Program-made: the position numbers and the translations under genes
In this document: piece after piece, positions 1 to 64,000 of the stretch
Position numbering within the stretch: the stretch's first letter is position 1
How the letters are laid out: each line of letters opens with the position of its first letter
The notes under the pieces: model-generated
Told to the model about the DNA's origin: nothing
Databases searched by the model: none
The model's input: only the letters and a program-made list of their open reading frames with translations
DNA from: an uncultured archaeon
GTDB lineage: Archaea > Thermoproteota > Nitrososphaeria > Nitrososphaerales > Gagatemarchaeaceae
Assembly: GCA_963817525.1 (NCBI GenBank)
Contig: CAWFOU010000007.1
Location: forward strand, 64,001-128,000
Direction: 5' to 3'
Length of the DNA stretch: 64,000 nucleotides

Positions 1-69
1 GAGGCACTCGAGTCGCTGAGGAAGATCGGGGAGGCAACGCAGGTCGGGCAGACGAATCGCGAAACATAA
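1..69 (+). CDS. 3' end of an upstream CDS (partial)
   Basis: Frame 1 is open (EALESLRKIGEATQVGQTNRET) to TAA at 67-69; converges on the tRNA. Confidence 0.4.
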   Translation, partial: EALESLRKIGEATQVGQTNRET

Positions 70-134
70 CTCCCGGAATCTGTCCGTGTTGGCCCTAAAT
101 CGCCCAGAATATTCCTAGATTGGTGAAAAATAGG

Positions 135-221
135 TGCGGCCGGGGGGATTCGAACCCCCGCAACAGGCTCTTTCCTCACAGGAATGGGAAGCCAGTATCC
201 TAACCACTGGATCACGGCCGC
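135..221 (-). tRNA. tRNA-Gly(CCC) with 15-nt intron at canonical position 37/38 (intron 170..184)
   Basis: Reverse complement GCGGCCG-TG-ATCC-AGTGGTTA-GGAT-A-CTGGC-TT-CCC-A[TTCCTGTGAGGAAAG]A-GCCTG-TTGC-GGGGG-TTCGAAT-CCCCC-CGGCCGC-A folds as a cloverleaf; CCA not encoded. Confidence 0.93.
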
Positions 222-317
222 GCTGCGCCAGCGAACCCGAATGCCAGTATAAATGAGGTTAGCCCGTTCGCAATCATCGCTGATTGGGGATTAAATAATT
301 GACAGCAATTGAGGACG

Positions 318-706
318 ATGAACATCCGAACCATCGGCGCAATCCTCTACTGGTGTGAAGGCAGCAAAAGAGAGAAGGACTGTCGCGTCGAATTCGTAAA
401 CTCTGACCCCGAAATGATCTCGCTATTCATGAGATACCTTCGAAGCAAGAGGATTGAGGAGGCGCGAATAAGGGCGAGGATGGCCATCCACGTCCAGGAC
501 GACGAGTTGGGTGTGCAAGGACTTCTGGAAGAAAGTAACCTCCCTAGAAGATGCCAATTTCATGTCCACAATTGTGAAAAGCCCTAGCTATTCGAGGAAA
601 GCCACTACCATACGGCACCCTCACTATTCGATACAACTCGCTAAGCCTCCTGCGGCAAATCATGGGGGAAATCTACGCGCTCGTGGAAGACCATTCTAGG
701 ACTTGA
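318..706 (+). pseudogene. LAGLIDADG-like domain protein, split by two +1 frameshifts
   Basis: Joined frames read LYWCEGSK...VEFVNSDPEMISLFMRYL...CKDFWKKVT...PLPYGTLTIRYNS to TGA at 704-706. Confidence 0.55.
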
Positions 707-749
707 CCCCAGAAACCTGTATAAGCCGAAGCGAGGGCCGCAGCTGACC

Positions 750-1391
750 GTGCCGAACCGAAGGGGGAAGGACCTCCTCAAGAGCCCCCAGATATTGAAG
801 CAACTAGAGTCCCTCGACAAGGGGGGGTACGCGAGGTCCTCCAGGAGCGGGAGGAAGCCCGAGACCAACCTCTACAGCGGCCTCGAAGAGGAAAGGCTCC
901 AGACGATCTTCCTCGACGACCCATCTTTCAACTTCGACTACGCCCACATCCTGCCGAAGACCGAGAAGTGCTCGGTTATGCACGGGCACACGTCCTCGGC
1001 GCTGGTCGAGATAGTGGGGTATCCCGTAGACGGGATGGTCGTCGACTTTAACCACGCGAAGCCGATAATCAGGAACGCGATCGCGGCCCTCGACCACAAG
1101 CTCTTCATAGGCGAAAAGTACGTCACGGGAAGGACGCCCACGCACGTGGACCTGAGCTTCGCGACGGTCCACGGGGACTTTGGGCTCCACGTCCCAAAGG
1201 AGACCGCCGTCCTCCTGGAGGGCGAGGCCACGGTGGAGAACCTGGCCCAGGAGCTCCTAAGGAGGATCGCTCCGAAGATGCCCCAGAACGTGGAGGCGGT
1301 GGGGGTCTACGTCTACGAAGGGCTGAACAAGGGCACCCACCTGCTGGCGAGGCTCCACGAAAGAGGAGCAGAGAAGAGACGGAAGCGATAG
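750..1391 (+). CDS. queD: 6-carboxytetrahydropterin synthase (QueD/PTPS family)
   Basis: FDYAH...C..MHGH, VVDF, LDH and T.ENLA motifs; adjacent to queC. Confidence 0.85.
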   Translation: MPNRRGKDLLKSPQILKQLESLDKGGYARSSRSGRKPETNLYSGLEEERLQTIFLDDPSFNFDYAHILPKTEKCSVMHGHTSSALVEIVGYPVDGMVVDFNHAKPIIRNAIAALDHKLFIGEKYVTGRTPTHVDLSFATVHGDFGLHVPKETAVLLEGEATVENLAQELLRRIAPKMPQNVEAVGVYVYEGLNKGTHLLARLHERGAEKRRKR

Positions 1392-2017
1392 TCCTCCTGT
1401 CGGGCGGGATAGACTCTGCCACCTGCCTCTGCATGGCGAGGAGGGACGGGTACTCCGCGAGGGCTCTGACGATAGAGATCCACGGGACGGCCGCCGCTGA
1501 GCTGCGGGCGGCGAGGCTCCTCGGCAAGCGCGTCGGGGTCCTGGAGCACAGGTTCGTGAGGATGCCGGACGTGAGGGAGGCGGGGGACATCGCGGGGTCG
1601 AGCGAGCTCACGAGGAAGGAGGTCCCCGCCACCTACATCCCCTTGAAGAACGCCGTCTACTACTCCCTGGCCGCGGCCTACGCGGAGGAGAAGGGAGCGG
1701 ACTGCATCATCGGGGGGCAGAACGCGGACGACAGGCGCGTCTTCGAGGACACCAGCGAGGAGTTCTTCGCCAGCCTCCAGAAGACCATCACTGCGTCGTC
1801 TCCCAGGCTCAGGCGCTGGGGGCTCAAGGTCTTGAGGCCGTTGAAGGACAAGTCCAAGCCAGAGGTGGTCGCCCTGGCGGCGGGGATGGGCGTTCCCCTG
1901 GAGCTTACCTGGAGCTGCCACCGGTCGGGCGAGGAGCACTGCTGGAGGTGCGACGGGTGCAAGACGAGGCTCGAGGCCTTCCAGGCGGCAGGGGTCGAGG
2001 ACCCGCTCCGCCGCTAG
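1388..2017 (+). CDS. queC: 7-cyano-7-deazaguanine synthase
   Basis: IVLLSGGIDS PP-loop (in frame upstream of ATG 1433), TYIPLKN, and SC...HCWRCDGC Zn motif; true start uncertain. Confidence 0.9.
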   Translation: MVLLSGGIDSATCLCMARRDGYSARALTIEIHGTAAAELRAARLLGKRVGVLEHRFVRMPDVREAGDIAGSSELTRKEVPATYIPLKNAVYYSLAAAYAEEKGADCIIGGQNADDRRVFEDTSEEFFASLQKTITASSPRLRRWGLKVLRPLKDKSKPEVVALAAGMGVPLELTWSCHRSGEEHCWRCDGCKTRLEAFQAAGVEDPLRR

Positions 2018-2152
2018 CGCCTGAAGGTGAGGTCCGGGCGCTGTAGAATGCCTGGGCGACCGCGGCGTCTGGCTCAGCGGGAATTTCTGCTGAAATCTTC
2101 CTCCAGTCCGCGTCCGTGGGGGCACGGGCGATACGGGGGGAATCCTCCGGGT

Positions 2153-2908
2153 TCAGATGTCTTTCAGGTAGAAGTAGGCTGAAGAGAGCGCTGTCGAGGC
2201 CGCAGAAATCGCGAGGAAGCCTGCGACTGTCTCCCAGTCCCCGATAGTCCACGCGCCCCTCGCAATCGCCGGAAGCCTGTCCATCAGGTCGCCGGGGGAA
2301 AGCACTCCGAGGCCCAAGGCGGGGAAGAAGAACGTCATCGAATACCAAAGGACGAGGAGCGTGACGATCGCCATGACGCTGTTGGGCATCGCGATGCTGA
2401 GCCCCACCCCCAGGGCCGTTAGCATCGCCATGGTCAGGGCCACGACCAGGATGGCCGACGACAGGCCCAGAGAGTCGGCGCCGCCGCCCTCCAGCCTAAG
2501 GGCGAGCCCGACCAAGACGGCCGTCACCAGCGAGAACGTGAGGAGGGTGTAAGCTATGCGCGACGCGAATTTCGCCAGAACGTAGTCGAGACGCGTCACA
2601 GATTTGCTCATTATCGAGTCCGCGAGCTCCCCGGCTTCCGACGAGACCGAGCTCGCCGCCAGCCCTATCAGGACCAGCGCCCAGATGTAGACAAAGTCGG
2701 AGAGCCCTGAGGAGACCACGGCCGGGGCCGTGGCCGTCGCCTGCGAGCTCAGCGTCCTTATGACCTGGATGAAGACCGCGGCCAGGAGCCAGCCGTAGGT
2801 GATCCTGCTCCTGAACACCCCCTTCAGGTCGGCCTCGGAGATCGCCCAGAAGGCCCCGAGCGACGACTTCCGGCTAGGCTGCCCTGAGGAGTCCGCGCGA
2901 TTCTTCAT
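2153..2908 (-). CDS. ABC-2 type transporter permease
   Basis: About 6 TM segments; SSEAGE...SKSVTRLDYVLAKF motif; overlaps the ATPase gene. Confidence 0.85.
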   Translation of the reverse strand: MKNRADSSGQPSRKSSLGAFWAISEADLKGVFRSRITYGWLLAAVFIQVIRTLSSQATATAPAVVSSGLSDFVYIWALVLIGLAASSVSSEAGELADSIMSKSVTRLDYVLAKFASRIAYTLLTFSLVTAVLVGLALRLEGGGADSLGLSSAILVVALTMAMLTALGVGLSIAMPNSVMAIVTLLVLWYSMTFFFPALGLGVLSPGDLMDRLPAIARGAWTIGDWETVAGFLAISAASTALSSAYFYLKDI

Positions 2909-3836
2909 CTCTAAGCAGCCCCACGAAGGCGTCCTCTATGGTCGACCCTGAAGCTACAGAGATCAGGTCCAGCCCGCTCTGCGAGACCAGGTCGGACGCC
3001 TCCCTCACTGCGTCTGCCATCGTAATGTCTTGGGCGAACGAGATGTCGACTGCGAAGCCAGATCTTCTCTGGACGCCCACGACCCATTTCAACGCCTTCA
3101 ACGCTTCGCAGAACTTGTCCACGTCCCCCTCTAGCTCGAGGCGGACGACGTTGGCGCGCGCGCTCTTCTTCAACTCCTTGATCGAGCCCGAGAATATGCA
3201 CTTGCCGCCGCTTATCACCCCCACGTCCGTGCATATCCGCTCGACGTCGCTCAGTATGTGAGACGAGACCACGATGGTCTTCTCTCTGCCGAGCTCCTCT
3301 ATCAGCTCCAGGGTCGACTTCCTCCCCTCGGGGTCGAGCCCCGTCGTGGGCTCGTCGAGTATGAGCAGCTGGGGGTCGTTCATGAGTGCGGCCGCGAGCC
3401 CCAAGCGGGTCAGCATCCCGGTGGAGAACCCGGCGATCTCCCTGGACGAGTCGCCCAGGAGCCCGACGGAGCGCACGAGGGCGGAGAGGCGCTTCTTCCT
3501 CTCCTCCTTCTCGATGTCGAAGAGCCTCCCCACAAAGTCGAGGTATGCTATCGGCGTCATCTTGGGCGGGAACCTGGGGTTCGTCGGAAGATAGCCCATC
3601 ATCTTTCGCAGGCCGGCGGACCCGGGCGTCATCTTCTCGCCGAAGACCTTTGCCTCGCCCGCGGACGGCCGAATCAAGCCTAGGAGCAGCCTGATCGTCG
3701 TCGTCTTGCCGGCGCCGTTCGGTCCGAGGAAGCCGTAGATGGCGCCCTGCTCCACCGAGAAGCTCACGTTATTTACGGCGATCAGCCTCTCGCCGAAGAT
3801 CTTGGTCAAGCCGTTCAGTTCGATGACCCGGCTCAT
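2874..3836 (-). CDS. ABC transporter ATP-binding protein
   Basis: Walker A GPNGAGKTT, signature FSTGM, Walker B LILDEPT, H-loop SSH. Confidence 0.95.
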   Translation of the reverse strand: MSRVIELNGLTKIFGERLIAVNNVSFSVEQGAIYGFLGPNGAGKTTTIRLLLGLIRPSAGEAKVFGEKMTPGSAGLRKMMGYLPTNPRFPPKMTPIAYLDFVGRLFDIEKEERKKRLSALVRSVGLLGDSSREIAGFSTGMLTRLGLAAALMNDPQLLILDEPTTGLDPEGRKSTLELIEELGREKTIVVSSHILSDVERICTDVGVISGGKCIFSGSIKELKKSARANVVRLELEGDVDKFCEALKALKWVVGVQRRSGFAVDISFAQDITMADAVREASDLVSQSGLDLISVASGSTIEDAFVGLLRDEESRGLLRAA

Positions 3837-3986
3837 CGGCGAGACACGGAAGTTCGAGTTCGCCGCGGCGTATTAAGCCGTTCCAGGAGGGGCGTCCGTC
3901 ATCCCTGAATCGATGCGCCCGCGCCCGGCCTCCTCCAGCCACTTCTCCTTCCTTCACCCTAGGGCATTAACCCCTACGCGTTTAAT

Positions 3987-4000
3987 ATCGCGAAAAAGGT
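3987..4000 (+). repeat. Putative attL direct repeat
   Basis: Identical to 39234..39247; patchy similarity (CTTCTCC, ATTAACCC) extends ~45 bp leftward in both copies. Confidence 0.6.
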
Positions 4001-4221
4001 ATAGCGCCAGAATATTTAAGGGAATATGCCGGACGATTTTCGTAAAATCCTCCGACCCGTGAAGACTAACAAGAAAAAGACGAAGGATGTCGCCGGTCGA
4101 GGGCCTCTGACCTGCCATCGCCGTGTTCAAATCCTGCTTACACGATCGCTGACAAAGATTCAACCGGCTAGATTCGCGCGACCAAACAGGAACCTCCGTT
4201 TCCAAGAATATTGATTCAAGC

Positions 4222-4647
4222 TCACTCGTGAGTCGGTCGTCGCTTTCTTACCAAGAGGGAGAGCGCTTCTGCCACGGTGATAATCCGGATCCCGCCAAAT
4301 GCGTGCAGCTCCAGCATGTGACGGTCTCCCGTGACAATGAAGTCTGCCTCCCCTGCTTTCGCCGTGCCCAGGATCTTGTCGTCGGGGTCGTTCAGGACTC
4401 TGACTTCAGGCAGGGACCTGACGAAGACCGCCCCAGAGAGCAGGGCCTTCAGGAATGCCGAGGCGGCCGCTTCATCAAGGTAGCGCCTAATCCTCGCATC
4501 GGAACTCACCCTCGAGAACTCCTCCACGATTGGTTCCGAGACTATCACCGCGTGTTGTGGACCAAGGAGCGTCTTGAGCAAGCGCCGAGGTTTTCCGCCT
4601 TTGATTAGAGCTGACACGAGGACGTTCGTGTCAAGGACTGCTCTCAT
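4222..4647 (-). CDS. PIN-domain toxin (VapC-like)
   Basis: VLDTNVLVSA, DPDD, IVTGD motifs; downstream of AbrB-type gene. Confidence 0.9.
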   Translation of the reverse strand: MRAVLDTNVLVSALIKGGKPRRLLKTLLGPQHAVIVSEPIVEEFSRVSSDARIRRYLDEAAASAFLKALLSGAVFVRSLPEVRVLNDPDDKILGTAKAGEADFIVTGDRHMLELHAFGGIRIITVAEALSLLVRKRRPTHE

Positions 4648-4656
4648 TGCGTAGCG

Positions 4657-4929
4657 CTAGCTCTTACCGTGCCGATATCTCTGGACGATCTTGTTTATCT
4701 CGACTTCAGTGAGCCCTTCTTGTTTCCTGCTCCTTTCTTCGACCCGCCTGAAGACCGCCTCAAGCTGGCTCTCGACATCCTTGACCTCCAGCTTCTTCAT
4801 GATGAGGGTGTCGTCATGAGGATAGACCAGGAGCTTGCTCTTCGCCCCAATTCCGAGTCTCTGCCTCATGCTCTGAGGTATTACCACCTGACCCTTGCTG
4901 CTGACTACCACGACGTCAGGCTCCTCCAT
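4657..4929 (-). CDS. AbrB/MazE/SpoVT-family antitoxin
   Basis: VSSKGQVVIPQSMRQRLGI motif. Confidence 0.9.
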   Translation of the reverse strand: MEEPDVVVVSSKGQVVIPQSMRQRLGIGAKSKLLVYPHDDTLIMKKLEVKDVESQLEAVFRRVEERSRKQEGLTEVEINKIVQRYRHGKS

Positions 4930-5292
4930 TGCTATCTCGAGTCCTTCTTACTTTCTTACTTTAATAGTTTACTGCACCAGCGTAAGAATTGTGTGCCGCT
5001 TTGAACTCAAATATTTGGGCTAACGTCCCACCTCTTGGCATACACTTACCCAAGCCAATGTAACATGTTCGCGTCATTCCTTTTCGTCATGGTTCTACAG
5101 GTTCAAGCGCTGCCCTTGGCACACTTTTACCATGCCAAGGTTACACGTTCTCGCGTTATTCCTGTTCGCCAATGGTCTACAGGTTCAAGCTCTCCATTGA
5201 CCCTTTCGTGGCAGGGGACGATTTCGGAAATTGCTCAGAGGTGCGGGGACTAACAAGATAAAGGACGAAAGCCGGCACCGGTCGACAGTCAG

Positions 5293-5472
5293 TTGCCGGA
5301 CGACCCGGTCGTAGCCGCGGTCAAGGTCCTCCCGAAGAGGGCCGTCCAGCTGCCCCCCGAGGTCATGGAGAGGCTGGGCCTGAAGCCTAGTACGAAGCTG
5401 ATAGTCACGACGGCCGCCTGTCACGACGCCGGCGCTGACGGGCGAACTGACGAGGACGGCGCCGCCTGCTGA
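5293..5472 (+). CDS. Small AbrB-like protein or remnant (59 aa, below ORF-track cutoff)
   Basis: TTG start; VKVLPKRAVQLPPEVMERLGLKPSTKLIV resembles a swapped-hairpin domain. Confidence 0.5.
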   Translation: MPDDPVVAAVKVLPKRAVQLPPEVMERLGLKPSTKLIVTTAACHDAGADGRTDEDGAAC

Positions 5473-5921
5473 CCGGGGGTCGCGGGAGGCTGACCGGGGT
5501 CACGAGGTGTGAGAGGGGGAGTCACGCACGGAGTGGGCGAGAATGGCGGCAACCACTGCCCTCTGCCAAGTGGGTCACAGGACGGGCGGGCAATCATGGC
5601 CGGGAACAGGAGGGGCCAAGGCGAAAAGAGCCCGACCGCTTGTGACCCCCGAGCATGAGCGTCTCGCTCGGATTTAGTCAGAGGCACATTGTCGCTTATC
5701 CGGAAATCAGGGCACGATATTAACCGGTGGGAGGCGCGGTGACGAGCCCTGGGGCAATCAACCTCATGCGGGGCTTTCTCGCGCCCTTCTGCGTGCCTGT
5801 CCGCGGATTCGAGGAAGGGGACTCACCCTGGCGTTCACCTCGGCTCGCGTGTTTTAGCCCGAACGACCGAATATCAGCCGAGTCTGCAAAATCGTGTGGA
5901 TGCCCCATATTCCACCCTTCT

Positions 5922-6701
5922 TCATGGTTCCACGATGAAATGAAGCACCGCGGTCTGTCCCCACTCGTCGGCGACTGCCACCGTGTAGACGCCCGGAGTG
6001 AACGGGATTGCGATCGGTGGCGTTGGAGGGGACTGCTGGCCAATGATGGGCTCGTTGAGCTCCTGCGAGTTGTTAAGGAGGTCCCAGTAGCCGTTCGTGG
6101 CAAAGGATAGAGACAAATGGTGCGGACCGAGCGTGAAGTTACCGTCGCTTGCAGGGATGTTCACTCCGGTTAGGTTGGCCATTGAACTGCTCGGTTGGAA
6201 GGTCAGGAGGTTTACGCTGACGCCTTGCGAACACCGGTAGCTGAAGGTGACGTTCGCCGCGCTCTGCAAGTCTTGAGCCGTGTAATTGCCCTTCAGCACG
6301 ACCGCCTCACCAGGAAGGTTGAGGTAGCATGGAGGCCACAGTGCCACCGGGATTCCTTGGAAGTCCCAGTCATTTGAAGTGCGTATGGAGTTGGTCGACG
6401 GGAAGGCGTTGAAGAGCGAGACGCTGGCGTTTAGGCTCTGCCCTACCTTGAGAGTGGTCGCGTTCAAAGCGAGGATCAGGTCGACGCCCGTGCTACCATT
6501 CGAATCTACCTCCATCGCCGCGGCGCCAAGGACGAAGGGCACGGTTACGGTTGATAAGGAGGTCGTGGTGGACGTGCTGACGGAAATCGAGGTCGAAGTG
6601 ATTGTCTCAGCGCCCCTCGCGCTGTTTCCAGAAAGGTAGCCAACGCCGAGGCTCGCCAAAACTAGAAAAGCGATAATCGCCGCGGTGGTCCCCTTCCTCA
6701 T
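5922..6701 (-). CDS. Membrane-anchored extracellular protein (cassette partner)
   Basis: N-terminal TM and S/T linker; paralog of 16128..17240 (LNATT, PG.YT.AV.DEW.QT). Confidence 0.75.
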   Translation of the reverse strand: MRKGTTAAIIAFLVLASLGVGYLSGNSARGAETITSTSISVSTSTTTSLSTVTVPFVLGAAAMEVDSNGSTGVDLILALNATTLKVGQSLNASVSLFNAFPSTNSIRTSNDWDFQGIPVALWPPCYLNLPGEAVVLKGNYTAQDLQSAANVTFSYRCSQGVSVNLLTFQPSSSMANLTGVNIPASDGNFTLGPHHLSLSFATNGYWDLLNNSQELNEPIIGQQSPPTPPIAIPFTPGVYTVAVADEWGQTAVLHFIVEP

Positions 6702-6748
6702 CACTGCTCGTGTGTAAGTTTGCAAGAGGCCCCACTTTACTACACCAG

Positions 6749-7657
6749 TTAAGTACCACAGGCGGTTGAAAAGGTTTCCGAGAAGTCCGAACTTGAATCA
6801 ATGCTACTCGTTGGGGTAATGTTGTCGGTCGAAGTGCCGCTGCACGAATTCTGCATTGTGATTTGGGTTTGGATCATATTGTAGAAGCTACCGCATTGGA
6901 GGGGGTTTTGCAGGGAACTAAGGTAGTAACATTCGTCGTTACCGGAGAGGGTGAGACCGCTACCTGAGTTGAAGGTTGCAAGCGCGGAGCTCGAACCCCC
7001 AACTTCTATGCGTTCCACGAGGGTTTCTGCATAATCGGTAATCGCTGTGCCGGAAGGCGCTGCGGTTGACCCGCTCGAGCAAACCCATCCGGTGCCAGTA
7101 TCTTCGAAGAGGAAGGTCCGATAGTCATTGGAGGAGCCTCCCCAATAGTAACCGTTTTCAACTTCCGCTTGCATCGAATCTCCCGCAGCTAGTGTGTCGG
7201 TGGAGGCACATTGCATTTGGTTTGCCGGATAGAAGTCCCACCATCCGAAATAAGAAGGTGTGGGACAACTCAGCGACGTGCAGTTCATTTCGGCCTCCGT
7301 GCCCGTCTGCGCGAGGAAAGACGCGCTGTTGTTGTATATACCGTTGATGAGTCCGGTCCAAACGCCTACAGTACAATCGTAAGGAGACTGCATACAGTAC
7401 GAGTTGGAAGTAGCTGTGGGCGTCGCAAAGGACATGTCGCTGTAGACTTGGTTGGTTTGGACGCCGCCATACGTTGTATGCACTTGATATCCATCAACGA
7501 TGTGGTCGGTGCCAGAAGAAGCACAGTCGCCCCTGTTCACTTGAACGTTGACTACGTGAGTCAGGCTTGGGTTCTCAAATACCTGAATTCCAACGGAACT
7601 GCCGCAGTTCGAGCTCACGGAATCACGTAGGTAGAAATTCACTGAGACTGCAGTCAT
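6749..7657 (-). pseudogene. Peptidase G1 (glutamic peptidase)-like, 5'-truncated with no signal peptide
   Basis: VWTGL, AQTGT, YFGWWDFYP, GDSM, AETLVE motifs; the homologous frame runs upstream to the TA module. Confidence 0.7.
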
Positions 7658-7729
7658 GCTCAGATCGGAACACGTGGCTGTATTGAACGAATATGACGGG
7701 CCGATTGAAACAAACGAGTAATTTGATAC

Positions 7730-8002
7730 TCATTTGTGTGGGCGGCTGACGATAGACAATCTATTCGCGCTTTCTTTCAGCAACGCTCTGGCGTTGGTGG
7801 GCATCTTTTTCATGTCGTCGCTGTTGAGCTTACCAAGAGCGATTATCTCGAAACCAATTATCTCCCCGCGGCGGTTGCGCTTACCGACGAGATTTTCGGT
7901 GATTGGTTCAGCTTCACTCTCGCTTGACGGATCACCAAGCCAGATGTCGAGGGTGTCGGTGCCTGGGTTATAGTAGAGCGACCTCACTGTTTCTGTTTCC
8001 AT
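7730..8002 (-). CDS. DUF2283-like putative antitoxin
   Basis: YYNPGTDTLDIW...GEIIGFEI pattern. Confidence 0.75.
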   Translation of the reverse strand: METETVRSLYYNPGTDTLDIWLGDPSSESEAEPITENLVGKRNRRGEIIGFEIIALGKLNSDDMKKMPTNARALLKESANRLSIVSRPHK

Positions 8003-8304
8003 ATCGAATCACCGATCATCCTTTTGGTCAAGTAGGCCGTAATAATGAAGCCATCCCCATTTAAGAACTTGACTACGGTGCAGACAAGAAGCTTCGCCTT
8101 GAACTTGCCGTAGTGGAGGTGGACGCTATGATCTCTCTTGCTCCTCCTGACCTCGACTGGTTCGGTCAGCGAGCTCTTGACGAACTCTTCCAGTCCGCGC
8201 ATGGAAGGATGCTTGACGTTCACTATGTAATCCCAGTAGGACTTGTTTATTCTGATTCTCTTCTCAAGCTTCGAAACTACTTCAAAGAGCGGTTCGGAAG
8301 ACAC
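7984..8304 (-). CDS. DUF4258/RelE-fold-like putative toxin
   Basis: W..I..KHP.M, L..P..V, GFIITAY; overlaps the DUF2283 gene. Confidence 0.7.
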   Translation of the reverse strand: MSSEPLFEVVSKLEKRIRINKSYWDYIVNVKHPSMRGLEEFVKSSLTEPVEVRRSKRDHSVHLHYGKFKAKLLVCTVVKFLNGDGFIITAYLTKRMIGDSIWKQKQ

Positions 8305-8354
8305 TGAAATTAAACGGCATCGCGCCTCTAGTTAAGAATAGCCGCAGCTTCTAG

Positions 8355-9121
8355 GATACCGTTAAGATGAGGGATTGAATCCTTTGTCTAGTCGTCTTGG
8401 TTTGATGGTTGAACGACCTTCAGGGCATACCGCACTTATGTGAACCCATACAATACGCTTCTGAAGGCCGTCCAGGACGCCCACGTCTTCAAGAGGAATA
8501 AAATTCCACCGGAGACAAAGGTGGTTGCCTCTCTGCTCTACTTGTCTGGACTATCCTACCGAGGGATGGCGTACCAGACGAGGCTTGTCGGGGCGAGCCA
8601 CGTCTCCGTCTTCAACTGGGTCCATGCGCTCAAGGGGATAGTCTCGCGCGTCCCAAGGAAGGAGAGGAAGATCGTCGCGATCGACGAGACCAAGCTCAAG
8701 ATCAAGGGCAGGCAGGTCTTCGTCTGGGCCGCCATCGACGCGGACACCAAGGAGCTCCTCGCGGTGTACGCCTCCTACTACCGGTCGCACATCAACACCA
8801 TCGTCTTCCTCAAGAGGGTCCTCGAGACGTGCATCGGCAGGAAGCCCATCGCCCTGGCGGACGGCGGGCCTTGGTACCCATGGCCTCTCAACGACATGGG
8901 CTTCAAATGGTTGCACGTGACGTTCGGCTACAGGAACACCATAGAGAGGTTCTTCCGGACCTTGAAGGAGAGGACGAGGCGGTTCTACAACAACCTGCCG
9001 TCGACGCGGATGGACAACCTCCAGTCGTTCATGGACGTCTTCATGCTCTGGTACAACCACCTCAGGAGGCACCAGGGGCTAGGAAGAATCCCAGTGGAAG
9101 TGATGCTATCTTAACGGTATC
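8355..9121 (+). mobile_element. IS6-family insertion sequence
   Basis: 14-bp perfect terminal inverted repeats GATACCGTTAAGAT (8355-8368, 9108-9121); 8-bp target duplication GCTTCTAG (8347-8354, 9122-9129). Confidence 0.93.
8440..9114 (+). CDS. IS6-family DDE transposase
   Basis: AIDETK, WAAID, DGGPWY, RNTIERFFRTLKER. Confidence 0.92.
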   Translation: MNPYNTLLKAVQDAHVFKRNKIPPETKVVASLLYLSGLSYRGMAYQTRLVGASHVSVFNWVHALKGIVSRVPRKERKIVAIDETKLKIKGRQVFVWAAIDADTKELLAVYASYYRSHINTIVFLKRVLETCIGRKPIALADGGPWYPWPLNDMGFKWLHVTFGYRNTIERFFRTLKERTRRFYNNLPSTRMDNLQSFMDVFMLWYNHLRRHQGLGRIPVEVMLS

Positions 9122-9221
9122 GCTTCTAGGACTGACAACGCTGTGAAAGTGCCTCCAGCGCGCGTTGGTGGCATTCCTGCCCGCTTGATCCTCTGGAAAC
9201 ACCACCAAGTTTGAATTTCCT

Positions 9222-9482
9222 TCAGATACGAGTTCGCTTGGCGATTTTCCCAAGGAAATAAACCCCGACGACGAGGAATCCGAAGATGGTCATCGGGAAG
9301 TATTCTTCGTTCGGCGGCGGAGGTATGCGGACGACGTTATGGTAGGTCTGAAAGACGCTGCTCACTCCCCAGGAGTTGGTGATCCCGAACAGGTACGTCC
9401 CGTTCGCGGTCATCGGCAACGATAGCTCATAGAATCCGTAGCATCCGTGGGAGAAGGCGGCTCCGCGTTCGATGTCAACGAG
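9222..9482 (-). pseudogene. C-terminal fragment of a membrane-anchored protein
   Basis: Open frame ending in a TM segment plus basic tail; no proper N-terminus. Confidence 0.4.
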
Positions 9483-9760
9483 TCATTGACGATCAGGTTC
9501 CCGTTCGGGTCTCTCATCCAGAGGCTCGTCGCCCCTCTGGTCTGAGGCCCTATCATCGCGAGCGCCTGAAAGCTCGTTAGTTATGTATGCACGTTCACCG
9601 GGCTCCCGCCTCCCCCATCGAGATTCGCTTAGGTCGTGCTGGTACCACCAAAGACGAATCCGTAGGTCTCGCTCAGGTTCCCAGGTTACTGGCGAGACGA
9701 ACGACAGAGTGGTGCCGTTCCGATGGATGAGCAGGTTGGGGCGCATTATCTGCGGCCACG

Positions 9761-10048
9761 TCAGAGGATGCCGTGTGTAGTGGGCAGTTCGCAACCCAGT
9801 TGAAAGAAAAAGTTAGTTCGTGCAAACCATTGGCCATAGCCATCTGGGCCAAGCAATACGCCGTAGCCAATAATTCCACAGCCTGCGGACCGAAAGATAG
9901 GCGTGGGAACTGAAAGCGGAGGGGCGTTAGGAGTGGTAAACCAGTAAAACACAGGTGCAAAAAAGAAGAGGGCTAACCCCACAAAAAGCGCACAAGCAAG
10001 CAAGACCTGTCTCGAACGGCGCATGAGTGAATAAACATCCCCCTTCAT
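9761..10048 (-). CDS. Small membrane protein (cassette partner)
   Basis: N-terminal TM; directly downstream of 10111..11256. Confidence 0.55.
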   Translation of the reverse strand: MKGDVYSLMRRSRQVLLACALFVGLALFFFAPVFYWFTTPNAPPLSVPTPIFRSAGCGIIGYGVLLGPDGYGQWFARTNFFFQLGCELPTTHGIL

Positions 10049-10110
10049 TTAAGGGCTATTGGCGCTAGGGCGACTTGAAAAAGGAGTTTGAACACCTCAC
10101 GGCACACCCT

Positions 10111-11256
10111 TTACCCCTTGACAACAAGAGGACAATCGTTTCCTTCGCAAACGAAGTTCAGTGAAGGCAAAGTGGCTCCGCTAGTCTGGGTAGTCGAAGC
10201 TCCGGAAAGCCCCCACTCGTTATCGATGTAGTTCTGAATGCCTGAATCGGATCCAAATTGATCGTAATAGCTGTACGAGGTAACGTGATTGTTGTCGGTT
10301 TCATATGTGAGGCCTGAACCATAGGCGTTAGTAGGCACCAACCCTCCTCCTATGTTGAAATTGGTTGTGTCATATGACATGGCATATGTATCTCCGGAGC
10401 TGAACGCATAGGCACTAACGCCCAAGTTCGAGTTATCGCTAAGGAAGTCACCTGCCGAGACGTCTGTGACCTCCATCGCCATTGAAGGGTCAACCGAGTA
10501 GCTTCCTTGATCATACGATACTGCACTCGTTGTGGTCCCAATGCTCGAGATGGAATTCGAACTACAGGACGTGTCAGCTGGATCCAATAACATCTGTGTC
10601 GACGGACTACCATAGGTAGTGACCCCAGACGAGGTGACAACCATCAGATAGGTGAGAGTACCGCTTTCACTCACTATGAACCACCAACCAGTGATGCTAT
10701 TGTGTGTTACATATTCTACTTCATCCGTCACCGACGCGGTCCCGCTACTCACCAAATCCGTGCTCCAGGTGTAGGTAAGGGCTCCTACGGAGGAGGAGCC
10801 GCTGAGCGCTTCAATCAGCGTCACGAATGGAACCGGTTCGTCGTTTGAACTGGAATACTGCACCGCCCCTTGGAAGACAATTCCGGTGATGGTGTATTGA
10901 GTGGAGCTGCAAGTGAGCGTTCCACCTGCGCTGAATGGAGCATTGACCAGAAAATAAGCAAAATAGGTATCCGTCCCCATCGTGTACGACGAAGCTAAAT
11001 CCATCCATGCAGTCCCAACACTCGTTTGACCCGTTGAGGCAAGGGTCCCTATTGCCCAATCGGGGTCTGAACCGGGACATTCTCCATACACACACGACTG
11101 AGGCACTCCTAAACCTCTAGGTGATGTAGGATTTCCTGAGGCCGTAGCATGTGCGCTATCCAGGAATACGGCTGCCGCCGGAGAAGAGACCATCAATACG
11201 AGCAGCACGATCGGCAAGACCTTCGCCAATGTGGAATTCCTCAACAACTTCATCAT
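10111..11256 (-). CDS. Secreted S/T-rich protein, possibly G1/thermopsin-like peptidase fold
   Basis: Signal peptide; FLVNA...VFQG...MAME spacing resembles a Q/E dyad; behind the conserved promoter repeat. Confidence 0.55.
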   Translation of the reverse strand: MMKLLRNSTLAKVLPIVLLVLMVSSPAAAVFLDSAHATASGNPTSPRGLGVPQSCVYGECPGSDPDWAIGTLASTGQTSVGTAWMDLASSYTMGTDTYFAYFLVNAPFSAGGTLTCSSTQYTITGIVFQGAVQYSSSNDEPVPFVTLIEALSGSSSVGALTYTWSTDLVSSGTASVTDEVEYVTHNSITGWWFIVSESGTLTYLMVVTSSGVTTYGSPSTQMLLDPADTSCSSNSISSIGTTTSAVSYDQGSYSVDPSMAMEVTDVSAGDFLSDNSNLGVSAYAFSSGDTYAMSYDTTNFNIGGGLVPTNAYGSGLTYETDNNHVTSYSYYDQFGSDSGIQNYIDNEWGLSGASTTQTSGATLPSLNFVCEGNDCPLVVKG

Positions 11257-11258
11257 TC

Positions 11259-11348
11259 TGTCCAGAAGTCATTTGCTCGGACCTAAAAAGGAAGATTCAC
11301 GACTGATAACACAGTTGAGTAATCAACTGATAACAATGTTCTGTAAAA
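11259..11348 (-). promoter_or_regulatory. Conserved cassette promoter/operator, copy A
   Basis: Hexamers CGACTG/CAGTTG/CAACTG at 11300/11312/11324; minus-strand TTTTTAG TATA-like box ~26 nt before the ATG. Confidence 0.75.
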
Positions 11349-11376
11349 ATCATAGGCAAGCGCATCTACCATCGTC

Positions 11377-11730
11377 CTAGACCTCCCCTGTCTCCCGGTA
11401 TCCCTTCAAAGTATCTTCTATGTACCTGAGTACGACTGGATTTTTACAGGCGAACTTGTAGGTCTTCTACCGTCCATGAACTCTTGTTGTGACCTCGGCT
11501 ACGAGGTGAAGCCGCAGCAACGAATACTCGGGCTCGTATGAGCCTGGTCGGCCGCGAATGACTCCGCTAACTTCACTCGGGTAGAGACGTGTCTTGTGAC
11601 AAATCTCGGAGACAGACAGTGCATCCAAGCTCTTCATGAGAGTCCAGAGCACGAGACGCCGAACCCGGCTTCGCAATGCCACGTTAAGAGAGCGACGATC
11701 GACATTGGCGTCCCGGGAGGTATCAGACAT
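11377..11730 (-). pseudogene. EarA-family winged-helix regulator with in-frame TAG at 11467-11469
   Basis: ALRSRVRRLVL...SEI...PSEVSGVIRG...Y...SLLRLHLV; frame continues KTYKF...GYRETGEV after the stop. Confidence 0.7.
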
Positions 11731-12342
11731 GGCAAAGCCAGAAGATTTGTCCCACTGCCTCCGTATTTAGGCATTCTCACGAAATTGAAAGCCAAAAAGT
11801 GATGTTACGGCTAAATCTGCCACGATGAGTTCAACGCCTCTTTAAGGCCAACCGGTAATCTGACACCTCGAATAGAGATATTCTCGATAACATATGGTTG
11901 CCATGAGCACAGAGTTCGAATCTATTCCGAGGAAGAATTGGTGGCGGGCCCCGTCTGGCCCGCCTGCTTTTGGCTCATAATCGCTTTGGACCCAAGAGGG
12001 TGGTTTATACCCTTAAATATTCTAGCACGACAATGCTTTCGAGATGTTATATGGAGAAGGTTAAATGGAACGGGAGCGCTTCCAGTCCAATATGACGATC
12101 CGGTGGTTCTAATCGCAAATCAATCCGTCGAAACTCTTAGCATATTGCTAATTGGTATTGTATCACTTTTGCGGTGACAGGCTCAATCGAACTTTACCGC
12201 GCGGCCCTTGAAGTAAGAAGGCGTTCTCTCAATGCGGATTCTGGCCGCCTAGGCGAAAATGCAATCTAGCCGCTGCGACGAGTCCAGCGCTCGCGGTCGT
12301 TCGGCTCTCCGCATGCTCGGCTGGTCATGTGAACTCTAGGCC

Positions 12343-12702
12343 CTAGTGATCGGCTGGATGTGGACTTCCTCGGCCTGCTCGCCCACCGCGCATCCGCAGC
12401 CCGCATGGTGTGCCCCTTCTCAGGGTGCCATGGTAGAGCCCGTCCTCGAGCTTCTTGTGGTTCTCGGCAAGAGCGCCTGCCTTCAGCCGCGCGATGCATA
12501 ACCTTGGGAGGGTTCCAGGCCCGACCCGTCTAACCGACCTGAGTTGATCTGGATGCTTGTCTAGGAAGGCTCTGACACGTTCTTTTGCCGCGTCCATCTC
12601 TGAGAGTTTTCCGCTGTCAAGCCTCTTCTTTCTATCGACGATAACTTGCGGATCCTCCTGCGCCTTGGATTCGAGCGAGAGGGACCGCATTGCCTTTTCC
12701 AA
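12343..12702 (-). CDS. Hypothetical protein (possible fragment)
   Basis: ORF with a charged N-half directly downstream of 12709..13584. Confidence 0.35.
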   Translation of the reverse strand: MEKAMRSLSLESKAQEDPQVIVDRKKRLDSGKLSEMDAAKERVRAFLDKHPDQLRSVRRVGPGTLPRLCIARLKAGALAENHKKLEDGLYHGTLRRGTPCGLRMRGGRAGRGSPHPADH

Positions 12703-12708
12703 GTCCGA

Positions 12709-13584
12709 CTACGGAGTCACTGTGGTCGTGACGGTGGAGGTTACCGTCGGCTCGCTGTATGTGCAACTGGTCACTGTGATGGTTTGGGTGTAGATGGTCG
12801 AGGTTAATGTTGTCGTTACCGTTGTAGTAGACTGAGCCCCGACAGTAGTTGTGGCAGTGACCGTCAACTCACCACCGGGATAACAGTTAGAGGTCGGAAG
12901 CGCATAAGTCGTTGTAGGCGTGGAAGCCTGCGTCGTGACGGTCGCCGTCGATGTAACGATGTCGACCGTGGGGCCGATCGAGATAGTCGCATTGATCATT
13001 AGGGATCGGCCAAGCTGGTATGTGCCCGTGGGGAAACCGCTTACCGGTTCTATGTACGGCCATATGCTCAAGATGTAACTCTGTCCGACAGTGAGGTTTA
13101 AGGTCGGAATGTTGTCGAGGTCAGGGCCCGTTGACTCTCCGGCTGTATAATTGGCACCGGAGTGGATTTGAAAAGAGTCTGATGCCCAGACCTGTGTGCC
13201 ATTCTTCGAATAGATTACCGGGTTGATGAATGGACCTGCTTGATAGACTAACTGGTCTTGGCCGGAGATATCGGTGAGAGTGGCATTGGCCTCGATTGGC
13301 TCGCCTTTTGGCACCACCGAACTGCCTAGTATCACCGAAAAGTTCCAGTCCCCATCACTCTTGTAGAAGGAAACCCGCCCCGCCGCTGTCGAGTTAGTGC
13401 TCAAAGAAGAGGAAGATGAGGAAGCTGCCGAAGAACCTGTCAAGGAAGATGAAGAAGAGGAAGCGGACGACAGGGGTTGACTCGATGTCGTTGTTGTTGG
13501 GTTCCCAGGGGTGGTCGTGATGGCGAAGACTGCGACAACGGCGAGTATTAGCACCACTGCGATTCCAATCAGTCTCTTGTTCAT
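12709..13584 (-). CDS. Membrane-anchored S/T-rich extracellular protein (cassette partner)
   Basis: N-terminal TM, Ser-rich linker, beta-rich domain, Thr-rich tail. Confidence 0.75.
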   Translation of the reverse strand: MNKRLIGIAVVLILAVVAVFAITTTPGNPTTTTSSQPLSSASSSSSSLTGSSAASSSSSSLSTNSTAAGRVSFYKSDGDWNFSVILGSSVVPKGEPIEANATLTDISGQDQLVYQAGPFINPVIYSKNGTQVWASDSFQIHSGANYTAGESTGPDLDNIPTLNLTVGQSYILSIWPYIEPVSGFPTGTYQLGRSLMINATISIGPTVDIVTSTATVTTQASTPTTTYALPTSNCYPGGELTVTATTTVGAQSTTTVTTTLTSTIYTQTITVTSCTYSEPTVTSTVTTTVTP

Positions 13585-13805
13585 GATGCGGGCCTCTATA
13601 TTTCACGGGGTTTGGCTTGTCTGTAAGTCTTGCGTTTAGGGTCTTGGAACGCAATTAGGGCTGCCGAGACAAGATATGGAAAATTCATTCTGCTTCATCG
13701 GTGATTGAGTAAAAGCGAGAAGAATACCGAATTCTGTTGCAACTGTGGATGACCTTGTTCTGACATGGGGTACCCAAGAGGACATGGGAACGCCAAGTTC
13801 AGATC

Positions 13806-15077
13806 TTATGTGCCACAGCTACTCTGCCAGGTCTCGGTGAAATATCCGTGCACTCCGTCGGCTATAACGTCCCCTGGGTAAAGGTCAGCTTCGTTGCATC
13901 CGCTGATATCTATTTCATAACTACCATAATAGTTGTCATTATAGTTTGTATAAATGCTCCAGTTGTCCGGCTCATAAGTAGAGCCAAAGTCGAGATCGGC
14001 GCCATAGAATCCATAGTCGTTGGTGAGTTCAGGCAACACGTTGGAACCGGTCGTTATGTCGAATATCTCAGAATAGTATGCGTCACCCATTCCACTGAAG
14101 GTAGAACCCGAGGTGGAAAAGGGTATGCAAGTTTCTCCCGCTCCGCCGTCTGCAGATGAGTCTGCAATGTCGAAGACATAGCTATCCAGTGAGTTACTGT
14201 TGGAATAATATTTTGCACTGTACACTATCGAGGCCATAGCGTCACCGGACGAAATTGCGTAGTCCCAAGAAAGCCCAGCCCCGCATATGGTTGGAGAGTT
14301 CGACCCGTTGTATAACCAATAGAAGGCTTCATAGGATGATGTGCAACTGCCTCCACTGGTGCAGGAAAGCTCGTCGAGGACGCCGTCCATGGCTGCATCA
14401 TAAGACGGGCCGATGCCGCCCGACTGCGCCGCCGTCTCTTGATACATTTCACAATCCGAGCTCACACAAGCGTTCGATGGACTTGAGGGCTGGGAGATTG
14501 CTTGCGCTGCATATTCAGCAGTAATGTCGAGTACCGGAACGGTGGCCCCAGAATCGTTGTAGAAGTCGTACCCCGAAATTCCAGTCGATGTTGTTATCGC
14601 AGGAGATACTCCCCCATGGAAAGGAGATGGGAGAGGCGGATAGAAGGTTGAACTCTGAACGGATGACAATGTTGGGTTCTCCCCCACGTCAAGCTTGCCC
14701 ACCAATGTGTTACCGTTCATTATGTCGAAAACAAAGTGGACAGATTGAATCGTCGCCTGGCATGTAGTCATTCGGTAGCCGCTATCGAATGTTGCGTTGT
14801 ACTGGGAAGTTAGTGCCCGGAACTCAGAAGCCGACTCCGCCAGTTGGACTCCTGTCGCGAGATCAACACTAGCTTGCGTCGACATGATATCGGACGCAAC
14901 ACGGGCACCACACTCACTCGCCGCGTTAGAATTGGCCCCGGAGTTAGTGTCAGCATGAGCTAGATTCACGCCCGACAATCCTCGCGAGAATACGAGGAGG
15001 GCGAGAACAGCCAGTATGATTCCGGCATTCACGCTAGGCCCTGCTGCATTAAGTCGATTGCGATTGGAGACCATCAT
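13806..15077 (-). CDS. Secreted peptidase G1-like protein with degenerate active site
   Basis: Colinear with 24059 and 35158 paralogs, but AAMDG replaces IVQDG and SEIFDI replaces AEWITE. Confidence 0.65.
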   Translation of the reverse strand: MMVSNRNRLNAAGPSVNAGIILAVLALLVFSRGLSGVNLAHADTNSGANSNAASECGARVASDIMSTQASVDLATGVQLAESASEFRALTSQYNATFDSGYRMTTCQATIQSVHFVFDIMNGNTLVGKLDVGENPTLSSVQSSTFYPPLPSPFHGGVSPAITTSTGISGYDFYNDSGATVPVLDITAEYAAQAISQPSSPSNACVSSDCEMYQETAAQSGGIGPSYDAAMDGVLDELSCTSGGSCTSSYEAFYWLYNGSNSPTICGAGLSWDYAISSGDAMASIVYSAKYYSNSNSLDSYVFDIADSSADGGAGETCIPFSTSGSTFSGMGDAYYSEIFDITTGSNVLPELTNDYGFYGADLDFGSTYEPDNWSIYTNYNDNYYGSYEIDISGCNEADLYPGDVIADGVHGYFTETWQSSCGT

Positions 15078-15107
15078 TGCTCATGCAATCTTGGTATAGG
15101 AAATGTC

Positions 15108-15157
15108 GGCTATATTATCAAGAATCACAACTGTATACACAGCTGCATAATCAGTTG
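15108..15157 (-). promoter_or_regulatory. Diverged cassette promoter/operator, copy F
   Basis: CAACTG/CAGCTG/CAGTTG at 15128/15140/15152 next to AAGAATCA and an AT-rich TATA-like box. Confidence 0.65.
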
Positions 15158-15207
15158 TGGAACGGCGTTTCGGTTCAAAGTCAGTCTCGCATGCATGCAA
15201 GATTTAG

Positions 15208-15562
15208 TTAGCTCTCTCCGACTCTCCGATATCTTTCGAGAACTCCTTTCGATATAATTCAACAGAATCGGGTTCTTGCAGATGAACTTGTACGTCTTCT
15301 GTTGTCTACTGCCTGCGACTTTCGAGATGCTTTCGCTTACGAGCTGAAGTCGAAGCAAGGAGTATTGGGGCTCATACTGACCTTTGACGCCACGAATGAC
15401 ACCAGCCACTTCACTCGGGCTAAGACCTGCGTGGCGGCCAATCTCCGAAATGGATAGAGAGGCTCCACTGTTCTTGAGAGTCGAAAGCACGAGGCGCCGA
15501 ACACGGCTCTGCAGCGCGATACGAAGCAGATCCAGAATTTGCTCCACTTCGCCTGTGCTCAA
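15208..15562 (-). CDS. EarA-family winged-helix regulator (most intact copy; +1 shift near C-terminus)
   Basis: ALQSRVRRLVL...SEIGR...PSEVAGVIRG...YSLLRLQLV; homologous tail EGVLERYRRVGES* lies in another frame, and the ORF as written runs to 15125. Confidence 0.7.
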
Positions 15563-16127
15563 GCTAGAAAAACAACCGGCACAATGTTCCGATATCGAGT
15601 TATATACGCATTTTTCGTAAACTATGTGTCATAGATTCGTGTAACGGCTAATGTCGACAAAACATTCAGCCCGAATTGGCCAGCGAGAACCACGCCCGCA
15701 ACCTGATTGGCTCGGCAAGCACAATCGAACACAAACTCAAGATTCCTAGGAAGCACTGCGATGCGGTACATGAAGACTATGAGTCAATCCTGAAAACTAG
15801 GCTCGTTCGAGCTTCCATACACCAGTATTGACGCGATATTGAAAGAGATAGCCTCATGCCAGGATATCGGCATCTAGTACTTTATAGTGAGTTTTCCTGA
15901 AAAGGATGAGACAAGATTGATAGAACTCTTTGTCGTCGAGATGGCGTTAAAAATAGCGTTCACATACCTCTGCCTCAAAAGGTTACCTCTCCTGTACGCT
16001 ACCGCGCAGCGTGTCTGTGAATGACTCGGAATGTGGAAGCCCTCAGAGAGTCCTCGGCCTTGCACCCTCCGCTCCGACCCGTTTCTTCGTGACCCATTGT
16101 CGTCAGAAATCGCAGCTATCGCTAACT

Positions 16128-17240
16128 CTAATCCGAGGATGCAACCAAAACCTGATTCACGTACGAGAAACGCACCCCGTTCAGGAGGGTACCGGTGACG
16201 GTGAGGGGATATTGCTCGGCAGTATTGATTCCCGCGCCAACCAAAGTAGGCGCGCTCTGAATCCTCTGACCGGTCAGCACTGGGTTCGACGAACTCGCGT
16301 TGAATGAGAAGGCGAAAACGGTCGTCGGAGTACCGACCAAGCCCCTGAGGCTGGCGTTCAACGAAGCGATAGGGGCCAGACCGATGTTCTCCAGCGACAT
16401 GGTGACCTCGTGTCCCTCCGGGCTGTACCCCGCGATTGCGACCGAGACTGCCCCGACGTGATTGTTCGACGTCGCTGAGACTTGGAAGGGCGCGCAGATG
16501 GTCTGATTCCACTCGTCTTCTACGGCGAGGGTATACTGCCCAGGCGAGAGGTAGTGGAAGTAGGGCGAGCTCGTCGTGGCCGCGCCTAGGTCTAGGTAGC
16601 CCTTAACAGGAGCCCAGTAGCCGAACAAGCTTGTTCCTTCGGGGCAATGGGTATCGGATGCGTTCCCACAATATTCGGTAGTCGCGTTGGTCGCAAGGCG
16701 GTATAGTCCCCCCAGAACGCCAAGGCTCGCATTGCTGCTGTCGGGCAGGAACACGACCGAGTCGGATCCCTGGACAATGCAGGGAAGTGCCACGGGAGGC
16801 GCAAGCCAGAGAGGGGTCACTGCGGACGAGAGGTTCTCTGACGAGTAATGGCCTTGGAACAGAGCGTAGGCCCCAAGAGAGAACAGGGTGTTGTCACCGC
16901 ATACGAAGTCGTCGTTCGTCCAAGCCGCTATCGTGGAGTTGGGCGAGTTCGCGATGGAAACTGAGAGGTTCTGGTCGAGCGGGTTGTAGAACGAAATCTG
17001 CGCACCCAATGCGGAGCCCATCCCAATCGTGGTGGCGTTGAGATTCAGGTTGAGCTCGAGACCTGAGGGCGCGGTAACCGAGTAGGTACTCGGTAGTTGG
17101 GAGTGCGATGACTGCTGTGAGGACCTTGAGGAAACCTTGGCCGCGGACGAGTAAGCGCTGTTGATTTCAATCGCAACCAACGAAGTCACAAGAATCACCA
17201 CGGCGACCGCCGTCATGATTCGATGCGAATATTCCGACAT
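16128..17240 (-). CDS. Membrane-anchored extracellular protein (cassette partner)
   Basis: Paralog of 5922..6701 with an extra C-terminal Ig-like domain. Confidence 0.75.
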   Translation of the reverse strand: MSEYSHRIMTAVAVVILVTSLVAIEINSAYSSAAKVSSRSSQQSSHSQLPSTYSVTAPSGLELNLNLNATTIGMGSALGAQISFYNPLDQNLSVSIANSPNSTIAAWTNDDFVCGDNTLFSLGAYALFQGHYSSENLSSAVTPLWLAPPVALPCIVQGSDSVVFLPDSSNASLGVLGGLYRLATNATTEYCGNASDTHCPEGTSLFGYWAPVKGYLDLGAATTSSPYFHYLSPGQYTLAVEDEWNQTICAPFQVSATSNNHVGAVSVAIAGYSPEGHEVTMSLENIGLAPIASLNASLRGLVGTPTTVFAFSFNASSSNPVLTGQRIQSAPTLVGAGINTAEQYPLTVTGTLLNGVRFSYVNQVLVASSD

Positions 17241-17294
17241 TACTAACTCTGAAGGATAAGGGCGCGCCCGATTTATTGCTACTTCTTAGAAAAA

Positions 17295-17308
17295 AAATGC
17301 TAGCATTT
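17295..17308. promoter_or_regulatory. Perfect palindrome AAATGCTAGCATTT, possible operator
   Basis: In AT-rich promoter region upstream of 16128..17240, next to an HTH gene. Confidence 0.4.
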
Positions 17309-17412
17309 ATTTCAAAACAGTCCTAGCTTTATTGAGATTCTTCTATGCGGTATGTGCATGGATGACTGGAGCTGACCTCCTTCAACATGTCGCGCCTTCG
17401 TTGGCGGAAGCT

Positions 17413-17826
17413 CTAGACATCCTGTCTTAGCGTACTAAACGTCTGGTGAAAAGACACCAAAAGCGACACCGCTATCGTAATCACCGAGAACAAGTAGGAG
17501 GGCGACGTCAAGGTGGACGGCCGAAGGAGAGTGACAAGAAACACGAGTGACGTTGCCAAAAATACAGAAAACGCAGCCCACAACGGGATCAGTGTCCTCC
17601 TAACTCTGATCATATTCTCAAAGACCACTCTATCTGCCACGTAACCATCACCTCCTTCGTGAATTAATCCCAATCGAACCAACTTTTGTAGATGATACTC
17701 TGCAACCGAAGATGAACTCAAATTGAGAGCTCGCTGAACGTCTGACAGACGGGCGGGTCCGTGCTTGAAGACATGTCTATAAACTCGTAGTGAAGTACCC
17801 GTCAGAGCCTCGCGCCGAGACGACAT
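17413..17826 (-). CDS. Winged-HTH protein with two C-terminal TM helices
   Basis: GTSLRVY...DVQRALNLSSSSVAEYHLQKLVRLGLI followed by two hydrophobic segments. Confidence 0.8.
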   Translation of the reverse strand: MSSRREALTGTSLRVYRHVFKHGPARLSDVQRALNLSSSSVAEYHLQKLVRLGLIHEGGDGYVADRVVFENMIRVRRTLIPLWAAFSVFLATSLVFLVTLLRPSTLTSPSYLFSVITIAVSLLVSFHQTFSTLRQDV

Positions 17827-18120
17827 GGCCTATTCTCCAGAGAGCAAATTGCTACGAGGATTGATTACCTTTCCGTATCCTTGCCTCTTTTTCTGTGGAC
17901 TCTTGTTTTCTTGCCGTGGATTGAGTCGTCTTGAATAGAGAAATTGCATGCACAGAACTCGCAACCTTTGGCCATCGTCCGCTATCTTTACTTTGAAACC
18001 GCCGTTTCTGCAGGCAGGTCGTCAATAACTTACATGAAGAGGCGAATCTTACATTTTGCTAGAATCATCTACCACCGCCTCATGATGCAAAAAGGGAGGG
18101 GTGGTGACGACCCCTCAGTG

Positions 18121-19584
18121 CTAGAAAAGTGCCGTAGCATAGGTATTGGTTGCTCCGGTACAGACGTACCCCGTGTCACCTATGTCAACGTCTGGCGATG
18201 AGACGCCTGTACACTGGGTGTTACCCCCTTCGAGGAACCACGACGGAGTAGCTACGCACTCCCCTACAGCAGTGTATGGCCAAGAACCGGCCGGGCTACA
18301 GCTAGGGCTGTCATTTGAATTGACTACATAACCTGTCGATGGGTTGTTCCAGGATCCCGATGAATAATACTCGAACGAAGGACTCTGGGTGTTCGACATG
18401 CCACTGAAGACACTCTGTGTCGAGTCGTATGATTCGAAGGCGAATGGTTCCTGTGCCACGCCGTAATAGGTAGTACTACTTGGACAGCATTGCGTGATCC
18501 AAGATGCAAATGGATAGGAGTTCGCACCGAAGAGTACGTTCCAGCCCGAGCTGTAATAGATTTCCATGGTGTTTGAACCAGAAGAGCCTTCGTTTGCGAT
18601 GTTCGCAGCGTAGTAATTGCACGGGTTTGACGAGCAGTCGTTGTAGAAGAGCACCAGTTCCCAATTGTGATTGTTGGTTCCATTAGAGGGGTTTTCGAGG
18701 ACCGCTTGCAGAAACATATTTGGATCGATTATTGCATTGACGGTGAAGAAGACTGGTGAACCCGACGGTGGCGAGAGGCTAGGATAGCTGAGACCTACGG
18801 AAACCGCGGTGACCGAACTCCAACTAATTCCTGTATTGCCGCATTGCGTTTTGGCCGAACTGTTGCAAAGGCCTACGCCGAGCGCCCAAGAGGGGTCCTT
18901 GCCATGCCCATGCCATATTCCCGTGGCCTGACTCTGTGAAGCGCCGGGAGACGATTCATGGTTCTGGCCCACTCCTATACTGTGGTTGATCGTCGAGTTC
19001 GCGCTCGTGAGCGGAATGCCGGCGTTTAGCCTTACTACAACGAGCTGGGTAACGGAATAGCCCGAGACTGGGTCGACGTAATGACACCCTACCTCAAAGC
19101 TCCCGATGGCCCCGGTTTCTGGCGCCGTGGGGTCTACTCTAATCAGCAAGGACATCGACGAACTCTTTCCGTATGGTACAGTTATTGAAGGGACAGACGT
19201 GGCCACCTGCAACCAGCTCGGGATTGCCCCGCCATGCGCGGGGAAAGGATAGATTGCAAAGGTAACAACCACCGTGGAATTCGGCGATACGGAAGGGTTC
19301 GCCCACGGAAATGCGAAGTCAACTATGACCGACTCTGAACCTGGTTGGGCATTGAAACTCATGATCCCCGAATCTGCGGAGCCGTTTAGGTAAATACCCG
19401 CCAAGACGGGATCTGCGAGGCCCGCTGCTGACCCGGAATTATTTGTGGCCTGTCGGGACGTGTTGGCGGCCGCGCTCGTGTTCGCGTACGCACTCACACT
19501 GGTTGAAAGCATGCTAATCAATAGAACTCCGAGAATCAACAGAACGCTTGAGCTTCTTATTTTTGAAATCATTCGTGAGTTCAT
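18121..19584 (-). CDS. Secreted protein with Ig-like N-domain and G1/thermopsin-like C-domain
   Basis: Signal peptide; FTVNA...FLQA...FAFES parallels the motifs of 10111..11256. Confidence 0.55.
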   Translation of the reverse strand: MNSRMISKIRSSSVLLILGVLLISMLSTSVSAYANTSAAANTSRQATNNSGSAAGLADPVLAGIYLNGSADSGIMSFNAQPGSESVIVDFAFPWANPSVSPNSTVVVTFAIYPFPAHGGAIPSWLQVATSVPSITVPYGKSSSMSLLIRVDPTAPETGAIGSFEVGCHYVDPVSGYSVTQLVVVRLNAGIPLTSANSTINHSIGVGQNHESSPGASQSQATGIWHGHGKDPSWALGVGLCNSSAKTQCGNTGISWSSVTAVSVGLSYPSLSPPSGSPVFFTVNAIIDPNMFLQAVLENPSNGTNNHNWELVLFYNDCSSNPCNYYAANIANEGSSGSNTMEIYYSSGWNVLFGANSYPFASWITQCCPSSTTYYGVAQEPFAFESYDSTQSVFSGMSNTQSPSFEYYSSGSWNNPSTGYVVNSNDSPSCSPAGSWPYTAVGECVATPSWFLEGGNTQCTGVSSPDVDIGDTGYVCTGATNTYATALF

Positions 19585-19609
19585 CGCTCTGTTTGTCTGA
19601 GAAAATTCT

Positions 19610-19668
19610 CATATAAGCAAGATTCATAGTTGTGAATATAGCTGTGAATATAGCTGTGAATATAGCTG
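19610..19668 (-). promoter_or_regulatory. Cassette promoter copy G with 12-bp tandem repeat
   Basis: TAGTTG, TAGCTG, TAGCTG, TAGCTG at 19627/19639/19651/19663; minus-strand TTATAT ~25 nt before the ATG. Confidence 0.7.
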
Positions 19669-19991
19669 TGTAGCCGCTGTGCGAAAGAATCATCTACGTG
19701 AACGCTCTTTCTGCATGCGCGACGCGACTGCTCAGCCCTCTCCTTTTATTCGATATCTTTCAAGAAGCCCTTCCGATAGCGAGCAAAGGGTCTTTGGGCA
19801 TCGGGAGCCGAAGACCCACCTGATTGATCGGGTGAGTCCTCCGGTCCGGGCCTTGTTACTTCCCGACGGAACGAAATGCGGTCGCGTCGTTGTCATAGAT
19901 TGCCCCACTTCGCCGCCATCAGGGTTCGAATCCAACTCTAGGGAAGTATTGGTGGCGCGCCCCACCGGACTTGAACCCTCGACCTCTTTGG

Positions 19992-20113
19992 GCAGTATCA
20001 AGCGTGGTATTTTTATGCTCCAGTCCGCTTAAAGCAGCACAATGGAATCCAGTCCGTCGGAGGAACCTAGGTTCCGAACCCCCCGGGGTTCGAATCCCGT
20101 CGGGCCCGCCTCC
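19992..20113 (+). repeat. ~120-bp repeat ending in a tRNA 3'-half-like sequence (att relic), copy 1
   Basis: GGGTTCGAATCCCGTCGGGCCCG T-arm and acceptor strand; near-identical copy at 25842..25963. Confidence 0.75.
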
Positions 20114-20161
20114 ACCCGGGTCCGGAACCTGCCGTTAAATGGGGAGAAGCACCTCTTCGTC

Positions 20162-20761
20162 ATGGTCGGTGGCCAGCTGAGGAGGACGTCGAAGTACGCC
20201 CACCTCCTCGAGGAGGATCCCGCGTTCAGGGCCTGGCTCGCGAACGTCGTGAGGGCATCGCACAACACGGGAGGGCACTACTTCCTCAAGGTGGGGTTCA
20301 TCTGCGACGAGGTCTACCACATCCCGCCATCCGGGATAGCTGTGATGAACACGGTCGAGCTGATGACCTTCGTCTCGAACGTCATATCGGAACTGGAGGA
20401 GCGGGGGGCCGTCGGGACCACCATCAACTCCTACGTAAAGGCGGTGAAGTCCTGGGCGCGCTTCGACGGCAAGAGGCTGGACGAGAAGGTCAACGTCCCC
20501 GAGAGCGAGAACATGTACGCCGGGGAGGTGGTCCCCAGGCCGGATGAGGTCCAGACGCTCCTGGACCACGCGCCCCTGAGGGTGAAGGTGGCCGTCTCCC
20601 TCATGGCGTTCGCGGGCCTCCGCCCGGGCACGATAGGGGACTCTCGCGGCCTGGACGGGCTGAAGGTGAAGGACCTGCCCGAGATGGAGGTCAGGGACGG
20701 CAGGATTGCCCACTCGAAGGTGCCCGTTCTTGCATTTACTGATTCTTTGAAGAGCTTTTGA
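20162..20761 (+). pseudogene. Truncated tyrosine integrase (N-terminal half)
   Basis: KYAHLLEED.AFRAW, YVKAVKSW, MAFAGLRP (first catalytic Arg); HxxR and Tyr are missing. Confidence 0.8.
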
Positions 20762-20874
20762 TATTAAGGCCTCTTCGGACGGGTGCTGTCCGATCTTCGC
20801 CTGGTCTTCCGCGAGATGCATCTGGCGAAGCGACAGCTCGAATACAACGCGGTGCCGTCATTCCTCAAGCTAAA

Positions 20875-21678
20875 CTAGATCTGAGCCAGACGATTGGAAC
20901 ATGCTGCATCTTCAATTAGGGCAGCCTTCGTGCCGTTCGTAAGTGCGGCGTACGAGTACGCGATGTACTCGCCGGCGTAGACTCCCTGAGAGACGACTGC
21001 CGACCCGCTGGGAAGCCCCTCAGCGCATGGCCAGACCGTGGTGGTCTGGGGCCAGAGGACAGGGAGCCTCGATTGCGTTGCGCCGGGACCCCCCGACGGG
21101 ACCGTCACGTTCCCCGAAGGCACGGGAATCGTCATATTGACCACGTTGTTCACCTCGACGCCGACCACGATGTCGTTCCACCCCAGAGGGATGCTCCCTG
21201 CCTCGATCAAGTAGAACGGGCCCGAGGGGTCGGTGATCGATATCCAGCCTGAGGAATCGGTCGTGTACTCCTTCAGCGGGCAGGCCGGGAGGGTGGTCGT
21301 CGTCCCGTTTACCACCACCGTCTCGTTGTCGACGACCGCCCCGCTAGGCACCTCATGCACGCACTCGCTCAGGGTGTAGGACAAATCCAAGGTGACCTCC
21401 ACGTCGTTCGGTGAAGGAGCCGGGCCAGCTATGACGGACATTCCCGCTATCGGAGTCATCCCTGATTCATTCACCACCTGTATGAAGATCGCACCCCCCG
21501 ACGCTGAGTCTGAGGAGGACATGGAGTAGGACGACGCGGTCAGGTTCCTTCCCCCCGGATTCCCCAGAATCCCCTGGTTCGTGTACACCAAGACGGCCGT
21601 CACGGACGCAACAATGACCACAACCGCTATCGCCACTGCGGGAATCTTCCGGGATTTCGCACCGGTTGCCGGTCTCAA
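20875..21678 (-). CDS. Membrane-anchored extracellular protein (cassette partner)
   Basis: N-terminal TM, Ser linker, beta-rich domain with Cys pairs. Confidence 0.7.
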   Translation of the reverse strand: MRPATGAKSRKIPAVAIAVVVIVASVTAVLVYTNQGILGNPGGRNLTASSYSMSSSDSASGGAIFIQVVNESGMTPIAGMSVIAGPAPSPNDVEVTLDLSYTLSECVHEVPSGAVVDNETVVVNGTTTTLPACPLKEYTTDSSGWISITDPSGPFYLIEAGSIPLGWNDIVVGVEVNNVVNMTIPVPSGNVTVPSGGPGATQSRLPVLWPQTTTVWPCAEGLPSGSAVVSQGVYAGEYIAYSYAALTNGTKAALIEDAACSNRLAQI

Positions 21679-22018
21679 GAGGGCCTAACCTCGAGGAAAT
21701 CCATGGTTTTGTTGCGTTTAAGAGTTTCCTCAATCCGAACCGCGCAGTTGCCACCGCATCTGACCGAAAACACGTTCACAGACCATCCTGTTGGGGCTGC
21801 TGCCCCATCTGGTGCACCTGATGGTTTTCCTGACTGCCGAACTTCGTACACAACCATCCACCTCTTTCAAACGTGAACTCTGATTCTGAAGGGGAGGGTG
21901 CCGGCAACAATGCCCTTCCCCACGGGCTTATGATTCGTTCTCGTGTGCATGCTCTCGGTCCCGGTTATCCTCAGGAGTTCGACTATGGCGGGTACCCTGC
22001 GGATGAACACTGTACCGT

Positions 22019-22937
22019 TCAACTATCCTTCCAGTCGAGGGTGAGGTCAGGGCCGCTGTTCCAATTGACCGGCATACTTGGGGTGCAGAAGCTGGTAGAA
22101 CTCGAGGACTCAGTAGCGGAAGCACCACTCGGACTCGTTACCGAAGAGTAAGAGCTAAAGGTGTCTGAAGTCGTTCCAGGCATTTGTGTGCAGGTGGTCA
22201 AATTGTACTCTTCGAGGGAGCCGAAAACGGCCGTTTGGTACTGGTCCGTGGTGCACTCTGTCAGATATGAGCCTTGGCTCGCGGTGACATCCACGGACTC
22301 TACGTAGTACGCCGGTCCGTCGCTGGCGCACCCAGAATAACTTGATTCATACGTAATCGTCCCTTTAATGGTGTCACCGGCAGTGGCGCTGTAAGGGGTG
22401 GCATAGTTGGGGGGGGTTGCTTCCGAAAAGGGCATATGCCACAATCCTCCAGCTATTGGAGCAGTTAGATGAGGTGATACAGCCATAAAGCAGAACAGGC
22501 TGCACTATGTCATTAGTGTTGTCAAGGCCGTCGTACAACGCGGAGAATTGGTCCCCGCTGTAAGTCCCGCTTGAGGGAACTGGAGGAGTGGTCCATTCGT
22601 CCTGGAAGCTGGTCCAATAGGCAGTGGGCGTCAAATCCAAATCTCCTTCTGCAGGATGGCCGGAGGTGCCCAATACAAAACTCGTCATCTGGCAGGGGAA
22701 TTTTGTTATCGCCACGGCGGTGCCATTCGGAAGCGTGACTCTGCCAATTGGACTGTCAACAATTGAACCTGACGGTACTTCTCGAGCACAAACCATACCA
22801 CGTTGATGCGAGGATACCACGGCAGAATTCGAATTCGGAACGGCGGCTGCCGCCGACATTCCTCCTGATGCGACCAAGAGTGCTACCACTGCGAACAGAC
22901 CTACGACCTCCACTTTGGATATTGCCCGACGCATCAT
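22019..22937 (-). pseudogene. Secreted G1-peptidase-like protein frameshifted at a C8 tract
   Basis: LYDGL...IVQPVL, AGDTIKGTI, SLEEY; the two ORFs join if the run at 22409-22416 is 7 nt. Confidence 0.7.
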
Positions 22938-22940
22938 TCC

Positions 22941-23100
22941 GTCAGAAGTGATCTGCTCGGACCTAAAAAGGAAGATTCACGACTGATAACACAGTTGAGT
23001 AATCAACTGATAACAATGTTCTGTAAAATTACGGGCAAGCATACCTGCTATCCTACTAGACTTCCCGTGTTTCTCGGTATCCCTTCAAAGTTTCGTTCTG
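22941..23100 (-). promoter_or_regulatory. Cassette promoter copy B plus 3' remnant of EarA-like gene
   Basis: Hexamers at 22980/22992/23004; remnant TLKGYRETREV*. Confidence 0.75.
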
Positions 23101-23108
23101 TACCGGGT

Positions 23109-23990
23109 TCAACCCCGGTTTTCCTCGGTAAGGAAGATGACACTCCCCCCGGTGTACCCGATGATGAACCCTGTCAACGGAGAGTCGGGGCATTCGTTGA
23201 GACCCGGGTAGGGCGGATAGTCTGAGTTGTTGACCTGAGAGGGTGAATAGCCGACTGCCAAGGGAATTTGGATGCAAGCGACCACGCCTGGGTTGAAAGA
23301 AAGCGCCGCGCTCGGCCCAAGACCGTCGAACCCGGTCGAGTTCTCTCCGGTGGAGATCTGGTACTCGACGACGATGCTCTGGTTCGAGTCGAGAGAGAAG
23401 CTCCCGGGCGACGGCGTCACGGTCACGTTGTTGGCCGGAACTATGAGCGTGTCGTTGACCCCTCCCGGGGTTATGACCGCAGTGTAACCGCGCCACTCGG
23501 TCGCGTTCAGCACCGGGGGCGACGAGTAGTTCAGGTTGACGCCATCGTGTGAGAAGTAGTCTATGAACAAGACGCAGATGTCCATGGTCGAGCCGGCGTG
23601 AACAACGAAGACCGGTTCTGCGTATGCAAAGACCGAGGTGCCGTTAGCGAAATTGGTGGTGTTGGAAGGCGGGAGCTTGTACGGCTCGGTGCACGGCGCC
23701 GGGCCCGGCGCCGTGCTGGTCGAGGAGGCTGCGCTCGTTGAGGAGGATTCGCTGGTGGCACTCGAAGAGGTTGTGAGCGTTGAGGTCGCACTGGCCTGCG
23801 GACGGTATGAGGCCTCGTAGATGACGGCACCTAACAGTATCACAATTGTGGTTGCAACGACAAGTCGAATCGCTCGACGGGCTCCAGGTCCCTTCGGACT
23901 GTTTTCCATGTCAAACATCAGCCCTCTTGTTTGCGAACGTGCGGCCTCGTAAATAGGTTTCTCTGAGTTCATTCTTTCTTTTCGCAACAC
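23109..23990 (-). CDS. Membrane-anchored extracellular protein (cassette partner)
   Basis: TM plus S/T linker; paralog of 33795..35078 (PPSN.T..ANGT, STGENSTGFDGL). Confidence 0.75.
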   Translation of the reverse strand: MLRKERMNSEKPIYEAARSQTRGLMFDMENSPKGPGARRAIRLVVATTIVILLGAVIYEASYRPQASATSTLTTSSSATSESSSTSAASSTSTAPGPAPCTEPYKLPPSNTTNFANGTSVFAYAEPVFVVHAGSTMDICVLFIDYFSHDGVNLNYSSPPVLNATEWRGYTAVITPGGVNDTLIVPANNVTVTPSPGSFSLDSNQSIVVEYQISTGENSTGFDGLGPSAALSFNPGVVACIQIPLAVGYSPSQVNNSDYPPYPGLNECPDSPLTGFIIGYTGGSVIFLTEENRG

Positions 23991-24058
23991 ACAGCCTAGT
24001 TCCTATTCGTACAGGTGTAGGCGAGGGTCCCTCCGCCCGGAATTGACGCTCTGGAATC

Positions 24059-25276
24059 TCAATCGCAACTTCCACGCGTGTACTCACTAGAAAGCCAGTG
24101 AGTAGTAAAGCCGCTTGAGGTGATGGTGTTCGTGTTGACGTTTTGCACGTCAGTGCATGAGAAGGGGTAATCCACCTCAGGAGTGCCATGGTACATCTGG
24201 AAAGTCTCGGTGTCCCCGTTTTGGTAGGCTGTGTACGGAGATATGTTGGAGCCAGTGGAAGCATCCTCCAAGTCTAGTCCCGTGAAAGAGACCGTCCCAA
24301 ACTTGGCCAGCGATACATCAGTCGGTCCGTCGTAGGGAAGCTCTGTAATCCACTCAGCATAGGTCGGAGCCGTCATAGTAGAGAAAGAAATGTCCCCTGC
24401 ATAGCAGCTGGTGTTGCTTGTCACATCGTCGATGTTGATCGAATAGGTTGAGTCGCTTTCGGAGTACAGTACATTGTTGATGACGTTGGTCTCTATGGTA
24501 TTGTCGGAGGAAACGGTGGTATCATTGTTACCAGAAACGCAGTCTACTACAGCCCCCACTTGTGTGGAGGCATCAAAGGTCTCGTACCATGCGAAATAGC
24601 TGGCCGTGCAAGTGCTTGAGGGTCCGCACTCGCCGGTAGTGCCATCTTGCACTATGTCGCCGTCACCGTTGCTTTGATCGGTCAATCCGGTCCAAGTCGA
24701 TACCTCGCAAGCCACGTCGTTTTCGCATCCGGTAGACGGGTATTGAGCATCTGATTGGTTGTATTCTATATAACTGGCATAGGTGTCTATCCCACTTCCA
24801 GGGCTCGCGTCGTACCCTGCATAACCTTCAGAATCGACCGTATTCGCCCTCTGATCAGGCTGTATGGAAGAACCCAATATCGCAAGACCTTGCGATTCTG
24901 AAATTACTAGATTGGCCACTACGGAGCCGGTGCTGTTGTGCAACACGAACACGACGTTGTAACTCTCAACCTGCTGCTCGCACGTAGAGGTGGAGATTGT
25001 ACTGTCAATCTGGAAGATGCTGTTGAACGTCGGCTGGTAGTATGAAGTGACTCCTTGGGAGTACAGGCTCGAGAACCGAGCATTTGCGATTGCAGTCGTC
25101 TGATTCATGCTGTCATAGGTCTGTCGAATAGCGGACTGGCAATTGGCAGAAGGTGCAGCGATAGAATTGCTAGCTGAGGTGGCGTTTCCTGCCGGGAGTC
25201 CACGAGAAGCAACCAAAAGGACCAGAATTGCAAGCATGCCTGCGACCCCCAGTTTGGACATAGCTCGGCGCGTCAT
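24059..25276 (-). CDS. Secreted peptidase G1 (glutamic peptidase)-like
   Basis: STWTGL, IVQDGT, YFAWYE, AEWITE; N-terminal signal and putative prodomain. Confidence 0.8.
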   Translation of the reverse strand: MTRRAMSKLGVAGMLAILVLLVASRGLPAGNATSASNSIAAPSANCQSAIRQTYDSMNQTTAIANARFSSLYSQGVTSYYQPTFNSIFQIDSTISTSTCEQQVESYNVVFVLHNSTGSVVANLVISESQGLAILGSSIQPDQRANTVDSEGYAGYDASPGSGIDTYASYIEYNQSDAQYPSTGCENDVACEVSTWTGLTDQSNGDGDIVQDGTTGECGPSSTCTASYFAWYETFDASTQVGAVVDCVSGNNDTTVSSDNTIETNVINNVLYSESDSTYSINIDDVTSNTSCYAGDISFSTMTAPTYAEWITELPYDGPTDVSLAKFGTVSFTGLDLEDASTGSNISPYTAYQNGDTETFQMYHGTPEVDYPFSCTDVQNVNTNTITSSGFTTHWLSSEYTRGSCD

Positions 25277-25277
25277 C

Positions 25278-25370
25278 CTGTCCAGAAGTGATTTGCTCGG
25301 ACCTAAAAAGGAAGATTCACGACTGATAACACAGTTGAGTAATCAACTGATAACAATGTTCTGTAAAATC
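25278..25370 (-). promoter_or_regulatory. Cassette promoter copy C
   Basis: Hexamers at 25320/25332/25344; near-identical to copy A. Confidence 0.75.
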
Positions 25371-25396
25371 ACGGACCAGCGGATCCACCTATCGTC

Positions 25397-25753
25397 CTAG
25401 ACCTCGCCTGTCTCTCGATATCCCTTCAAAGTATTTTCTATGTAACTGAGTGTAGTCGGGTCCCTACAGGTGAACTTGTAGGTCTTCTGCCTTCAATCTT
25501 CATGAACTTCTGTGGCGACCTCGACCACGAGGTGCAGTCGCAGCAACGAATACTCGGGCTCGTATGAGCCTGGTCGGCCACGAATGACTCCGATAACTTC
25601 ACTTGGGTAGAGACGTGTCTTGTGACAAATCTCGGAGACAGAAAGCGGATCCAGAGTGTTCATGAGAGTCCAAAGCACCAGACGCCGAACCCGGCTTCGC
25701 AATGCGATATTCAGGAGACGACGATTGACATTGGCGTCGCCAGGGTCAGACAT
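25397..25753 (-). pseudogene. EarA-family regulator with in-frame TGA at 25493-25495
   Basis: Close paralog of 11377..11730; frame continues RQKTYKF after the stop. Confidence 0.7.
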
Positions 25754-25841
25754 GACAAGCCCAGAAGATTGTTCTGCTGCCTTCGTATTTACGCATTTTC
25801 ACGCAATCGAAGGCCGGAAATTGATGTTACGGCTATGTCTC

Positions 25842-25963
25842 GCAGTATCAAGAGTGGCATTTTTATGCTCCAGTCCGCTTAAAGCAGCACAATGGAATCC
25901 AGTCCGTCGGAAGAAACAAGGTTCCGAACCCCCCGGGGTTCGAATCCCGTCGAGCCCGCTCCC
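25842..25963 (+). repeat. tRNA 3'-half-containing repeat, copy 2
   Basis: Near-identical to 19992..20113. Confidence 0.75.
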
Positions 25964-26323
25964 AGCCGCGTTCGAGGCCCAGCGTTAAGCGTGGTCCATG
26001 CCTCGAGCGGCATTGTCAGCGGGGAGGAGAGGAGGACTTATCCAAGTACTCGCACCCCGAGGGGGACGAGACATTCAGAACGGGGTGCTGGAACGCCCTT
26101 CGCGGGTCGTATGCGACCAGTTCGGTCCTATCTTCTCAGGATTGGAAGACGTGCGAGCTCTGCAGCGTCACACCTGAGGATAGCCTCGATGACCAAGGTC
26201 GAGCTCATGCCTTCACCAAGGCAATCTCGGAGCACGAGAAAGCAGGCGTATCAGGCGGAACCATTGGTTCTTAGACCTTCTCGCAGGTCTCCAAGGCTCG
26301 AACCTCCGAAATCTGCTCACAAC

Positions 26324-26381
26324 TAAGGCTCAACCCTTGAGCACTACCGCGTGTTGAGTAATGCTCAACCCTTGAGCATTA
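26324..26381. repeat. Pair of 23-bp palindromes TAATGCTC-N7-GAGCATTA, 35-bp period
   Basis: 26324..26346 and 26359..26381; related pairs at 37406..37463 and 37602..37659. Confidence 0.8.
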
Positions 26382-26782
26382 ACAAACCCAGGGCGGTTAC
26401 CCCCGGCCTCGCAAGTCTGGGCCATAAAGGCCCATCCGAGATGTCCAAGCTCTAGGAGGTTCCATTTCTAGTGGTACACGACCCCTGACTTAAGGGAAAC
26501 GATTGCGTGGGCAACCGCCCGAATTCGGCTTACAGGCCCCACCGAAAAGGCGCAGAAAATGGCAACGCCGAAAGCAACCCGCCCTGCTAGTCGAGAAACA
26601 CCCAGTCTCTCCATTGAGCGTGTGAGCCGCCTTTCGGATTCAAAATCGTGGACAACGTCAGATTGGGAATCTGGCACCTAAACTCCCGGCGAAGCTGATG
26701 ACCCTCTTGACCGCCGGAAGTAAACTGGTTACCGGTTTCTATCTGCCTGAATCGGTACAAAATTACCGGACGTATCGGCCAC

Positions 26783-27193
26783 CTACCCTGCCACAGTAAT
26801 GGACACTACCGTGGCGGCCGAGAGTGCAAGGCCGGCGGGGCTAACGGCAAATAGGGTCGCGGAGAACGCGCCAGCGGGAAGACCGAACTGCGCTACCCAG
26901 GCCGTTCCATTCCCCTCAGCGGGAAGAGTTACAGTCGCGGTGGAGATTTCGACTGTCTGGCCAGCATTGTTATGGAATACGCCGAAGACGATCCCGATGG
27001 AGGCTCCGTTCGCAGTATTCGTGTAGTTGATTGCTACTGACTGGTAGGCGCCGAGGTTGCCGACGGTCGGAGTCCCCGCCGTTATCCAACATGGCTCTTG
27101 ACAGGTGGTGGCCTGGACTGAATGAACTGCCCCGCCCTGGCAGAAAAATAGGACCGTGGTAATCAAGGCCGCCAATGCTGTTCGACTTCTCAT
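26783..27193 (-). CDS. Secreted Ig-like protein (cassette partner)
   Basis: Signal peptide followed by an all-beta pattern. Confidence 0.7.
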   Translation of the reverse strand: MRSRTALAALITTVLFFCQGGAVHSVQATTCQEPCWITAGTPTVGNLGAYQSVAINYTNTANGASIGIVFGVFHNNAGQTVEISTATVTLPAEGNGTAWVAQFGLPAGAFSATLFAVSPAGLALSAATVVSITVAG

Positions 27194-27321
27194 TCGGTCT
27201 CAACTCCATACCTATGCCTGCTGGCCTTAAAGTAAATGGAAGGAGTCCTCCTCTTGCTTTCCGCTTCGAAGAGCCCTTCGAAGCGGGCTAACCTCGTTCC
27301 TGAACCTTGACGGCGAGGTAG

Positions 27322-28323
27322 TCATCGGAAGTATTGAACGGGTTGCATTGACACCCCGGGCTGGTTTGAAAGCTGTGGCTTTTGCGAGGCAGGGGCAGCG
27401 GAACCAGAGGTGCACGATCCCGTTATTTGACAGCCTATCGGCAAGGACTGTCCATGGACCTTTCCATGATGTATCTTCCACGGCGCACAGGTCCATGTTA
27501 ATGTTGTCGTGCTTGAACCGGATGATACCGAATAGCATTGTAAATTCGACCCCTCCAATGTGAGATAATTGTTAGGAGTTGTTCCCGCTATCAAGGGGAA
27601 GTAGGTGTTCACGGAGCAATACGAAGGATTTGATTCACACCCTGCTGTCACAACACCAACAACGCCACTACTAGTAAATCCCGTGAGGCTTAGAGTGGTA
27701 CTCGAACTCACAGTAGATGGTGCGAAAGTACTCGTGCACGAATTGCCGTAGCAAAATGGATAAAGCTGGAACCACACCGCAGCTACGTTGTTGAATGTTG
27801 GGTAGGAAACGGTGGGCATTGTCAAATACGTACTAGTGGTGACGTCATAGACGCTTGCGCTCGAGTAGACCACTGTATAGGACGTTCCGCTCCCGCTAAA
27901 TGTGCCTGAGGTGTAGAATTGATACTTGTCGGTATAGCCAGGGGTTCCCGACTGACATTGACTGTAAATCGTTCCGCCCCAATAGACTTCGACTGCCTCA
28001 AGACAGCTATGCGTGTTAGAGGAGTCAAACATGACCACGACCTGAAACAGTGCGCTAGCCAGCTCTTGGTTGTCCTGAAGACTGAAACACCAAGTACCCG
28101 TGGTAGTCTCACAGCATGTACTCGCACAAGTGTACAGCTTTGCGGATGTCGGTGCGGTACTCCACGATATAGTTGACGTCTGGGACCATGAAGACGACGC
28201 GCTTGCCGGAGGAACCTGACTCAATGCTGCTAGAACAGTAGCTAGAACTATCGAGATACCCACGAGGCGCGAATTGTTGCGTGTGCCTCCTAAGGTGAAA
28301 GCTTTCCGTGCACCGGGCATCAT
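27322..28323 (-). CDS. Secreted S/T/C-rich protein, thermopsin/G1-like
   Basis: Signal ending ASA; FSLQDN...FQVVV...LEGSN recalls thermopsin-type SLQLN motifs. Confidence 0.5.
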   Translation of the reverse strand: MMPGARKAFTLGGTRNNSRLVGISIVLATVLAALSQVPPASASSSWSQTSTISWSTAPTSAKLYTCASTCCETTTGTWCFSLQDNQELASALFQVVVMFDSSNTHSCLEAVEVYWGGTIYSQCQSGTPGYTDKYQFYTSGTFSGSGTSYTVVYSSASVYDVTTSTYLTMPTVSYPTFNNVAAVWFQLYPFCYGNSCTSTFAPSTVSSSTTLSLTGFTSSGVVGVVTAGCESNPSYCSVNTYFPLIAGTTPNNYLTLEGSNLQCYSVSSGSSTTTLTWTCAPWKIHHGKVHGQSLPIGCQITGSCTSGSAAPASQKPQLSNQPGVSMQPVQYFR

Positions 28324-28395
28324 TCGCAAGCACCTTCAACGTTCAGTTTGGATATTGCACGGCGAATCATTGTGTCTGGAAGGAATTCGCCCGGA

Positions 28396-28466
28396 AATAA
28401 TAAGGAAGATTCACGACTGATAACACAGTTGAATAATCAACTGATAAGGAACAAGGTTCTGTAAAA
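28396..28466 (-). promoter_or_regulatory. Cassette promoter copy D
   Basis: Hexamers at 28414/28426/28438. Confidence 0.75.
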
Positions 28467-29187
28467 TCTAGGGCGAGTGCATCTACCGTCGTCTGAATCT
28501 CCCCTGTTTCCCGATATCTAGACTATGAGGAGCGAAGGCGCGAGAGAAGGTGGATTGGAGATTTTAATCGGACGTGCTATAACTCGCTCCGATACTCGTC
28601 CTCACGTACCGTTCAGTCGGGAAGGAATGCGAGTTCCGGATGATACGCATGCTGTCAGATGATTCGCGCGCCGTTAAGCAGCTATGAGCGGATGAGGGGT
28701 GTGCGCAAGCAGTCAAGAGTCTGGCGAGCGCCAGAGGCCGAGCCAAGGACTTGGGAGGCAAAGACCGGTCAAAAAAAAATAATGAGAGAGGATGAGAGAA
28801 TATCCGCAACGGAGCGTGGTAATCTTTGGATCCCGCGAACTGCCGCCAAAGTTTCTTCTAGGCGCCTCAAGAGAGATGTAGGCAGAGATCAGCCGCCAAC
28901 AATCCGGCTCGGTGTTTTCACGGCTTGCGATGTACACTCGTTAGTGGACATGGGCAAGTTCGCTTACCATTATTTTTGTTTCATTTCGGTTTGGGACTTG
29001 GTCAACTTCTCCTCTTTACCCTGTACACGTAGCTGCAGGGCTATTAGCCCACGATGGGCCCACGATGGCGTCCGCTCGCGCCGAACCTTCAAATGCCGTC
29101 CTAAAATAGAGAGAAAGATAGAATACAGTATCGAAGGCGCGGCGAGTATTTAACACGGGCTAGGCACGTTGCCCTCTGGGGACGGAC

Positions 29188-29400
29188 GTTGACATCCCGG
29201 CGGAGTGAAATGTCAACATCTGAGGGCGATCTGGCAACATCGGAGGCTGTCATGTCAACATAAAGGGCGGCGTGTCAACATAAGGTTGCCACGGATGTCA
29301 ACATCGGCCCGTAATTTGGCAACCCTAAGGCTTCTCTTGGCAACCCTTCAACCCAAAATTGGCAACCCTGGGCGCAAGCTTGGCAACCCTATGTGGCAAC
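29188..29400. repeat. Iteron-like array of TG(T/G)CAAC, ~21-bp period
   Basis: Direct copies at 29211, 29232, 29253, 29273, 29296, 29317, 29338, 29360, 29381, 29394; inverted copies at 29188 and 29285. Confidence 0.8.
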
Positions 29401-29751
29401 CTTGCCAAAATGGTGGGAGCGAGCACAAATCGACTAAATCGGCACGCTGCATGTCCACTCGGGGTTCCCAGACCCAGGCACTAACCCTGCACACCGATTT
29501 CCCAGACTGTATGCACTCTCTCCAGTTGGACATCCCAGTCTGCACACACTGTCCTGGGCAGGTCAGGGTGTATAGGCCCTGTTCATTCCGGTCTCCCAGC
29601 CTGCACACGGTTTCAGGCCGGGAATACGGCGAAGGTCCACCTCCGCCGCACTAGCACTACGAAGTTGATAACCGAGGCGTCCCGTCAGACACGGTCTCTG
29701 CGGACGCGTTACCCAAGGCAAGGTGCGACTAAAATGACGATAAGCGCGAGA

Positions 29752-30547
29752 TCAGGACTTCAGCTCGGCGATAGCCCTGGAGACCTCTGTTTGCCCGACA
29801 CCGAGATTCCGCGAAACTGCCGCGTAGTCATCGGCGGTGAAAAAGGACACGACGTCGTTGGCTCTTCCTTGGCCGATCATGGCAGACGCTCCTCTCTTCA
29901 GGTCGCTGACTTCTGAATCGGAGTGCCACAGAAGCCCGTAGATGTCCGCGATGTCCTTTAGCCGCTTGTGCTCCTTGTCCCTGTTTGAGACGGAGTTGAG
30001 CTTGGTCGCCAGCAGCACCTCGGGCTTGGGCAGGATGAGCTTCGCGCCGAATTCCTCCACCGTGACGTGCCTCTTCCCGTCGAAGACCTCCGAGAGCAGG
30101 GGCTCGTCGATCGGCACGAACCCGAGGACCTCCTTGGCGCGAGGATGTATCTTATCGACGATCGGGTCGATGTACATGTCGAAGATGAAGGACTGGTTCA
30201 CCTTCTTTGCCTTCCCTTCCGACAGCTCCTTCTTCGTCTCGGTGTCGACGTGCTTGACAAACTGAAAGCTGATGGGCTCGAAGCCCACGTCGCCGATTCT
30301 CTTGATGGTCTGCGCGAACACAGAGCTCCTGAGCTCCGAATCGGTCCATCGTGGATCTATGTGAAAGCCGAGGTCGATGTCCCGAGAGCCGATGAAATTC
30401 CTACCCTGCGAAGCGCTGAAGTTCTTGTTCACATTGATTTAGACCGCCCATTCCCCCTAGAAGGCATATCTGGCCTCCCAGCTCCCTGAGGACGGTGGAG
30501 AGCTGCGACCGGGAGACCTCTACCTCATAATCCTGGTAGAGAGACAT
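29752..30547 (-). pseudogene. AbiEii-like nucleotidyltransferase toxin, disrupted
   Basis: LLGG/WAV motif broken by a +1 shift and TAA; GSRDIDL, LLATKL, KDIAD retained. Confidence 0.7.
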
Positions 30548-31142
30548 TCTTCGACTCCTTGTCCATCAGCATCTCGGCCGCTTCCACGCACACCCCGCCT
30601 TCGCTGAGCAGGTCAACTATCAACTGAGGCATAGAGACGATTTTAAGACCACCCCTATCGAAGGAGCGGTAGAAGACCTGCTCGTCTCCGATCAGCACCC
30701 GCGTGTTCCCCTTCCCCACCAGGCCCTCCTTCGAAAGCAAGCTGTGCCACTTCGGCAGCTCCTCCGGCTTGATGTAAAAGTCGACCCTCGAGGGGAAGAG
30801 GTAGTTCTGGACGCGATTCTCTGCCTGATAGGTCGTGAGCGCGTAGCCCAGGCTTGTCTTGTTGAGCACGTCGAGCGGCTTCCTCAGCATGTACTCCCTC
30901 CTGTTTGGTTCCAGCCGCCACTTTTGCCACAGCGCCATCAGTTTCTTGTAGTCCTTCACCTTCGTTCCCTGCAGCATGCCACCGCGTTCCAGGTTTCTCA
31001 GGAGTTCGTGTACCCATGGGTACGCTCCCAGGGATTCTTTGGCTATCCTGTACTTCGACAGGGTTCCGGAAGGATTGTTCAGCAGTATCCGGAGTACCCT
31101 CTCTCTGATCGTCCCTCTTCTCTCAGGCATCCGACCAACCAA
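30525..31142 (-). CDS. AbiEi-like antitoxin/transcriptional regulator
   Basis: N-terminal HTH; C-terminal IVSMPQLIVDLL...G...EAAE; overlaps the NTase gene. Confidence 0.75.
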   Translation of the reverse strand: MVGRMPERRGTIRERVLRILLNNPSGTLSKYRIAKESLGAYPWVHELLRNLERGGMLQGTKVKDYKKLMALWQKWRLEPNRREYMLRKPLDVLNKTSLGYALTTYQAENRVQNYLFPSRVDFYIKPEELPKWHSLLSKEGLVGKGNTRVLIGDEQVFYRSFDRGGLKIVSMPQLIVDLLSEGGVCVEAAEMLMDKESKNVSLPGL

Positions 31143-31346
31143 GTATGTAGGTAACGCCCATATGAAGTCTCGATTACCTATATATCGGTAAGTATCAAAC
31201 TATTTAAACCCTACCTACACTATTAACAATGGCATTAGATACGCGCGGGCCCAATAAGATAGGGTCTGCTGCAGACCGGCCATCATGCCCTAGTGAAGGG
31301 CGCAAGGTAAGCTCCGCAGAATCGAAGTTTATCCTCTCCCTGTTCC

Positions 31347-31747
31347 GGATTCGCGGAGATGTGGACAAATGCTGTCCACAATTCTGGACAAGAGTTATGG
31401 ACAGATGCCGTCCATAAGTCCAAACAAGAGTTATGGCCCAATGCGGGCCATAACTTTGCCAGGTTGCGATCCTTCTTCATGGTCTTTTTCACTTCAGGGC
31501 CGATGGTGTGCTTTCCCCGCGTCAGGCCGACGTGCCGGGCAGTCTCGCTGACCCTGCGATACATCCCACCGATGCCATACTTTCCGTACCAGGTCGACGA
31601 TCAGCTTCACGGGACGCCTTACCCCCGTTGACGCAGACGGAGTTCTCCGGCTTGTCGATTACCCCCATCTCCTCGTGGACGCACTTCGTCCTGAGATCTG
31701 CCATCTCGAAGTGCGGCCTCAGCGTCGTGAACGGGAAGTCGGCCTCA
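31347..31747. repeat. ~400-bp duplicated segment, copy 1, with three 36-bp palindromic units and a decayed minus-strand gene
   Basis: Palindromes TTATGG(A/C)C-N7-G(T/G)CCA(T/C)AA at 31359, 31395, 31431; homologous to 36895..37329. Confidence 0.8.
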
Positions 31748-31827
31748 GCGACTAAAGCGACCCCTTGCTGCTCAGACAGATTCCGACTGGGTGTGGACGA
31801 CCTGCGGCGAGGTCGCCAGAGGATAGG

Positions 31828-33054
31828 CTAGGGTGCACCGCAGCCCACGTCAACCAGCGTCGCGTTCACGTTGCCCGTGGCCTGCACGTCGTGGAGGGCG
31901 AGCAGGTCTCCAGAGGCCGAGACGTAGAGCTCGCCCGCGTTGGCGTCGTACCCCGCGAAACTCGGCATGCTGGAGAAAGAGTACATGTTCAGCAGGGTGC
32001 CCGTCGCCCCTTCGTAGACAAGCAGGTAGTTGTAGTTCGTCGGGACCATAACCACCTGATCTAACGAGGGGATGACGGCAATGCTGGACGGCCCGCAAGT
32101 CTCCGGATAAACCCTGAATATCACGTTCCCGTTCGTCCCGTTTACGGCTACGAGCTGCGACCCTCCAGTGACGTAGACGATGTCCGTCGACGGGTTCATG
32201 GTCATCGGCCCGTAGATTGGAGAGTCAAGGTCGACCGTGGTCACGAGGGAGCCGCTACTCCCGTTGATGATTGCGAGGTACTGGGAACCGCAGACATCGG
32301 CCGTCGCCTCCACACAGCCGTCCGCGTATACCATGCCGGTGTAGGGGTCGACCGCGACCTCGAAGGGGTTGAATACAAGCGGGATGCTCTCGACGGCCGA
32401 CCCGGTCGAGACGTTGACCCCGATCACGCTGCCATTCACCGGCCCCCAGAGGACGTGCGTGCTCGAGTCGAGCGCCATCCCACTGGTCTCTCCGCAAGTA
32501 AAGTCGTTGGACGCAATGATTCCGAGGCTCAGGGTGACCTCTCCCGTGACAGCATCCGTGGAGCCGCTGACCGCGACGATTTCCCCCGCCAGATTGTCCC
32601 CCGGGAGGACGGCCGGGAGGATGGCGTAGACCATGCCCGTCGAGTCGTCGACGGCCAGGTCGTAGCAGTAGCCCGCCGGGGTGCGAGGAAGGGAGACGTT
32701 TGCGACCACGACGTTGGAGGAAGCGTTGATCACGGTCAACGAGTCGTTCAGTGAGTAGGCCCCCGGGACAGGCCAGCCGAGGGCGTAGATCCTGCTGGCG
32801 TTAGCGTCGACAGCCACGATGGGGCCGCCTGCTCCTCCCAGCGAGATGTTGGCGGCCTCGACGTCCGCTGCCTGAATCGGCTGGCCTGTGCCCGCCGTGG
32901 AGGTAGATACGGAGGTGACCGTCTTCGCGATCGTCGTGGTTGAGGTGACTGTCCGCGTCTCGGTCTGGTCGACGCCGCTCCCCGCTAGGTACCCGGCACC
33001 GAGGCTCGCAATCACGAGAATCGCAATCACGGCCGCGAGGGATGCCGTCGGCAT
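31828..33054 (-). CDS. Membrane-anchored YVTN/YncE-like beta-propeller protein (cassette partner)
   Basis: Repeated AVD...G.VY and VIN.S...V blades; anchor IA.LV.ASLG.GYL shared with 5922..6701. Confidence 0.8.
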   Translation of the reverse strand: MPTASLAAVIAILVIASLGAGYLAGSGVDQTETRTVTSTTTIAKTVTSVSTSTAGTGQPIQAADVEAANISLGGAGGPIVAVDANASRIYALGWPVPGAYSLNDSLTVINASSNVVVANVSLPRTPAGYCYDLAVDDSTGMVYAILPAVLPGDNLAGEIVAVSGSTDAVTGEVTLSLGIIASNDFTCGETSGMALDSSTHVLWGPVNGSVIGVNVSTGSAVESIPLVFNPFEVAVDPYTGMVYADGCVEATADVCGSQYLAIINGSSGSLVTTVDLDSPIYGPMTMNPSTDIVYVTGGSQLVAVNGTNGNVIFRVYPETCGPSSIAVIPSLDQVVMVPTNYNYLLVYEGATGTLLNMYSFSSMPSFAGYDANAGELYVSASGDLLALHDVQATGNVNATLVDVGCGAP

Positions 33055-33309
33055 TTCCACTCGAAAGCGCAAAGGAGCGTGGTACCTATTCAACTCTGTG
33101 GTAGAATGTTCTCAAAGCAGTGTTAGTCCACCTGTCCGAACTTCACGACACCCCATCAACGAGTTCCTCGTTACTTACCGTGCTAGGACAGGAAGAGTCC
33201 CTGGCTTCCAGTTGCTGCACGCAACGAGAACAGCAAATCGGCTGTGCCACTTACGCTGCACGAAGAAAATGAGAAGCCCCTCAAACAAAAGGAAAACTTG
33301 ATTTTTTGT

Positions 33310-33794
33310 CTAACTCATCGCGATGGAGGTGGAGGCGCAAGTTCCTGCGTAGCAAGAGTAAGTTGAATAACCTATCGTTGAAGTCGGAGAGGTTCCAGTT
33401 CCGCCAGCTTGCCACCAAGTTTGATATCCCAGTTGGTAGCTGCCGCTGGTACCTTCGCCGACTTCGTCAGTGAAAGTGGTAATACCAGGGAAGTAGCTCG
33501 AGGAGGTAGTACCACTGTGACCTTCATTCGCTGTCAGGGCGTAGGTCAAGGAATTATAGGATATGTCCTGGGTGTAAAACGCCGTGAAAGTTACACAACA
33601 ACCTGATCCTGAAATATTAGAATCTTGGGCGTAAAGAGTCCAATAGCTGCAGCTGCTACAATAATTGATGCTAAAGTACACGGAATCACCCACGCTTATG
33701 CCGGGAAGTTCGTTGCCGCAGAATTGCGTATGGCAAGTCCCAGAACCCGCCGCATCCTCCACGAACAGAATTGGGTTCTTTGAGTTGGTGCATA
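33310..33794 (-). pseudogene. C-terminal fragment of a G1-peptidase-like protein
   Basis: SVGDSVYFSI, W.LYAQD, YALTANE; 5' part replaced by the neighbouring cassette. Confidence 0.55.
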
Positions 33795-35078
33795 TTAACC
33801 GACTATAGATGAGCACGAGCCAGCGTTAGTCTGCAACTGTCCGGCCACGCTCACGGGAAGATAGGAGGTGCTGACCACAGTGTTGCCCACGATTATCCCC
33901 ACGTCCATCGCGGTGTAGGTTGCGATAGGCCCCGAGATTAAGACGGAGAAGGTGTAGTTGGCAGACGAATAGGGACTCATCTGGAGGGTCGGGGAGTCGA
34001 ACTCTAGGTAGCCGATGGGCAACTCATTGAAGCTCGTGTCCTTTTCTTCTGAGTCGGCCGTTTGGTTATTGGGGGCCCATGAGCACTCATTGCCCGCGGA
34101 GTCCGGCACCAGCTCCGGGTTTCCCGCGAACACACGGACCACGTTGCTATTGTTTGCGGGTGACCCGAGCGTGACGGGATGGCTGAAGCTCTGGACGTGT
34201 ATCCTGAAGGTGATGTTCTCCTGGCCGCCGGATGTTGGGAAGCTGGACACCGAGATGTCACTCACGTTCTCGGTGGGGTTGAAAATTCTCCCGCTCCGCA
34301 GGTAGGCTACGCTCGCGCCGGTGTAACCAATAATCTGGCCTTCCAGCGGACCAGTATTACACTCGGGAAGTCCGAACGCATAGTTCGGAAAGTCTGAAGA
34401 GTTGACCTGAGAGGGTAAGTAACCAATTGCGACAGGAATTGCTGTGCATCCAAACGAGTAAGAAGGCCCTAGCCATAGCCCATCGAACCCGGTCGAGTTC
34501 TCACCGGTCGACACCTTGTACTGGATGACTGTAGTTTGACCTGCGGAAAGAGAGATGTTCCCAGGGGAGGCGCTCCCGCTAACGTTGTTGGCAGGCGGTT
34601 GCGGACCCGGAAAGTCAGATGGCCATGAGAACCAGGACGAGCCGAGGGGCGTTGAAATGCTTTGGTTGTAAAAGGGCATGTCAACGAACTGCAGACAGAG
34701 GTCAATGGTCGACCCGGTGCCTACAACAAAGGCAGGCTCTGCGCTTTCGGTGATCTGGGTGCCGTTCGCGAGCGTAGTCACGTTGCTGGGCGGAACCCGA
34801 TATGGCTGGTCGCACGGCGAGGGTGAGATGGTCGACGAGGATTGGCTCGTGCTAGTCGAATGGTCTACGTCGGTCGAAGAACTTGAACTGGTTGAATTCG
34901 TGCTTGAAACAGGAGTAGTGGTACTCGCAGATGTAATAGAGACCTGCGGGTGGTACGACACAGCGAATATGCCGACGGCTAATAGAATCGCTATGACGGC
35001 CGAGACCAGCGGAACCCCGAGACGAGATCCGATGCGACTACTTGTTCTCAATACCAACGACAATTGCCTTGTCCTCAT
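33795..35078 (-). CDS. Membrane-anchored extracellular protein (cassette partner)
   Basis: Paralog of 23109..23990 with an extra C-terminal domain; start placed at MRTRQ. Confidence 0.75.
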   Translation of the reverse strand: MRTRQLSLVLRTSSRIGSRLGVPLVSAVIAILLAVGIFAVSYHPQVSITSASTTTPVSSTNSTSSSSSTDVDHSTSTSQSSSTISPSPCDQPYRVPPSNVTTLANGTQITESAEPAFVVGTGSTIDLCLQFVDMPFYNQSISTPLGSSWFSWPSDFPGPQPPANNVSGSASPGNISLSAGQTTVIQYKVSTGENSTGFDGLWLGPSYSFGCTAIPVAIGYLPSQVNSSDFPNYAFGLPECNTGPLEGQIIGYTGASVAYLRSGRIFNPTENVSDISVSSFPTSGGQENITFRIHVQSFSHPVTLGSPANNSNVVRVFAGNPELVPDSAGNECSWAPNNQTADSEEKDTSFNELPIGYLEFDSPTLQMSPYSSANYTFSVLISGPIATYTAMDVGIIVGNTVVSTSYLPVSVAGQLQTNAGSCSSIVG

Positions 35079-35157
35079 AAATGGGTTTTTATTCGAACCA
35101 CCCCTACTGTCGTGCGCAGCCCGCACTTCGTCAGATTGACGCACCTTTGTAGTGGCC

Positions 35158-36411
35158 TTACGTGCAGGGTGCAGGTGTATGCGAACTCGTTTGGAAATGG
35201 TTCTTGAAGTCGCCGCTTGATAACATACTGCTGGTGGCAATGTTCTGGAGAAAATTATCGCAAACACATGGATAAGAGCAGCTAGTGCCGCTCTCAAAAT
35301 AGAACAAGTAGGAATACCCAGTTAGCTGGTAGGCCGCATAAGGAGAGATATTGGTAGCGGTGGAAGCATTTTCGAAGGCCTGGTCAGTGAATGAAACTGT
35401 TCCAAACGTCGCCAGCGGTTGGGTTCCCGGATTGGAGGGGTAATTGGGAAGTTCGGTTATCCATTCAGCCCAAGTTGGAGCCGTCATTGCAGAGAAAGAA
35501 ATATCACCAACATAGCAACTCTCATCGCTGTTAGAGAGGTCCTCGATGAAGGCGGTATAAGTCGAGTCACTACCCCCGTTGTAGTAATTGTTGAGGACAT
35601 AGGCGTATATGTCGTCACCTGTGGAAATAGTGATGTATCCGCCATCGGTGGTTGTACAGTTATGGTAGGAGCCCCCAGTCCCAACTGTTTCATACCATGC
35701 GAAATATTTTGATGTACAGCCGCTTCCATTGCAATCGGCCGTCGTCCCGTCCTGCGCGATGTCGTTGGTGCTTTCGCCGTTATCAGCCAATCCGGTCCAG
35801 GTACTTACATAGCAACGGCCAGAGTTACACCCAGTACCTGGGTATCCAGCGCTTGACTGGTTGTATTCTATGTAGGTAGCGTAAGTGTGAATCGTACCAC
35901 GGGAACTGGGACTCGCGCTATATCCCGCGTAGCGTGGGTTATCGTAGGTAGTCGGTGAATTCACTACGCGATTGGGCTGCACTGATGAACCCAATACCGA
36001 GAGGTTCTTTGATTCGGATATTACTAGACTATCTACTATCGAACCTGTGCTGTTGTGCAATACGAATACAACGTTGTAGCTTTCGATGTCTTCTTGGCAG
36101 GAAGAGGTTCCCTTGGCAATCTGGAATATGCTGTTGAAGGTTGGCTGGTAGTAAGAAGCGACCCCTGTTGAATACAAACTCGAGGCCTTCGCGTTTGCGA
36201 TTGCGGTCGTTTGGTTCATACCGTCATAAGCTTGGGCGATAGCAGACGCGCATGTATCTGCAGGTGGCGAAATAGAGCTAGTTGAGGCCGCGTTCCCTTT
36301 GGAGTCACTTGAAGCAGCGTTCACTACTGACACGGCGCTAGATGCCGCTAGCAGGCACATCATTGCAAAGATGCTTGCGACCTCCAGTTTGGATATAGCC
36401 CGGCGCATCAT
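35158..36411 (-). CDS. Secreted peptidase G1 (glutamic peptidase)-like
   Basis: STWTGL, IAQDGT, YFAWYE, GDDI, AEWITE; MMRRAISK N-terminus. Confidence 0.8.
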   Translation of the reverse strand: MMRRAISKLEVASIFAMMCLLAASSAVSVVNAASSDSKGNAASTSSISPPADTCASAIAQAYDGMNQTTAIANAKASSLYSTGVASYYQPTFNSIFQIAKGTSSCQEDIESYNVVFVLHNSTGSIVDSLVISESKNLSVLGSSVQPNRVVNSPTTYDNPRYAGYSASPSSRGTIHTYATYIEYNQSSAGYPGTGCNSGRCYVSTWTGLADNGESTNDIAQDGTTADCNGSGCTSKYFAWYETVGTGGSYHNCTTTDGGYITISTGDDIYAYVLNNYYNGGSDSTYTAFIEDLSNSDESCYVGDISFSAMTAPTWAEWITELPNYPSNPGTQPLATFGTVSFTDQAFENASTATNISPYAAYQLTGYSYLFYFESGTSCSYPCVCDNFLQNIATSSMLSSGDFKNHFQTSSHTPAPCT

Positions 36412-36413
36412 TC

Positions 36414-36504
36414 TGTCCAGAAGCAATTGGCTCGGACCTAAAAAGGAAGATTCACGACTGATAACTCAACTAGATTATCAACTGCTAGCAACAATGTTCT
36501 GTAA
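36414..36504 (-). promoter_or_regulatory. Cassette promoter copy E
   Basis: Hexamers at 36455/36467/36479. Confidence 0.75.
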
Positions 36505-36533
36505 GGTCGTCGGCAAGGGCATCAGCTATCGTC

Positions 36534-36780
36534 CTAGACCTCCCCTGTCTCCCGGTATCCCTTCAAAGTATCTTCTATGTACCTGAGCAGGATCGGGTCG
36601 CTACATGTGAACTTGTAGGTCTTCTGTCTTCGATCTCCATGAATTTTTGTTGTGACCTCGACTACGAGGTGAAGCCGCAGCAAGGAATACTCGGGCTCGT
36701 ATGAGCCTGGTCGGCCGCGAATGACTCCAATGACTTCGCTTGGGTAGAGACGCGTCTTGTGACAAATCTCGGAGATCAGT
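36534..36780 (-). pseudogene. EarA-family regulator remnant (5'-truncated, frameshifted)
   Basis: Nucleotide similarity to 11377..11615. Confidence 0.7.
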
Positions 36781-36894
36781 GACGCGTGCTCTCACGAGCT
36801 TCCCAGACGGTGAAGATGCGACTACGCAGGGTTCTGGTGGACAGTGCGGGTCACAAGTCGACGCCCCTCGTTAGCCGGTCTGCGGAAACGCTAA

Positions 36895-37329
36895 GGATTC
36901 GCGGAGAGATGTGGACAAATGCTGTCCACAAGTCCGGACGAGAGTTATGGACAGATGCTGTCCACAAGTATGCACTAGAGTTATGGCCTAATGTGGGCCA
37001 CAAGTCCAAACAAGAGTTATGGCCTAATGTGGGCCATAACTTCGAGGTTGCGATCCTCCTTCATGGTATTTTTCACGTCATGGTCGATGGTGCACTTTCC
37101 CCGCGTCAGGCCGCCTTACCGGGCAGTCTTTGCTGACCCTGCGATAATCCCACCTGTGCCGTGCTTTCTGTATCAGGTCGACAATCAACTTCACTGGGGT
37201 GTCTTGCCGGTTGGCGCAGACGGAACTGTTCGGCTTGTCGATGACGCCCATCTACTCGCGGACGCACTTCATCCCGAGGTCCGCATCTCGTCGTCCGGCC
37301 TCAACGTCGTGGACGGGAAGTCGGCCTCA
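36895..37329. repeat. Duplicated segment, copy 2, with four 36-bp palindromic units
   Basis: Palindromes at 36909, 36945, 36981, 37017. Confidence 0.8.
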
Positions 37330-37405
37330 ACGATTAATGAAAAATCTACGAGCATTCAAGCGGAATCCTTTATTTTCTGCAAGGCTCGTGCGCAATCCGC
37401 TAGGC

Positions 37406-37659
37406 TAAGGCTCAACCCTTGTGCATTAGCTCGTTTGGGCTAAGGCTCAACCCTTGTGCCTTAACCAGTCCGAGGGGGTTCGCCTCTGGCTCGCAAAGCG
37501 CGATGCAAAAGGCTACCCGAAATGTCGTGACGTGCCAAATCAGCGGTTGTCGGAACGTTTTGATCGAGTCCGTGATATCCTCACCTGCAGGCTCCAGGAG
37601 GTAATGCTCCAATGTGGAGCATTATCTTAGCATGGGTAATGCTCGACTGTCGAGCGCAG
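37406..37659. repeat. Two pairs of TAATGCTC-N7-GAGCATTA-type palindromes downstream of the integrase
   Basis: 37406/37441 and 37602/37637, each pair 35 bp apart. Confidence 0.75.
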
Positions 37660-37971
37660 CTTTTGAAGGTCCTATCGGGCGCTTTTCCAAGTCGCACTGC
37701 GAACCTGTTGGCAGGCGTTCTGAATCGGGGTCACCCCAAGCTGCAAGAAGCTGCCAGCCGAACCCTTTGATCGGGGACTTAGACGTGCACCGCCAGGTCA
37801 CGAAAACAATGAGGCGCGAAGGCCTCGTGCTTCGCAATCCGCAGACAGCAATGAAGGGCTCTAGTCCTATTCGCCGCTTCCGGCTTTGCTCCCGTTAAAT
37901 GCCCTAACCGACTAGGGAACCGGGTAACTTGACCGAAGAGGAATACGTGAAGGTCCCAAGGTCCGCCCTCG

Positions 37972-39228
37972 CTAAGCTAGAGCAGGACCTTGAGCGCCTG
38001 AGGAGGCTTGTTGAGACTTCATCTCCGCGACCTGCCTCTGCAGGTCGATGATGAGCTTGAGCATCTCCTTGCTCGTCTCCTCGCTCTGGCGGCTGGCTAC
38101 CGCCTGGTTGTAGTCCAGCGATAGTGCCGGCTCCATCCTCTTGTAGGCCTCGACAAAGTCCGCCTCGTAGACCTCGCTCCTGTTGTCGTAGACCTGCTGG
38201 ATCCCCTGTTCGTGCCCCATCATGAACTCGATGAGCGAGCTGTCGACCTTCGCGTGCTCCCCCTCCGTCTTGAAGCTGTGCCTGAGCATGTGGGAGTGCC
38301 AGCTCGAGGGGTTCCCGTTCCTGATCATCCCCTTCGCGGCCAGGTTCATCGCGGCCGCCCTCAACCGGCCGTTCAGGTATTGGTAGCTTACCCCGGTCCC
38401 CTGCTTCCCGGGGAAGACCATGTCGTCCGGACGGGGGTCGCGCCCGTAGAGGCGCACCCACTCCCCGTGCCACGCCTTGAGGTGCTCGATGGAGTCGCGC
38501 CCCAGGTAGGTGTGGTATTGCTTCCTGTGCCTCTTCCTCCCGGTGAACTCGAGCTTCAGCGGATACTCGCCCTCCCAGAGCTTCGCGACCTGCCCCCACC
38601 TCAGGGAAAGGAGCCGGTTGATCTCCACGCCGCTCTGCCACTCCATGAGAAAGGGGATGCGGGACGCGAGGGAGAGGGTCTTCAGGACGACGCGCACGTC
38701 GTCCGCGAGGAGTGCCCGGTCCGGCGTGACTGCCGGCCCTTCGGCGACGGAAAAGTCCCCGACGAGCTGGCTGTCGTTTCTCCTGAAGAAGACCTTCACG
38801 GCCGCGGCGGCGGAGGCGCGCTTAGTCCCGACCCCCCTGTTAAGGAGGTAGTCGTTCACGTATTCGTCCAGCCAGTCCGTGTGCCTCCTCTTCGTCTTGA
38901 CGTCCGTCGGCGGGGAGTTGTAGACGCACTCGAGGTTGTCCTTCACCAGCTCGTCCGGGTCCATGGCCACCCCCTTCGCGTCGCGGAGCCACCGGAGGTA
39001 CTGGTCGAGCATCAGGAGGTAGCAGCACCTCGTCGAGACCTTGGAGATCTTCCTCATGAACCGCCTGATGCTGTCGTAGCGGCCCCAGGTCAGCAGGAGC
39101 CTATCCGTCCTGGCCTGCATCTTGAGCTCCCAAGGCGTGAGGTACCGGCCCCCAGCGTCCTGGGCCGGCGCGGCGGCGCCCGACTTACTTGCTTCTCCCT
39201 TCATCCCTTCAAGATTAACCCTATACAT
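37972..39228 (-). CDS. Tyrosine recombinase/integrase
   Basis: HMLRHSF, FMMGH, QVY catalytic region; C-terminal coiled coil; abuts the right direct repeat. Confidence 0.9.
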   Translation of the reverse strand: MYRVNLEGMKGEASKSGAAAPAQDAGGRYLTPWELKMQARTDRLLLTWGRYDSIRRFMRKISKVSTRCCYLLMLDQYLRWLRDAKGVAMDPDELVKDNLECVYNSPPTDVKTKRRHTDWLDEYVNDYLLNRGVGTKRASAAAAVKVFFRRNDSQLVGDFSVAEGPAVTPDRALLADDVRVVLKTLSLASRIPFLMEWQSGVEINRLLSLRWGQVAKLWEGEYPLKLEFTGRKRHRKQYHTYLGRDSIEHLKAWHGEWVRLYGRDPRPDDMVFPGKQGTGVSYQYLNGRLRAAAMNLAAKGMIRNGNPSSWHSHMLRHSFKTEGEHAKVDSSLIEFMMGHEQGIQQVYDNRSEVYEADFVEAYKRMEPALSLDYNQAVASRQSEETSKEMLKLIIDLQRQVAEMKSQQASSGAQGPALA

Positions 39229-39233
39229 CTAAC

Positions 39234-39247
39234 ATCGCGAAAAAGGT
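39234..39247 (+). repeat. Putative attR direct repeat (overlaps BRE/TATA of the next gene)
   Basis: ATCGCGAAAAAGGT followed by TTAAAG. Confidence 0.6.
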
Positions 39248-39320
39248 TTAAAGTCCAATCTATCGGCGTGAGTTCATGCGCCAAGGGCGCGGGCAAGGAA
39301 AGGAGGATTCTAGCAGCAAC

Positions 39321-40082
39321 ATGACGTCCGTCGACGTCGCTCTAGAGCGGACTTTGCACCCTCCCTCCGGTTTCGTCGACACTTTCGCCGACACGCAGAA
39401 CGAACCTGCCGCTCTCGCCATAGACGCGGGCGTCTCCGACCTCAAGGTCCTCTACCACGACGGAAAGGTCGCGCTCCCGGTCACCTTGACGATACAGACC
39501 TCAACCGGCCTCCACAGGGGGGTGCACATGAGCAGGCTGGTCCACGCAGCCCAGTCGCACGACTCCCCGGACATAGTCTCGTGGCTGAGGAGGATATGCA
39601 AGCAGGTGAACGCCAGCCAGCCGGGGTCGTCGGTCACGTGCGCTTTTGAGGTCCCCTACGCGGATCAGTTCATCCCGGTCTCGATAAAGACGAGCCAGGC
39701 GGGCTCCATCAGCTACAGGTTCACCGCCAAGGGCATGACCGCGTGCCCGTGCAGTAAGAAGATGATAGGCGTCGGCCACATGCAGAGGGCGGAGATCGTG
39801 ATGATGGTGAAGGGTCGCAAACCCGTCGACATGCTCAAGCTTATCGACAAGATGGAGGAGTGCTTCTCGGCGGTCCCGACGGAGAAGATGAAGAGGGTGG
39901 AGGAGGCCAAGAAGATCCTGGAGGCCCAGGACCACCCCCGCTTCGCCGAGGACCTGGTGCGGGAGTGCGCGAGGCGCTTCCCCAACTCGGTTTACATACG
40001 CGCGAGGTGCTTTGAGTCCATCCACGCCCACGACGCGATAGCCACCTGGTCGAGGAAGACCAGGTGGGTCCCAGAGTTCTAG
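39321..40082 (+). CDS. GTP cyclohydrolase, FolE2/MptA family
   Basis: DTQ, RGVHMSRL, MTACPCS, HMQR, FAED.VR, ESIHAHDA. Confidence 0.9.
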   Translation: MTSVDVALERTLHPPSGFVDTFADTQNEPAALAIDAGVSDLKVLYHDGKVALPVTLTIQTSTGLHRGVHMSRLVHAAQSHDSPDIVSWLRRICKQVNASQPGSSVTCAFEVPYADQFIPVSIKTSQAGSISYRFTAKGMTACPCSKKMIGVGHMQRAEIVMMVKGRKPVDMLKLIDKMEECFSAVPTEKMKRVEEAKKILEAQDHPRFAEDLVRECARRFPNSVYIRARCFESIHAHDAIATWSRKTRWVPEF

Positions 40083-40098
40083 AGAGACCGCAGGCCGT

Positions 40099-40503
40099 CT
40101 AGGCCTGAGGCTGTGGGGGAGAGGTCGTCGCGGCTTGCTCCGCGGGCTGCTCGGTCGCTGCGGGTGCGGCCTGCGCCGCCTTGGGCGTTGCCATTGGCCC
40201 GGTCGGACGCATGTACCCGTTGTTCTCCAGCCAGTCGGCGTGGTCCTTGATGTAGCGCCAGACTATGTCGGCCCGCTTGGGGTCGAAGTCCCACGGGGAT
40301 ATCAGGACGATGTCGCCCTCGCGGATCCACATGCGCCTCTTCATCTTGCCCCTTATGCGGCACAGCCTCACCATACCGTCGGTGCACTGGACGAGGACCT
40401 GGTTTCCGCCTGAGATCTTCTGGACCCGGCCCAGGAGCTCTCCCTGCTCGGGGAGGACGAGCTCCTTCAGGTGGGCCTCGTTTAGGACCTTTCTCTTACC
40501 CAA
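40099..40503 (-). CDS. eif1a: Translation initiation factor aIF-1A
   Basis: RLCRIRGKMKRRMWIREGDIVLISPWDF; TTG start at 40503. Confidence 0.95.
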   Translation of the reverse strand: MGKRKVLNEAHLKELVLPEQGELLGRVQKISGGNQVLVQCTDGMVRLCRIRGKMKRRMWIREGDIVLISPWDFDPKRADIVWRYIKDHADWLENNGYMRPTGPMATPKAAQAAPAATEQPAEQAATTSPPQPQA

Positions 40504-40661
40504 TTGAGTCTCCTCACTTGTGAGTAGCACGCGCCGCAGAGGCTCTTGAACGACCTTGACTCCTCGTTGAAGATGACGCTGACGTGGGACCTGCACACGG
40601 GCTTGTGGCACTCGCTGCAGGTAGTCTTCGCGATGGCGTTGCAGTTACTACATCTTACCAT
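40482..40661 (-). CDS. Small Cys/His-rich zinc-finger protein (59 aa, not in ORF track)
   Basis: MVRCSNC...CSECHKPVCRSH...LCGAC; overlaps the helicase stop and the aIF1A start. Confidence 0.7.
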   Translation of the reverse strand: MVRCSNCNAIAKTTCSECHKPVCRSHVSVIFNEESRSFKSLCGACYSQVRRLNWVRERS

Positions 40662-41980
40662 GAAGAACTCCTCCCTCCCCCGCCCCTCCTGTTGCCGCTG
40701 TTGCCGCCGTTCCCGCGATAGCCGCCCCCGCGCTGCCCATGGCCGCCTCCGCCGCCTCGTCCCCTATATCCTCCACGGTATCCTCCTCCGCCCCTGCCTC
40801 CGCTGCTGTACCTGGAGTCCTGGAGCGCGGTGATGGTGGTCTTCGCCGGTATGTAGAACTGGTGCTCGGCGTCCTGCTTCCTCAGCGGGTAGATGGCCGC
40901 CTTGCTCAGCGACAGGATGCGCTCAAAGTCGCTCTGCTCGTCGCCCGAGACGAGGGTGAATGCGCGACCCCCTTCCCCGGCTCTTGCCGTCCTCCCGACC
41001 CTGTGGAAGTACAGGAGCGGGTCCTGTGGGACGTCGTAGTTGATCACGGCCTCGACCTGCGAGATGTCTAGCCCCCTGCTTGCGACGTCGGTCGCGACCA
41101 GTATGTCGGCCTTCGCGTCCCTAAAGAGGCGCATCGAGTGGTCCCTCTGGTTCTGGCTGAGGTCCCCGTGCAGCGGCACGGCGTTGAAGTATCGCTTCTG
41201 GAGCTCCCTGGCGAGCTTGTGCGCCCCATACTTGGTCCTTGCGAACACTATCGCGCTCGCAGGCCTCTCCGTCTCGAGGATGTCGACCAGCGTCTGTAGC
41301 TTGTCGTCGTACCCAGTGACCGCGTAGAACTGCTCCAGCGTGTCGGCCTGGGGCTCGTCGGCGCTCACCAGGATCTTCTCCGGGTTCTTCATGTGCCTCG
41401 CCGCGATGTCCATGATCCTTTGCGGCATGGTGGCCGAGAAGAGGCTCATCTGCCTCGGTTGAGGGATGGAGTCGAGGATGAACTCGATGTCCTCGATGAA
41501 CCCCATGTCGAGCATTGTGTCGGCCTCGTCCAATACGACGAACTTGGCCTTGCGGAGGTCGAGGGTGCCGCGCTTGATGTGGTCTATCACCCGTCCGGGC
41601 GTCCCGACGACCACGTGCACGCCGCTCCTAAGGTGGTCGAGCTGGACGTTGATGGACTGGCCTCCGTAGATGGTCAGCACGCGGACTCCCGTGTAAGCGC
41701 CCAATCGCTGGATCTCGTCCTTGATCTGCACTGCGAGCTCCCTTGTGGGGGCGAGCACGAGCGCCTGGACCTCGTTCCTCGCGGGGTCGATGGCTTGCAG
41801 CATAGGCAAGCCGAAGGCGGCGGTCTTTCCGCTGCCGGTTTTCGCCTGTCCAATAATGTCTCGTCCCGCTAATAGGGGCCCGATCGCAAGCTGTTGGATA
41901 GGGAAGGGTTTCTCAAACCCTGCTTCGTCTACGCCCCTCAATATCTGGGGGCGTAGTTCCAATTCCTTGAAACTGTTCAT
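40655..41980 (-). CDS. DEAD-box RNA helicase
   Basis: Q motif, AKTGSGKT, PTRELA, DEAD, SAT, HRVGRTAR, RGG-rich tail. Confidence 0.96.
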   Translation of the reverse strand: MNSFKELELRPQILRGVDEAGFEKPFPIQQLAIGPLLAGRDIIGQAKTGSGKTAAFGLPMLQAIDPARNEVQALVLAPTRELAVQIKDEIQRLGAYTGVRVLTIYGGQSINVQLDHLRSGVHVVVGTPGRVIDHIKRGTLDLRKAKFVVLDEADTMLDMGFIEDIEFILDSIPQPRQMSLFSATMPQRIMDIAARHMKNPEKILVSADEPQADTLEQFYAVTGYDDKLQTLVDILETERPASAIVFARTKYGAHKLARELQKRYFNAVPLHGDLSQNQRDHSMRLFRDAKADILVATDVASRGLDISQVEAVINYDVPQDPLLYFHRVGRTARAGEGGRAFTLVSGDEQSDFERILSLSKAAIYPLRKQDAEHQFYIPAKTTITALQDSRYSSGGRGGGGYRGGYRGRGGGGGHGQRGGGYRGNGGNSGNRRGGGGRSSSW

Positions 41981-42242
41981 TTTCTCTTGTTTCCACGGCA
42001 AATTCGTTCTCAGAGAATCAGAAGCGTCATCGTCTTTCACGTCGCCGCATATCCGAATCAACTCAGCCGAGTTTGCAGTGAATTATGTTTCCGTCCTTGT
42101 TGTATTTAAGGATTTGACGACATCCGCAAGAAATTCTTGGGTTTTCTGACGCAGCCCGGGTCGCGGCTCGAAGACCGTTCTCGGTGAACACCCAACAGTA
42201 ATCTAGGATGCGGCTCCCACGCCGGAGGGGAGGAAGACAGGG

Positions 42243-43703
42243 ATAGCCTCAGCCGAAACCATCATCGCGGGGTTCCTGATAATTACGGTAGTGGCGTCCA
42301 TCGTCTCGCGAAGGACCCGGATCCCGTACACCGTGTTCATGGTGGTCCTGGGGATCGCACTCGCGACATTCTCCGCGTCGTCCATATTCGGGGTCAACCT
42401 CATCTTCAACAACCTGGTGGGCGGCGGGTACTTCGTCGCGCTGGTCCTGCCTCCCTTGCTCTTCGAGGCCATGATGAACATCAGGTCGACGGAGCTCAGG
42501 ACGGTGATCAACCCCGCCCTCGCGCTAGCGACTGTCGGCGTGGTGATTTCGACGGTCGTCGCCGGCCTCGCGCTCTCGACCCTGGCAGGCATCCCGCTCG
42601 GCGTGGCGTTCCTCTTCGGCGCCCTCATCGCCCCCACCGACACCGCCACCGTCCTCGAGATATTCAGGAGGGTCAAGGTCCCGGCGAGGCTCTCGGCGCT
42701 CATGCAGACTGAGGCGTCCTTCAACGACGCCACCGGCATACTGGTCTTCTCGGTCGTCCTCACCTCCATCACCGTGTCCCACCCCTCCCCTGTCAGCGCG
42801 CTCTCGCAGTTCGGACTCCTGCTGGGCGGCGGGGCGCTCGTGGGCCTGCTCGTCGGGTTCGGCTCGGAGATGCTCTCGAGCTTCGTCGACGACACCCTCT
42901 CAGAGACAATAATCACGGTGGTATGCGTCTACGGCTCGTACTCCCTGGCGAGCTACCTCGGGGTGTCCGGCCTCATCGCGGTGGCCGTGGCGGGGCTGTA
43001 TTTCGGCAACCTGACGATGCGCGCCACCGTGGTCCAGAAGGCCAGGGGGACGATCAAGTCCTTCTGGCAGACCATCGCGTTCGTGGCCAACTCGCTGGCC
43101 TTCCTCTTCATAGGGCTGAGCACCGACATCACCCAGCTCGCGGCGGGCGCGCTGGCCATCGGCGTGGCGTTCCTCGCCGTGAGCATAGCGCGCGTGGCCT
43201 CCGTCTATCCGATCCTGGGCCTGTTCTCGATAGCGGGAGCGAAGATCCCCCGCTCCTGGAGGAACGCGGCGGCGCTGGGCGGGATGAAGGGGGCGCTCTC
43301 GATAGTGCTCGTCGCGTCGATACCGAGCGCGGTGGAGCAGCGGAGCACGATAACCACAATGGTGCTCGGGGTCGCGTTCCTCTCAATAACCCTGCAGGGG
43401 TCGGTCCTCTTCAGGTACGTGGACTCGAGGTTCCCGAAGGGGCCCAAGGCCGCGAAGAGCGAGGCGGATGCCAAGCTTACGACCACCCTCTCGGAGCTGG
43501 AGGAACTCCGTAAGCTGAAGGCCAAGGGCGAGATTGCAGATGACGAGTTCGCCTTCTGGATGAGCCAGAGGGAGAAGGAGCTCGCGCAGCTCGTCGAGGA
43601 GATGAAGGTGACGAACCAGACCACCAAGCTCGTGAGGGCGAGGTGGAAGGGCCTCGTCTCCCTCTTCGGCAGGAGGAAGAGGAAGAAGAGAGCAAAATCG
43701 TGA
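42243..43703 (+). CDS. Na+/H+ antiporter (CPA1/NhaP family)
   Basis: LPPLLFE, APTD, EASFNDATG, GGMKGALS; first TM extends upstream of GTG 42291, start uncertain. Confidence 0.9.
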   Translation: MASAETIIAGFLIITVVASIVSRRTRIPYTVFMVVLGIALATFSASSIFGVNLIFNNLVGGGYFVALVLPPLLFEAMMNIRSTELRTVINPALALATVGVVISTVVAGLALSTLAGIPLGVAFLFGALIAPTDTATVLEIFRRVKVPARLSALMQTEASFNDATGILVFSVVLTSITVSHPSPVSALSQFGLLLGGGALVGLLVGFGSEMLSSFVDDTLSETIITVVCVYGSYSLASYLGVSGLIAVAVAGLYFGNLTMRATVVQKARGTIKSFWQTIAFVANSLAFLFIGLSTDITQLAAGALAIGVAFLAVSIARVASVYPILGLFSIAGAKIPRSWRNAAALGGMKGALSIVLVASIPSAVEQRSTITTMVLGVAFLSITLQGSVLFRYVDSRFPKGPKAAKSEADAKLTTTLSELEELRKLKAKGEIADDEFAFWMSQREKELAQLVEEMKVTNQTTKLVRARWKGLVSLFGRRKRKKRAKS

Positions 43704-43740
43704 AGAAACAGTTATCTCGATTGGAAGCCTGTTCTGACTC

Positions 43741-44277
43741 ATGAGCCCCGTCGACCCCTCGGAGGTCTACCGCCTCTTCTATCCGGCGGTACCCGTGATA
43801 GTCAGCTGCAGCGACGGAGGGGTGGTCTACGCGATGCCCGCGGTCTCCGTGATCCCCCTCTCCAACGACCCACCGCTGGTCGGCGTGTCGTCCTCCCCCG
43901 GACACGCCACCCACCAGGCGGTCCTGAATGCCGGGCGCTTCTCCTTGTCGTGGGTGGACGCCTCCCTCGTAAAGTCGCTGGAGGTGCTGGGGACCACCTC
44001 GCACGGCGTCCCCGACAAGCTCCGGGCGGCCGGACTGAAGCACTCGCGCGGAAGGAAGCTCGACGTCCCGATAGTCAAGGGCGCGGCCGCGTCGCTCGAG
44101 TGCTCGCTTGACGCGAGGCAGCCCTTGGGGGACCACGAGCTGCTGATAGGCAAGGTGCTCGATGCCAGGGCAACCGAGGACTTTCAGGGATACTGGAGGT
44201 TCGAGTCGTATAGGCCCGTCCTCTATGCGGGCATCCAGGGCGGGTCGTTCAAGACCTACCCTCCCCGACGCGCGTAG
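43741..44277 (+). CDS. Flavin reductase-like FMN-binding protein
   Basis: YPAVPV, S.DPPLVGV, LECSL, GDHELLIG. Confidence 0.88.
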   Translation: MSPVDPSEVYRLFYPAVPVIVSCSDGGVVYAMPAVSVIPLSNDPPLVGVSSSPGHATHQAVLNAGRFSLSWVDASLVKSLEVLGTTSHGVPDKLRAAGLKHSRGRKLDVPIVKGAAASLECSLDARQPLGDHELLIGKVLDARATEDFQGYWRFESYRPVLYAGIQGGSFKTYPPRRA

Positions 44278-44278
44278 C

Positions 44279-44932
44279 TCAGACGAGACGGATCGAGGGG
44301 GACTTTAGCCCGTTGAGCTTGCTCGCGTTGAGGAGGGCGGGCGTGATGGCCTCCACCAACCGGGTGGCCGACAGCGGTCCCGCGTACAAGGGTCTGAGCT
44401 TCCCCACAGACGAGACGACCGCGGCGGCCTCCGCGTACACCTCCCTGGTGTCGGCCGTGACCAGGACGTCATAGGCGAGCTCCTCGTCGAGCTGCGCGAG
44501 CTTTGGGGCCGGGACCGTGTGGAACGCGGCCGCGACCCTCGAGCCGGGAAGCGCCCTCGAGACGCGCTCCGCCGCCGAGTCGGCGTTGAGGGCCACCGAG
44601 AAGATCCCGTTGGTGACCACCATTGGGACGATGGGAGAGATCACCAGCTTCTCCATCAGGCTGGGGGCGAGGGAGGCCAGAAAGTCGGGCGAAGGGAGCT
44701 CAGGGACTGCGAGTATCGCAGTGTCGCACCAACGCGCGGCCTCCTCGTTGGCCTTCGCCTCGATGCGGACGCGAGACATCGCGGTGCCCTTCGCCGCCGC
44801 CGCCGCGGCCCTGTCGGGGTCGCGCGAGCCAATCGCCACGGAGTAGGCCTTGGACAGCCTGACAGCGAGCCCGAACCCGAGGTCGCCCGTCCCGCCCAAC
44901 ACCGCTATCTTGGCCTTGGCTGCCCTACTCAT
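44279..44932 (-). CDS. npdG: NADPH-dependent F420 reductase
   Basis: GGTGDLGFGLA, IGSR, SAAE, AAFHTV, AGPL. Confidence 0.85.
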   Translation of the reverse strand: MSRAAKAKIAVLGGTGDLGFGLAVRLSKAYSVAIGSRDPDRAAAAAAKGTAMSRVRIEAKANEEAARWCDTAILAVPELPSPDFLASLAPSLMEKLVISPIVPMVVTNGIFSVALNADSAAERVSRALPGSRVAAAFHTVPAPKLAQLDEELAYDVLVTADTREVYAEAAAVVSSVGKLRPLYAGPLSATRLVEAITPALLNASKLNGLKSPSIRLV

Positions 44933-45632
44933 TCTCCTCGACCTCCTCGAGCTTCCCTTGCTCCGCGCCGCCCTGTTCCTGCCACCCGGCGTGCTTTGCG
45001 TCGAGGACGTGCGCGATCTTCGAGGCTCGCTTGGAGCCCACACCCGGGATCATCGCGAACTGCGCCTCCGTGAGGGTCATCACCTTTCTGGGGGTGCCGT
45101 ACCTTGCGAGCATCCTCTTAGCGGTCTTCATCCCCACCCCGGGCAGCGAGGAGACGAAGTAAAGCTGCTGCTGCGCCTCGTCCTTGCTCTTCGGGGGGCT
45201 CTGCAGGATGCCCGGGGGGATGGGCCTCGCCCTGCTGTTCTTCACGAGGGCTGCGATCGCGAGGGCGGTCTCGTCGGGGTTCGCGGTGTGCATCAGCCTT
45301 AGGTCGTACGCCAGCGTCACGGACGCTATCGCGCCGTAATAGGATGCCAAGTTCTTGACCATCCCGCCCACCTTGCTGACGTCCCCCTCGACGATGATGT
45401 ACGGCTTCCTGTAGGAGCTGGCGAGGCCCGAGGCCTGGGCGAAGAGCCTCCCGTCGTAGACGGATGAGACGAAGTCTCCGATCGACTTGCGCTCCGCAGC
45501 TATCTCGGGGTTGACCACGTAGTCCCCGACGGCGAGCCGGGTGAAGTAGACGCGGACGTCCAGCTTCGAGAGCTTGTCGGGGACGCCACTCGCTCTCTCC
45601 CTCTCGTCCGCGATAACCCTGGGAAGTATCAT
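44925..45632 (-). CDS. xpf: Short XPF/ERCC4 endonuclease with HhH2
   Basis: ADERE, GDY, ERKS..DF..S..DGRL, two PGVG HhH motifs. Confidence 0.9.
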   Translation of the reverse strand: MILPRVIADERERASGVPDKLSKLDVRVYFTRLAVGDYVVNPEIAAERKSIGDFVSSVYDGRLFAQASGLASSYRKPYIIVEGDVSKVGGMVKNLASYYGAIASVTLAYDLRLMHTANPDETALAIAALVKNSRARPIPPGILQSPPKSKDEAQQQLYFVSSLPGVGMKTAKRMLARYGTPRKVMTLTEAQFAMIPGVGSKRASKIAHVLDAKHAGWQEQGGAEQGKLEEVEENE

Positions 45633-45637
45633 CGCAC

Positions 45638-46381
45638 TCAGACCCTGAAGTAAACGGGGTGGTAAATATAGAGTGCCACGGCGGAGAAAATGAGAAGGCT
45701 CACAAGGACCACGGCGAGGTCGTACCACCTGAGGCGCATCCCGTAGAGGGACGTGGGCTTCGGGGTCGAGCCGTAGGCCCGCGACTCCATCGCCTCTGCC
45801 AGCTCCCCGCTCCTGATGACCGAGTTGACGACGAGCGGGATGAGGACGGGGACGAGGTTCCTGACGCGCCTGACGACGTTCCCCCTCTCGAACTCCAGGC
45901 CCCTCGACTTTTGGGCGTCCATTATCTGGAAGGCGTCGAGCATGACCACCGGGATGAACCTCACGGCGGTCACGAAGGCGAAGACGACGTCGCGGGGCAC
46001 CCTCATCCACTTCATGATCTGCTCCAGCTCGTCGGGCGAGGTGGTGACGAAGAAGAGGCTCGTCGAGGCGATTATCGCGAGGAATCGCAGCGAGTATAGG
46101 AACGCGTCTAGGAGCCCGAGCCCGACGAGGAAGTTCACCGCGAAGATGAAGACCGCAAAGAGACCGGAGAAGGCGACCGTCCTCCCGATCCTCCGGAGGG
46201 ACTTTGCGACGCCCGCGACGAGGAGGATGCTGAGCAGGACGATGGACACCGCCTCGACGGTCGAGGTGAGGAGGGCGAGGACGAAGAACTCAAGCGCGAC
46301 CAGGAGCTTGACCCGGGGGTCGAGCCTGTGGAAGGGGGAGCTGACCCGCCTGAAGAGGAACCCCGCGGAGAGCCAGTACAT
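45638..46381 (-). CDS. ecfT: ECF transporter T component
   Basis: LDPRVK, RFIP, AQKSRG, AMESRAY. Confidence 0.92.
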   Translation of the reverse strand: MYWLSAGFLFRRVSSPFHRLDPRVKLLVALEFFVLALLTSTVEAVSIVLLSILLVAGVAKSLRRIGRTVAFSGLFAVFIFAVNFLVGLGLLDAFLYSLRFLAIIASTSLFFVTTSPDELEQIMKWMRVPRDVVFAFVTAVRFIPVVMLDAFQIMDAQKSRGLEFERGNVVRRVRNLVPVLIPLVVNSVIRSGELAEAMESRAYGSTPKPTSLYGMRLRWYDLAVVLVSLLIFSAVALYIYHPVYFRV

Positions 46382-46385
46382 GGCC

Positions 46386-47216
46386 CTAGCGCGCCTCCTT
46401 CCCCGCCTGCCTCCGCGCGACCCAGTCGCGGGCGTCGTTGACCTCCAGGAACGGGGCCGGCGGCCTCTCCCTGAGCCCCGAGTAGAGCCTGAGGAGCTGG
46501 GGCTGGGTGACCCTCGCCCCCTCGAGGAGCGCGCGGTCGCCCATAATCTCGGCGATGGGGCCGTCGGCGACGATCCTCCCCCCCGACATCACGACCAGCC
46601 GCGGCTGGATGGGCCAGAGGAACTCGACGTCGTGAGAGACTATGATGATCGTCTTGCCCGTCGACTGGAGCATCTTGAAAATCTGCGAGAGCTTCTCCTT
46701 CTGGAGGGCGTCCTGGCCCACCGTGGGCTCGTCGAGGACGACCACCTCGGGGTCCCACGCGAGGATGCATGCGAGGGTGAGCCTCTTCTTCTCCCCCCCG
46801 CTGAGGATGAGGGGGGAGGACTTGCGATACTGCTCGAGCCCGAAGAAGCCGAGAGCCCAGTCGAGCCTCCTCGCGACCAGCTCCTCGGGGAACCCGAAGT
46901 TCCTCAGGGCGAAGCTCACCTCGCTCTCGACGCTGTCTGAGAAGAGCTGGTGGTCCGGGTTCTGGAAGGCGATCCCGACCTTCCGGGAGAGGGTCGCGGT
47001 GGTCGTCCCGCGGGTGTCGGCTCCGTCGACGAGCACCGAGCCCCTGGTCGGCTTGAGCAGGCCGTTGGTGTGCCTTACCAGGGTGGTCTTCCCTGCCCCG
47101 TTCTCGCCGACTATCGCGACGGTCTCCCCCTTCCCGAAGGAGAGGTTCACGCCAGAGAGCGCGGTCACGCCGGTCCGATGGACGAAGGAGACGTCCCTGA
47201 ACTCTATGAGGGTCAG
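46386..47216 (-). CDS. ecfA2: ECF transporter ATPase A2
   Basis: GENGAGKTT, FQNPDHQ, LSGGEKKR, DEPT; probable CTG start overlapping the upstream TGA. Confidence 0.9.
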   Translation of the reverse strand: MTLIEFRDVSFVHRTGVTALSGVNLSFGKGETVAIVGENGAGKTTLVRHTNGLLKPTRGSVLVDGADTRGTTTATLSRKVGIAFQNPDHQLFSDSVESEVSFALRNFGFPEELVARRLDWALGFFGLEQYRKSSPLILSGGEKKRLTLACILAWDPEVVVLDEPTVGQDALQKEKLSQIFKMLQSTGKTIIIVSHDVEFLWPIQPRLVVMSGGRIVADGPIAEIMGDRALLEGARVTQPQLLRLYSGLRERPPAPFLEVNDARDWVARRQAGKEAR

Positions 47217-48103
47217 AGCCCGTTCAGCTCCTCGGTCATCTCCTCGGGGGTCTCGGGGACCCTGGGGAGCCCCACCCCATCCCGCGTGAGGGCAGTGTAT
47301 AGCCTCGAGACGGGCGGGACGCTCACGCCGTAGGCCTCGACCCTCGGGTCGGCGAGGACCTCGCGAGGAGCCCCGTCCATCACCTTGGCGCCCCGGTCCA
47401 GGACGACGAGCCTGTGGGCGATGGGGACGAGGAGCTCGAGCCTGTGCTCCACGACGATGAAGGTTATCCCGAGCTCGCGGTTGAGCCTCTCGATGAGCGA
47501 GACGACCTCCAGCGCGGTCTTGGGGTCGAGGAGGGAGGTCGGCTCGTCCAGGATTATCAGCTTGGGGCGCATGGCTATCACCCCGGCGAGGGCCGTCCGC
47601 TGCTTCTGGCCGTCGGAGAGCTCGTGCGGGGCCCTGAGTGCGAGGTCGGAGATGCCCAGGAGCCGCATGGCCTCGTCGACGCGTGACCTCATCTCCGGCC
47701 TCGGGACGGAGAGGTTCTGGAGGCCGAAGGCGACGTCCCTCTCGACGGAGAACATGAATATCTGGTTCTCCGGGTTCTGGAAGAGGAGGCCCACGCTCTG
47801 GGAGAGTTCGCTCATCGACGTCTTCGCGACCTCGAGGCCGCCGACGGAGACGCTCCCCCGGTAGTCTCCGGGGTACATGTGGGGGATCAAGCCGTTGATG
47901 CAGCGGAGGAGCGTGGACTTGCCGCACCCGCTGGGGCCGGCGAGCACGACCACCTCGCCCTGGCCGATCTCTAGCCTCACGTCCCTCAGGACGGGGTCTT
48001 TCGAGTCGGGATAGCGGAACGAGAGGCCCTGCACGGAGGTGATGACCCTCCTCCCGCCGAGCGTCCTCGCGCCTCCCGTCGACCCGGAGAACTCTGCGGC
48101 CAT
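47213..48103 (-). CDS. ecfA1: ECF transporter ATPase A1
   Basis: GPSGCGKST, FQNPENQ, LSDGQKQR, DEPT. Confidence 0.9.
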   Translation of the reverse strand: MAAEFSGSTGGARTLGGRRVITSVQGLSFRYPDSKDPVLRDVRLEIGQGEVVVLAGPSGCGKSTLLRCINGLIPHMYPGDYRGSVSVGGLEVAKTSMSELSQSVGLLFQNPENQIFMFSVERDVAFGLQNLSVPRPEMRSRVDEAMRLLGISDLALRAPHELSDGQKQRTALAGVIAMRPKLIILDEPTSLLDPKTALEVVSLIERLNRELGITFIVVEHRLELLVPIAHRLVVLDRGAKVMDGAPREVLADPRVEAYGVSVPPVSRLYTALTRDGVGLPRVPETPEEMTEELNGL

Positions 48104-48160
48104 TACTACTTTCTTGGTCGCTACCAAATTCTTATTAAAGTCAGCGGTCGCGGGTGACAC

Positions 48161-48850
48161 GTGCAAAAGGGGAGGTTCGGCGGGCTGGACAGCGTGTCCC
48201 TCGGCGGCATCGCCGTGTTCGGGGCCTTGGCGGTCGTCCTTACCACGCTCTCGCACGCGCTCGGCCTGGACTTCCCACTCATCCCGTACCTCCAGTTCGA
48301 CTTTGGGGAGATCGCGATACTCCTCGCGTTCTTCATCTTCGGTCCGGTCCCCGGACTGGTCGCGGCCTTCATCGAGTTCCTCACCCTGATGATCCTCGGG
48401 CAGAACGCGCCAATAGGCCCGGTCCTGAAGCTGGTCTCGATACTCGCGTCCATCGGCGGCATCTGGCTGGGGACCGTGGTGGTCTCCCGCTCCCGCAGCC
48501 CGAGCTTCGGCAAGGCGGCCGCGCTGGGCACGTCCCTCGGGATAGTCTCGAGGGTGGTCTTCCTCACGATAGCCAACTACTACCTGATCGTCTACTTCGG
48601 AGGAGAGTACGCGCTGAGCGGTCTCGTCCCCTACCTCGCGGGGACGTTCAAGCTGGTCGGCGTGACGCTCACACCGGGGAACGGGCTGGAGCTCATCCTG
48701 GCCTTCACCGCGATCTTCAACGTCCTGCAGCTCGCCTTCGTAGCGGGCGTGACCTCCTTCCTTGTCGGGCTCCCCCAGCTCCAGTCCACGAGGGCGGCGG
48801 GGAGGACCCTCTGGGTCGTCTCCTATCTGCGCGCCCGCAACCAGGCCTAG
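48161..48850 (+). CDS. ECF transporter substrate-binding S component
   Basis: FPLIPYLQFDFGEI...FGP motif, multiple TMs, divergent from the ecf operon. Confidence 0.85.
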   Translation: MQKGRFGGLDSVSLGGIAVFGALAVVLTTLSHALGLDFPLIPYLQFDFGEIAILLAFFIFGPVPGLVAAFIEFLTLMILGQNAPIGPVLKLVSILASIGGIWLGTVVVSRSRSPSFGKAAALGTSLGIVSRVVFLTIANYYLIVYFGGEYALSGLVPYLAGTFKLVGVTLTPGNGLELILAFTAIFNVLQLAFVAGVTSFLVGLPQLQSTRAAGRTLWVVSYLRARNQA

Positions 48851-49845
48851 CGTATCTCCGTCGGTTTTTCCTTGAGGAGCGAGGCCAGGAGCGCCAGGGC
48901 GCCCTCGGCCGCCTTGTCCTCCGGTAGCGAGCACGTGAACGACGCCGCAGTGGGGTGCCCGCCTCCGAACCCGGCTTCCTTGGCGATGGCGGCGGCCACG
49001 TCGGTCCCCAGGTGGATCTTGGTCGAGTCCCAGAACCTCTGGTTGGCGCGCAGGCTCCCCCTCGTCTCGCCACCCGTCTCCCCCGTGACGATGGCCACGT
49101 CAGCGCCCATGGAGACCAGCGACCTCGCGACGTTGGACTGGAAGGAGCCGACGGTGGTCGTCACGACGACCCAGCCCGCGACCTTGTACGGCTTCAGCCT
49201 CCTGGCCGACTTTAGCTTCGCCACAACCTCGCCGTAGTCAGGGGGAGAGCGTAGGAGGAGCCTGGCGTCGTCTATGCTGGCCCCCCGGTCCAACAGCCCG
49301 ACGACCTCCCTCAGCGTGCCCTCCTTCGCTATGAGCAGGTGCTGCGAGTCGAACATTATCCCGAGGAGGATGGCCTGGGCCGTCTGCGCCTCCATCTGCA
49401 CGCCAAGGTCCCTGAAGAGCCTCGCGACTATCTCTGAGGCGGACGAGGAGGCGGGGTCCACGACCATGTGGTCGTAGGGGGAGCCCTCCTGGATCGGGTG
49501 GTGGTCGATGAGGACCTTCACTCCGCGGCTCGCCTTGAGCTGTCCCGACCAATCCTTGAGCAGCTCGGTGTGCCCGATGTCCACGGCCACGAGGAGGTCA
49601 TAGTCTGCGCCGTCCCCACCCCCCTCCACGAGGTTCTCCAGCTTGAACGACTCAGCCAGCCTGCGCGTGAGGAGGCTCATCCCGTCGGGGAGGATGACGT
49701 CCACCCTCGCGGCGGGGGAGGTCTTTGCCATCAGGCGGGTTATGGCGAACGCGGACATGTACGCGTCCGGGTCGGCGTGCCTGTGGCATATCACCCCGAC
49801 CCGCTTGATCGCCTCGGGCGCTACGAAGGGGAAGGAATCGGTCAT
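48847..49845 (-). CDS. DHH/DHHA1 phosphoesterase
   Basis: H..ADPDA, VD, IDHH, GGGHPTAA. Confidence 0.92.
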   Translation of the reverse strand: MTDSFPFVAPEAIKRVGVICHRHADPDAYMSAFAITRLMAKTSPAARVDVILPDGMSLLTRRLAESFKLENLVEGGGDGADYDLLVAVDIGHTELLKDWSGQLKASRGVKVLIDHHPIQEGSPYDHMVVDPASSSASEIVARLFRDLGVQMEAQTAQAILLGIMFDSQHLLIAKEGTLREVVGLLDRGASIDDARLLLRSPPDYGEVVAKLKSARRLKPYKVAGWVVVTTTVGSFQSNVARSLVSMGADVAIVTGETGGETRGSLRANQRFWDSTKIHLGTDVAAAIAKEAGFGGGHPTAASFTCSLPEDKAAEGALALLASLLKEKPTEIR

Positions 49846-49913
49846 CCTTTCACGCAACCCTGCGGCTCAGGGCCGCAGCCGGTTGAGCGCGCGGTGCGTC
49901 CCGGCGAGCATGG

Positions 49914-50300
49914 TCAGGACGAGTCCTTCCGGTCCGCCTGCGAGGATTGCGTCCTTCCCTTTAGCATGTCGTCGATCTTCGTCTGGAGGTCCTTCAGGCT
50001 CTCCTTGAAGCGGGTCTCCTGCTTCCCGAGCACCAGCGACCTCGTGTTCGAGATCTCCTTCTTCTCCTGGAGCTCCTTGGTTATGGCGTCCTTGGTGACC
50101 TTTATCAGCAGGTTGCCGGCGTACTTGTAGATCTGCTCGCCCTCGGGGGTGGTCTTCAGCTCCTCGAGCGCCCTGTCCGTCTCGGAAAGCTCGGCCTCCA
50201 CCTGTTGCTTCTGCATCTGCACCGCTTGCAGGTTCTGCTGGAGCTGCTCCAGCCTGGCGAGCTGCTCCCTCAGCCACGGAGGTATCTCTTGCTGGCTCAA
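49914..50300 (-). CDS. pfdB: Prefoldin beta subunit
   Basis: IPPWLREQ, coiled coils, IYKYAGNLL; TTG start with own BRE/TATA (GAAGCCTTTATTTA). Confidence 0.93.
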   Translation of the reverse strand: MSQQEIPPWLREQLARLEQLQQNLQAVQMQKQQVEAELSETDRALEELKTTPEGEQIYKYAGNLLIKVTKDAITKELQEKKEISNTRSLVLGKQETRFKESLKDLQTKIDDMLKGRTQSSQADRKDSS

Positions 50301-50400
50301 TATTTCCTTGTCCGCGACCTTCGCGAGAGTAAATAAAGGCTTCAGGGTTTGGTTCTGTAACTGTTCGCGTGTGGGCGGATTAATACCGCTACAGCATATG

Positions 50401-50749
50401 GTCGACGTGAGCGATAGGGTCGCCAGCGCGTGGGGAGTAGCTCCACAGCCCTGCGAAGGGCGATGCTTGGCACGCGAGGATACCATCGCTTCGCAAGCTG
50501 GAGGCTTGGATGGATGGGGAAGCGGACGCGGTGCGCATGGCCTATCCGCAAGGGGGCGGTCGAGGTTCGACCGTTCCCTTTCTCGGCCGGAGAGTGAGGG
50601 GAGTCGCTCGCAGCAAGCCTCTTCCTCTCTTCCTCCCACCGAGGAGAAAGGGCTGGCAGATGAAGCGGTGACGGGGAACGGGACGACTACCCTAATCCTC
50701 CGAGTCGATGCTTGCAAGTTGATTCGAAGGCGTGAGCCGAAGAGTCGAC
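50401..50749 (+). ncRNA. Putative ~350-nt structured ncRNA (possibly RNase P RNA-like)
   Basis: GTCGAC at both ends, several long-range complementarities, GNRA hairpins on + strand, no credible ORF. Confidence 0.55.
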
Positions 50750-50754
50750 AGAAC

Positions 50755-50946
50755 TCAGGGTTTGCGGGCGAGGAGTTCGGCGAGGAGCCTCAACTGGGCA
50801 AGGGCCTCCTCCGGAGACGCTGCCACAAGCGATACCTTGATGTCGCCCCCCTTCTCGTCCACGGCGAGCCCGTTCCCAGCCGCGAGGCGGCGGAAGTCTT
50901 CTCCGCCCGCTCCGCTCAGTGTCACTGTTAGCCTGATGCCCTTGAT
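50755..50946 (-). CDS. Pcc1-like (KEOPS) small protein
   Basis: Position between rpl37ae and pfdB; beta-alpha-beta-beta-alpha pattern; start uncertain. Confidence 0.5.
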   Translation of the reverse strand: MKGIRLTVTLSGAGGEDFRRLAAGNGLAVDEKGGDIKVSLVAASPEEALAQLRLLAELLARKP

Positions 50947-50974
50947 GGGGCTTCCCCCCTCGGCGCTGGCGGCC

Positions 50975-51202
50975 TTACTTTGCCCGCGTCTTGGCGGTTG
51001 AGACGTCGTAGGCACCACCGGCCACGGTGTATCCGCAGCTGGCGCACTTCCAGATCCCTGAGGAGACCCGTCTCAGCCTCAGGTTGGAGCAAGAGGGACA
51101 TTCCTTCTTGGCCTTGAGCGTCCTGTAGATGTTGGAGTACCTCTTCCTCAGGGTGCCCCCGTACTTTGCCCCGAGGCCCTTCAGGGACTTGGACCTAGCC
51201 AT
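50975..51202 (-). CDS. rpl37ae: 50S ribosomal protein L37ae (eL43)
   Basis: KYGGTLRKR, CPSC, GIWKCASC, GGAY. Confidence 0.95.
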   Translation of the reverse strand: MARSKSLKGLGAKYGGTLRKRYSNIYRTLKAKKECPSCSNLRLRRVSSGIWKCASCGYTVAGGAYDVSTAKTRAK

Positions 51203-52007
51203 GCGCGGTGGCCTCCTTGATCTGCTGCCGTATTTCTCTTCCCCTCGCTATCGACCACTCCGCGGCCGTGATGATCTGCTCCGGTGTGAAGGAGCCGGGC
51301 TCGCCCTTCTGCCCCGCGCAGAGGTTGCCCTCGTCCTCGGTGTCGAGCGTTATCCTCGCGTCCATGACCGCCTCCTCCTCCTCTGTCGGGTCGAGGACGA
51401 GCGTGTTGTTGATGTTCGCGATTGTCACGGAGATCGGGATCTTGCTGACCGGCAGCGGGACCCTTTCGCCCGTGTCCTTGACCACGTCGTTCTCGAGGAC
51501 GAACTTGGGCATGTTGGCGGTGAGCAGCGCGGCGACGACCGCGTAGCTGGTCGCGTCGAAGAGGTTGCCGTCGACGTTGAGGATGTTGACGTCCACGAAG
51601 ATGGAGTACACCCACTTGCCCGCCTTTATCACGAGGGAGGAGACGTCTATCATCTCCGACTCCCTCACGCCCCTGTCCACCACCCTCGCGAGCTCTATCG
51701 CGCTCTCGTCGGGGGGGCCTGCCTCGAGGTATGAGGCCGCCATCGGCAGCACCTCCGCACCCACTATGAGCAGGCCCTTGTCGGGCGTGTCGGGGAACGG
51801 TATGCCCTTGTCGATCTTGACTCCGGCGAGGACCTGGGTGTTCCCCAGGCTCACCATCGCCGAGCCGTTGGCCTTCTCGATGACGTGGGTCTTTATCTCG
51901 AGCTTCCGCGACTCGCTCAGACCGCGGCCGTCAAGGCGCTTCCCCTTGGAGAGCGCGTCGACGATCTGGTTCCTCTTTATCGTCTCTACAACGAAAGATT
52001 TTGGCAA
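51195..52007 (-). CDS. rrp42: Exosome subunit Rrp42
   Basis: RLDGR, ANGSA, PFPDTP, ELARVVDRGVRES, DGNLFDA. Confidence 0.96.
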   Translation of the reverse strand: MPKSFVVETIKRNQIVDALSKGKRLDGRGLSESRKLEIKTHVIEKANGSAMVSLGNTQVLAGVKIDKGIPFPDTPDKGLLIVGAEVLPMAASYLEAGPPDESAIELARVVDRGVRESEMIDVSSLVIKAGKWVYSIFVDVNILNVDGNLFDATSYAVVAALLTANMPKFVLENDVVKDTGERVPLPVSKIPISVTIANINNTLVLDPTEEEEAVMDARITLDTEDEGNLCAGQKGEPGSFTPEQIITAAEWSIARGREIRQQIKEATAHG

Positions 52008-52010
52008 GCT

Positions 52011-52778
52011 CTACGCCTCCTCCATTATCTCGGCCGTGGTGGTGGAGGTCTCGGGGCCTGCTCCGCTGAAGTACTTGTTGAGCAGGGCCTCCCTCTGGAC
52101 CTTGTACACCTTCATCCCGCCGATCTTGGCGAGCTCGATGGCCTGCTTGAACTCCTCGAAGGAGAAGAGCCCGTCCATCTGGAGCAGAGTCACCTGGTTG
52201 AGGTTCGGCATGAAGGCGACGGGCAGGTCGCCCGACCCTTCCTTGTCCTCGGTGTCGTTCAGGTCGAGGACTATCTTGCCGTCGACCTTGCCGACCGCGC
52301 AGCCCACCACGAGGTCGCGCATGTTGATCCCCGCGTCCGCGAGCGCCAGGGCGCTCGCGGTGATCCCGGCGACCCTCGAGCCGCCGTCGGACTGGAGGAC
52401 CTCGACGTAGATCTGTATCGCGGTCCTGGGGTAGTCCTCGAGGAAGAGCGCGGGCTGTAGCGCCTCCCTTATCACCTTGGATATCTCGATCTCCCTCCTA
52501 GAGGGGGCGGGGTTCTTCCTCTCGTCCACCGAGAACGGGGCCATGTGGTATCTGCACTTTAGGAACGCCCTGTCGGCTAGCTCGAGGTGCTTCGGGTGCA
52601 TCTCCTTCGGGCCGTACACGGCTGCGATTATCTTGTTCTTGCCCCACTCTATCAGGGCGGACCCGTCGGCGTTCTTGACCACGCCGACCTCGATCTTCAA
52701 GGGCCTCAGCTCGTCCCAGCGACGGCCGTCGGTGCGAATCCCGTTCTCGTCCATCAGCTTGCGCTTCGCTTCAGTCAA
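52011..52778 (-). CDS. rrp41: Exosome subunit Rrp41
   Basis: [26 protein letters not shown]. Confidence 0.96.
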
Positions 52779-52780
52779 AT

Positions 52781-53503
52781 CTATTGTTCACCGCTATTCT
52801 CAGGCGCCGCCACTCCCGCCGCCGGGGCGCTTACCGGGGCTCCGAGGAGCTGCTGCACCTTGGCCGTGAGGTCGGGGGTGTGCGCGTCCTGCTCCACGAG
52901 ACGGACGGCCTCGGCTGCCTTCCGGACGCCCTCCGCTGGGCCGTCTATCACGACAACCCCGTTCTGCCCGACCTTGATCTCGCAGGCCGTGATCTCGGCT
53001 ATCATGTTGATCATGTAGCCCTTCCTGCCTATCAGCCTGGGCACCTTCATCGGGGTCATCTTGACTATCTCACCCTGCGGGATCTTCCCTAGTCCAGGGC
53101 CCCTTATCGAGAGCTGCGGGTCCCTGGTCCTGTCGAAAGCCTCGATCTTCGCGAGCAGGAGGTCTCCCACGTTGAACCTGGTCGTGAGGTCGTGAGTGGA
53201 GGGGGAGAAGTCCCTCCCGAACACGAACTGCCCGGGGAGGTATCCTACGAAGCACGAGTTGATGTCCGCCTCCCAGCCGTAGCCGGTGACGCTGACTACC
53301 TTGCCGACGACCATGTCCTCCGGCCTGGGCATGTATGCCCCAGAGAGAGGGATGACCTTGACGTCGTTCCTTATGATCTCCGCTAGGCCTATCCTCAGGG
53401 CCACCATGTCGTTGCCCCTCCTCTGGACGAACATGCCCGGCCTATAGTCGCCCGTCACGATGACGTCGCCGGGGATTACCTGCTTCCTTGTTATCTCAAC
53501 CAT
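52781..53503 (-). CDS. rrp4: Exosome RNA-binding subunit Rrp4
   Basis: S1 plus KH domains ([14 protein letters not shown]). Confidence 0.95.
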
Positions 53504-53506
53504 TTT

Positions 53507-54196
53507 CTATTTCACCAATGTAACTTGAGCCGAACCGCGCGTCGCCGATCCCAATCTCTCAAGTAGTCCAGGTTGGGTCGCCGCTGGGACTTCTATTATC
53601 GCAGACAATCCACCGTCCCCTCCCCACTCCTCTTTAAGTATCTCGCCAAAGCCTTTCAGCACGCCGATGGTCTGGCCGGCGTACTGCGCGGGGGCCTTCA
53701 CCAAGAGCTTGACCTTCTCGGACTTCATGGGGAGTATCTTGCGGAGCTCCTCGAGTATCGTCTTCATCTGCTCGTTGGCGTCCTTGAAGGGGTCGAAGGA
53801 GACTCTGGCCTCCTGCATGGCCTGCTCTATCCTGATGGGAGGGTGCGGGAGGCCCGTCTTGGGGTCCACGTAGGTCTTGGCGATCATCGCCACGACCTGC
53901 CTCCGCTTCTCCTCGGTCATCCTGTGGCGCTGCTCCTGGGTCAGCTGGAGCTCGCCGCGCTTGAGGACCTCGATCGCCGCCTTGGCGTGGTCGTCGGTCC
54001 CAAAGTGCTTCTTCAGCTTGTCCCCGGGGGCGCGCAGGCCCTTGTTGGCGTCGGAGAACACCTCGTCGATGCCTATCACCTGGGAGGGCTCGACGGCCTT
54101 CCCGGTCTTGTAGCTCAGCGCCGCGTCGGGGTTGACCATTATCTCGTAGCGCTCCCCCTCTATGACCAGTCGGACGGTCGTGAACTTGCTAGACAT
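53507..54196 (-). CDS. sdo1: Ribosome maturation factor SBDS/Sdo1
   Basis: FGTDD, GELQLT.EQR, DPKTGLPHP. Confidence 0.95.
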   Translation of the reverse strand: MSSKFTTVRLVIEGERYEIMVNPDAALSYKTGKAVEPSQVIGIDEVFSDANKGLRAPGDKLKKHFGTDDHAKAAIEVLKRGELQLTQEQRHRMTEEKRRQVVAMIAKTYVDPKTGLPHPPIRIEQAMQEARVSFDPFKDANEQMKTILEELRKILPMKSEKVKLLVKAPAQYAGQTIGVLKGFGEILKEEWGGDGGLSAIIEVPAATQPGLLERLGSATRGSAQVTLVK

Positions 54197-54210
54197 GAGC
54201 CTACATCAGG

Positions 54211-54966
54211 CTAGGCTCCCTTGTTGTTGGGAGCTTTATCGTTGCCTCTGGTCTTGGCCGTGGAGGCGTACTTTGTGATCTCGTCCTCGGTGAGGCGCCT
54301 CATCTTCTTCGACTTTGCGTCGACGACCGCCGTCTTGATGTGGAAAACGCCCGTCTTGTCCTCGCTCACGAGGTAGATGCACTCTATCGCCAGCGTTATG
54401 CCCTGCTCGAGGGAGATGGTAGGGTCGTAGTTCTTCTCGAGGTACTCGTTGACCTGGTCGCTGCCCGCGCCGATCGCTATCGCGTCGAAGCCTAGGTACG
54501 CGCCGGTGGGGTCGGTGAGGAAGACCACGGGGCCGCGGTTCTCGTCAACCCCTGAGATGATGAGCGAGACGCCGAACGGCCTCACTCCGGCATACTGAGT
54601 GTACTGCTGGTTCAGGTCGGCTATCCTCTTGGCCACGGTCTCGATGTCGACGGGCTCGTCGTAGACCAGCCTGTTGCTCTGGGCGATGACCCTCGCGTTG
54701 TCGACCTGGATGCGCGCGTCGGGGATGTATCCCGCCCCGACGGCGCCGATGTGGTCGTCGATCTGGAACATCTTGACCACGGACTCTACGTTCTGGAGCT
54801 TCCTGCCCCTCTCCTCGACCGCGAGCACCACGCCGCTGTCGGTCCTGACCCCGACCGCCAGGCTTCCGCGCCTCACTGTCTCGAGCGCGTACTCTACCTG
54901 GTAGAGTCTTCCGTCCGGAGAGAAAATCGTAATGGCTCTGTCGTAGCCAGCGGAAGGTGCGAACAT
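54211..54966 (-). CDS. psmA: Proteasome alpha subunit
   Basis: YDRAITIFSPDGRLYQVEYA, RPFGVS. Confidence 0.97.
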   Translation of the reverse strand: MFAPSAGYDRAITIFSPDGRLYQVEYALETVRRGSLAVGVRTDSGVVLAVEERGRKLQNVESVVKMFQIDDHIGAVGAGYIPDARIQVDNARVIAQSNRLVYDEPVDIETVAKRIADLNQQYTQYAGVRPFGVSLIISGVDENRGPVVFLTDPTGAYLGFDAIAIGAGSDQVNEYLEKNYDPTISLEQGITLAIECIYLVSEDKTGVFHIKTAVVDAKSKKMRRLTEDEITKYASTAKTRGNDKAPNNKGA

Positions 54967-55060
54967 GTCATCTAGGCCTCTTTGATTAGCGGGGAGCCTT
55001 TTCTGGTTGTTTTAAACCCTTCTGGATTCTTCGAGGCCCCTGAAGCCCTAAGGGCCTTTT

Positions 55061-55501
55061 ATGGGAGCCCTCCCCGTGTCGGGAAGGCGAGAGTCCTTGG
55101 CTTTCAAGAGCGTCGTGATCCGCAGGCAGGTAGTCGACAGCATATTCTCGTACTCCAAGATGTTCCACCCCAGGGAGGGGATCCTGCTCCTCCGCGGGAG
55201 GAAGAAGAAAGACGTCCTCGAGGTGGACAGCGTGGTCATCCCTCCCGCCGCGGTGCACGGGTCGGGCTTCTCTGGATTCAGCTGGACCATGGTCCCCATG
55301 GACTTGTCGTACGTAGGGGTGGCGCACTCCCACCCCTCTGGATGGGCGGTCCCCTCCCACCAGGACGTCCTCCACGTCAGCGGGAAGATCATGGTCATTG
55401 CGGGGGCCCCGTACTCCGACGACTCCTGCCTGAAGGTCTACGACACGAAGGGGGACCCTCTCCCCTTTGTGGTGAAGGAAGACCCGCCTGCGCTAGAGTG
55501 A
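55061..55501 (+). CDS. JAB/MPN (JAMM) metalloprotease
   Basis: E...HSHPSG...PS..D motif. Confidence 0.9.
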   Translation: MGALPVSGRRESLAFKSVVIRRQVVDSIFSYSKMFHPREGILLLRGRKKKDVLEVDSVVIPPAAVHGSGFSGFSWTMVPMDLSYVGVAHSHPSGWAVPSHQDVLHVSGKIMVIAGAPYSDDSCLKVYDTKGDPLPFVVKEDPPALE

Positions 55502-55514
55502 CCTGGGGCGCGCG

Positions 55515-55904
55515 CTACTTTGGCTTCTCGGGGAGCATCCCCGTGGTGTAGATGGTTATCACGGTGTCCCTGAGCTGGGCTATCTGCTCAAGGTCGACCT
55601 CCGGCTGGGTCGTGATGAGCATGAGGCTGTTCCCGACCCCGAAGATCAGCATGTTGACCTTCTCCCTCTTCACGAAGGTGTACTGTATCTTCCCAAAGTA
55701 CTGGTCCCAGGTCTTGTCGGTCCCGATCTGGATGGTGAGGTTGGCCATGAGCCTCAGGTCCTCGCTCGCGGGCTCGAGCGAGGAGATGCCCTTCCTCATG
55801 CCCCCGGCTATCACGCGCCCGGTGTCGTCCAGGGCGGCGGCGTACCGCACGCGGCGGTCGAACTTGAAAATCTGAAAGCAGAGCTTGTCTAACGGATACG
55901 TCAT
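55515..55904 (-). CDS. Roadblock/sensor-like conserved protein (thaumarchaeal type)
   Basis: D..VRYAA.LD..G..IAGG.R.G, FGKIQY..VKREKV. Confidence 0.65.
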   Translation of the reverse strand: MTYPLDKLCFQIFKFDRRVRYAAALDDTGRVIAGGMRKGISSLEPASEDLRLMANLTIQIGTDKTWDQYFGKIQYTFVKREKVNMLIFGVGNSLMLITTQPEVDLEQIAQLRDTVITIYTTGMLPEKPK

Positions 55905-56077
55905 TAAGATGGTTACAATTGCTCGTCGCTTGATATAAGAATTTTGATTTTCCGCGGACGCGACGCGCTCCAGAGGTCCGTCTCGGTGTGCCGCAAATTG
56001 ATTTCATTGTGTAAGAGCTTTGACACCGTCGCAAATGACGCGATAAGGCCACCTATCGTTTGGTGTAACAAGCAAAA

Positions 56078-56560
56078 ATGGCCTTCGAACAAATGCTGAC
56101 CATACTCCTAGGCACCGGCGTAGGAGTCGCAGTGGTTCTGTACACGGTCAAGCCGAGGCAGATAAGTGCCTCACAGTCCTTCCTCTCCGGAGTCTCGTCA
56201 ATCGAGACCATCTCTCTTCCATCCCAGTCAACATTCTCTCAGAACGAGGCGGCGCCAGCGCCAGAAGTGACCGCAACCCAGTCCTCAGCGGTGGAGGCAC
56301 CGGTCGAGGGGATCGACGCGATCTCCGCAGTCCCGGTCTCGACGCTGACGGCGGAGTTGGTGGTGGTGAGCTCGAGCGACTCGGCAATCGCATCAATCGA
56401 TGCGCCTGCTCTCTCGGCCCCCGCGGCCAGGTCGGCTTCTGTGAGGACTCGCGCGCCCTCGGCGGCGAGGAGCCACAGAGCGCCAAGGAAGAGTTCAGCA
56501 TCCCCGAGAACGCACAAGCCTAGAGCCGTCGATGGCAGCACCACCATCAAAGGGCGCTAG
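56078..56560 (+). CDS. Membrane-anchored low-complexity protein
   Basis: N-terminal TM, A/S-rich middle, basic tail. Confidence 0.6.
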   Translation: MAFEQMLTILLGTGVGVAVVLYTVKPRQISASQSFLSGVSSIETISLPSQSTFSQNEAAPAPEVTATQSSAVEAPVEGIDAISAVPVSTLTAELVVVSSSDSAIASIDAPALSAPAARSASVRTRAPSAARSHRAPRKSSASPRTHKPRAVDGSTTIKGR

Positions 56561-56645
56561 ACGAAGCTGCGCGAACGGGAAACAACCCTGAGAAGCTGTG
56601 GGTTTCGGGCTCGGACAAGAGCCTTAAACCCACGTCCTACCTCTT

Positions 56646-58646
56646 TTGACGGCAAAGTTGAAGCAGAGTCCTCTCATAGGTTTTCACGTTTCGATAGCCG
56701 GTTCGCTCGACCTCGCGGTCGACAGGGCGCTCGAGATGGGATGCACCACCTTCCAGGTATTCACCAGGAACCCGCGGGGGTGGGCCTTCAAGCCCCTGGG
56801 CGAGGAGCAGGCCCAGCTCTTCAGGGATAAGAGAAGCAAGGCGGGCTACGAGAAGGTGGTCGCGCACATGCCCTACCTCCCGAACCTGGCGGCGTCGCTG
56901 AAGCCCTTTCAGAAGAAGAGCCGGGCCTCGCTCACGGCGGAGATGGGGAGGTGCGAGACGCTGGGGGTGGACTACGTGGTGGCGCACATAGGGTCTCACA
57001 TGGGAAAAGGGACGATGGAGGGGGTCAAAAACGTCGTAGGGGCGTGCAACGAGGCGCTTTCGGCCAATCCAGGCAAGACCGTGCTCCTAGTTGAGACCAT
57101 GGCGGGGCAGAACCACAGCGTCGGGTCGAGGTTCGAGGAGCTCAGGCTGATCCTCGACGGGGTGAAGGAGTCCGAGAGGATGGGGATCTGTTTTGACACG
57201 TGCCTGCCTCCGGGATCAGCAGTATTCCGAGAGTCCGCGCCAACTCCAATTGAAAGTATTCGTCCGGGTGACCTCGTATCAGACCATGATGGCGGCCAAG
57301 TACACGTAACCAGAGTCCTGCACAGACCCTATACAGGCGAGCTCGTCCTCGTCAAACCGAAGGGGTTGCCGTGGATGCGAATGACGCCCGAACATCCGGT
57401 CTTATGCGTGAAGCTCGACCGAATAAAGCATCTTGATGAAAGTCCATGGAGATCGTACCTCACAAAACCACCTTCGTGGGTGACCGCCAGTTTTCTAGAA
57501 AAAGGGCTCTACCTTGTAATGCCACGACTGAAATCCTCCGATGTATCAACCCTAAATTTCGAGAAGTACATCGGCCGCCATACTCGGAGCATACCGTTTC
57601 CAAAGGTCATGCCAATCACAGAGAAGATGGCGAATCTTCTGGGCCTGTACCTGGCTGAGGGTTTTACGTACATGGAAAGAAATGCGGATGGCTCGGAGCA
57701 TGGCAAGGTCTATCTCTCGTTCGGTAAAGATGAAAAGAGCCTCATAACGAAGTCAATTCGGCTGTTTGACGAGGTCTTTTCGTTGAAGGCCTGGACGGAC
57801 GAGACCGAAACTGCACTGAAAGTTTGCGCCGGTTCCAATATTCTCGTCAGGTTCTTCAGGGAGAATTTCGGGAGTGGTGCGAGAAGCAAGAAAATCCCAG
57901 ATTTCATCATGAATTCTGAAGTTACAATTGTTCGCTCTTTCCTCCTGGGATACCTTCATGGCGACGGCAACGTCAACGAGGATGGAATTCGCTTCATTAC
58001 CTCTTCCAAATCGATAGCATACCAACTCATTCACTTGCTCGCCAGATTGGATATGCGCGGAACCTTCGGCGTGCATGCCCCAAGGCAGGGATCCATCGGA
58101 GGTAGGGTAATCAACGGAAGGGGTTGGTTTGAAGTGAAAGTCGCCCGGAGCGACTCGGGAAAGCTGGGATTCAAGTATCGGGTGCCCACGGCTCCCCAAA
58201 GGACGGTCCTAAGGAATGAAGAGTCGTTCTATGTTCCGATTGGGGAGGTCAAACGACAGCGCTATTCCGGCGAAGTCTATAATCTGACGACAGAGTCGGG
58301 GACCTTCCTCGCGCCTTTCGTGGTCACCCATAACTGCCACGTGTTCGCGGCGGGCTTCGACCTCTCGAGCAGGCCCGCGGTCGAGAGGACGATGGGGATG
58401 TTCGGGGACATCGTCGGCAAGGAGAGGCTGAAGGTGATCCACCTCAACGACTCGAAGGGGCCCTGTGGGAGCGGGTTGGACAGGCACGAGTACGTCGGGC
58501 ATGGCCAGATAGGGGAGAAGGGGTTCCGAGCCTTCCTCCGCTACGGGGAGGTCGCGAAGCTCCCGCTGATAATGGAGGTGCCTGTAGAGGACAAGACGCA
58601 ATACGACGCGAACCTGAGGATGGCGAGGCGCCTCCTAGGGCCCTAG
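56646..58646 (+). CDS. nfo: Endonuclease IV containing an intein
   Basis: GFHVS, HMPYLPNL, ETMAG, CFDT/CH, HLNDSK, DRHE. Confidence 0.93.
   Translation: MTAKLKQSPLIGFHVSIAGSLDLAVDRALEMGCTTFQVFTRNPRGWAFKPLGEEQAQLFRDKRSKAGYEKVVAHMPYLPNLAASLKPFQKKSRASLTAEMGRCETLGVDYVVAHIGSHMGKGTMEGVKNVVGACNEALSANPGKTVLLVETMAGQNHSVGSRFEELRLILDGVKESERMGICFDTCLPPGSAVFRESAPTPIESIRPGDLVSDHDGGQVHVTRVLHRPYTGELVLVKPKGLPWMRMTPEHPVLCVKLDRIKHLDESPWRSYLTKPPSWVTASFLEKGLYLVMPRLKSSDVSTLNFEKYIGRHTRSIPFPKVMPITEKMANLLGLYLAEGFTYMERNADGSEHGKVYLSFGKDEKSLITKSIRLFDEVFSLKAWTDETETALKVCAGSNILVRFFRENFGSGARSKKIPDFIMNSEVTIVRSFLLGYLHGDGNVNEDGIRFITSSKSIAYQLIHLLARLDMRGTFGVHAPRQGSIGGRVINGRGWFEVKVARSDSGKLGFKYRVPTAPQRTVLRNEESFYVPIGEVKRQRYSGEVYNLTTESGTFLAPFVVTHNCHVFAAGFDLSSRPAVERTMGMFGDIVGKERLKVIHLNDSKGPCGSGLDRHEYVGHGQIGEKGFRAFLRYGEVAKLPLIMEVPVEDKTQYDANLRMARRLLGP
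57201..58334 (+). mobile_element. Intein with LAGLIDADG homing endonuclease (378 aa)
   Basis: CLPPG start, TPEHP block B, LGLYLAEG and FLLGYLHGDG, VYNL, THN/C end. Confidence 0.93.
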
Positions 58647-60218
58647 GGCCTCAGCGGCCTTCTGGACGGGGGCCGTTGCGGCTTGCTTGTCGAGTGGCCA
58701 TGTCTTCCTCGATTGGGCGACCCAGGAGAACTTCCTCTGGAGGGACTTGCTGTAGAGCTTCTCCCAGTCCAAGCCGACGTAGTCGCACCACGACTTGTAG
58801 ACCCTTGGGTCGATGTAGTTCTTCATCGACGTATTGAGGTTGTACTCCTTGGTCTCTTTTGTGAGCTCGATGTCTTTCTGCACCTTATCCGCCATCGCCT
58901 CCTTGCCCTTGGCCTTGTACTCCTCGAGCTTCTGCTCCTTCTTCTTCAGGGACTCCTCCCAGGTCTTGGGGATGGTGCGCTTGTGGTTGCAGTACTTTGC
59001 GGCGGCGAGGTTGGCCTCCTTGGCGAAGTAGAGCTTCTCCAGGTCGGGGGTGGTCCGCATGTCCTTGGACTTTAGCGCCTCCTCGACCGTCTTCGTGGCG
59101 TGGTAGGTCCTGAAGACCTTGGCGCTGACGGTGAGGTTGGGGACAAGGTCGGAGAGGAAGGCGTTGACGTTGCTGGACGTGATGCCGTCGAAGATCTCTT
59201 TGTCGGGTCTCTTCCCGTTCATGAACTCCTTCATGTTCTTCACCAGGGAGGGGTCGGGGTTCTTCAAGGTCTTCAGCCAGCGGACGCTGTCCTTCCCCAG
59301 GAAGTCGAACTCGATGGCCTGGTCGTCCAGCCTCTTGATGTGCTCGACCCTCAGGGTGGTCGCGCCGACTGTGTCTGCCTCGTCCTCGTCCTTCTCGTCG
59401 CCTACCCTCATCCCCACCTCGTCTATCAGGTAACAGACGGTGGCGAGCTTGCGGACCTTCTCCTCCTTATCCCCCATCTTCTCACGCATCCTCTTCTGAA
59501 GAGATGGGAGCTTCTGGCCGACCTTCAGCGCCTTGTCGTACTTCTCGACGTTCCTCGATTGCTGGATGTCGGAGCTCTCGTGCGGCCAAACGTATTTCTC
59601 TTTCGCCGTGAGCTTGTCGATCCATCGCGCGATCCAGATCGACTCGTCGTCGTGGGCGACCTGGAAGCCGCCGGGAGGGACGGGCGCGTCCTTGTCCAAG
59701 TTCAGGGTGACGTCGGGGGCATCCACTCTAGGCTTCCAGCTTCCCCGGAGGGGGTGGGCCCCCCGACCCATGAACATGCCGGGCGGCTCGACCATGTAAT
59801 TTGCCAGCTCTATCTCTTTCCCGTCGAGCACGGCCTTTCCGTACTTCGCCCTGAGGGCTTCCCTCTTCTCCTTCCTGCTGGCGGCGAGGGCCTTCTTCCC
59901 CTCTTTCGTCATCGTCTCCTTTTGCATCTTCTCCTGATCGACGAGCCTGTAGAACTGGGAGAAGTCGATGTCCTCGAACTTGGTGTTCTTAGTGGCGGGC
60001 GGGGGGAGCTCCTTCGTGAAGTACTTCATGAAGTTCGCCCGGAAGACTGGGTCCTGGACGTAGGGGGTGTCCTTCTTCTTGGCGAACTGGTAGGCCATCT
60101 CTTCCGCTAGAAGGGAGAGCTTGAGCTCCTGGCCCGAGAGCCTCACCGAGAGTCCCTTCGGGACGTAGGGGTCGGGGAAGACGACGCCGTTGTGTCGGAG
60201 CGTCCTCCAGACTGGCAT
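58635..60218 (-). CDS. DNA topoisomerase IB (eukaryote-like)
   Basis: W.TL.HNG, EPPG.F.GRG.HP, RVGDEK, FDFLGKDS, AKVFRTY, CNH, TSMKNYIDPR. Confidence 0.96.
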   Translation of the reverse strand: MPVWRTLRHNGVVFPDPYVPKGLSVRLSGQELKLSLLAEEMAYQFAKKKDTPYVQDPVFRANFMKYFTKELPPPATKNTKFEDIDFSQFYRLVDQEKMQKETMTKEGKKALAASRKEKREALRAKYGKAVLDGKEIELANYMVEPPGMFMGRGAHPLRGSWKPRVDAPDVTLNLDKDAPVPPGGFQVAHDDESIWIARWIDKLTAKEKYVWPHESSDIQQSRNVEKYDKALKVGQKLPSLQKRMREKMGDKEEKVRKLATVCYLIDEVGMRVGDEKDEDEADTVGATTLRVEHIKRLDDQAIEFDFLGKDSVRWLKTLKNPDPSLVKNMKEFMNGKRPDKEIFDGITSSNVNAFLSDLVPNLTVSAKVFRTYHATKTVEEALKSKDMRTTPDLEKLYFAKEANLAAAKYCNHKRTIPKTWEESLKKKEQKLEEYKAKGKEAMADKVQKDIELTKETKEYNLNTSMKNYIDPRVYKSWCDYVGLDWEKLYSKSLQRKFSWVAQSRKTWPLDKQAATAPVQKAAEALGP

Positions 60219-60338
60219 CCAGGCCGAGCCCGAAACAGTTCTTTAAAAGAAAATCGCTGAAGACGGTGAGAACGCCGTCGGCGGCCCGTATTTCTGGTCG
60301 AGTACATTCTTCTGAAAGGTGATTAAGCTGGAACGCGC

Positions 60339-61436
60339 ATGGCGCGCTTCGAGCACAGGCCAGACTTGAGTCGACCCCCCGTACCACTCCTAGCCGCGCT
60401 TCTCTTCGTCTTTGCCCTTGCGCCCGCCCCCACAAACGCCCAGCTGGCAAGCAACTCGGTCACCCTGGACGTCTACAGCGACGGGACGGCGGCGGTGACG
60501 CAGGTCGTCTCGACCAGCGCGAACGACACTTCGATAAGCCTCCAACTCCTTTCTTCCATAATAGCGAACCCGTTGGTCTTCGACCAGAACGGCTCGGGCC
60601 TCTACTTCCAGATCACCGGGTCGAACATCACGGTCTATACAATCGGCGCGACGGGAGTCACCCTCGAGTACGCCACCACGGCTCTCACTAGCAAGCAGGG
60701 TGCGGTGTGGACGCTTGAGTTCACGACGCAATACAACACCACGGTCGTTTTGCCGCAGCAATCCACCCTCACCTCCGTCTCCGGGACCCCCAGCCAGCTC
60801 TCGACCAGCAACGGGTCCCCGGTGGTGGTCGTCGCACCCGGGACGTGGGTGATCGACTATGGGTTGCCGATCGAGGTCTCTACGACGAGCTCCACCACGA
60901 ATTCTAGCGTCTCTGAAACCAGCTCCGCGTCGACCTCCTCCGCGACTTCAAGCGTCAGCTCGACTGCCTTCCCCATCAGCTCGACTTCGGCTTCCACAGG
61001 TAGTTCAGGGACGGTGGCCGCGAGCTCGAGCGCGAGTTCCTCAGGCCTCGGCCCGGTCGTCACGAGCAATTCCGTGACGACCAACACCAGCTCCGCGAGC
61101 AGCTCTCAATCCTACCTAGAGGCGGCGGCGCTGGTAGTCGTCGCGATGGTCCTCTTGGCGGCGACGTCCATGTTCGTCCTGAGGAGGAGGGGCGCGGCGC
61201 CCGGCCCGCAGGCCTCGGAGCTGAGGCCTGACGATGTCAAGGTGCTCGACTTCATCTCGGAGAAGGGAGGGAAGGTCCTGGAGCCGGAGATCCGCACTCG
61301 CTTCGCCCTCCCGAAGACCTCGGGTTGGAGGCAGATCAAGAGGCTGGAGAGGCTCGGCTACGTCAAAGTGACCAAGATAGGGTCTCAGAACCAGATAGAG
61401 CTCCTGAAGAGGCCACAGGGCGCGCAGTCCGCCTGA
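60339..61436 (+). CDS. Membrane-spanning protein with extracellular domain and C-terminal winged HTH
   Basis: Signal, beta domain, S/T linker, TM, then GGKVLEPEIR...LPKTSGWR.IKRLERLG. Confidence 0.8.
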   Translation: MARFEHRPDLSRPPVPLLAALLFVFALAPAPTNAQLASNSVTLDVYSDGTAAVTQVVSTSANDTSISLQLLSSIIANPLVFDQNGSGLYFQITGSNITVYTIGATGVTLEYATTALTSKQGAVWTLEFTTQYNTTVVLPQQSTLTSVSGTPSQLSTSNGSPVVVVAPGTWVIDYGLPIEVSTTSSTTNSSVSETSSASTSSATSSVSSTAFPISSTSASTGSSGTVAASSSASSSGLGPVVTSNSVTTNTSSASSSQSYLEAAALVVVAMVLLAATSMFVLRRRGAAPGPQASELRPDDVKVLDFISEKGGKVLEPEIRTRFALPKTSGWRQIKRLERLGYVKVTKIGSQNQIELLKRPQGAQSA

Positions 61437-61439
61437 TGC

Positions 61440-63305
61440 CTAGGCTCCGGCCGTCAGCGCGGTAGAGGCCTGGCTCAAGAGCGCGGCCCCTTGCGGCACC
61501 TCTAGCGCGTCGAAGGCCGCTACCGCTTGGGCGATGAGTGACGATGCTGACGCGACCGCTCCCGTCCTTGCGTCGAGGTCAGCGGTGAGGTAGGCAGAGG
61601 CGCTTGACATCGAGTTCGAGGTCGACTGCGACTGAGAGTCAAGCGAGGACACCTGGGAATCCAGGGCCTGGGAGGCGGCCGCGAACGCTGCGATGCTGGT
61701 GCTGAGGAGGGACTGCGAGGATGCCGCGAACCCGGAGGCGAGCTGCGCTTCCGTCTGGAGCGAGGAGGACGCCGATGAGAGCGACCCGAGCGCGGTGGAG
61801 TTGAGGAGTTGGGACTCTGAGGCGTAGACCGAGGAGACGTTCTGCAGGAGGGAGGAGCTCACCTCCCCCTGCGTCGCGGCCTGGACTGCGGTGTTCAGCG
61901 ACGCGATGCTGGAGCTCACAGTCTCCGTGGAGGAATGTGCGGCCTGAAGCGAAGAGGACACTCCACTTGCCCCGGTGCCTACCGTCGTCTCAAGTTGGGT
62001 CAACGTCGTATCCCATGTCCCGAGTGCCGTGATGAGGGGGAAATCGCCCGCGACGATGCCTACCTGGGCCTGAAGCGAGGCGAGCGACGCGGCGAAGGCG
62101 GCAGCCTCCGTCCCTTCCGTATTGCCCAGCGCATAGAAGGTGGCAGCGTAGGCAGAAAACCCGTCCGCGGTCACGCTTGCGATCGAACCTGCCGATGAGC
62201 CCAGACTGGACAGCGAAGAATCGTACGCGCTTTCCGAGGTCTCCGCGGCTGTGGCGTCAGACTGGAGGCCGGACAAGGCACCCGCCGGGAGGGGGAGCGC
62301 GGCGACCGCCTGCGAGAACGATGTTAGGCTCGAAAGGGCACCCGCCAGAGTCGCCTGCTGAGCCGAGATGCTGGTCGTGACCGAGGTCATCGAGACCGAG
62401 GATATGGCGCTCGCCGCGGCTGTGGCCGAGACGGTCACGGCCTGCGAGGTGCTTGACTGCGAGGCGGAGTCGCTCTGGTAGGTCGAGGCGTCGACCCCGA
62501 ACCAGCCGACGAGAGTGCCCTGCAGCTCCGCCGATGCGTTGGCGGCCGCGAGCAGCGAAGCTAGAGGACCGTTGGCGTAGGCTTCGCCCCTCGAAGCGTA
62601 CGTGAAGGGTACGAGAGTGGAGAGCTCGGCATCCGCGCCAGCGATGTCGGCCCTGGCCTGCGATGTGATCCCGGCGAACCCCGCTGTGCTGCTTCCCGGC
62701 GCTCCGGTCTCGACCGCGGCCAGCAGAGAGGCGGCGGAGCTCAGCTCGGCTGTGGCGTTGACTATCCATGATTTCGCCGTGCCGCAGTCCTGCAGGAACT
62801 GGCCCGAGAGGGACGGGCCGACGCTCGTCGAAGCGCAGGTCTCGTCGATGATGGAGGAGACCTCCTGGGTAGAGTCGTTGAGCGAGGCGACGGTTCCTAG
62901 GTCGGCTTGGACGTCCACCGTGGGCGTCAGGCCGGCCTCCTGGATGGACGTCCCGGCGCTTGTGACAGCAGCTGTGAAGTTGCCCATGGCGTCGTGGGCG
63001 TCCTGGATGCCGGCGTCAAGGTCACCCCCTGTGCTGAGCGCAGCCTCGGCGGCGAGGAGGGAGGCGTTTCCGGCCGCGACGAGCGCGGTCTCCGAGGAGA
63101 CGTTCAGGCCACTCGAAGATGCGAGGACGACCGCCCCCTGGGCATAGGTACCCGCCGAGGACGCCACCTGCACGAGCAACTGGAGGCTGGCGGAGTCCGC
63201 CCCGCTCGAGCCTGGCTGGGCCACCACAAAATGATTCGTGAGCATGCCGGCAAGGATGACCACGGACGCCAATATCGCCAGAGTCGGCCTTCTGGTCGTC
63301 CTCAT
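61440..63305 (-). CDS. Secreted Ala/Ser-rich helical protein
   Basis: Signal peptide; long low-complexity helical sequence. Confidence 0.7.
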   Translation of the reverse strand: MRTTRRPTLAILASVVILAGMLTNHFVVAQPGSSGADSASLQLLVQVASSAGTYAQGAVVLASSSGLNVSSETALVAAGNASLLAAEAALSTGGDLDAGIQDAHDAMGNFTAAVTSAGTSIQEAGLTPTVDVQADLGTVASLNDSTQEVSSIIDETCASTSVGPSLSGQFLQDCGTAKSWIVNATAELSSAASLLAAVETGAPGSSTAGFAGITSQARADIAGADAELSTLVPFTYASRGEAYANGPLASLLAAANASAELQGTLVGWFGVDASTYQSDSASQSSTSQAVTVSATAAASAISSVSMTSVTTSISAQQATLAGALSSLTSFSQAVAALPLPAGALSGLQSDATAAETSESAYDSSLSSLGSSAGSIASVTADGFSAYAATFYALGNTEGTEAAAFAASLASLQAQVGIVAGDFPLITALGTWDTTLTQLETTVGTGASGVSSSLQAAHSSTETVSSSIASLNTAVQAATQGEVSSSLLQNVSSVYASESQLLNSTALGSLSSASSSLQTEAQLASGFAASSQSLLSTSIAAFAAASQALDSQVSSLDSQSQSTSNSMSSASAYLTADLDARTGAVASASSLIAQAVAAFDALEVPQGAALLSQASTALTAGA

Positions 63306-63405
63306 GGCACACTATGGACCTCCGGGAAAGATAAGGAACCCTCCTGGAACGCGTGTTCCAAAAGGGAAATCACCCTTGGATGAGAAAAAAGGGGCGGGGA
63401 CGGCC

Positions 63406-64000
63406 CTATTGGGCCGTCACCAGTACGCTTCCGTACGTGTTCGCCCCCATCACGGTGATGAGGTACTGCTGCCCAGGGACTATCCCGGTCAGCTGTATCC
63501 CCACGACCCCGAAGCCGAGGGATATGCTGCCGCTATAGTCCAGGGAGGTCGAAGACCCCGCTGCTAGCAGGGAGCTGTTCCCGCTCAGGAGGACTGCGCC
63601 CTGGAGCGAGTTGGATGCCTGCAGCGACCCCGCCGAGTTCACGGTGAAGATGGCCGAGCCGGACATCGACGCCGGGAGGGTTGCTGTCGCCACGACGCTG
63701 CCGGACGAGACCGGGGTGATGACGATGGTCTGGATGTGGGCCGAGTCGTTGCCGGTGTTCTTCAGCTGCAGGTCGAGGGACCCGCTCGTGAGTGTGGCCG
63801 AGGAGATGGTGACGTTGGTGGAGGTCTGGTCCTGGAAGCCCACCCACCAGCTGCCCTGTAGCTGCGTCTGGGCGCCTACCTGGAGGGAGGCCGAGGCCAC
63901 CTCGCTAGGCGGGACCGTGGTCGCCTTGGCGCACGCGGAGAAGACGAACTGTGGGTTCGTGGAGCTCCCCGTGTTCATGACGAAGGTCCGGAGGTCGACC
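63406..64000 (-). CDS. Extracellular beta-rich protein (5' end outside window)
   Basis: Open frame to window edge; S/T/G-rich beta pattern. Confidence 0.6.
   Translation of the reverse strand, partial: VDLRTFVMNTGSSTNPQFVFSACAKATTVPPSEVASASLQVGAQTQLQGSWWVGFQDQTSTNVTISSATLTSGSLDLQLKNTGNDSAHIQTIVITPVSSGSVVATATLPASMSGSAIFTVNSAGSLQASNSLQGAVLLSGNSSLLAAGSSTSLDYSGSISLGFGVVGIQLTGIVPGQQYLITVMGANTYGSVLVTAQ

Follow-up and report, generated by a model that had tools for sequence, protein, structure and literature searches.

An integrase-bearing archaeal island in which an EarA-like regulator and a predicted operator precede diverse secreted-protein genes, including G1-like peptidases

We analyzed a 64,000-nt stretch of DNA (the window) from the 2.82-Mb genome of a high-GC Nitrososphaerota-type archaeon. 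Part of it is a variable, integrase-bearing genomic island of ~35–37 kb. The low-GC part of the inserted region runs from ~3950 to 39260, and GC content is 0.50–0.60 within the island versus 0.57–0.67 outside. Border and mobility features are as follows:

2020–39275, no strand assigned: inserted variable region, between a conserved gene (1433–2017, plus) and folE2 (39276–40082, plus)
37972–39228, minus: tyrosine recombinase (integrase) at the island's right end, Pfam Phage_integrase 37 bits (cut-off 27.1)
3972–4003, plus: left copy of an imperfect 32-nt boundary direct repeat, 81% identical to 39219–39250
39219–39250, plus: right copy of the repeat, overlapping the integrase start codon
8440–9114, plus: transposase with an IS240-type DDE domain, Pfam DDE_Tnp_IS240 43.7 bits

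In one related genome (G006, locus L040), homologues of gene 1433–2017 and folE2 are directly adjacent, giving an empty site; three other relatives (G009, G012, and G017) carry different inserts at this position. The mobile island proposed in the initial annotation is thus borne out by the integrase, the low GC, and the empty site. The left boundary repeat is a candidate attachment-site remnant, and a wider alignment of 3900–4080 with 39150–39330 gives 72% identity per column. Toxin–antitoxin genes and the transposase lie inside the island, whose duplicated segments contain broken small ORFs. DUF2283 is recorded in the evidence for the transposase and for a gene pair at 7730–8304.

The initial annotation described ~nine minus-strand cassettes, each pairing a secreted protein with a membrane-anchored or secreted partner. 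All 18 ORFs that it named are present on the minus strand at the coordinates listed below, and the architecture does repeat, but as six units sharing a promoter module that contains an inverted repeat. Upstream of four of them lies an EarA-family gene or remnant:

11380–11730, minus: EarA-family gene with one in-frame TAG (ORF 11467–11730; Pfam, alignment, tblastn)
15125–15562, minus: EarA-family winged-helix gene, the sole uninterrupted copy (Pfam EarA 34.6 bits, alignment, tblastn)
25400–25753, minus: EarA-family gene with one in-frame TGA (ORF 25493–25753; Pfam, alignment, tblastn)
36537–36788, minus: EarA-family remnant without its 5′ end, equivalent to residues 36–119 of the L021 homologue

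Grouping of the regulator with EarA, as first suggested, is shown by Pfam membership: PF07381 (cut-off 22 bits) scores 34.6–34.9 bits for 11467–11730, 15125–15562, and 25493–25753 and outranks every other family by a wide margin. The fourth match is at 36606–36806, and these four, every one inside the island, are all the matches above cut-off in the genome. The 15125–15562 product extends ~30 aa past the usual C-terminal stop. In both interrupted copies the C-terminal coding sequence past the stop is still >80% conserved, so the lesions are recent or possibly assembly errors. According to PMC5512572 and PMC10665913, EarA acts by binding next to the BRE of the archaellum promoter, on its upstream side. 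A search in which four control archaea scored found no archaellin in this 95%-complete genome; an EarA-like regulator serving non-archaellum genes, the "repurposed EarA" of the initial annotation, is therefore plausible.

The shared promoter module occurs at the following positions:

25283–25380, minus: 98-nt promoter module, best-preserved copy (sequence-family and alignment evidence)
11263–11360, 22943–23040, 28377–28474, and 36418–36515: further, near-identical copies
~15139–15157: degenerate copy, preceding 13806

In the best-preserved copy, a TTTTTA box sits ~35 nt ahead of the ATG; the module also contains the inverted repeat CAGTTGA-N4-TCAACTG and a TTATCAG repeat present twice. The five near-identical copies stand directly upstream of 10111, 22374, 24059, 27322, and 35158; identity among three copies is 96–100%, and the rest of the genome has no copy of the 40-nt core. 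A core pattern, CARYTGA-N5-YRRYTGW, matches 6 sites in the window, where chance would give 0.06, and 8 sites across the 2.82 Mb, 6 of them those of the island units; because these sites also supplied the pattern, the counts speak to specificity, not discovery. The pattern search gave no operator site at 6749, 18121, or 33310, and the common promoter earlier assigned to most cassettes accordingly holds for six units, one through the degenerate copy, and is absent at these three.

What follows the module varies. Between the 10111 and 24059 units the regulators are 85% identical and the module cores identical, but the cargo is unrelated; four units encode the same signal peptide, yet their mature proteins are unrelated; and 16 codons left over from the common signal-peptide sequence lie upstream of the 27322 start. 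Copying and recombination have placed one portable expression unit ahead of various secreted-protein genes. In this unit a ~100-nt promoter module with a predicted inverted-repeat operator comes after a gene for an EarA-family winged-helix regulator.

The secreted-protein ORFs of the array are:

24059–25276, minus: intact secreted G1 (eqolisin)-like protein (Pfam Peptidase_A4, AF2 model, Foldseek)
35158–36426, minus: intact secreted G1-like protein, 53% identical to 24059, dyad conserved
13806–15077, minus: secreted G1-like paralogue with Met for the catalytic Gln (BLAST to 24059, E 3.8e-12)
6749–7657, minus: G1-like gene without its 5′ end, dyad retained (BLAST E 1.4e-7)
22019–22937, minus: single frameshifted gene, entered as two ORFs (22374–22937 and 22019–22486)
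10111–11256, minus: secreted protein with much predicted beta-strand, preceded by the shared promoter and an EarA-like gene
27322–28329, minus: secreted Cys/Ser/Thr-rich protein behind the shared promoter
18121–19584, minus: secreted protein without the shared promoter, followed by a membrane-bound winged-helix regulator gene (17413–17826)
33310–33816, minus: 168-aa ORF without a signal peptide

In protein 24059, a signal peptide and a ~100-aa N-terminal domain precede the catalytic domain (residues ~148–395), which has a predicted dyad of Gln210 and Glu312. When the ten secreted-protein ORFs (the nine named plus 22374) were run through hmmscan at E up to 1, Peptidase_A4 appeared in 24059 alone (24.7 bits, cut-off 22.3), and was thus not listed for the 35158 protein itself; a six-frame genome search with the same family gave 43.9 bits for 35158 and 26.9 bits for 24059. 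A relation to thermopsin, raised earlier, found no such Pfam match among the ten ORFs at this threshold. The AF2 model of 24059 (pLDDT 74) matched 2ifr in Foldseek at E 7.6e-9 and aligned with scytalidoglutamic peptidase (2ifw) in VIA-align at Z 24.3 and rmsd 2.1 Å over 197/206 residues, whereas lectins and glycanases of the same beta-sandwich fold reached Z 10–13. The dyad corresponds to Q53/E136, mapped onto 1s2b via a canonical G1 protein of the same genome.

Both dyad columns are ≥90% conserved in an 18-sequence family alignment, as is the A-W-Y-E motif, which supplies equivalents of W67/E69, residues whose roles in eqolisins are treated in PMC6154417. Unlike the classical eqolisins described there, the island family lacks equivalents of D43/G44 in the conserved W-V-G-I-D-G motif. 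The G1-like island proteins are acidic and contain 1–3% Lys/Arg, as expected for acid-stable secreted proteins; the likely start of 35158 is the methionine of MMRRAISK at 36411. The G1 fold and Gln/Glu dyad claimed initially are therefore supported for 24059 and 35158 by Foldseek, VIA-align, and dyad mapping, in terms of modeled structure and conserved residues. By sequence, at most two of the nine secreted ORFs appear catalytically complete and intact.

The claim of G1 peptidases throughout the array survives in part: five of the nine ORFs (24059, 35158, 6749, 13806, and 22374/22019) link to the G1/eqolisin superfamily, and similarity searches with 10111, 18121, 27322, and 33310 gave no detectable G1 link. 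Protein 13806, otherwise intact and behind the only uninterrupted regulator copy, has also lost the W-x-G motif and is probably not a peptidase. Gene 6749 begins at ~position 104 of the family profile and encodes no signal peptide; the transposase and the gene pair 7730–8304 sit where its lost 5′ end belongs. In tblastn, an intact 311-aa protein from L022 matches 22374/22019 with residues 1–180 in frame −3 and residues 183–311 in frame −1; assembly consensus errors may mimic this frameshift. The 22374/22019 family is a remote G1-like sister family in which Gln and Glu are invariant and the A-W-Y-E motif is also conserved; hhalign against the genome's own canonical G1 proteins gave a probability of 91.3% (E 9.7e-7), and 2 of 38 members match Pfam Peptidase_A4. 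For 10111, the AF2 model is unusable (pLDDT 41) and Foldseek gave no match at E up to 0.001; nine homologues were found, in two of which the source is named as a Nitrososphaerota/Thaumarchaeota archaeon. ORF 33310 may be a gene fragment. Overall, the secreted-protein ORFs contain 19–32% Ser+Thr, 4–14 Cys, and 1–5% Lys+Arg. Secretion was initially proposed for all nine, but 6749, 22019, and 33310 have no N-terminal hydrophobic segment.

The nine partner ORFs are:

23109–23990, minus: membrane-anchored, family b, downstream of 24059, 42% identical to 33795 (E 3.5e-48)
33795–35297, minus: membrane-anchored, family b plus an additional C-terminal domain, downstream of 35158, paralogue of 23109
5922–6725, minus: membrane-anchored, family a, downstream of 6749
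16128–17240, minus: membrane-anchored, family a, downstream of winged-helix gene 17413–17826
20875–21678, minus: membrane-anchored, downstream of 22019
12709–13584, minus: membrane-anchored, Ser/Thr-rich, downstream of 13806
9761–10048, minus: single-pass membrane protein of 95 aa, downstream of 10111
26783–27193, minus: 136 aa, a hydrophobic segment at each end, downstream of 27322
31828–33093, minus: membrane-anchored, 421 aa, downstream of 33310

All nine carry an N-terminal hydrophobic segment, but they form no single family, splitting into at least seven unrelated ones.

The arrangement recurs elsewhere. The G1-like family was found in 11 of 61 related genomes. A neighborhood survey found a secreted-protein gene following every in-genus EarA-like gene outside this genome (6/6), as the proposed linkage had implied; three of these proteins are G1-like (two above the Pfam cut-off), two belong to the remote sister family, and one is unassigned. 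The operator pattern lies between regulator and secreted-protein gene at three of the six loci (L021, L022, and L025) and was not found as written at L023, L024, and L026. Metagenome loci L056–L058 have an intact 118-aa regulator and an operator region in the same gene order, with cargo comprising proteins 67% identical to 24059 and 54% identical to 23109; at L056/L057 a near-copy of the module core lies between regulator and secreted gene, the 19-nt pattern not being matched exactly. Judged from these sequences, relatives and metagenomes repeat the association of regulator, putative operator, secreted protein, and anchored protein, with an intact regulator there. Literature searches found no description of such a system, consistent with the initial annotation; archaeal G1 homologues as such have been published, as PMC3009609 and PMC6154417 show, and the island is built from known parts and is not a new kind of system.

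The explanation we favor, and hold to be somewhat probable, is a variable island in which a portable EarA-like/operator unit drives diverse secreted cargo including G1-like peptidases, the array being partly decayed. The original and commonest cargo is a divergent branch of glutamic (G1/eqolisin) peptidases built of signal peptide, extra ~100-aa N-terminal domain, and catalytic beta-sandwich with the Gln/Glu dyad; each secreted-protein gene is followed by one for an extracellular protein that is anchored in the membrane and has a linker rich in Ser/Thr. For the regulation, the protease activity, and the partner role, we infer the following scheme. The EarA-like protein would bind the CAGTTGA-N4-TCAACTG/TTATCAG sites, which end ~9–22 nt upstream of the TTTTTA box, and help recruit TFB/TBP in the manner of EarA at its site just before the archaellum BRE; all operator-bearing units would therefore be switched together, with the uninterrupted copy 15125 possibly acting in trans on all of them. 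Peptidases 24059 and 35158 would leave the cell, undergo maturation at low pH, and break down external protein so that peptides can be taken up, with the anchored protein in an accessory role at the cell surface.

The decay in this genome is partial: two regulator copies carry nonsense codons and a third lacks its 5′ end, and among the peptidase genes one is frameshifted, one lacks its 5′ end, and one lacks the catalytic Gln. With three of four regulator copies interrupted or truncated, local regulation may therefore be lost, and the working co-regulated system first envisaged is not supported for this genome. These lesions—TAG and TGA in the regulators, the 22374/22019 frameshift, the truncation of 6749 beside the IS transposase, Met for Gln in 13806—together with the remnant upstream ORF before 27322, the broken small ORFs in duplicated segments, and the intact versions of the same units at L022 and L056, would also fit a relic array of duplicated cassettes that have ceased to operate as a system in this organism. 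No more than the two intact peptidase genes would then be expressed, from a promoter no longer needing the regulator; PMC5512572 reports that a promoter change can bypass the EarA requirement in Methanococcus. We consider this unlikely: 15125 could serve all six operators in trans, three copies of the operator and module retain 96–100% identity, 24059, 35158, and their partners are intact, and conservation past the two stops suggests recent lesions or assembly errors.

Less probable again is that the beta-sandwich proteins are surface or secreted binding proteins, lectin-like or adhesive, the island varying what the cell exposes by exchanging cargo while the promoter and signal-peptide module stay constant. 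Such a role would suit the one promoter (and, in four units, one signal peptide) before unrelated mature proteins, a fold common to lectins and galectins, the loss of the catalytic Gln from a 13806 that is otherwise intact and behind the only uninterrupted regulator, the four of nine secreted ORFs that are not G1-like, and the numerous N-x-S/T sites and the Ser/Thr linkers. One would not expect a protein that only binds, however, to keep the dyad and A-W-Y-E motif as conserved as they are in the 18 members and in the remote sister family, and the eqolisin match (Z 24) is far better than that of any lectin (Z 13 or less).

Most doubtful is an effector–immunity-like arrangement against competitors, in which an anchored inhibitor or shield guards the producer's surface and polymorphism stems from an arms race: two partner families do accompany particular secreted types, the 24059–23109 and 35158–33795 pairs both involving family b (a pairing that recurs, with a 24059-type protein, at L057 and L058), a family-a gene directly follows a 6749-type protein in 5 of 18 related loci plus the window (fetched flanks ~1.5 kb), 20875 has two copies of a Cys-bounded mini-domain seen at the N-terminus of its 22374-type neighbor, the island is mobile and patchily distributed, and a weak language-model lead places family a in a BsuPI proteinase-inhibitor cluster (0.81, below the tool's trust level); against it, none of 17 family-a members matches BsuPI or any Pfam inhibitor family at E up to 1, the island holds no toxin-like delivery machinery, the partner families are mutually unrelated, and family a, the largest, has >25 paralogues genome-wide, mostly away from peptidase genes and often adjoining a membrane-bound regulator.

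All ORFs named in the initial annotation were recovered, and they lie on a mobile island, as proposed there. In the source assembly (2.82 Mb in 15 contigs; completeness 95%, contamination 8.75%) the window corresponds to C7:64001–128000 of source genome G000. Between ~4 and 38 kb its GC content is 0.50–0.58, with one 2-kb bin at 0.60, compared with 0.57–0.67 outside. In the related genome G006, homologues of 1433–2017 and folE2 (39276–40082) abut directly, leaving the site empty; in G009 the same site is occupied by 1.6 kb that includes an integrase fragment, and in G012 (8.8 kb) and G017 (9.9 kb) by unrelated DNA. The interval ~2020–39275 is therefore an insertion at a genus hot spot. It qualifies as an integrative element by its tyrosine recombinase and by being missing at this position in related genomes. 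The recombinase and two interior features are as follows.

37972–39228: tyrosine recombinase (integrase) at the right island end; Pfam 37 bits
8440–9114: IS240-type transposase in the island interior
4222–4929: PIN/MazE pair in the island interior

Also in the interior are genes for a DUF2283 protein and an AbiEii-like one. An imperfect 32-nt direct repeat (3972–4003 and 39219–39250; 81% identical) may bound the integrase-linked part, and folE2 and the ABC-transporter gene at 2874–3836 are adjacent in none of the relatives. The island resembles known archaeal integrative elements in its integrase at one end, GC content below that of the host, imperfect terminal direct repeats, toxin–antitoxin and IS cargo, and a hot spot whose content differs among relatives. 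Unlike them, it carries no recognized replication, conjugation, or virion genes, and its repeats are just 81% identical and lie away from tRNA genes; it gives the impression of an aged, immobile element. The sole Rfam match found is a tRNA at 135–221. ARAGORN assigns it as tRNA-Gly(CCC) at 133–221 on the minus strand; at 89 nt it is longer than usual and may contain an intron, and it sits 1.8 kb off the island border rather than on it. Homologues of one island protein are labeled by their sources as coming from a Nitrososphaerota or Thaumarchaeota archaeon.

The initial annotation had counted about nine cassettes, each with a secreted protein, a membrane-anchored or secreted partner, and usually a shared promoter. 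The unit that repeats is instead a promoter module, present in six copies. A 98-nt segment lies directly upstream of the minus-strand ORFs 10111, 22374, 24059, 27322, and 35158 (named by their first window coordinate), with 66–96% ungapped identity to the reference copy, and a sixth, degenerate copy precedes 13806. Its core comprises an inverted repeat, CAGTTGA-N4-TCAACTG, two TTATCAG repeats, and a TTTTTA box ~35 nt before the start codon; the repeats form a conserved candidate operator 9–22 nt upstream of that box. No module site was found upstream of 6749, 18121, or 33310, so the array consists of six units, not nine. Even when up to 10 mismatches are allowed, the rest of the genome lacks the 40-nt module core. 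A 19-nt degenerate operator pattern has six sites in the window, where 0.06 are expected, and eight genome-wide; as the pattern was built from those same sites, these counts speak for its specificity only. Just upstream of the 18121 start, at 19626–19670, a 12-nt unit, ATAGCTGTGAAT, is repeated 3.8 times with 96% match and may form the binding array of a different regulator.

The sequence shared between units extends to different depths. Four units—22374, 24059, 35158, and a remnant before 27322—have a common signal-peptide coding sequence. In the 27322 unit that sequence runs into a stop codon after 16 codons and gives way to a different gene; in the 10111 unit the likeness ends at the start codon, with a regulator 85% identical to that of the 24059 unit. 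These break points indicate that the module has been joined to unrelated cargo. If so, one promoter and signal-peptide module on unrelated cargo would be a clear case of cassette exchange in archaeal secreted-protein genes.

Four of the units have an EarA-family gene or remnant upstream, in agreement with the initial annotation. Three ORFs (11467–11730, 15125–15562, and 25493–25753) match Pfam EarA (PF07381) at 34.6–34.9 bits, above a cut-off of 22, and a fourth match (36606–36806) scores 29.4 bits. The next-best family is MarR (E 0.0057), other helix-turn-helix families score far lower, and these four are the only EarA matches above the cut-off in the genome. Alignment to intact homologues of 115–133 aa from relatives showed that three of the four copies lack a complete ORF of the usual length (~115–133 aa). 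The copy at 11380–11730 carries one in-frame TAG (11467–11469) and that at 25400–25753 one in-frame TGA (25493–25495), two codons away from the TAG of the other; in both, the C-terminal coding sequence past the stop is conserved, at 82–84% identity over 119 residues. Recent and independent inactivation, read-through, or errors of assembly could each account for these stops. The copy at 36537–36788 lacks its first 35 codons, and 15125–15562, the sole uninterrupted copy, extends ~30 codons beyond the usual stop. Many single lesions across the array suggest that it is decaying in the source genome; alternatively, the lesions are assembly errors.

The EarA proteins of Methanococcus maripaludis and Pyrococcus furiosus share with these genes the PF07381 match, a small winged-helix architecture (~115–133 aa when intact), and candidate sites just upstream of the TATA/BRE of the gene that the regulator precedes. 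EarA itself binds directly ahead of the BRE, and recruitment of TFB is its proposed mode of action (PMC5512572, PMC10665913). By analogy, the EarA-like regulator is predicted to bind the inverted repeat and activate the units. The targets described for EarA are four 6-bp sites, whereas the candidate operator here is a 7-bp inverted repeat with direct repeats. The setting also differs: the known EarA is a euryarchaeal archaellum regulator, whereas this host is a Nitrososphaerota-type archaeon in which archaellin went undetected, the neighboring genes encode secreted peptidase-like proteins, and the regulator gene sits on a mobile island in several, mostly broken copies. Control of an archaellum operon does not fit these genes, whose neighbors encode secreted proteins; a search of the 95%-complete genome gave no match to archaellin (PF01917), against positive scores for all four control archaea. 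A search of the genome for AmoA gave no match and, run without a positive control, is uninformative. Should the predicted regulation be correct, the EarA family would reach beyond euryarchaeal archaellum control and serve Nitrososphaerota as a dedicated, mobile switch of secreted hydrolases; this phylum, for which few transcription factors are known, would gain a simple, testable regulator–operator pair.

Of the nine secreted proteins proposed to be G1 peptidases, five are G1-related, and two of these look intact and catalytically complete. 24059 matches Peptidase_A4 (PF01828) at 24.7 bits in hmmscan (cut-off 22.3) and 26.9 bits in a six-frame search; 35158, 53% identical to it, reaches 43.9 bits in the six-frame search and was unlisted in the hmmscan of its protein. 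The remaining eight of 10 secreted-protein ORFs did not reach the hmmscan cut-off. BLAST identifies 13806 (E 3.8e-12) and 6749 (E 1.4e-7) as more distant paralogues, tied to the G1-like family only by BLAST and the family HMM.

Structure prediction places 24059 among the eqolisins. Its AF2 model (18-row alignment, pLDDT 74) superposes over residues 148–395 on scytalidoglutamic peptidase 2ifw_A with a VIA-align Z of 24.3 and an rmsd of 2.1 Å across 197 of 206 residues, and Foldseek links it to eqolisin at E 7.6e-9. Other structures score lower: aspergilloglutamic peptidase Z 18.9, neprosin Z 15.7, and lectins and glucanases Z ≤13. The model, the only usable one, has the eqolisin sandwich of two seven-stranded antiparallel sheets, preceded by an extra domain of helices and sheet at residues ~44–147. 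Sequence searches with 24059 alone or the family profile found no PDB eqolisin; only the fold search did.

Catalytic residues were mapped via a canonical G1 protein that this genome itself encodes (L033:5788–6978), aligned to 1s2b. Gln53 and Glu136 of scytalidoglutamic peptidase, a dyad described as strictly conserved in G1 (PMC3009609, PMC6154417), correspond to Gln210 and Glu312 of 24059, in columns at least 90% conserved in the family. Both residues are kept in 35158 and 6749; 13806 has Met at the catalytic Gln position and has lost the W-x-G motif. Among the other conserved G1 residues listed in PMC6154417 (G41, D43, G44, G55, W67, and E69), equivalents of G41, G55, W67, and E69 are present, and D43/G44 are replaced in the entire subfamily. 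6749 begins at profile position ~104 and lacks a signal peptide; a two-gene module and an IS have taken the place of its 5′ end. Judged by sequence, 24059 and 35158 look intact and catalytically complete, and we infer that they would be acid-active peptidases serving to feed on protein.

The island family thus has the two-sheet β-sandwich and Gln/Glu dyad of MEROPS G1 members (scytalidoglutamic 2IFW/1S2B, aspergilloglutamic 1Y43, Alicyclobacillus pepG1), along with their A-W-Y-E and A-E-W-I-x-E motifs, secretion, acidic Lys/Arg-poor composition, and tendency to many paralogues in organisms of acid habitats (as described in PMC6154417). It differs in being only 17–24% identical to solved members, in extra Cys pairs, in the missing D43/G44 equivalents, and in an extra N-terminal domain of ~100 aa, formed of helices and sheet, where classical eqolisins have a short propeptide. 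Neprosin, a G3 zymogen, shares the β-sandwich superfold (Z 13.8–15.7) and a glutamic-class active site, and its large N-terminal prodomain may be the functional counterpart of the extra domain in 24059-type proteins. It is, however, a plant enzyme of 10–12% identity, and the structural alignment covers the model from residue 147 onward.

Classical G1 genes scoring 88–123 Pfam bits also occur in the source genome, at C7:46702–48237 and C7:49788–50978 (13–17 kb upstream of the window, in locus L033, G000:C7:44001–64000) and at C10:1618–3180, C14:182–1372, and C7:1060955–1062031. They carry long Ser/Thr linkers and C-terminal domains. The proteins of C7:49788–50978 and C14:182–1372 are identical and C10:1618–3180 is a near-duplicate of C7:46702–48237; these may be assembly duplicates.

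The fifth G1-related protein belongs to a putative sister family. An intact 311-aa homologue in the related locus L022 spans both 22374 and 22019, so these are one gene, with a frameshift near 22408–22419; a search of 1.84 billion representatives yields 57 relatives of the L022 protein. In the 38-row family alignment a single Gln and a single Glu never vary. The profile of this alignment (A6) matches the genome's canonical G1 with an hhalign probability of 91.3% (E 9.7e-7), the Gln falling on the catalytic Gln, and Pfam Peptidase_A4 matches occur in two of the 38 members (best 4.1e-7). On these two grounds we assign 22374/22019, from sequence, to a remote G1 sister family, whose dyad the profile alignment places for Gln only. 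Against A1, the alignment of the island's own G1-like family, A6 reaches a probability of 4.8%. A comparison of 22374 alone with A1 (96.7%) was set aside because its score leaned on the shared signal peptide.

For 10111, 18121, 27322, and 33310, no G1 link appeared against the family HMMs, by single-sequence hhalign, or in profile–profile comparison with the homologue alignments A5 and A7. The AF2 model of 10111 (10-row alignment, pLDDT 41) is too poor to weigh either way; Foldseek with it returned nothing at E ≤0.001, and ESM Atlas gave no usable match. Across 22 genus genomes 27322 has no homologue and 10111 has one. A thermopsin relation, also considered initially, was not borne out: neither thermopsin (A5) nor S53 Pfam families appear among the 10 secreted-protein ORFs at hmmscan E ≤1. 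All secreted ORFs are rich in Ser/Thr and Cys and low in Lys/Arg.

The anchored partners show type-specific linkage without forming a single family. Each of the nine has a hydrophobic anchor at its N-terminus, and in most of them a Ser/Thr-rich linker comes next; none matches a Pfam family, and at least seven families can be told apart. Family a (5922, 16128) numbers >25 paralogues genome-wide, often adjoining a winged-helix regulator that bears a pair of membrane helices at its C-terminus (for example, 17413–17826). A survey of ~1.5-kb flanks found a family-a gene directly after a 6749-type G1-like gene in five of 18 related loci (L004, L005, L008, L015, and L034); in L007 and L024 the membrane-helix regulator lies between the two. 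A family-b gene (23109, 33795) follows a 24059-type gene in both window copies and in the metagenome loci L057 and L058, and 20875 has a Cys-bounded mini-domain in common with its upstream neighbor. These patterns indicate that the linkage is real and type-specific even though no one partner family accounts for it.

At the cell surface, the anchored proteins would be expected to assist the secreted ones. Pfam revealed no inhibitor families in 17 family-a members, and a profile search of the PDB found nothing. A BsuPI inhibitor lead for family a scored 0.81 in the Atlas, below the trust level, and Pfam did not bear it out. Complex prediction for the secreted and family-a proteins of L034, an intact paralogous pair, returned "no answer" (median score 0.10), which counts neither for nor against a complex.

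Pairs of membrane-helix regulator and family-a gene recur at 17413–17826 (−)/16128–17240 (−), at C7:604063–604401/603188–603940 and C1:354374–355072/355201–356343 in the source genome, and at L024:3979–4323/2980–3810. By sequence features they look like a membrane-bound transcription factor paired with a surface protein, recalling the membrane-bound archaeal regulators described in PMC6396743. The Cys-bounded mini-domain (C..VPsGS.V..P.G..C) occurs at the N-terminus of the 22374-type protein (22374–22937; compared with L022:5005–5940), twice in the anchored 20875–21678, and alone in several short database proteins, with matches confined to residues 30–90.

The linkage of regulator and secreted protein recurs outside the source genome. 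Of 61 related genomes, 11 contain the G1-like family (within the genus, 9 of 22), and seven have EarA-family matches at E ≤0.001, six of them above the Pfam cut-off. All six in-genus EarA-like genes outside the source genome are followed by a same-strand secreted-protein gene. The cargo is G1-like in L024 (two genes, 43.3 and 38.8 Pfam bits), L025, and L026 (33.2 bits), belongs to the sister family in L022 and L023, and in L021 is an unassigned protein bearing the same signal peptide. In L021, L022, and L025 the regulator and its cargo flank the operator pattern, which as written is absent from L023, L024, and L026. Three metagenome contigs (L056–L058), which probably come from a single population, share an ordered set of four parts. 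First is an intact regulator of 118 aa and next a near-copy of the module core, which fails an exact fit to the 19-nt pattern; then follow a dyad-bearing protein with 67% identity to 24059 and one with 54% identity to 23109. The neighborhood survey thus upholds the linkage in relatives and metagenome contigs alike.

Taken together, we see here a divergent branch of the eqolisins that would be governed by a relocated EarA-type switch, both carried by a mobile island. The earlier statement that no such system had been described stands insofar as literature searches found none; archaeal G1 homologues as such are known from databases, as uncharacterized proteins (PMC3009609, PMC6154417). No literature linking EarA-family regulators to peptidases was found, and none tying eqolisins to Nitrososphaerota, although the supplements of PMC10640624 and 10.1101/2025.10.01.679748 may list G1 genes. 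For acid-soil Thaumarchaeota (Gagatemarchaeaceae), the secreted acid peptidases reported are thermopsin (A5) and sedolisin (S53) (PMC10640624), and glutamic peptidases go unmentioned in the main text there. The island proteins share with thermopsin and sedolisin a presumed role in low-pH extracellular protein digestion by non-ammonia-oxidizing Nitrososphaerota with high-GC genomes of 2–3 Mb, and differ from them in fold and family. The source genome has 12 Pfam-level G1 matches plus the remote sister family. If these are peptidases, non-ammonia-oxidizing soil Nitrososphaerota would hold a large, divergent glutamic peptidase set, largely missed by standard annotation and bearing on protein feeding in acid soils; 24059 and 35158, together with the intact homologues in L056 and L022, are candidate acid-stable proteases.

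A more elaborate reading, which strikes us as quite improbable, has a portable EarA-like gene and operator-promoter, often with the signal-peptide sequence, recombining before exported cargo, and acid peptidases with matching anchored protectors or inhibitors. Were it true, it would amount to an island-borne, polymorphic effector-and-immunity-like system in archaea, directed at neighbors' surface proteins or serving in competition for protein substrates.

Several smaller features of the island lie outside the units. An AbiEii-type nucleotidyltransferase match at 29752–30432 (−) is weak (17.7 bits, under the cut-off); with the basic 205-aa protein encoded upstream at 30525–31142 (−), it may, from sequence, form a type IV toxin–antitoxin pair. 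The ORFs 20042–20761 (+) and 25892–26326 (+), associated with repeated segments at 19992–20138 and 25842–25988, are fragments of one protein that has seven longer paralogues elsewhere in the genome and no Pfam match, and may be remnants of a mobile element once bounding cassettes. A duplicated segment of ~400–480 nt (31356–31755 and 36870–37337; 82–88% identical), in which all small ORFs are broken, carries 36-nt tandem repeats with an internal palindrome—2.3 copies at 31362–31444 and 3.5 copies at 36904–37029—that look iteron-like.
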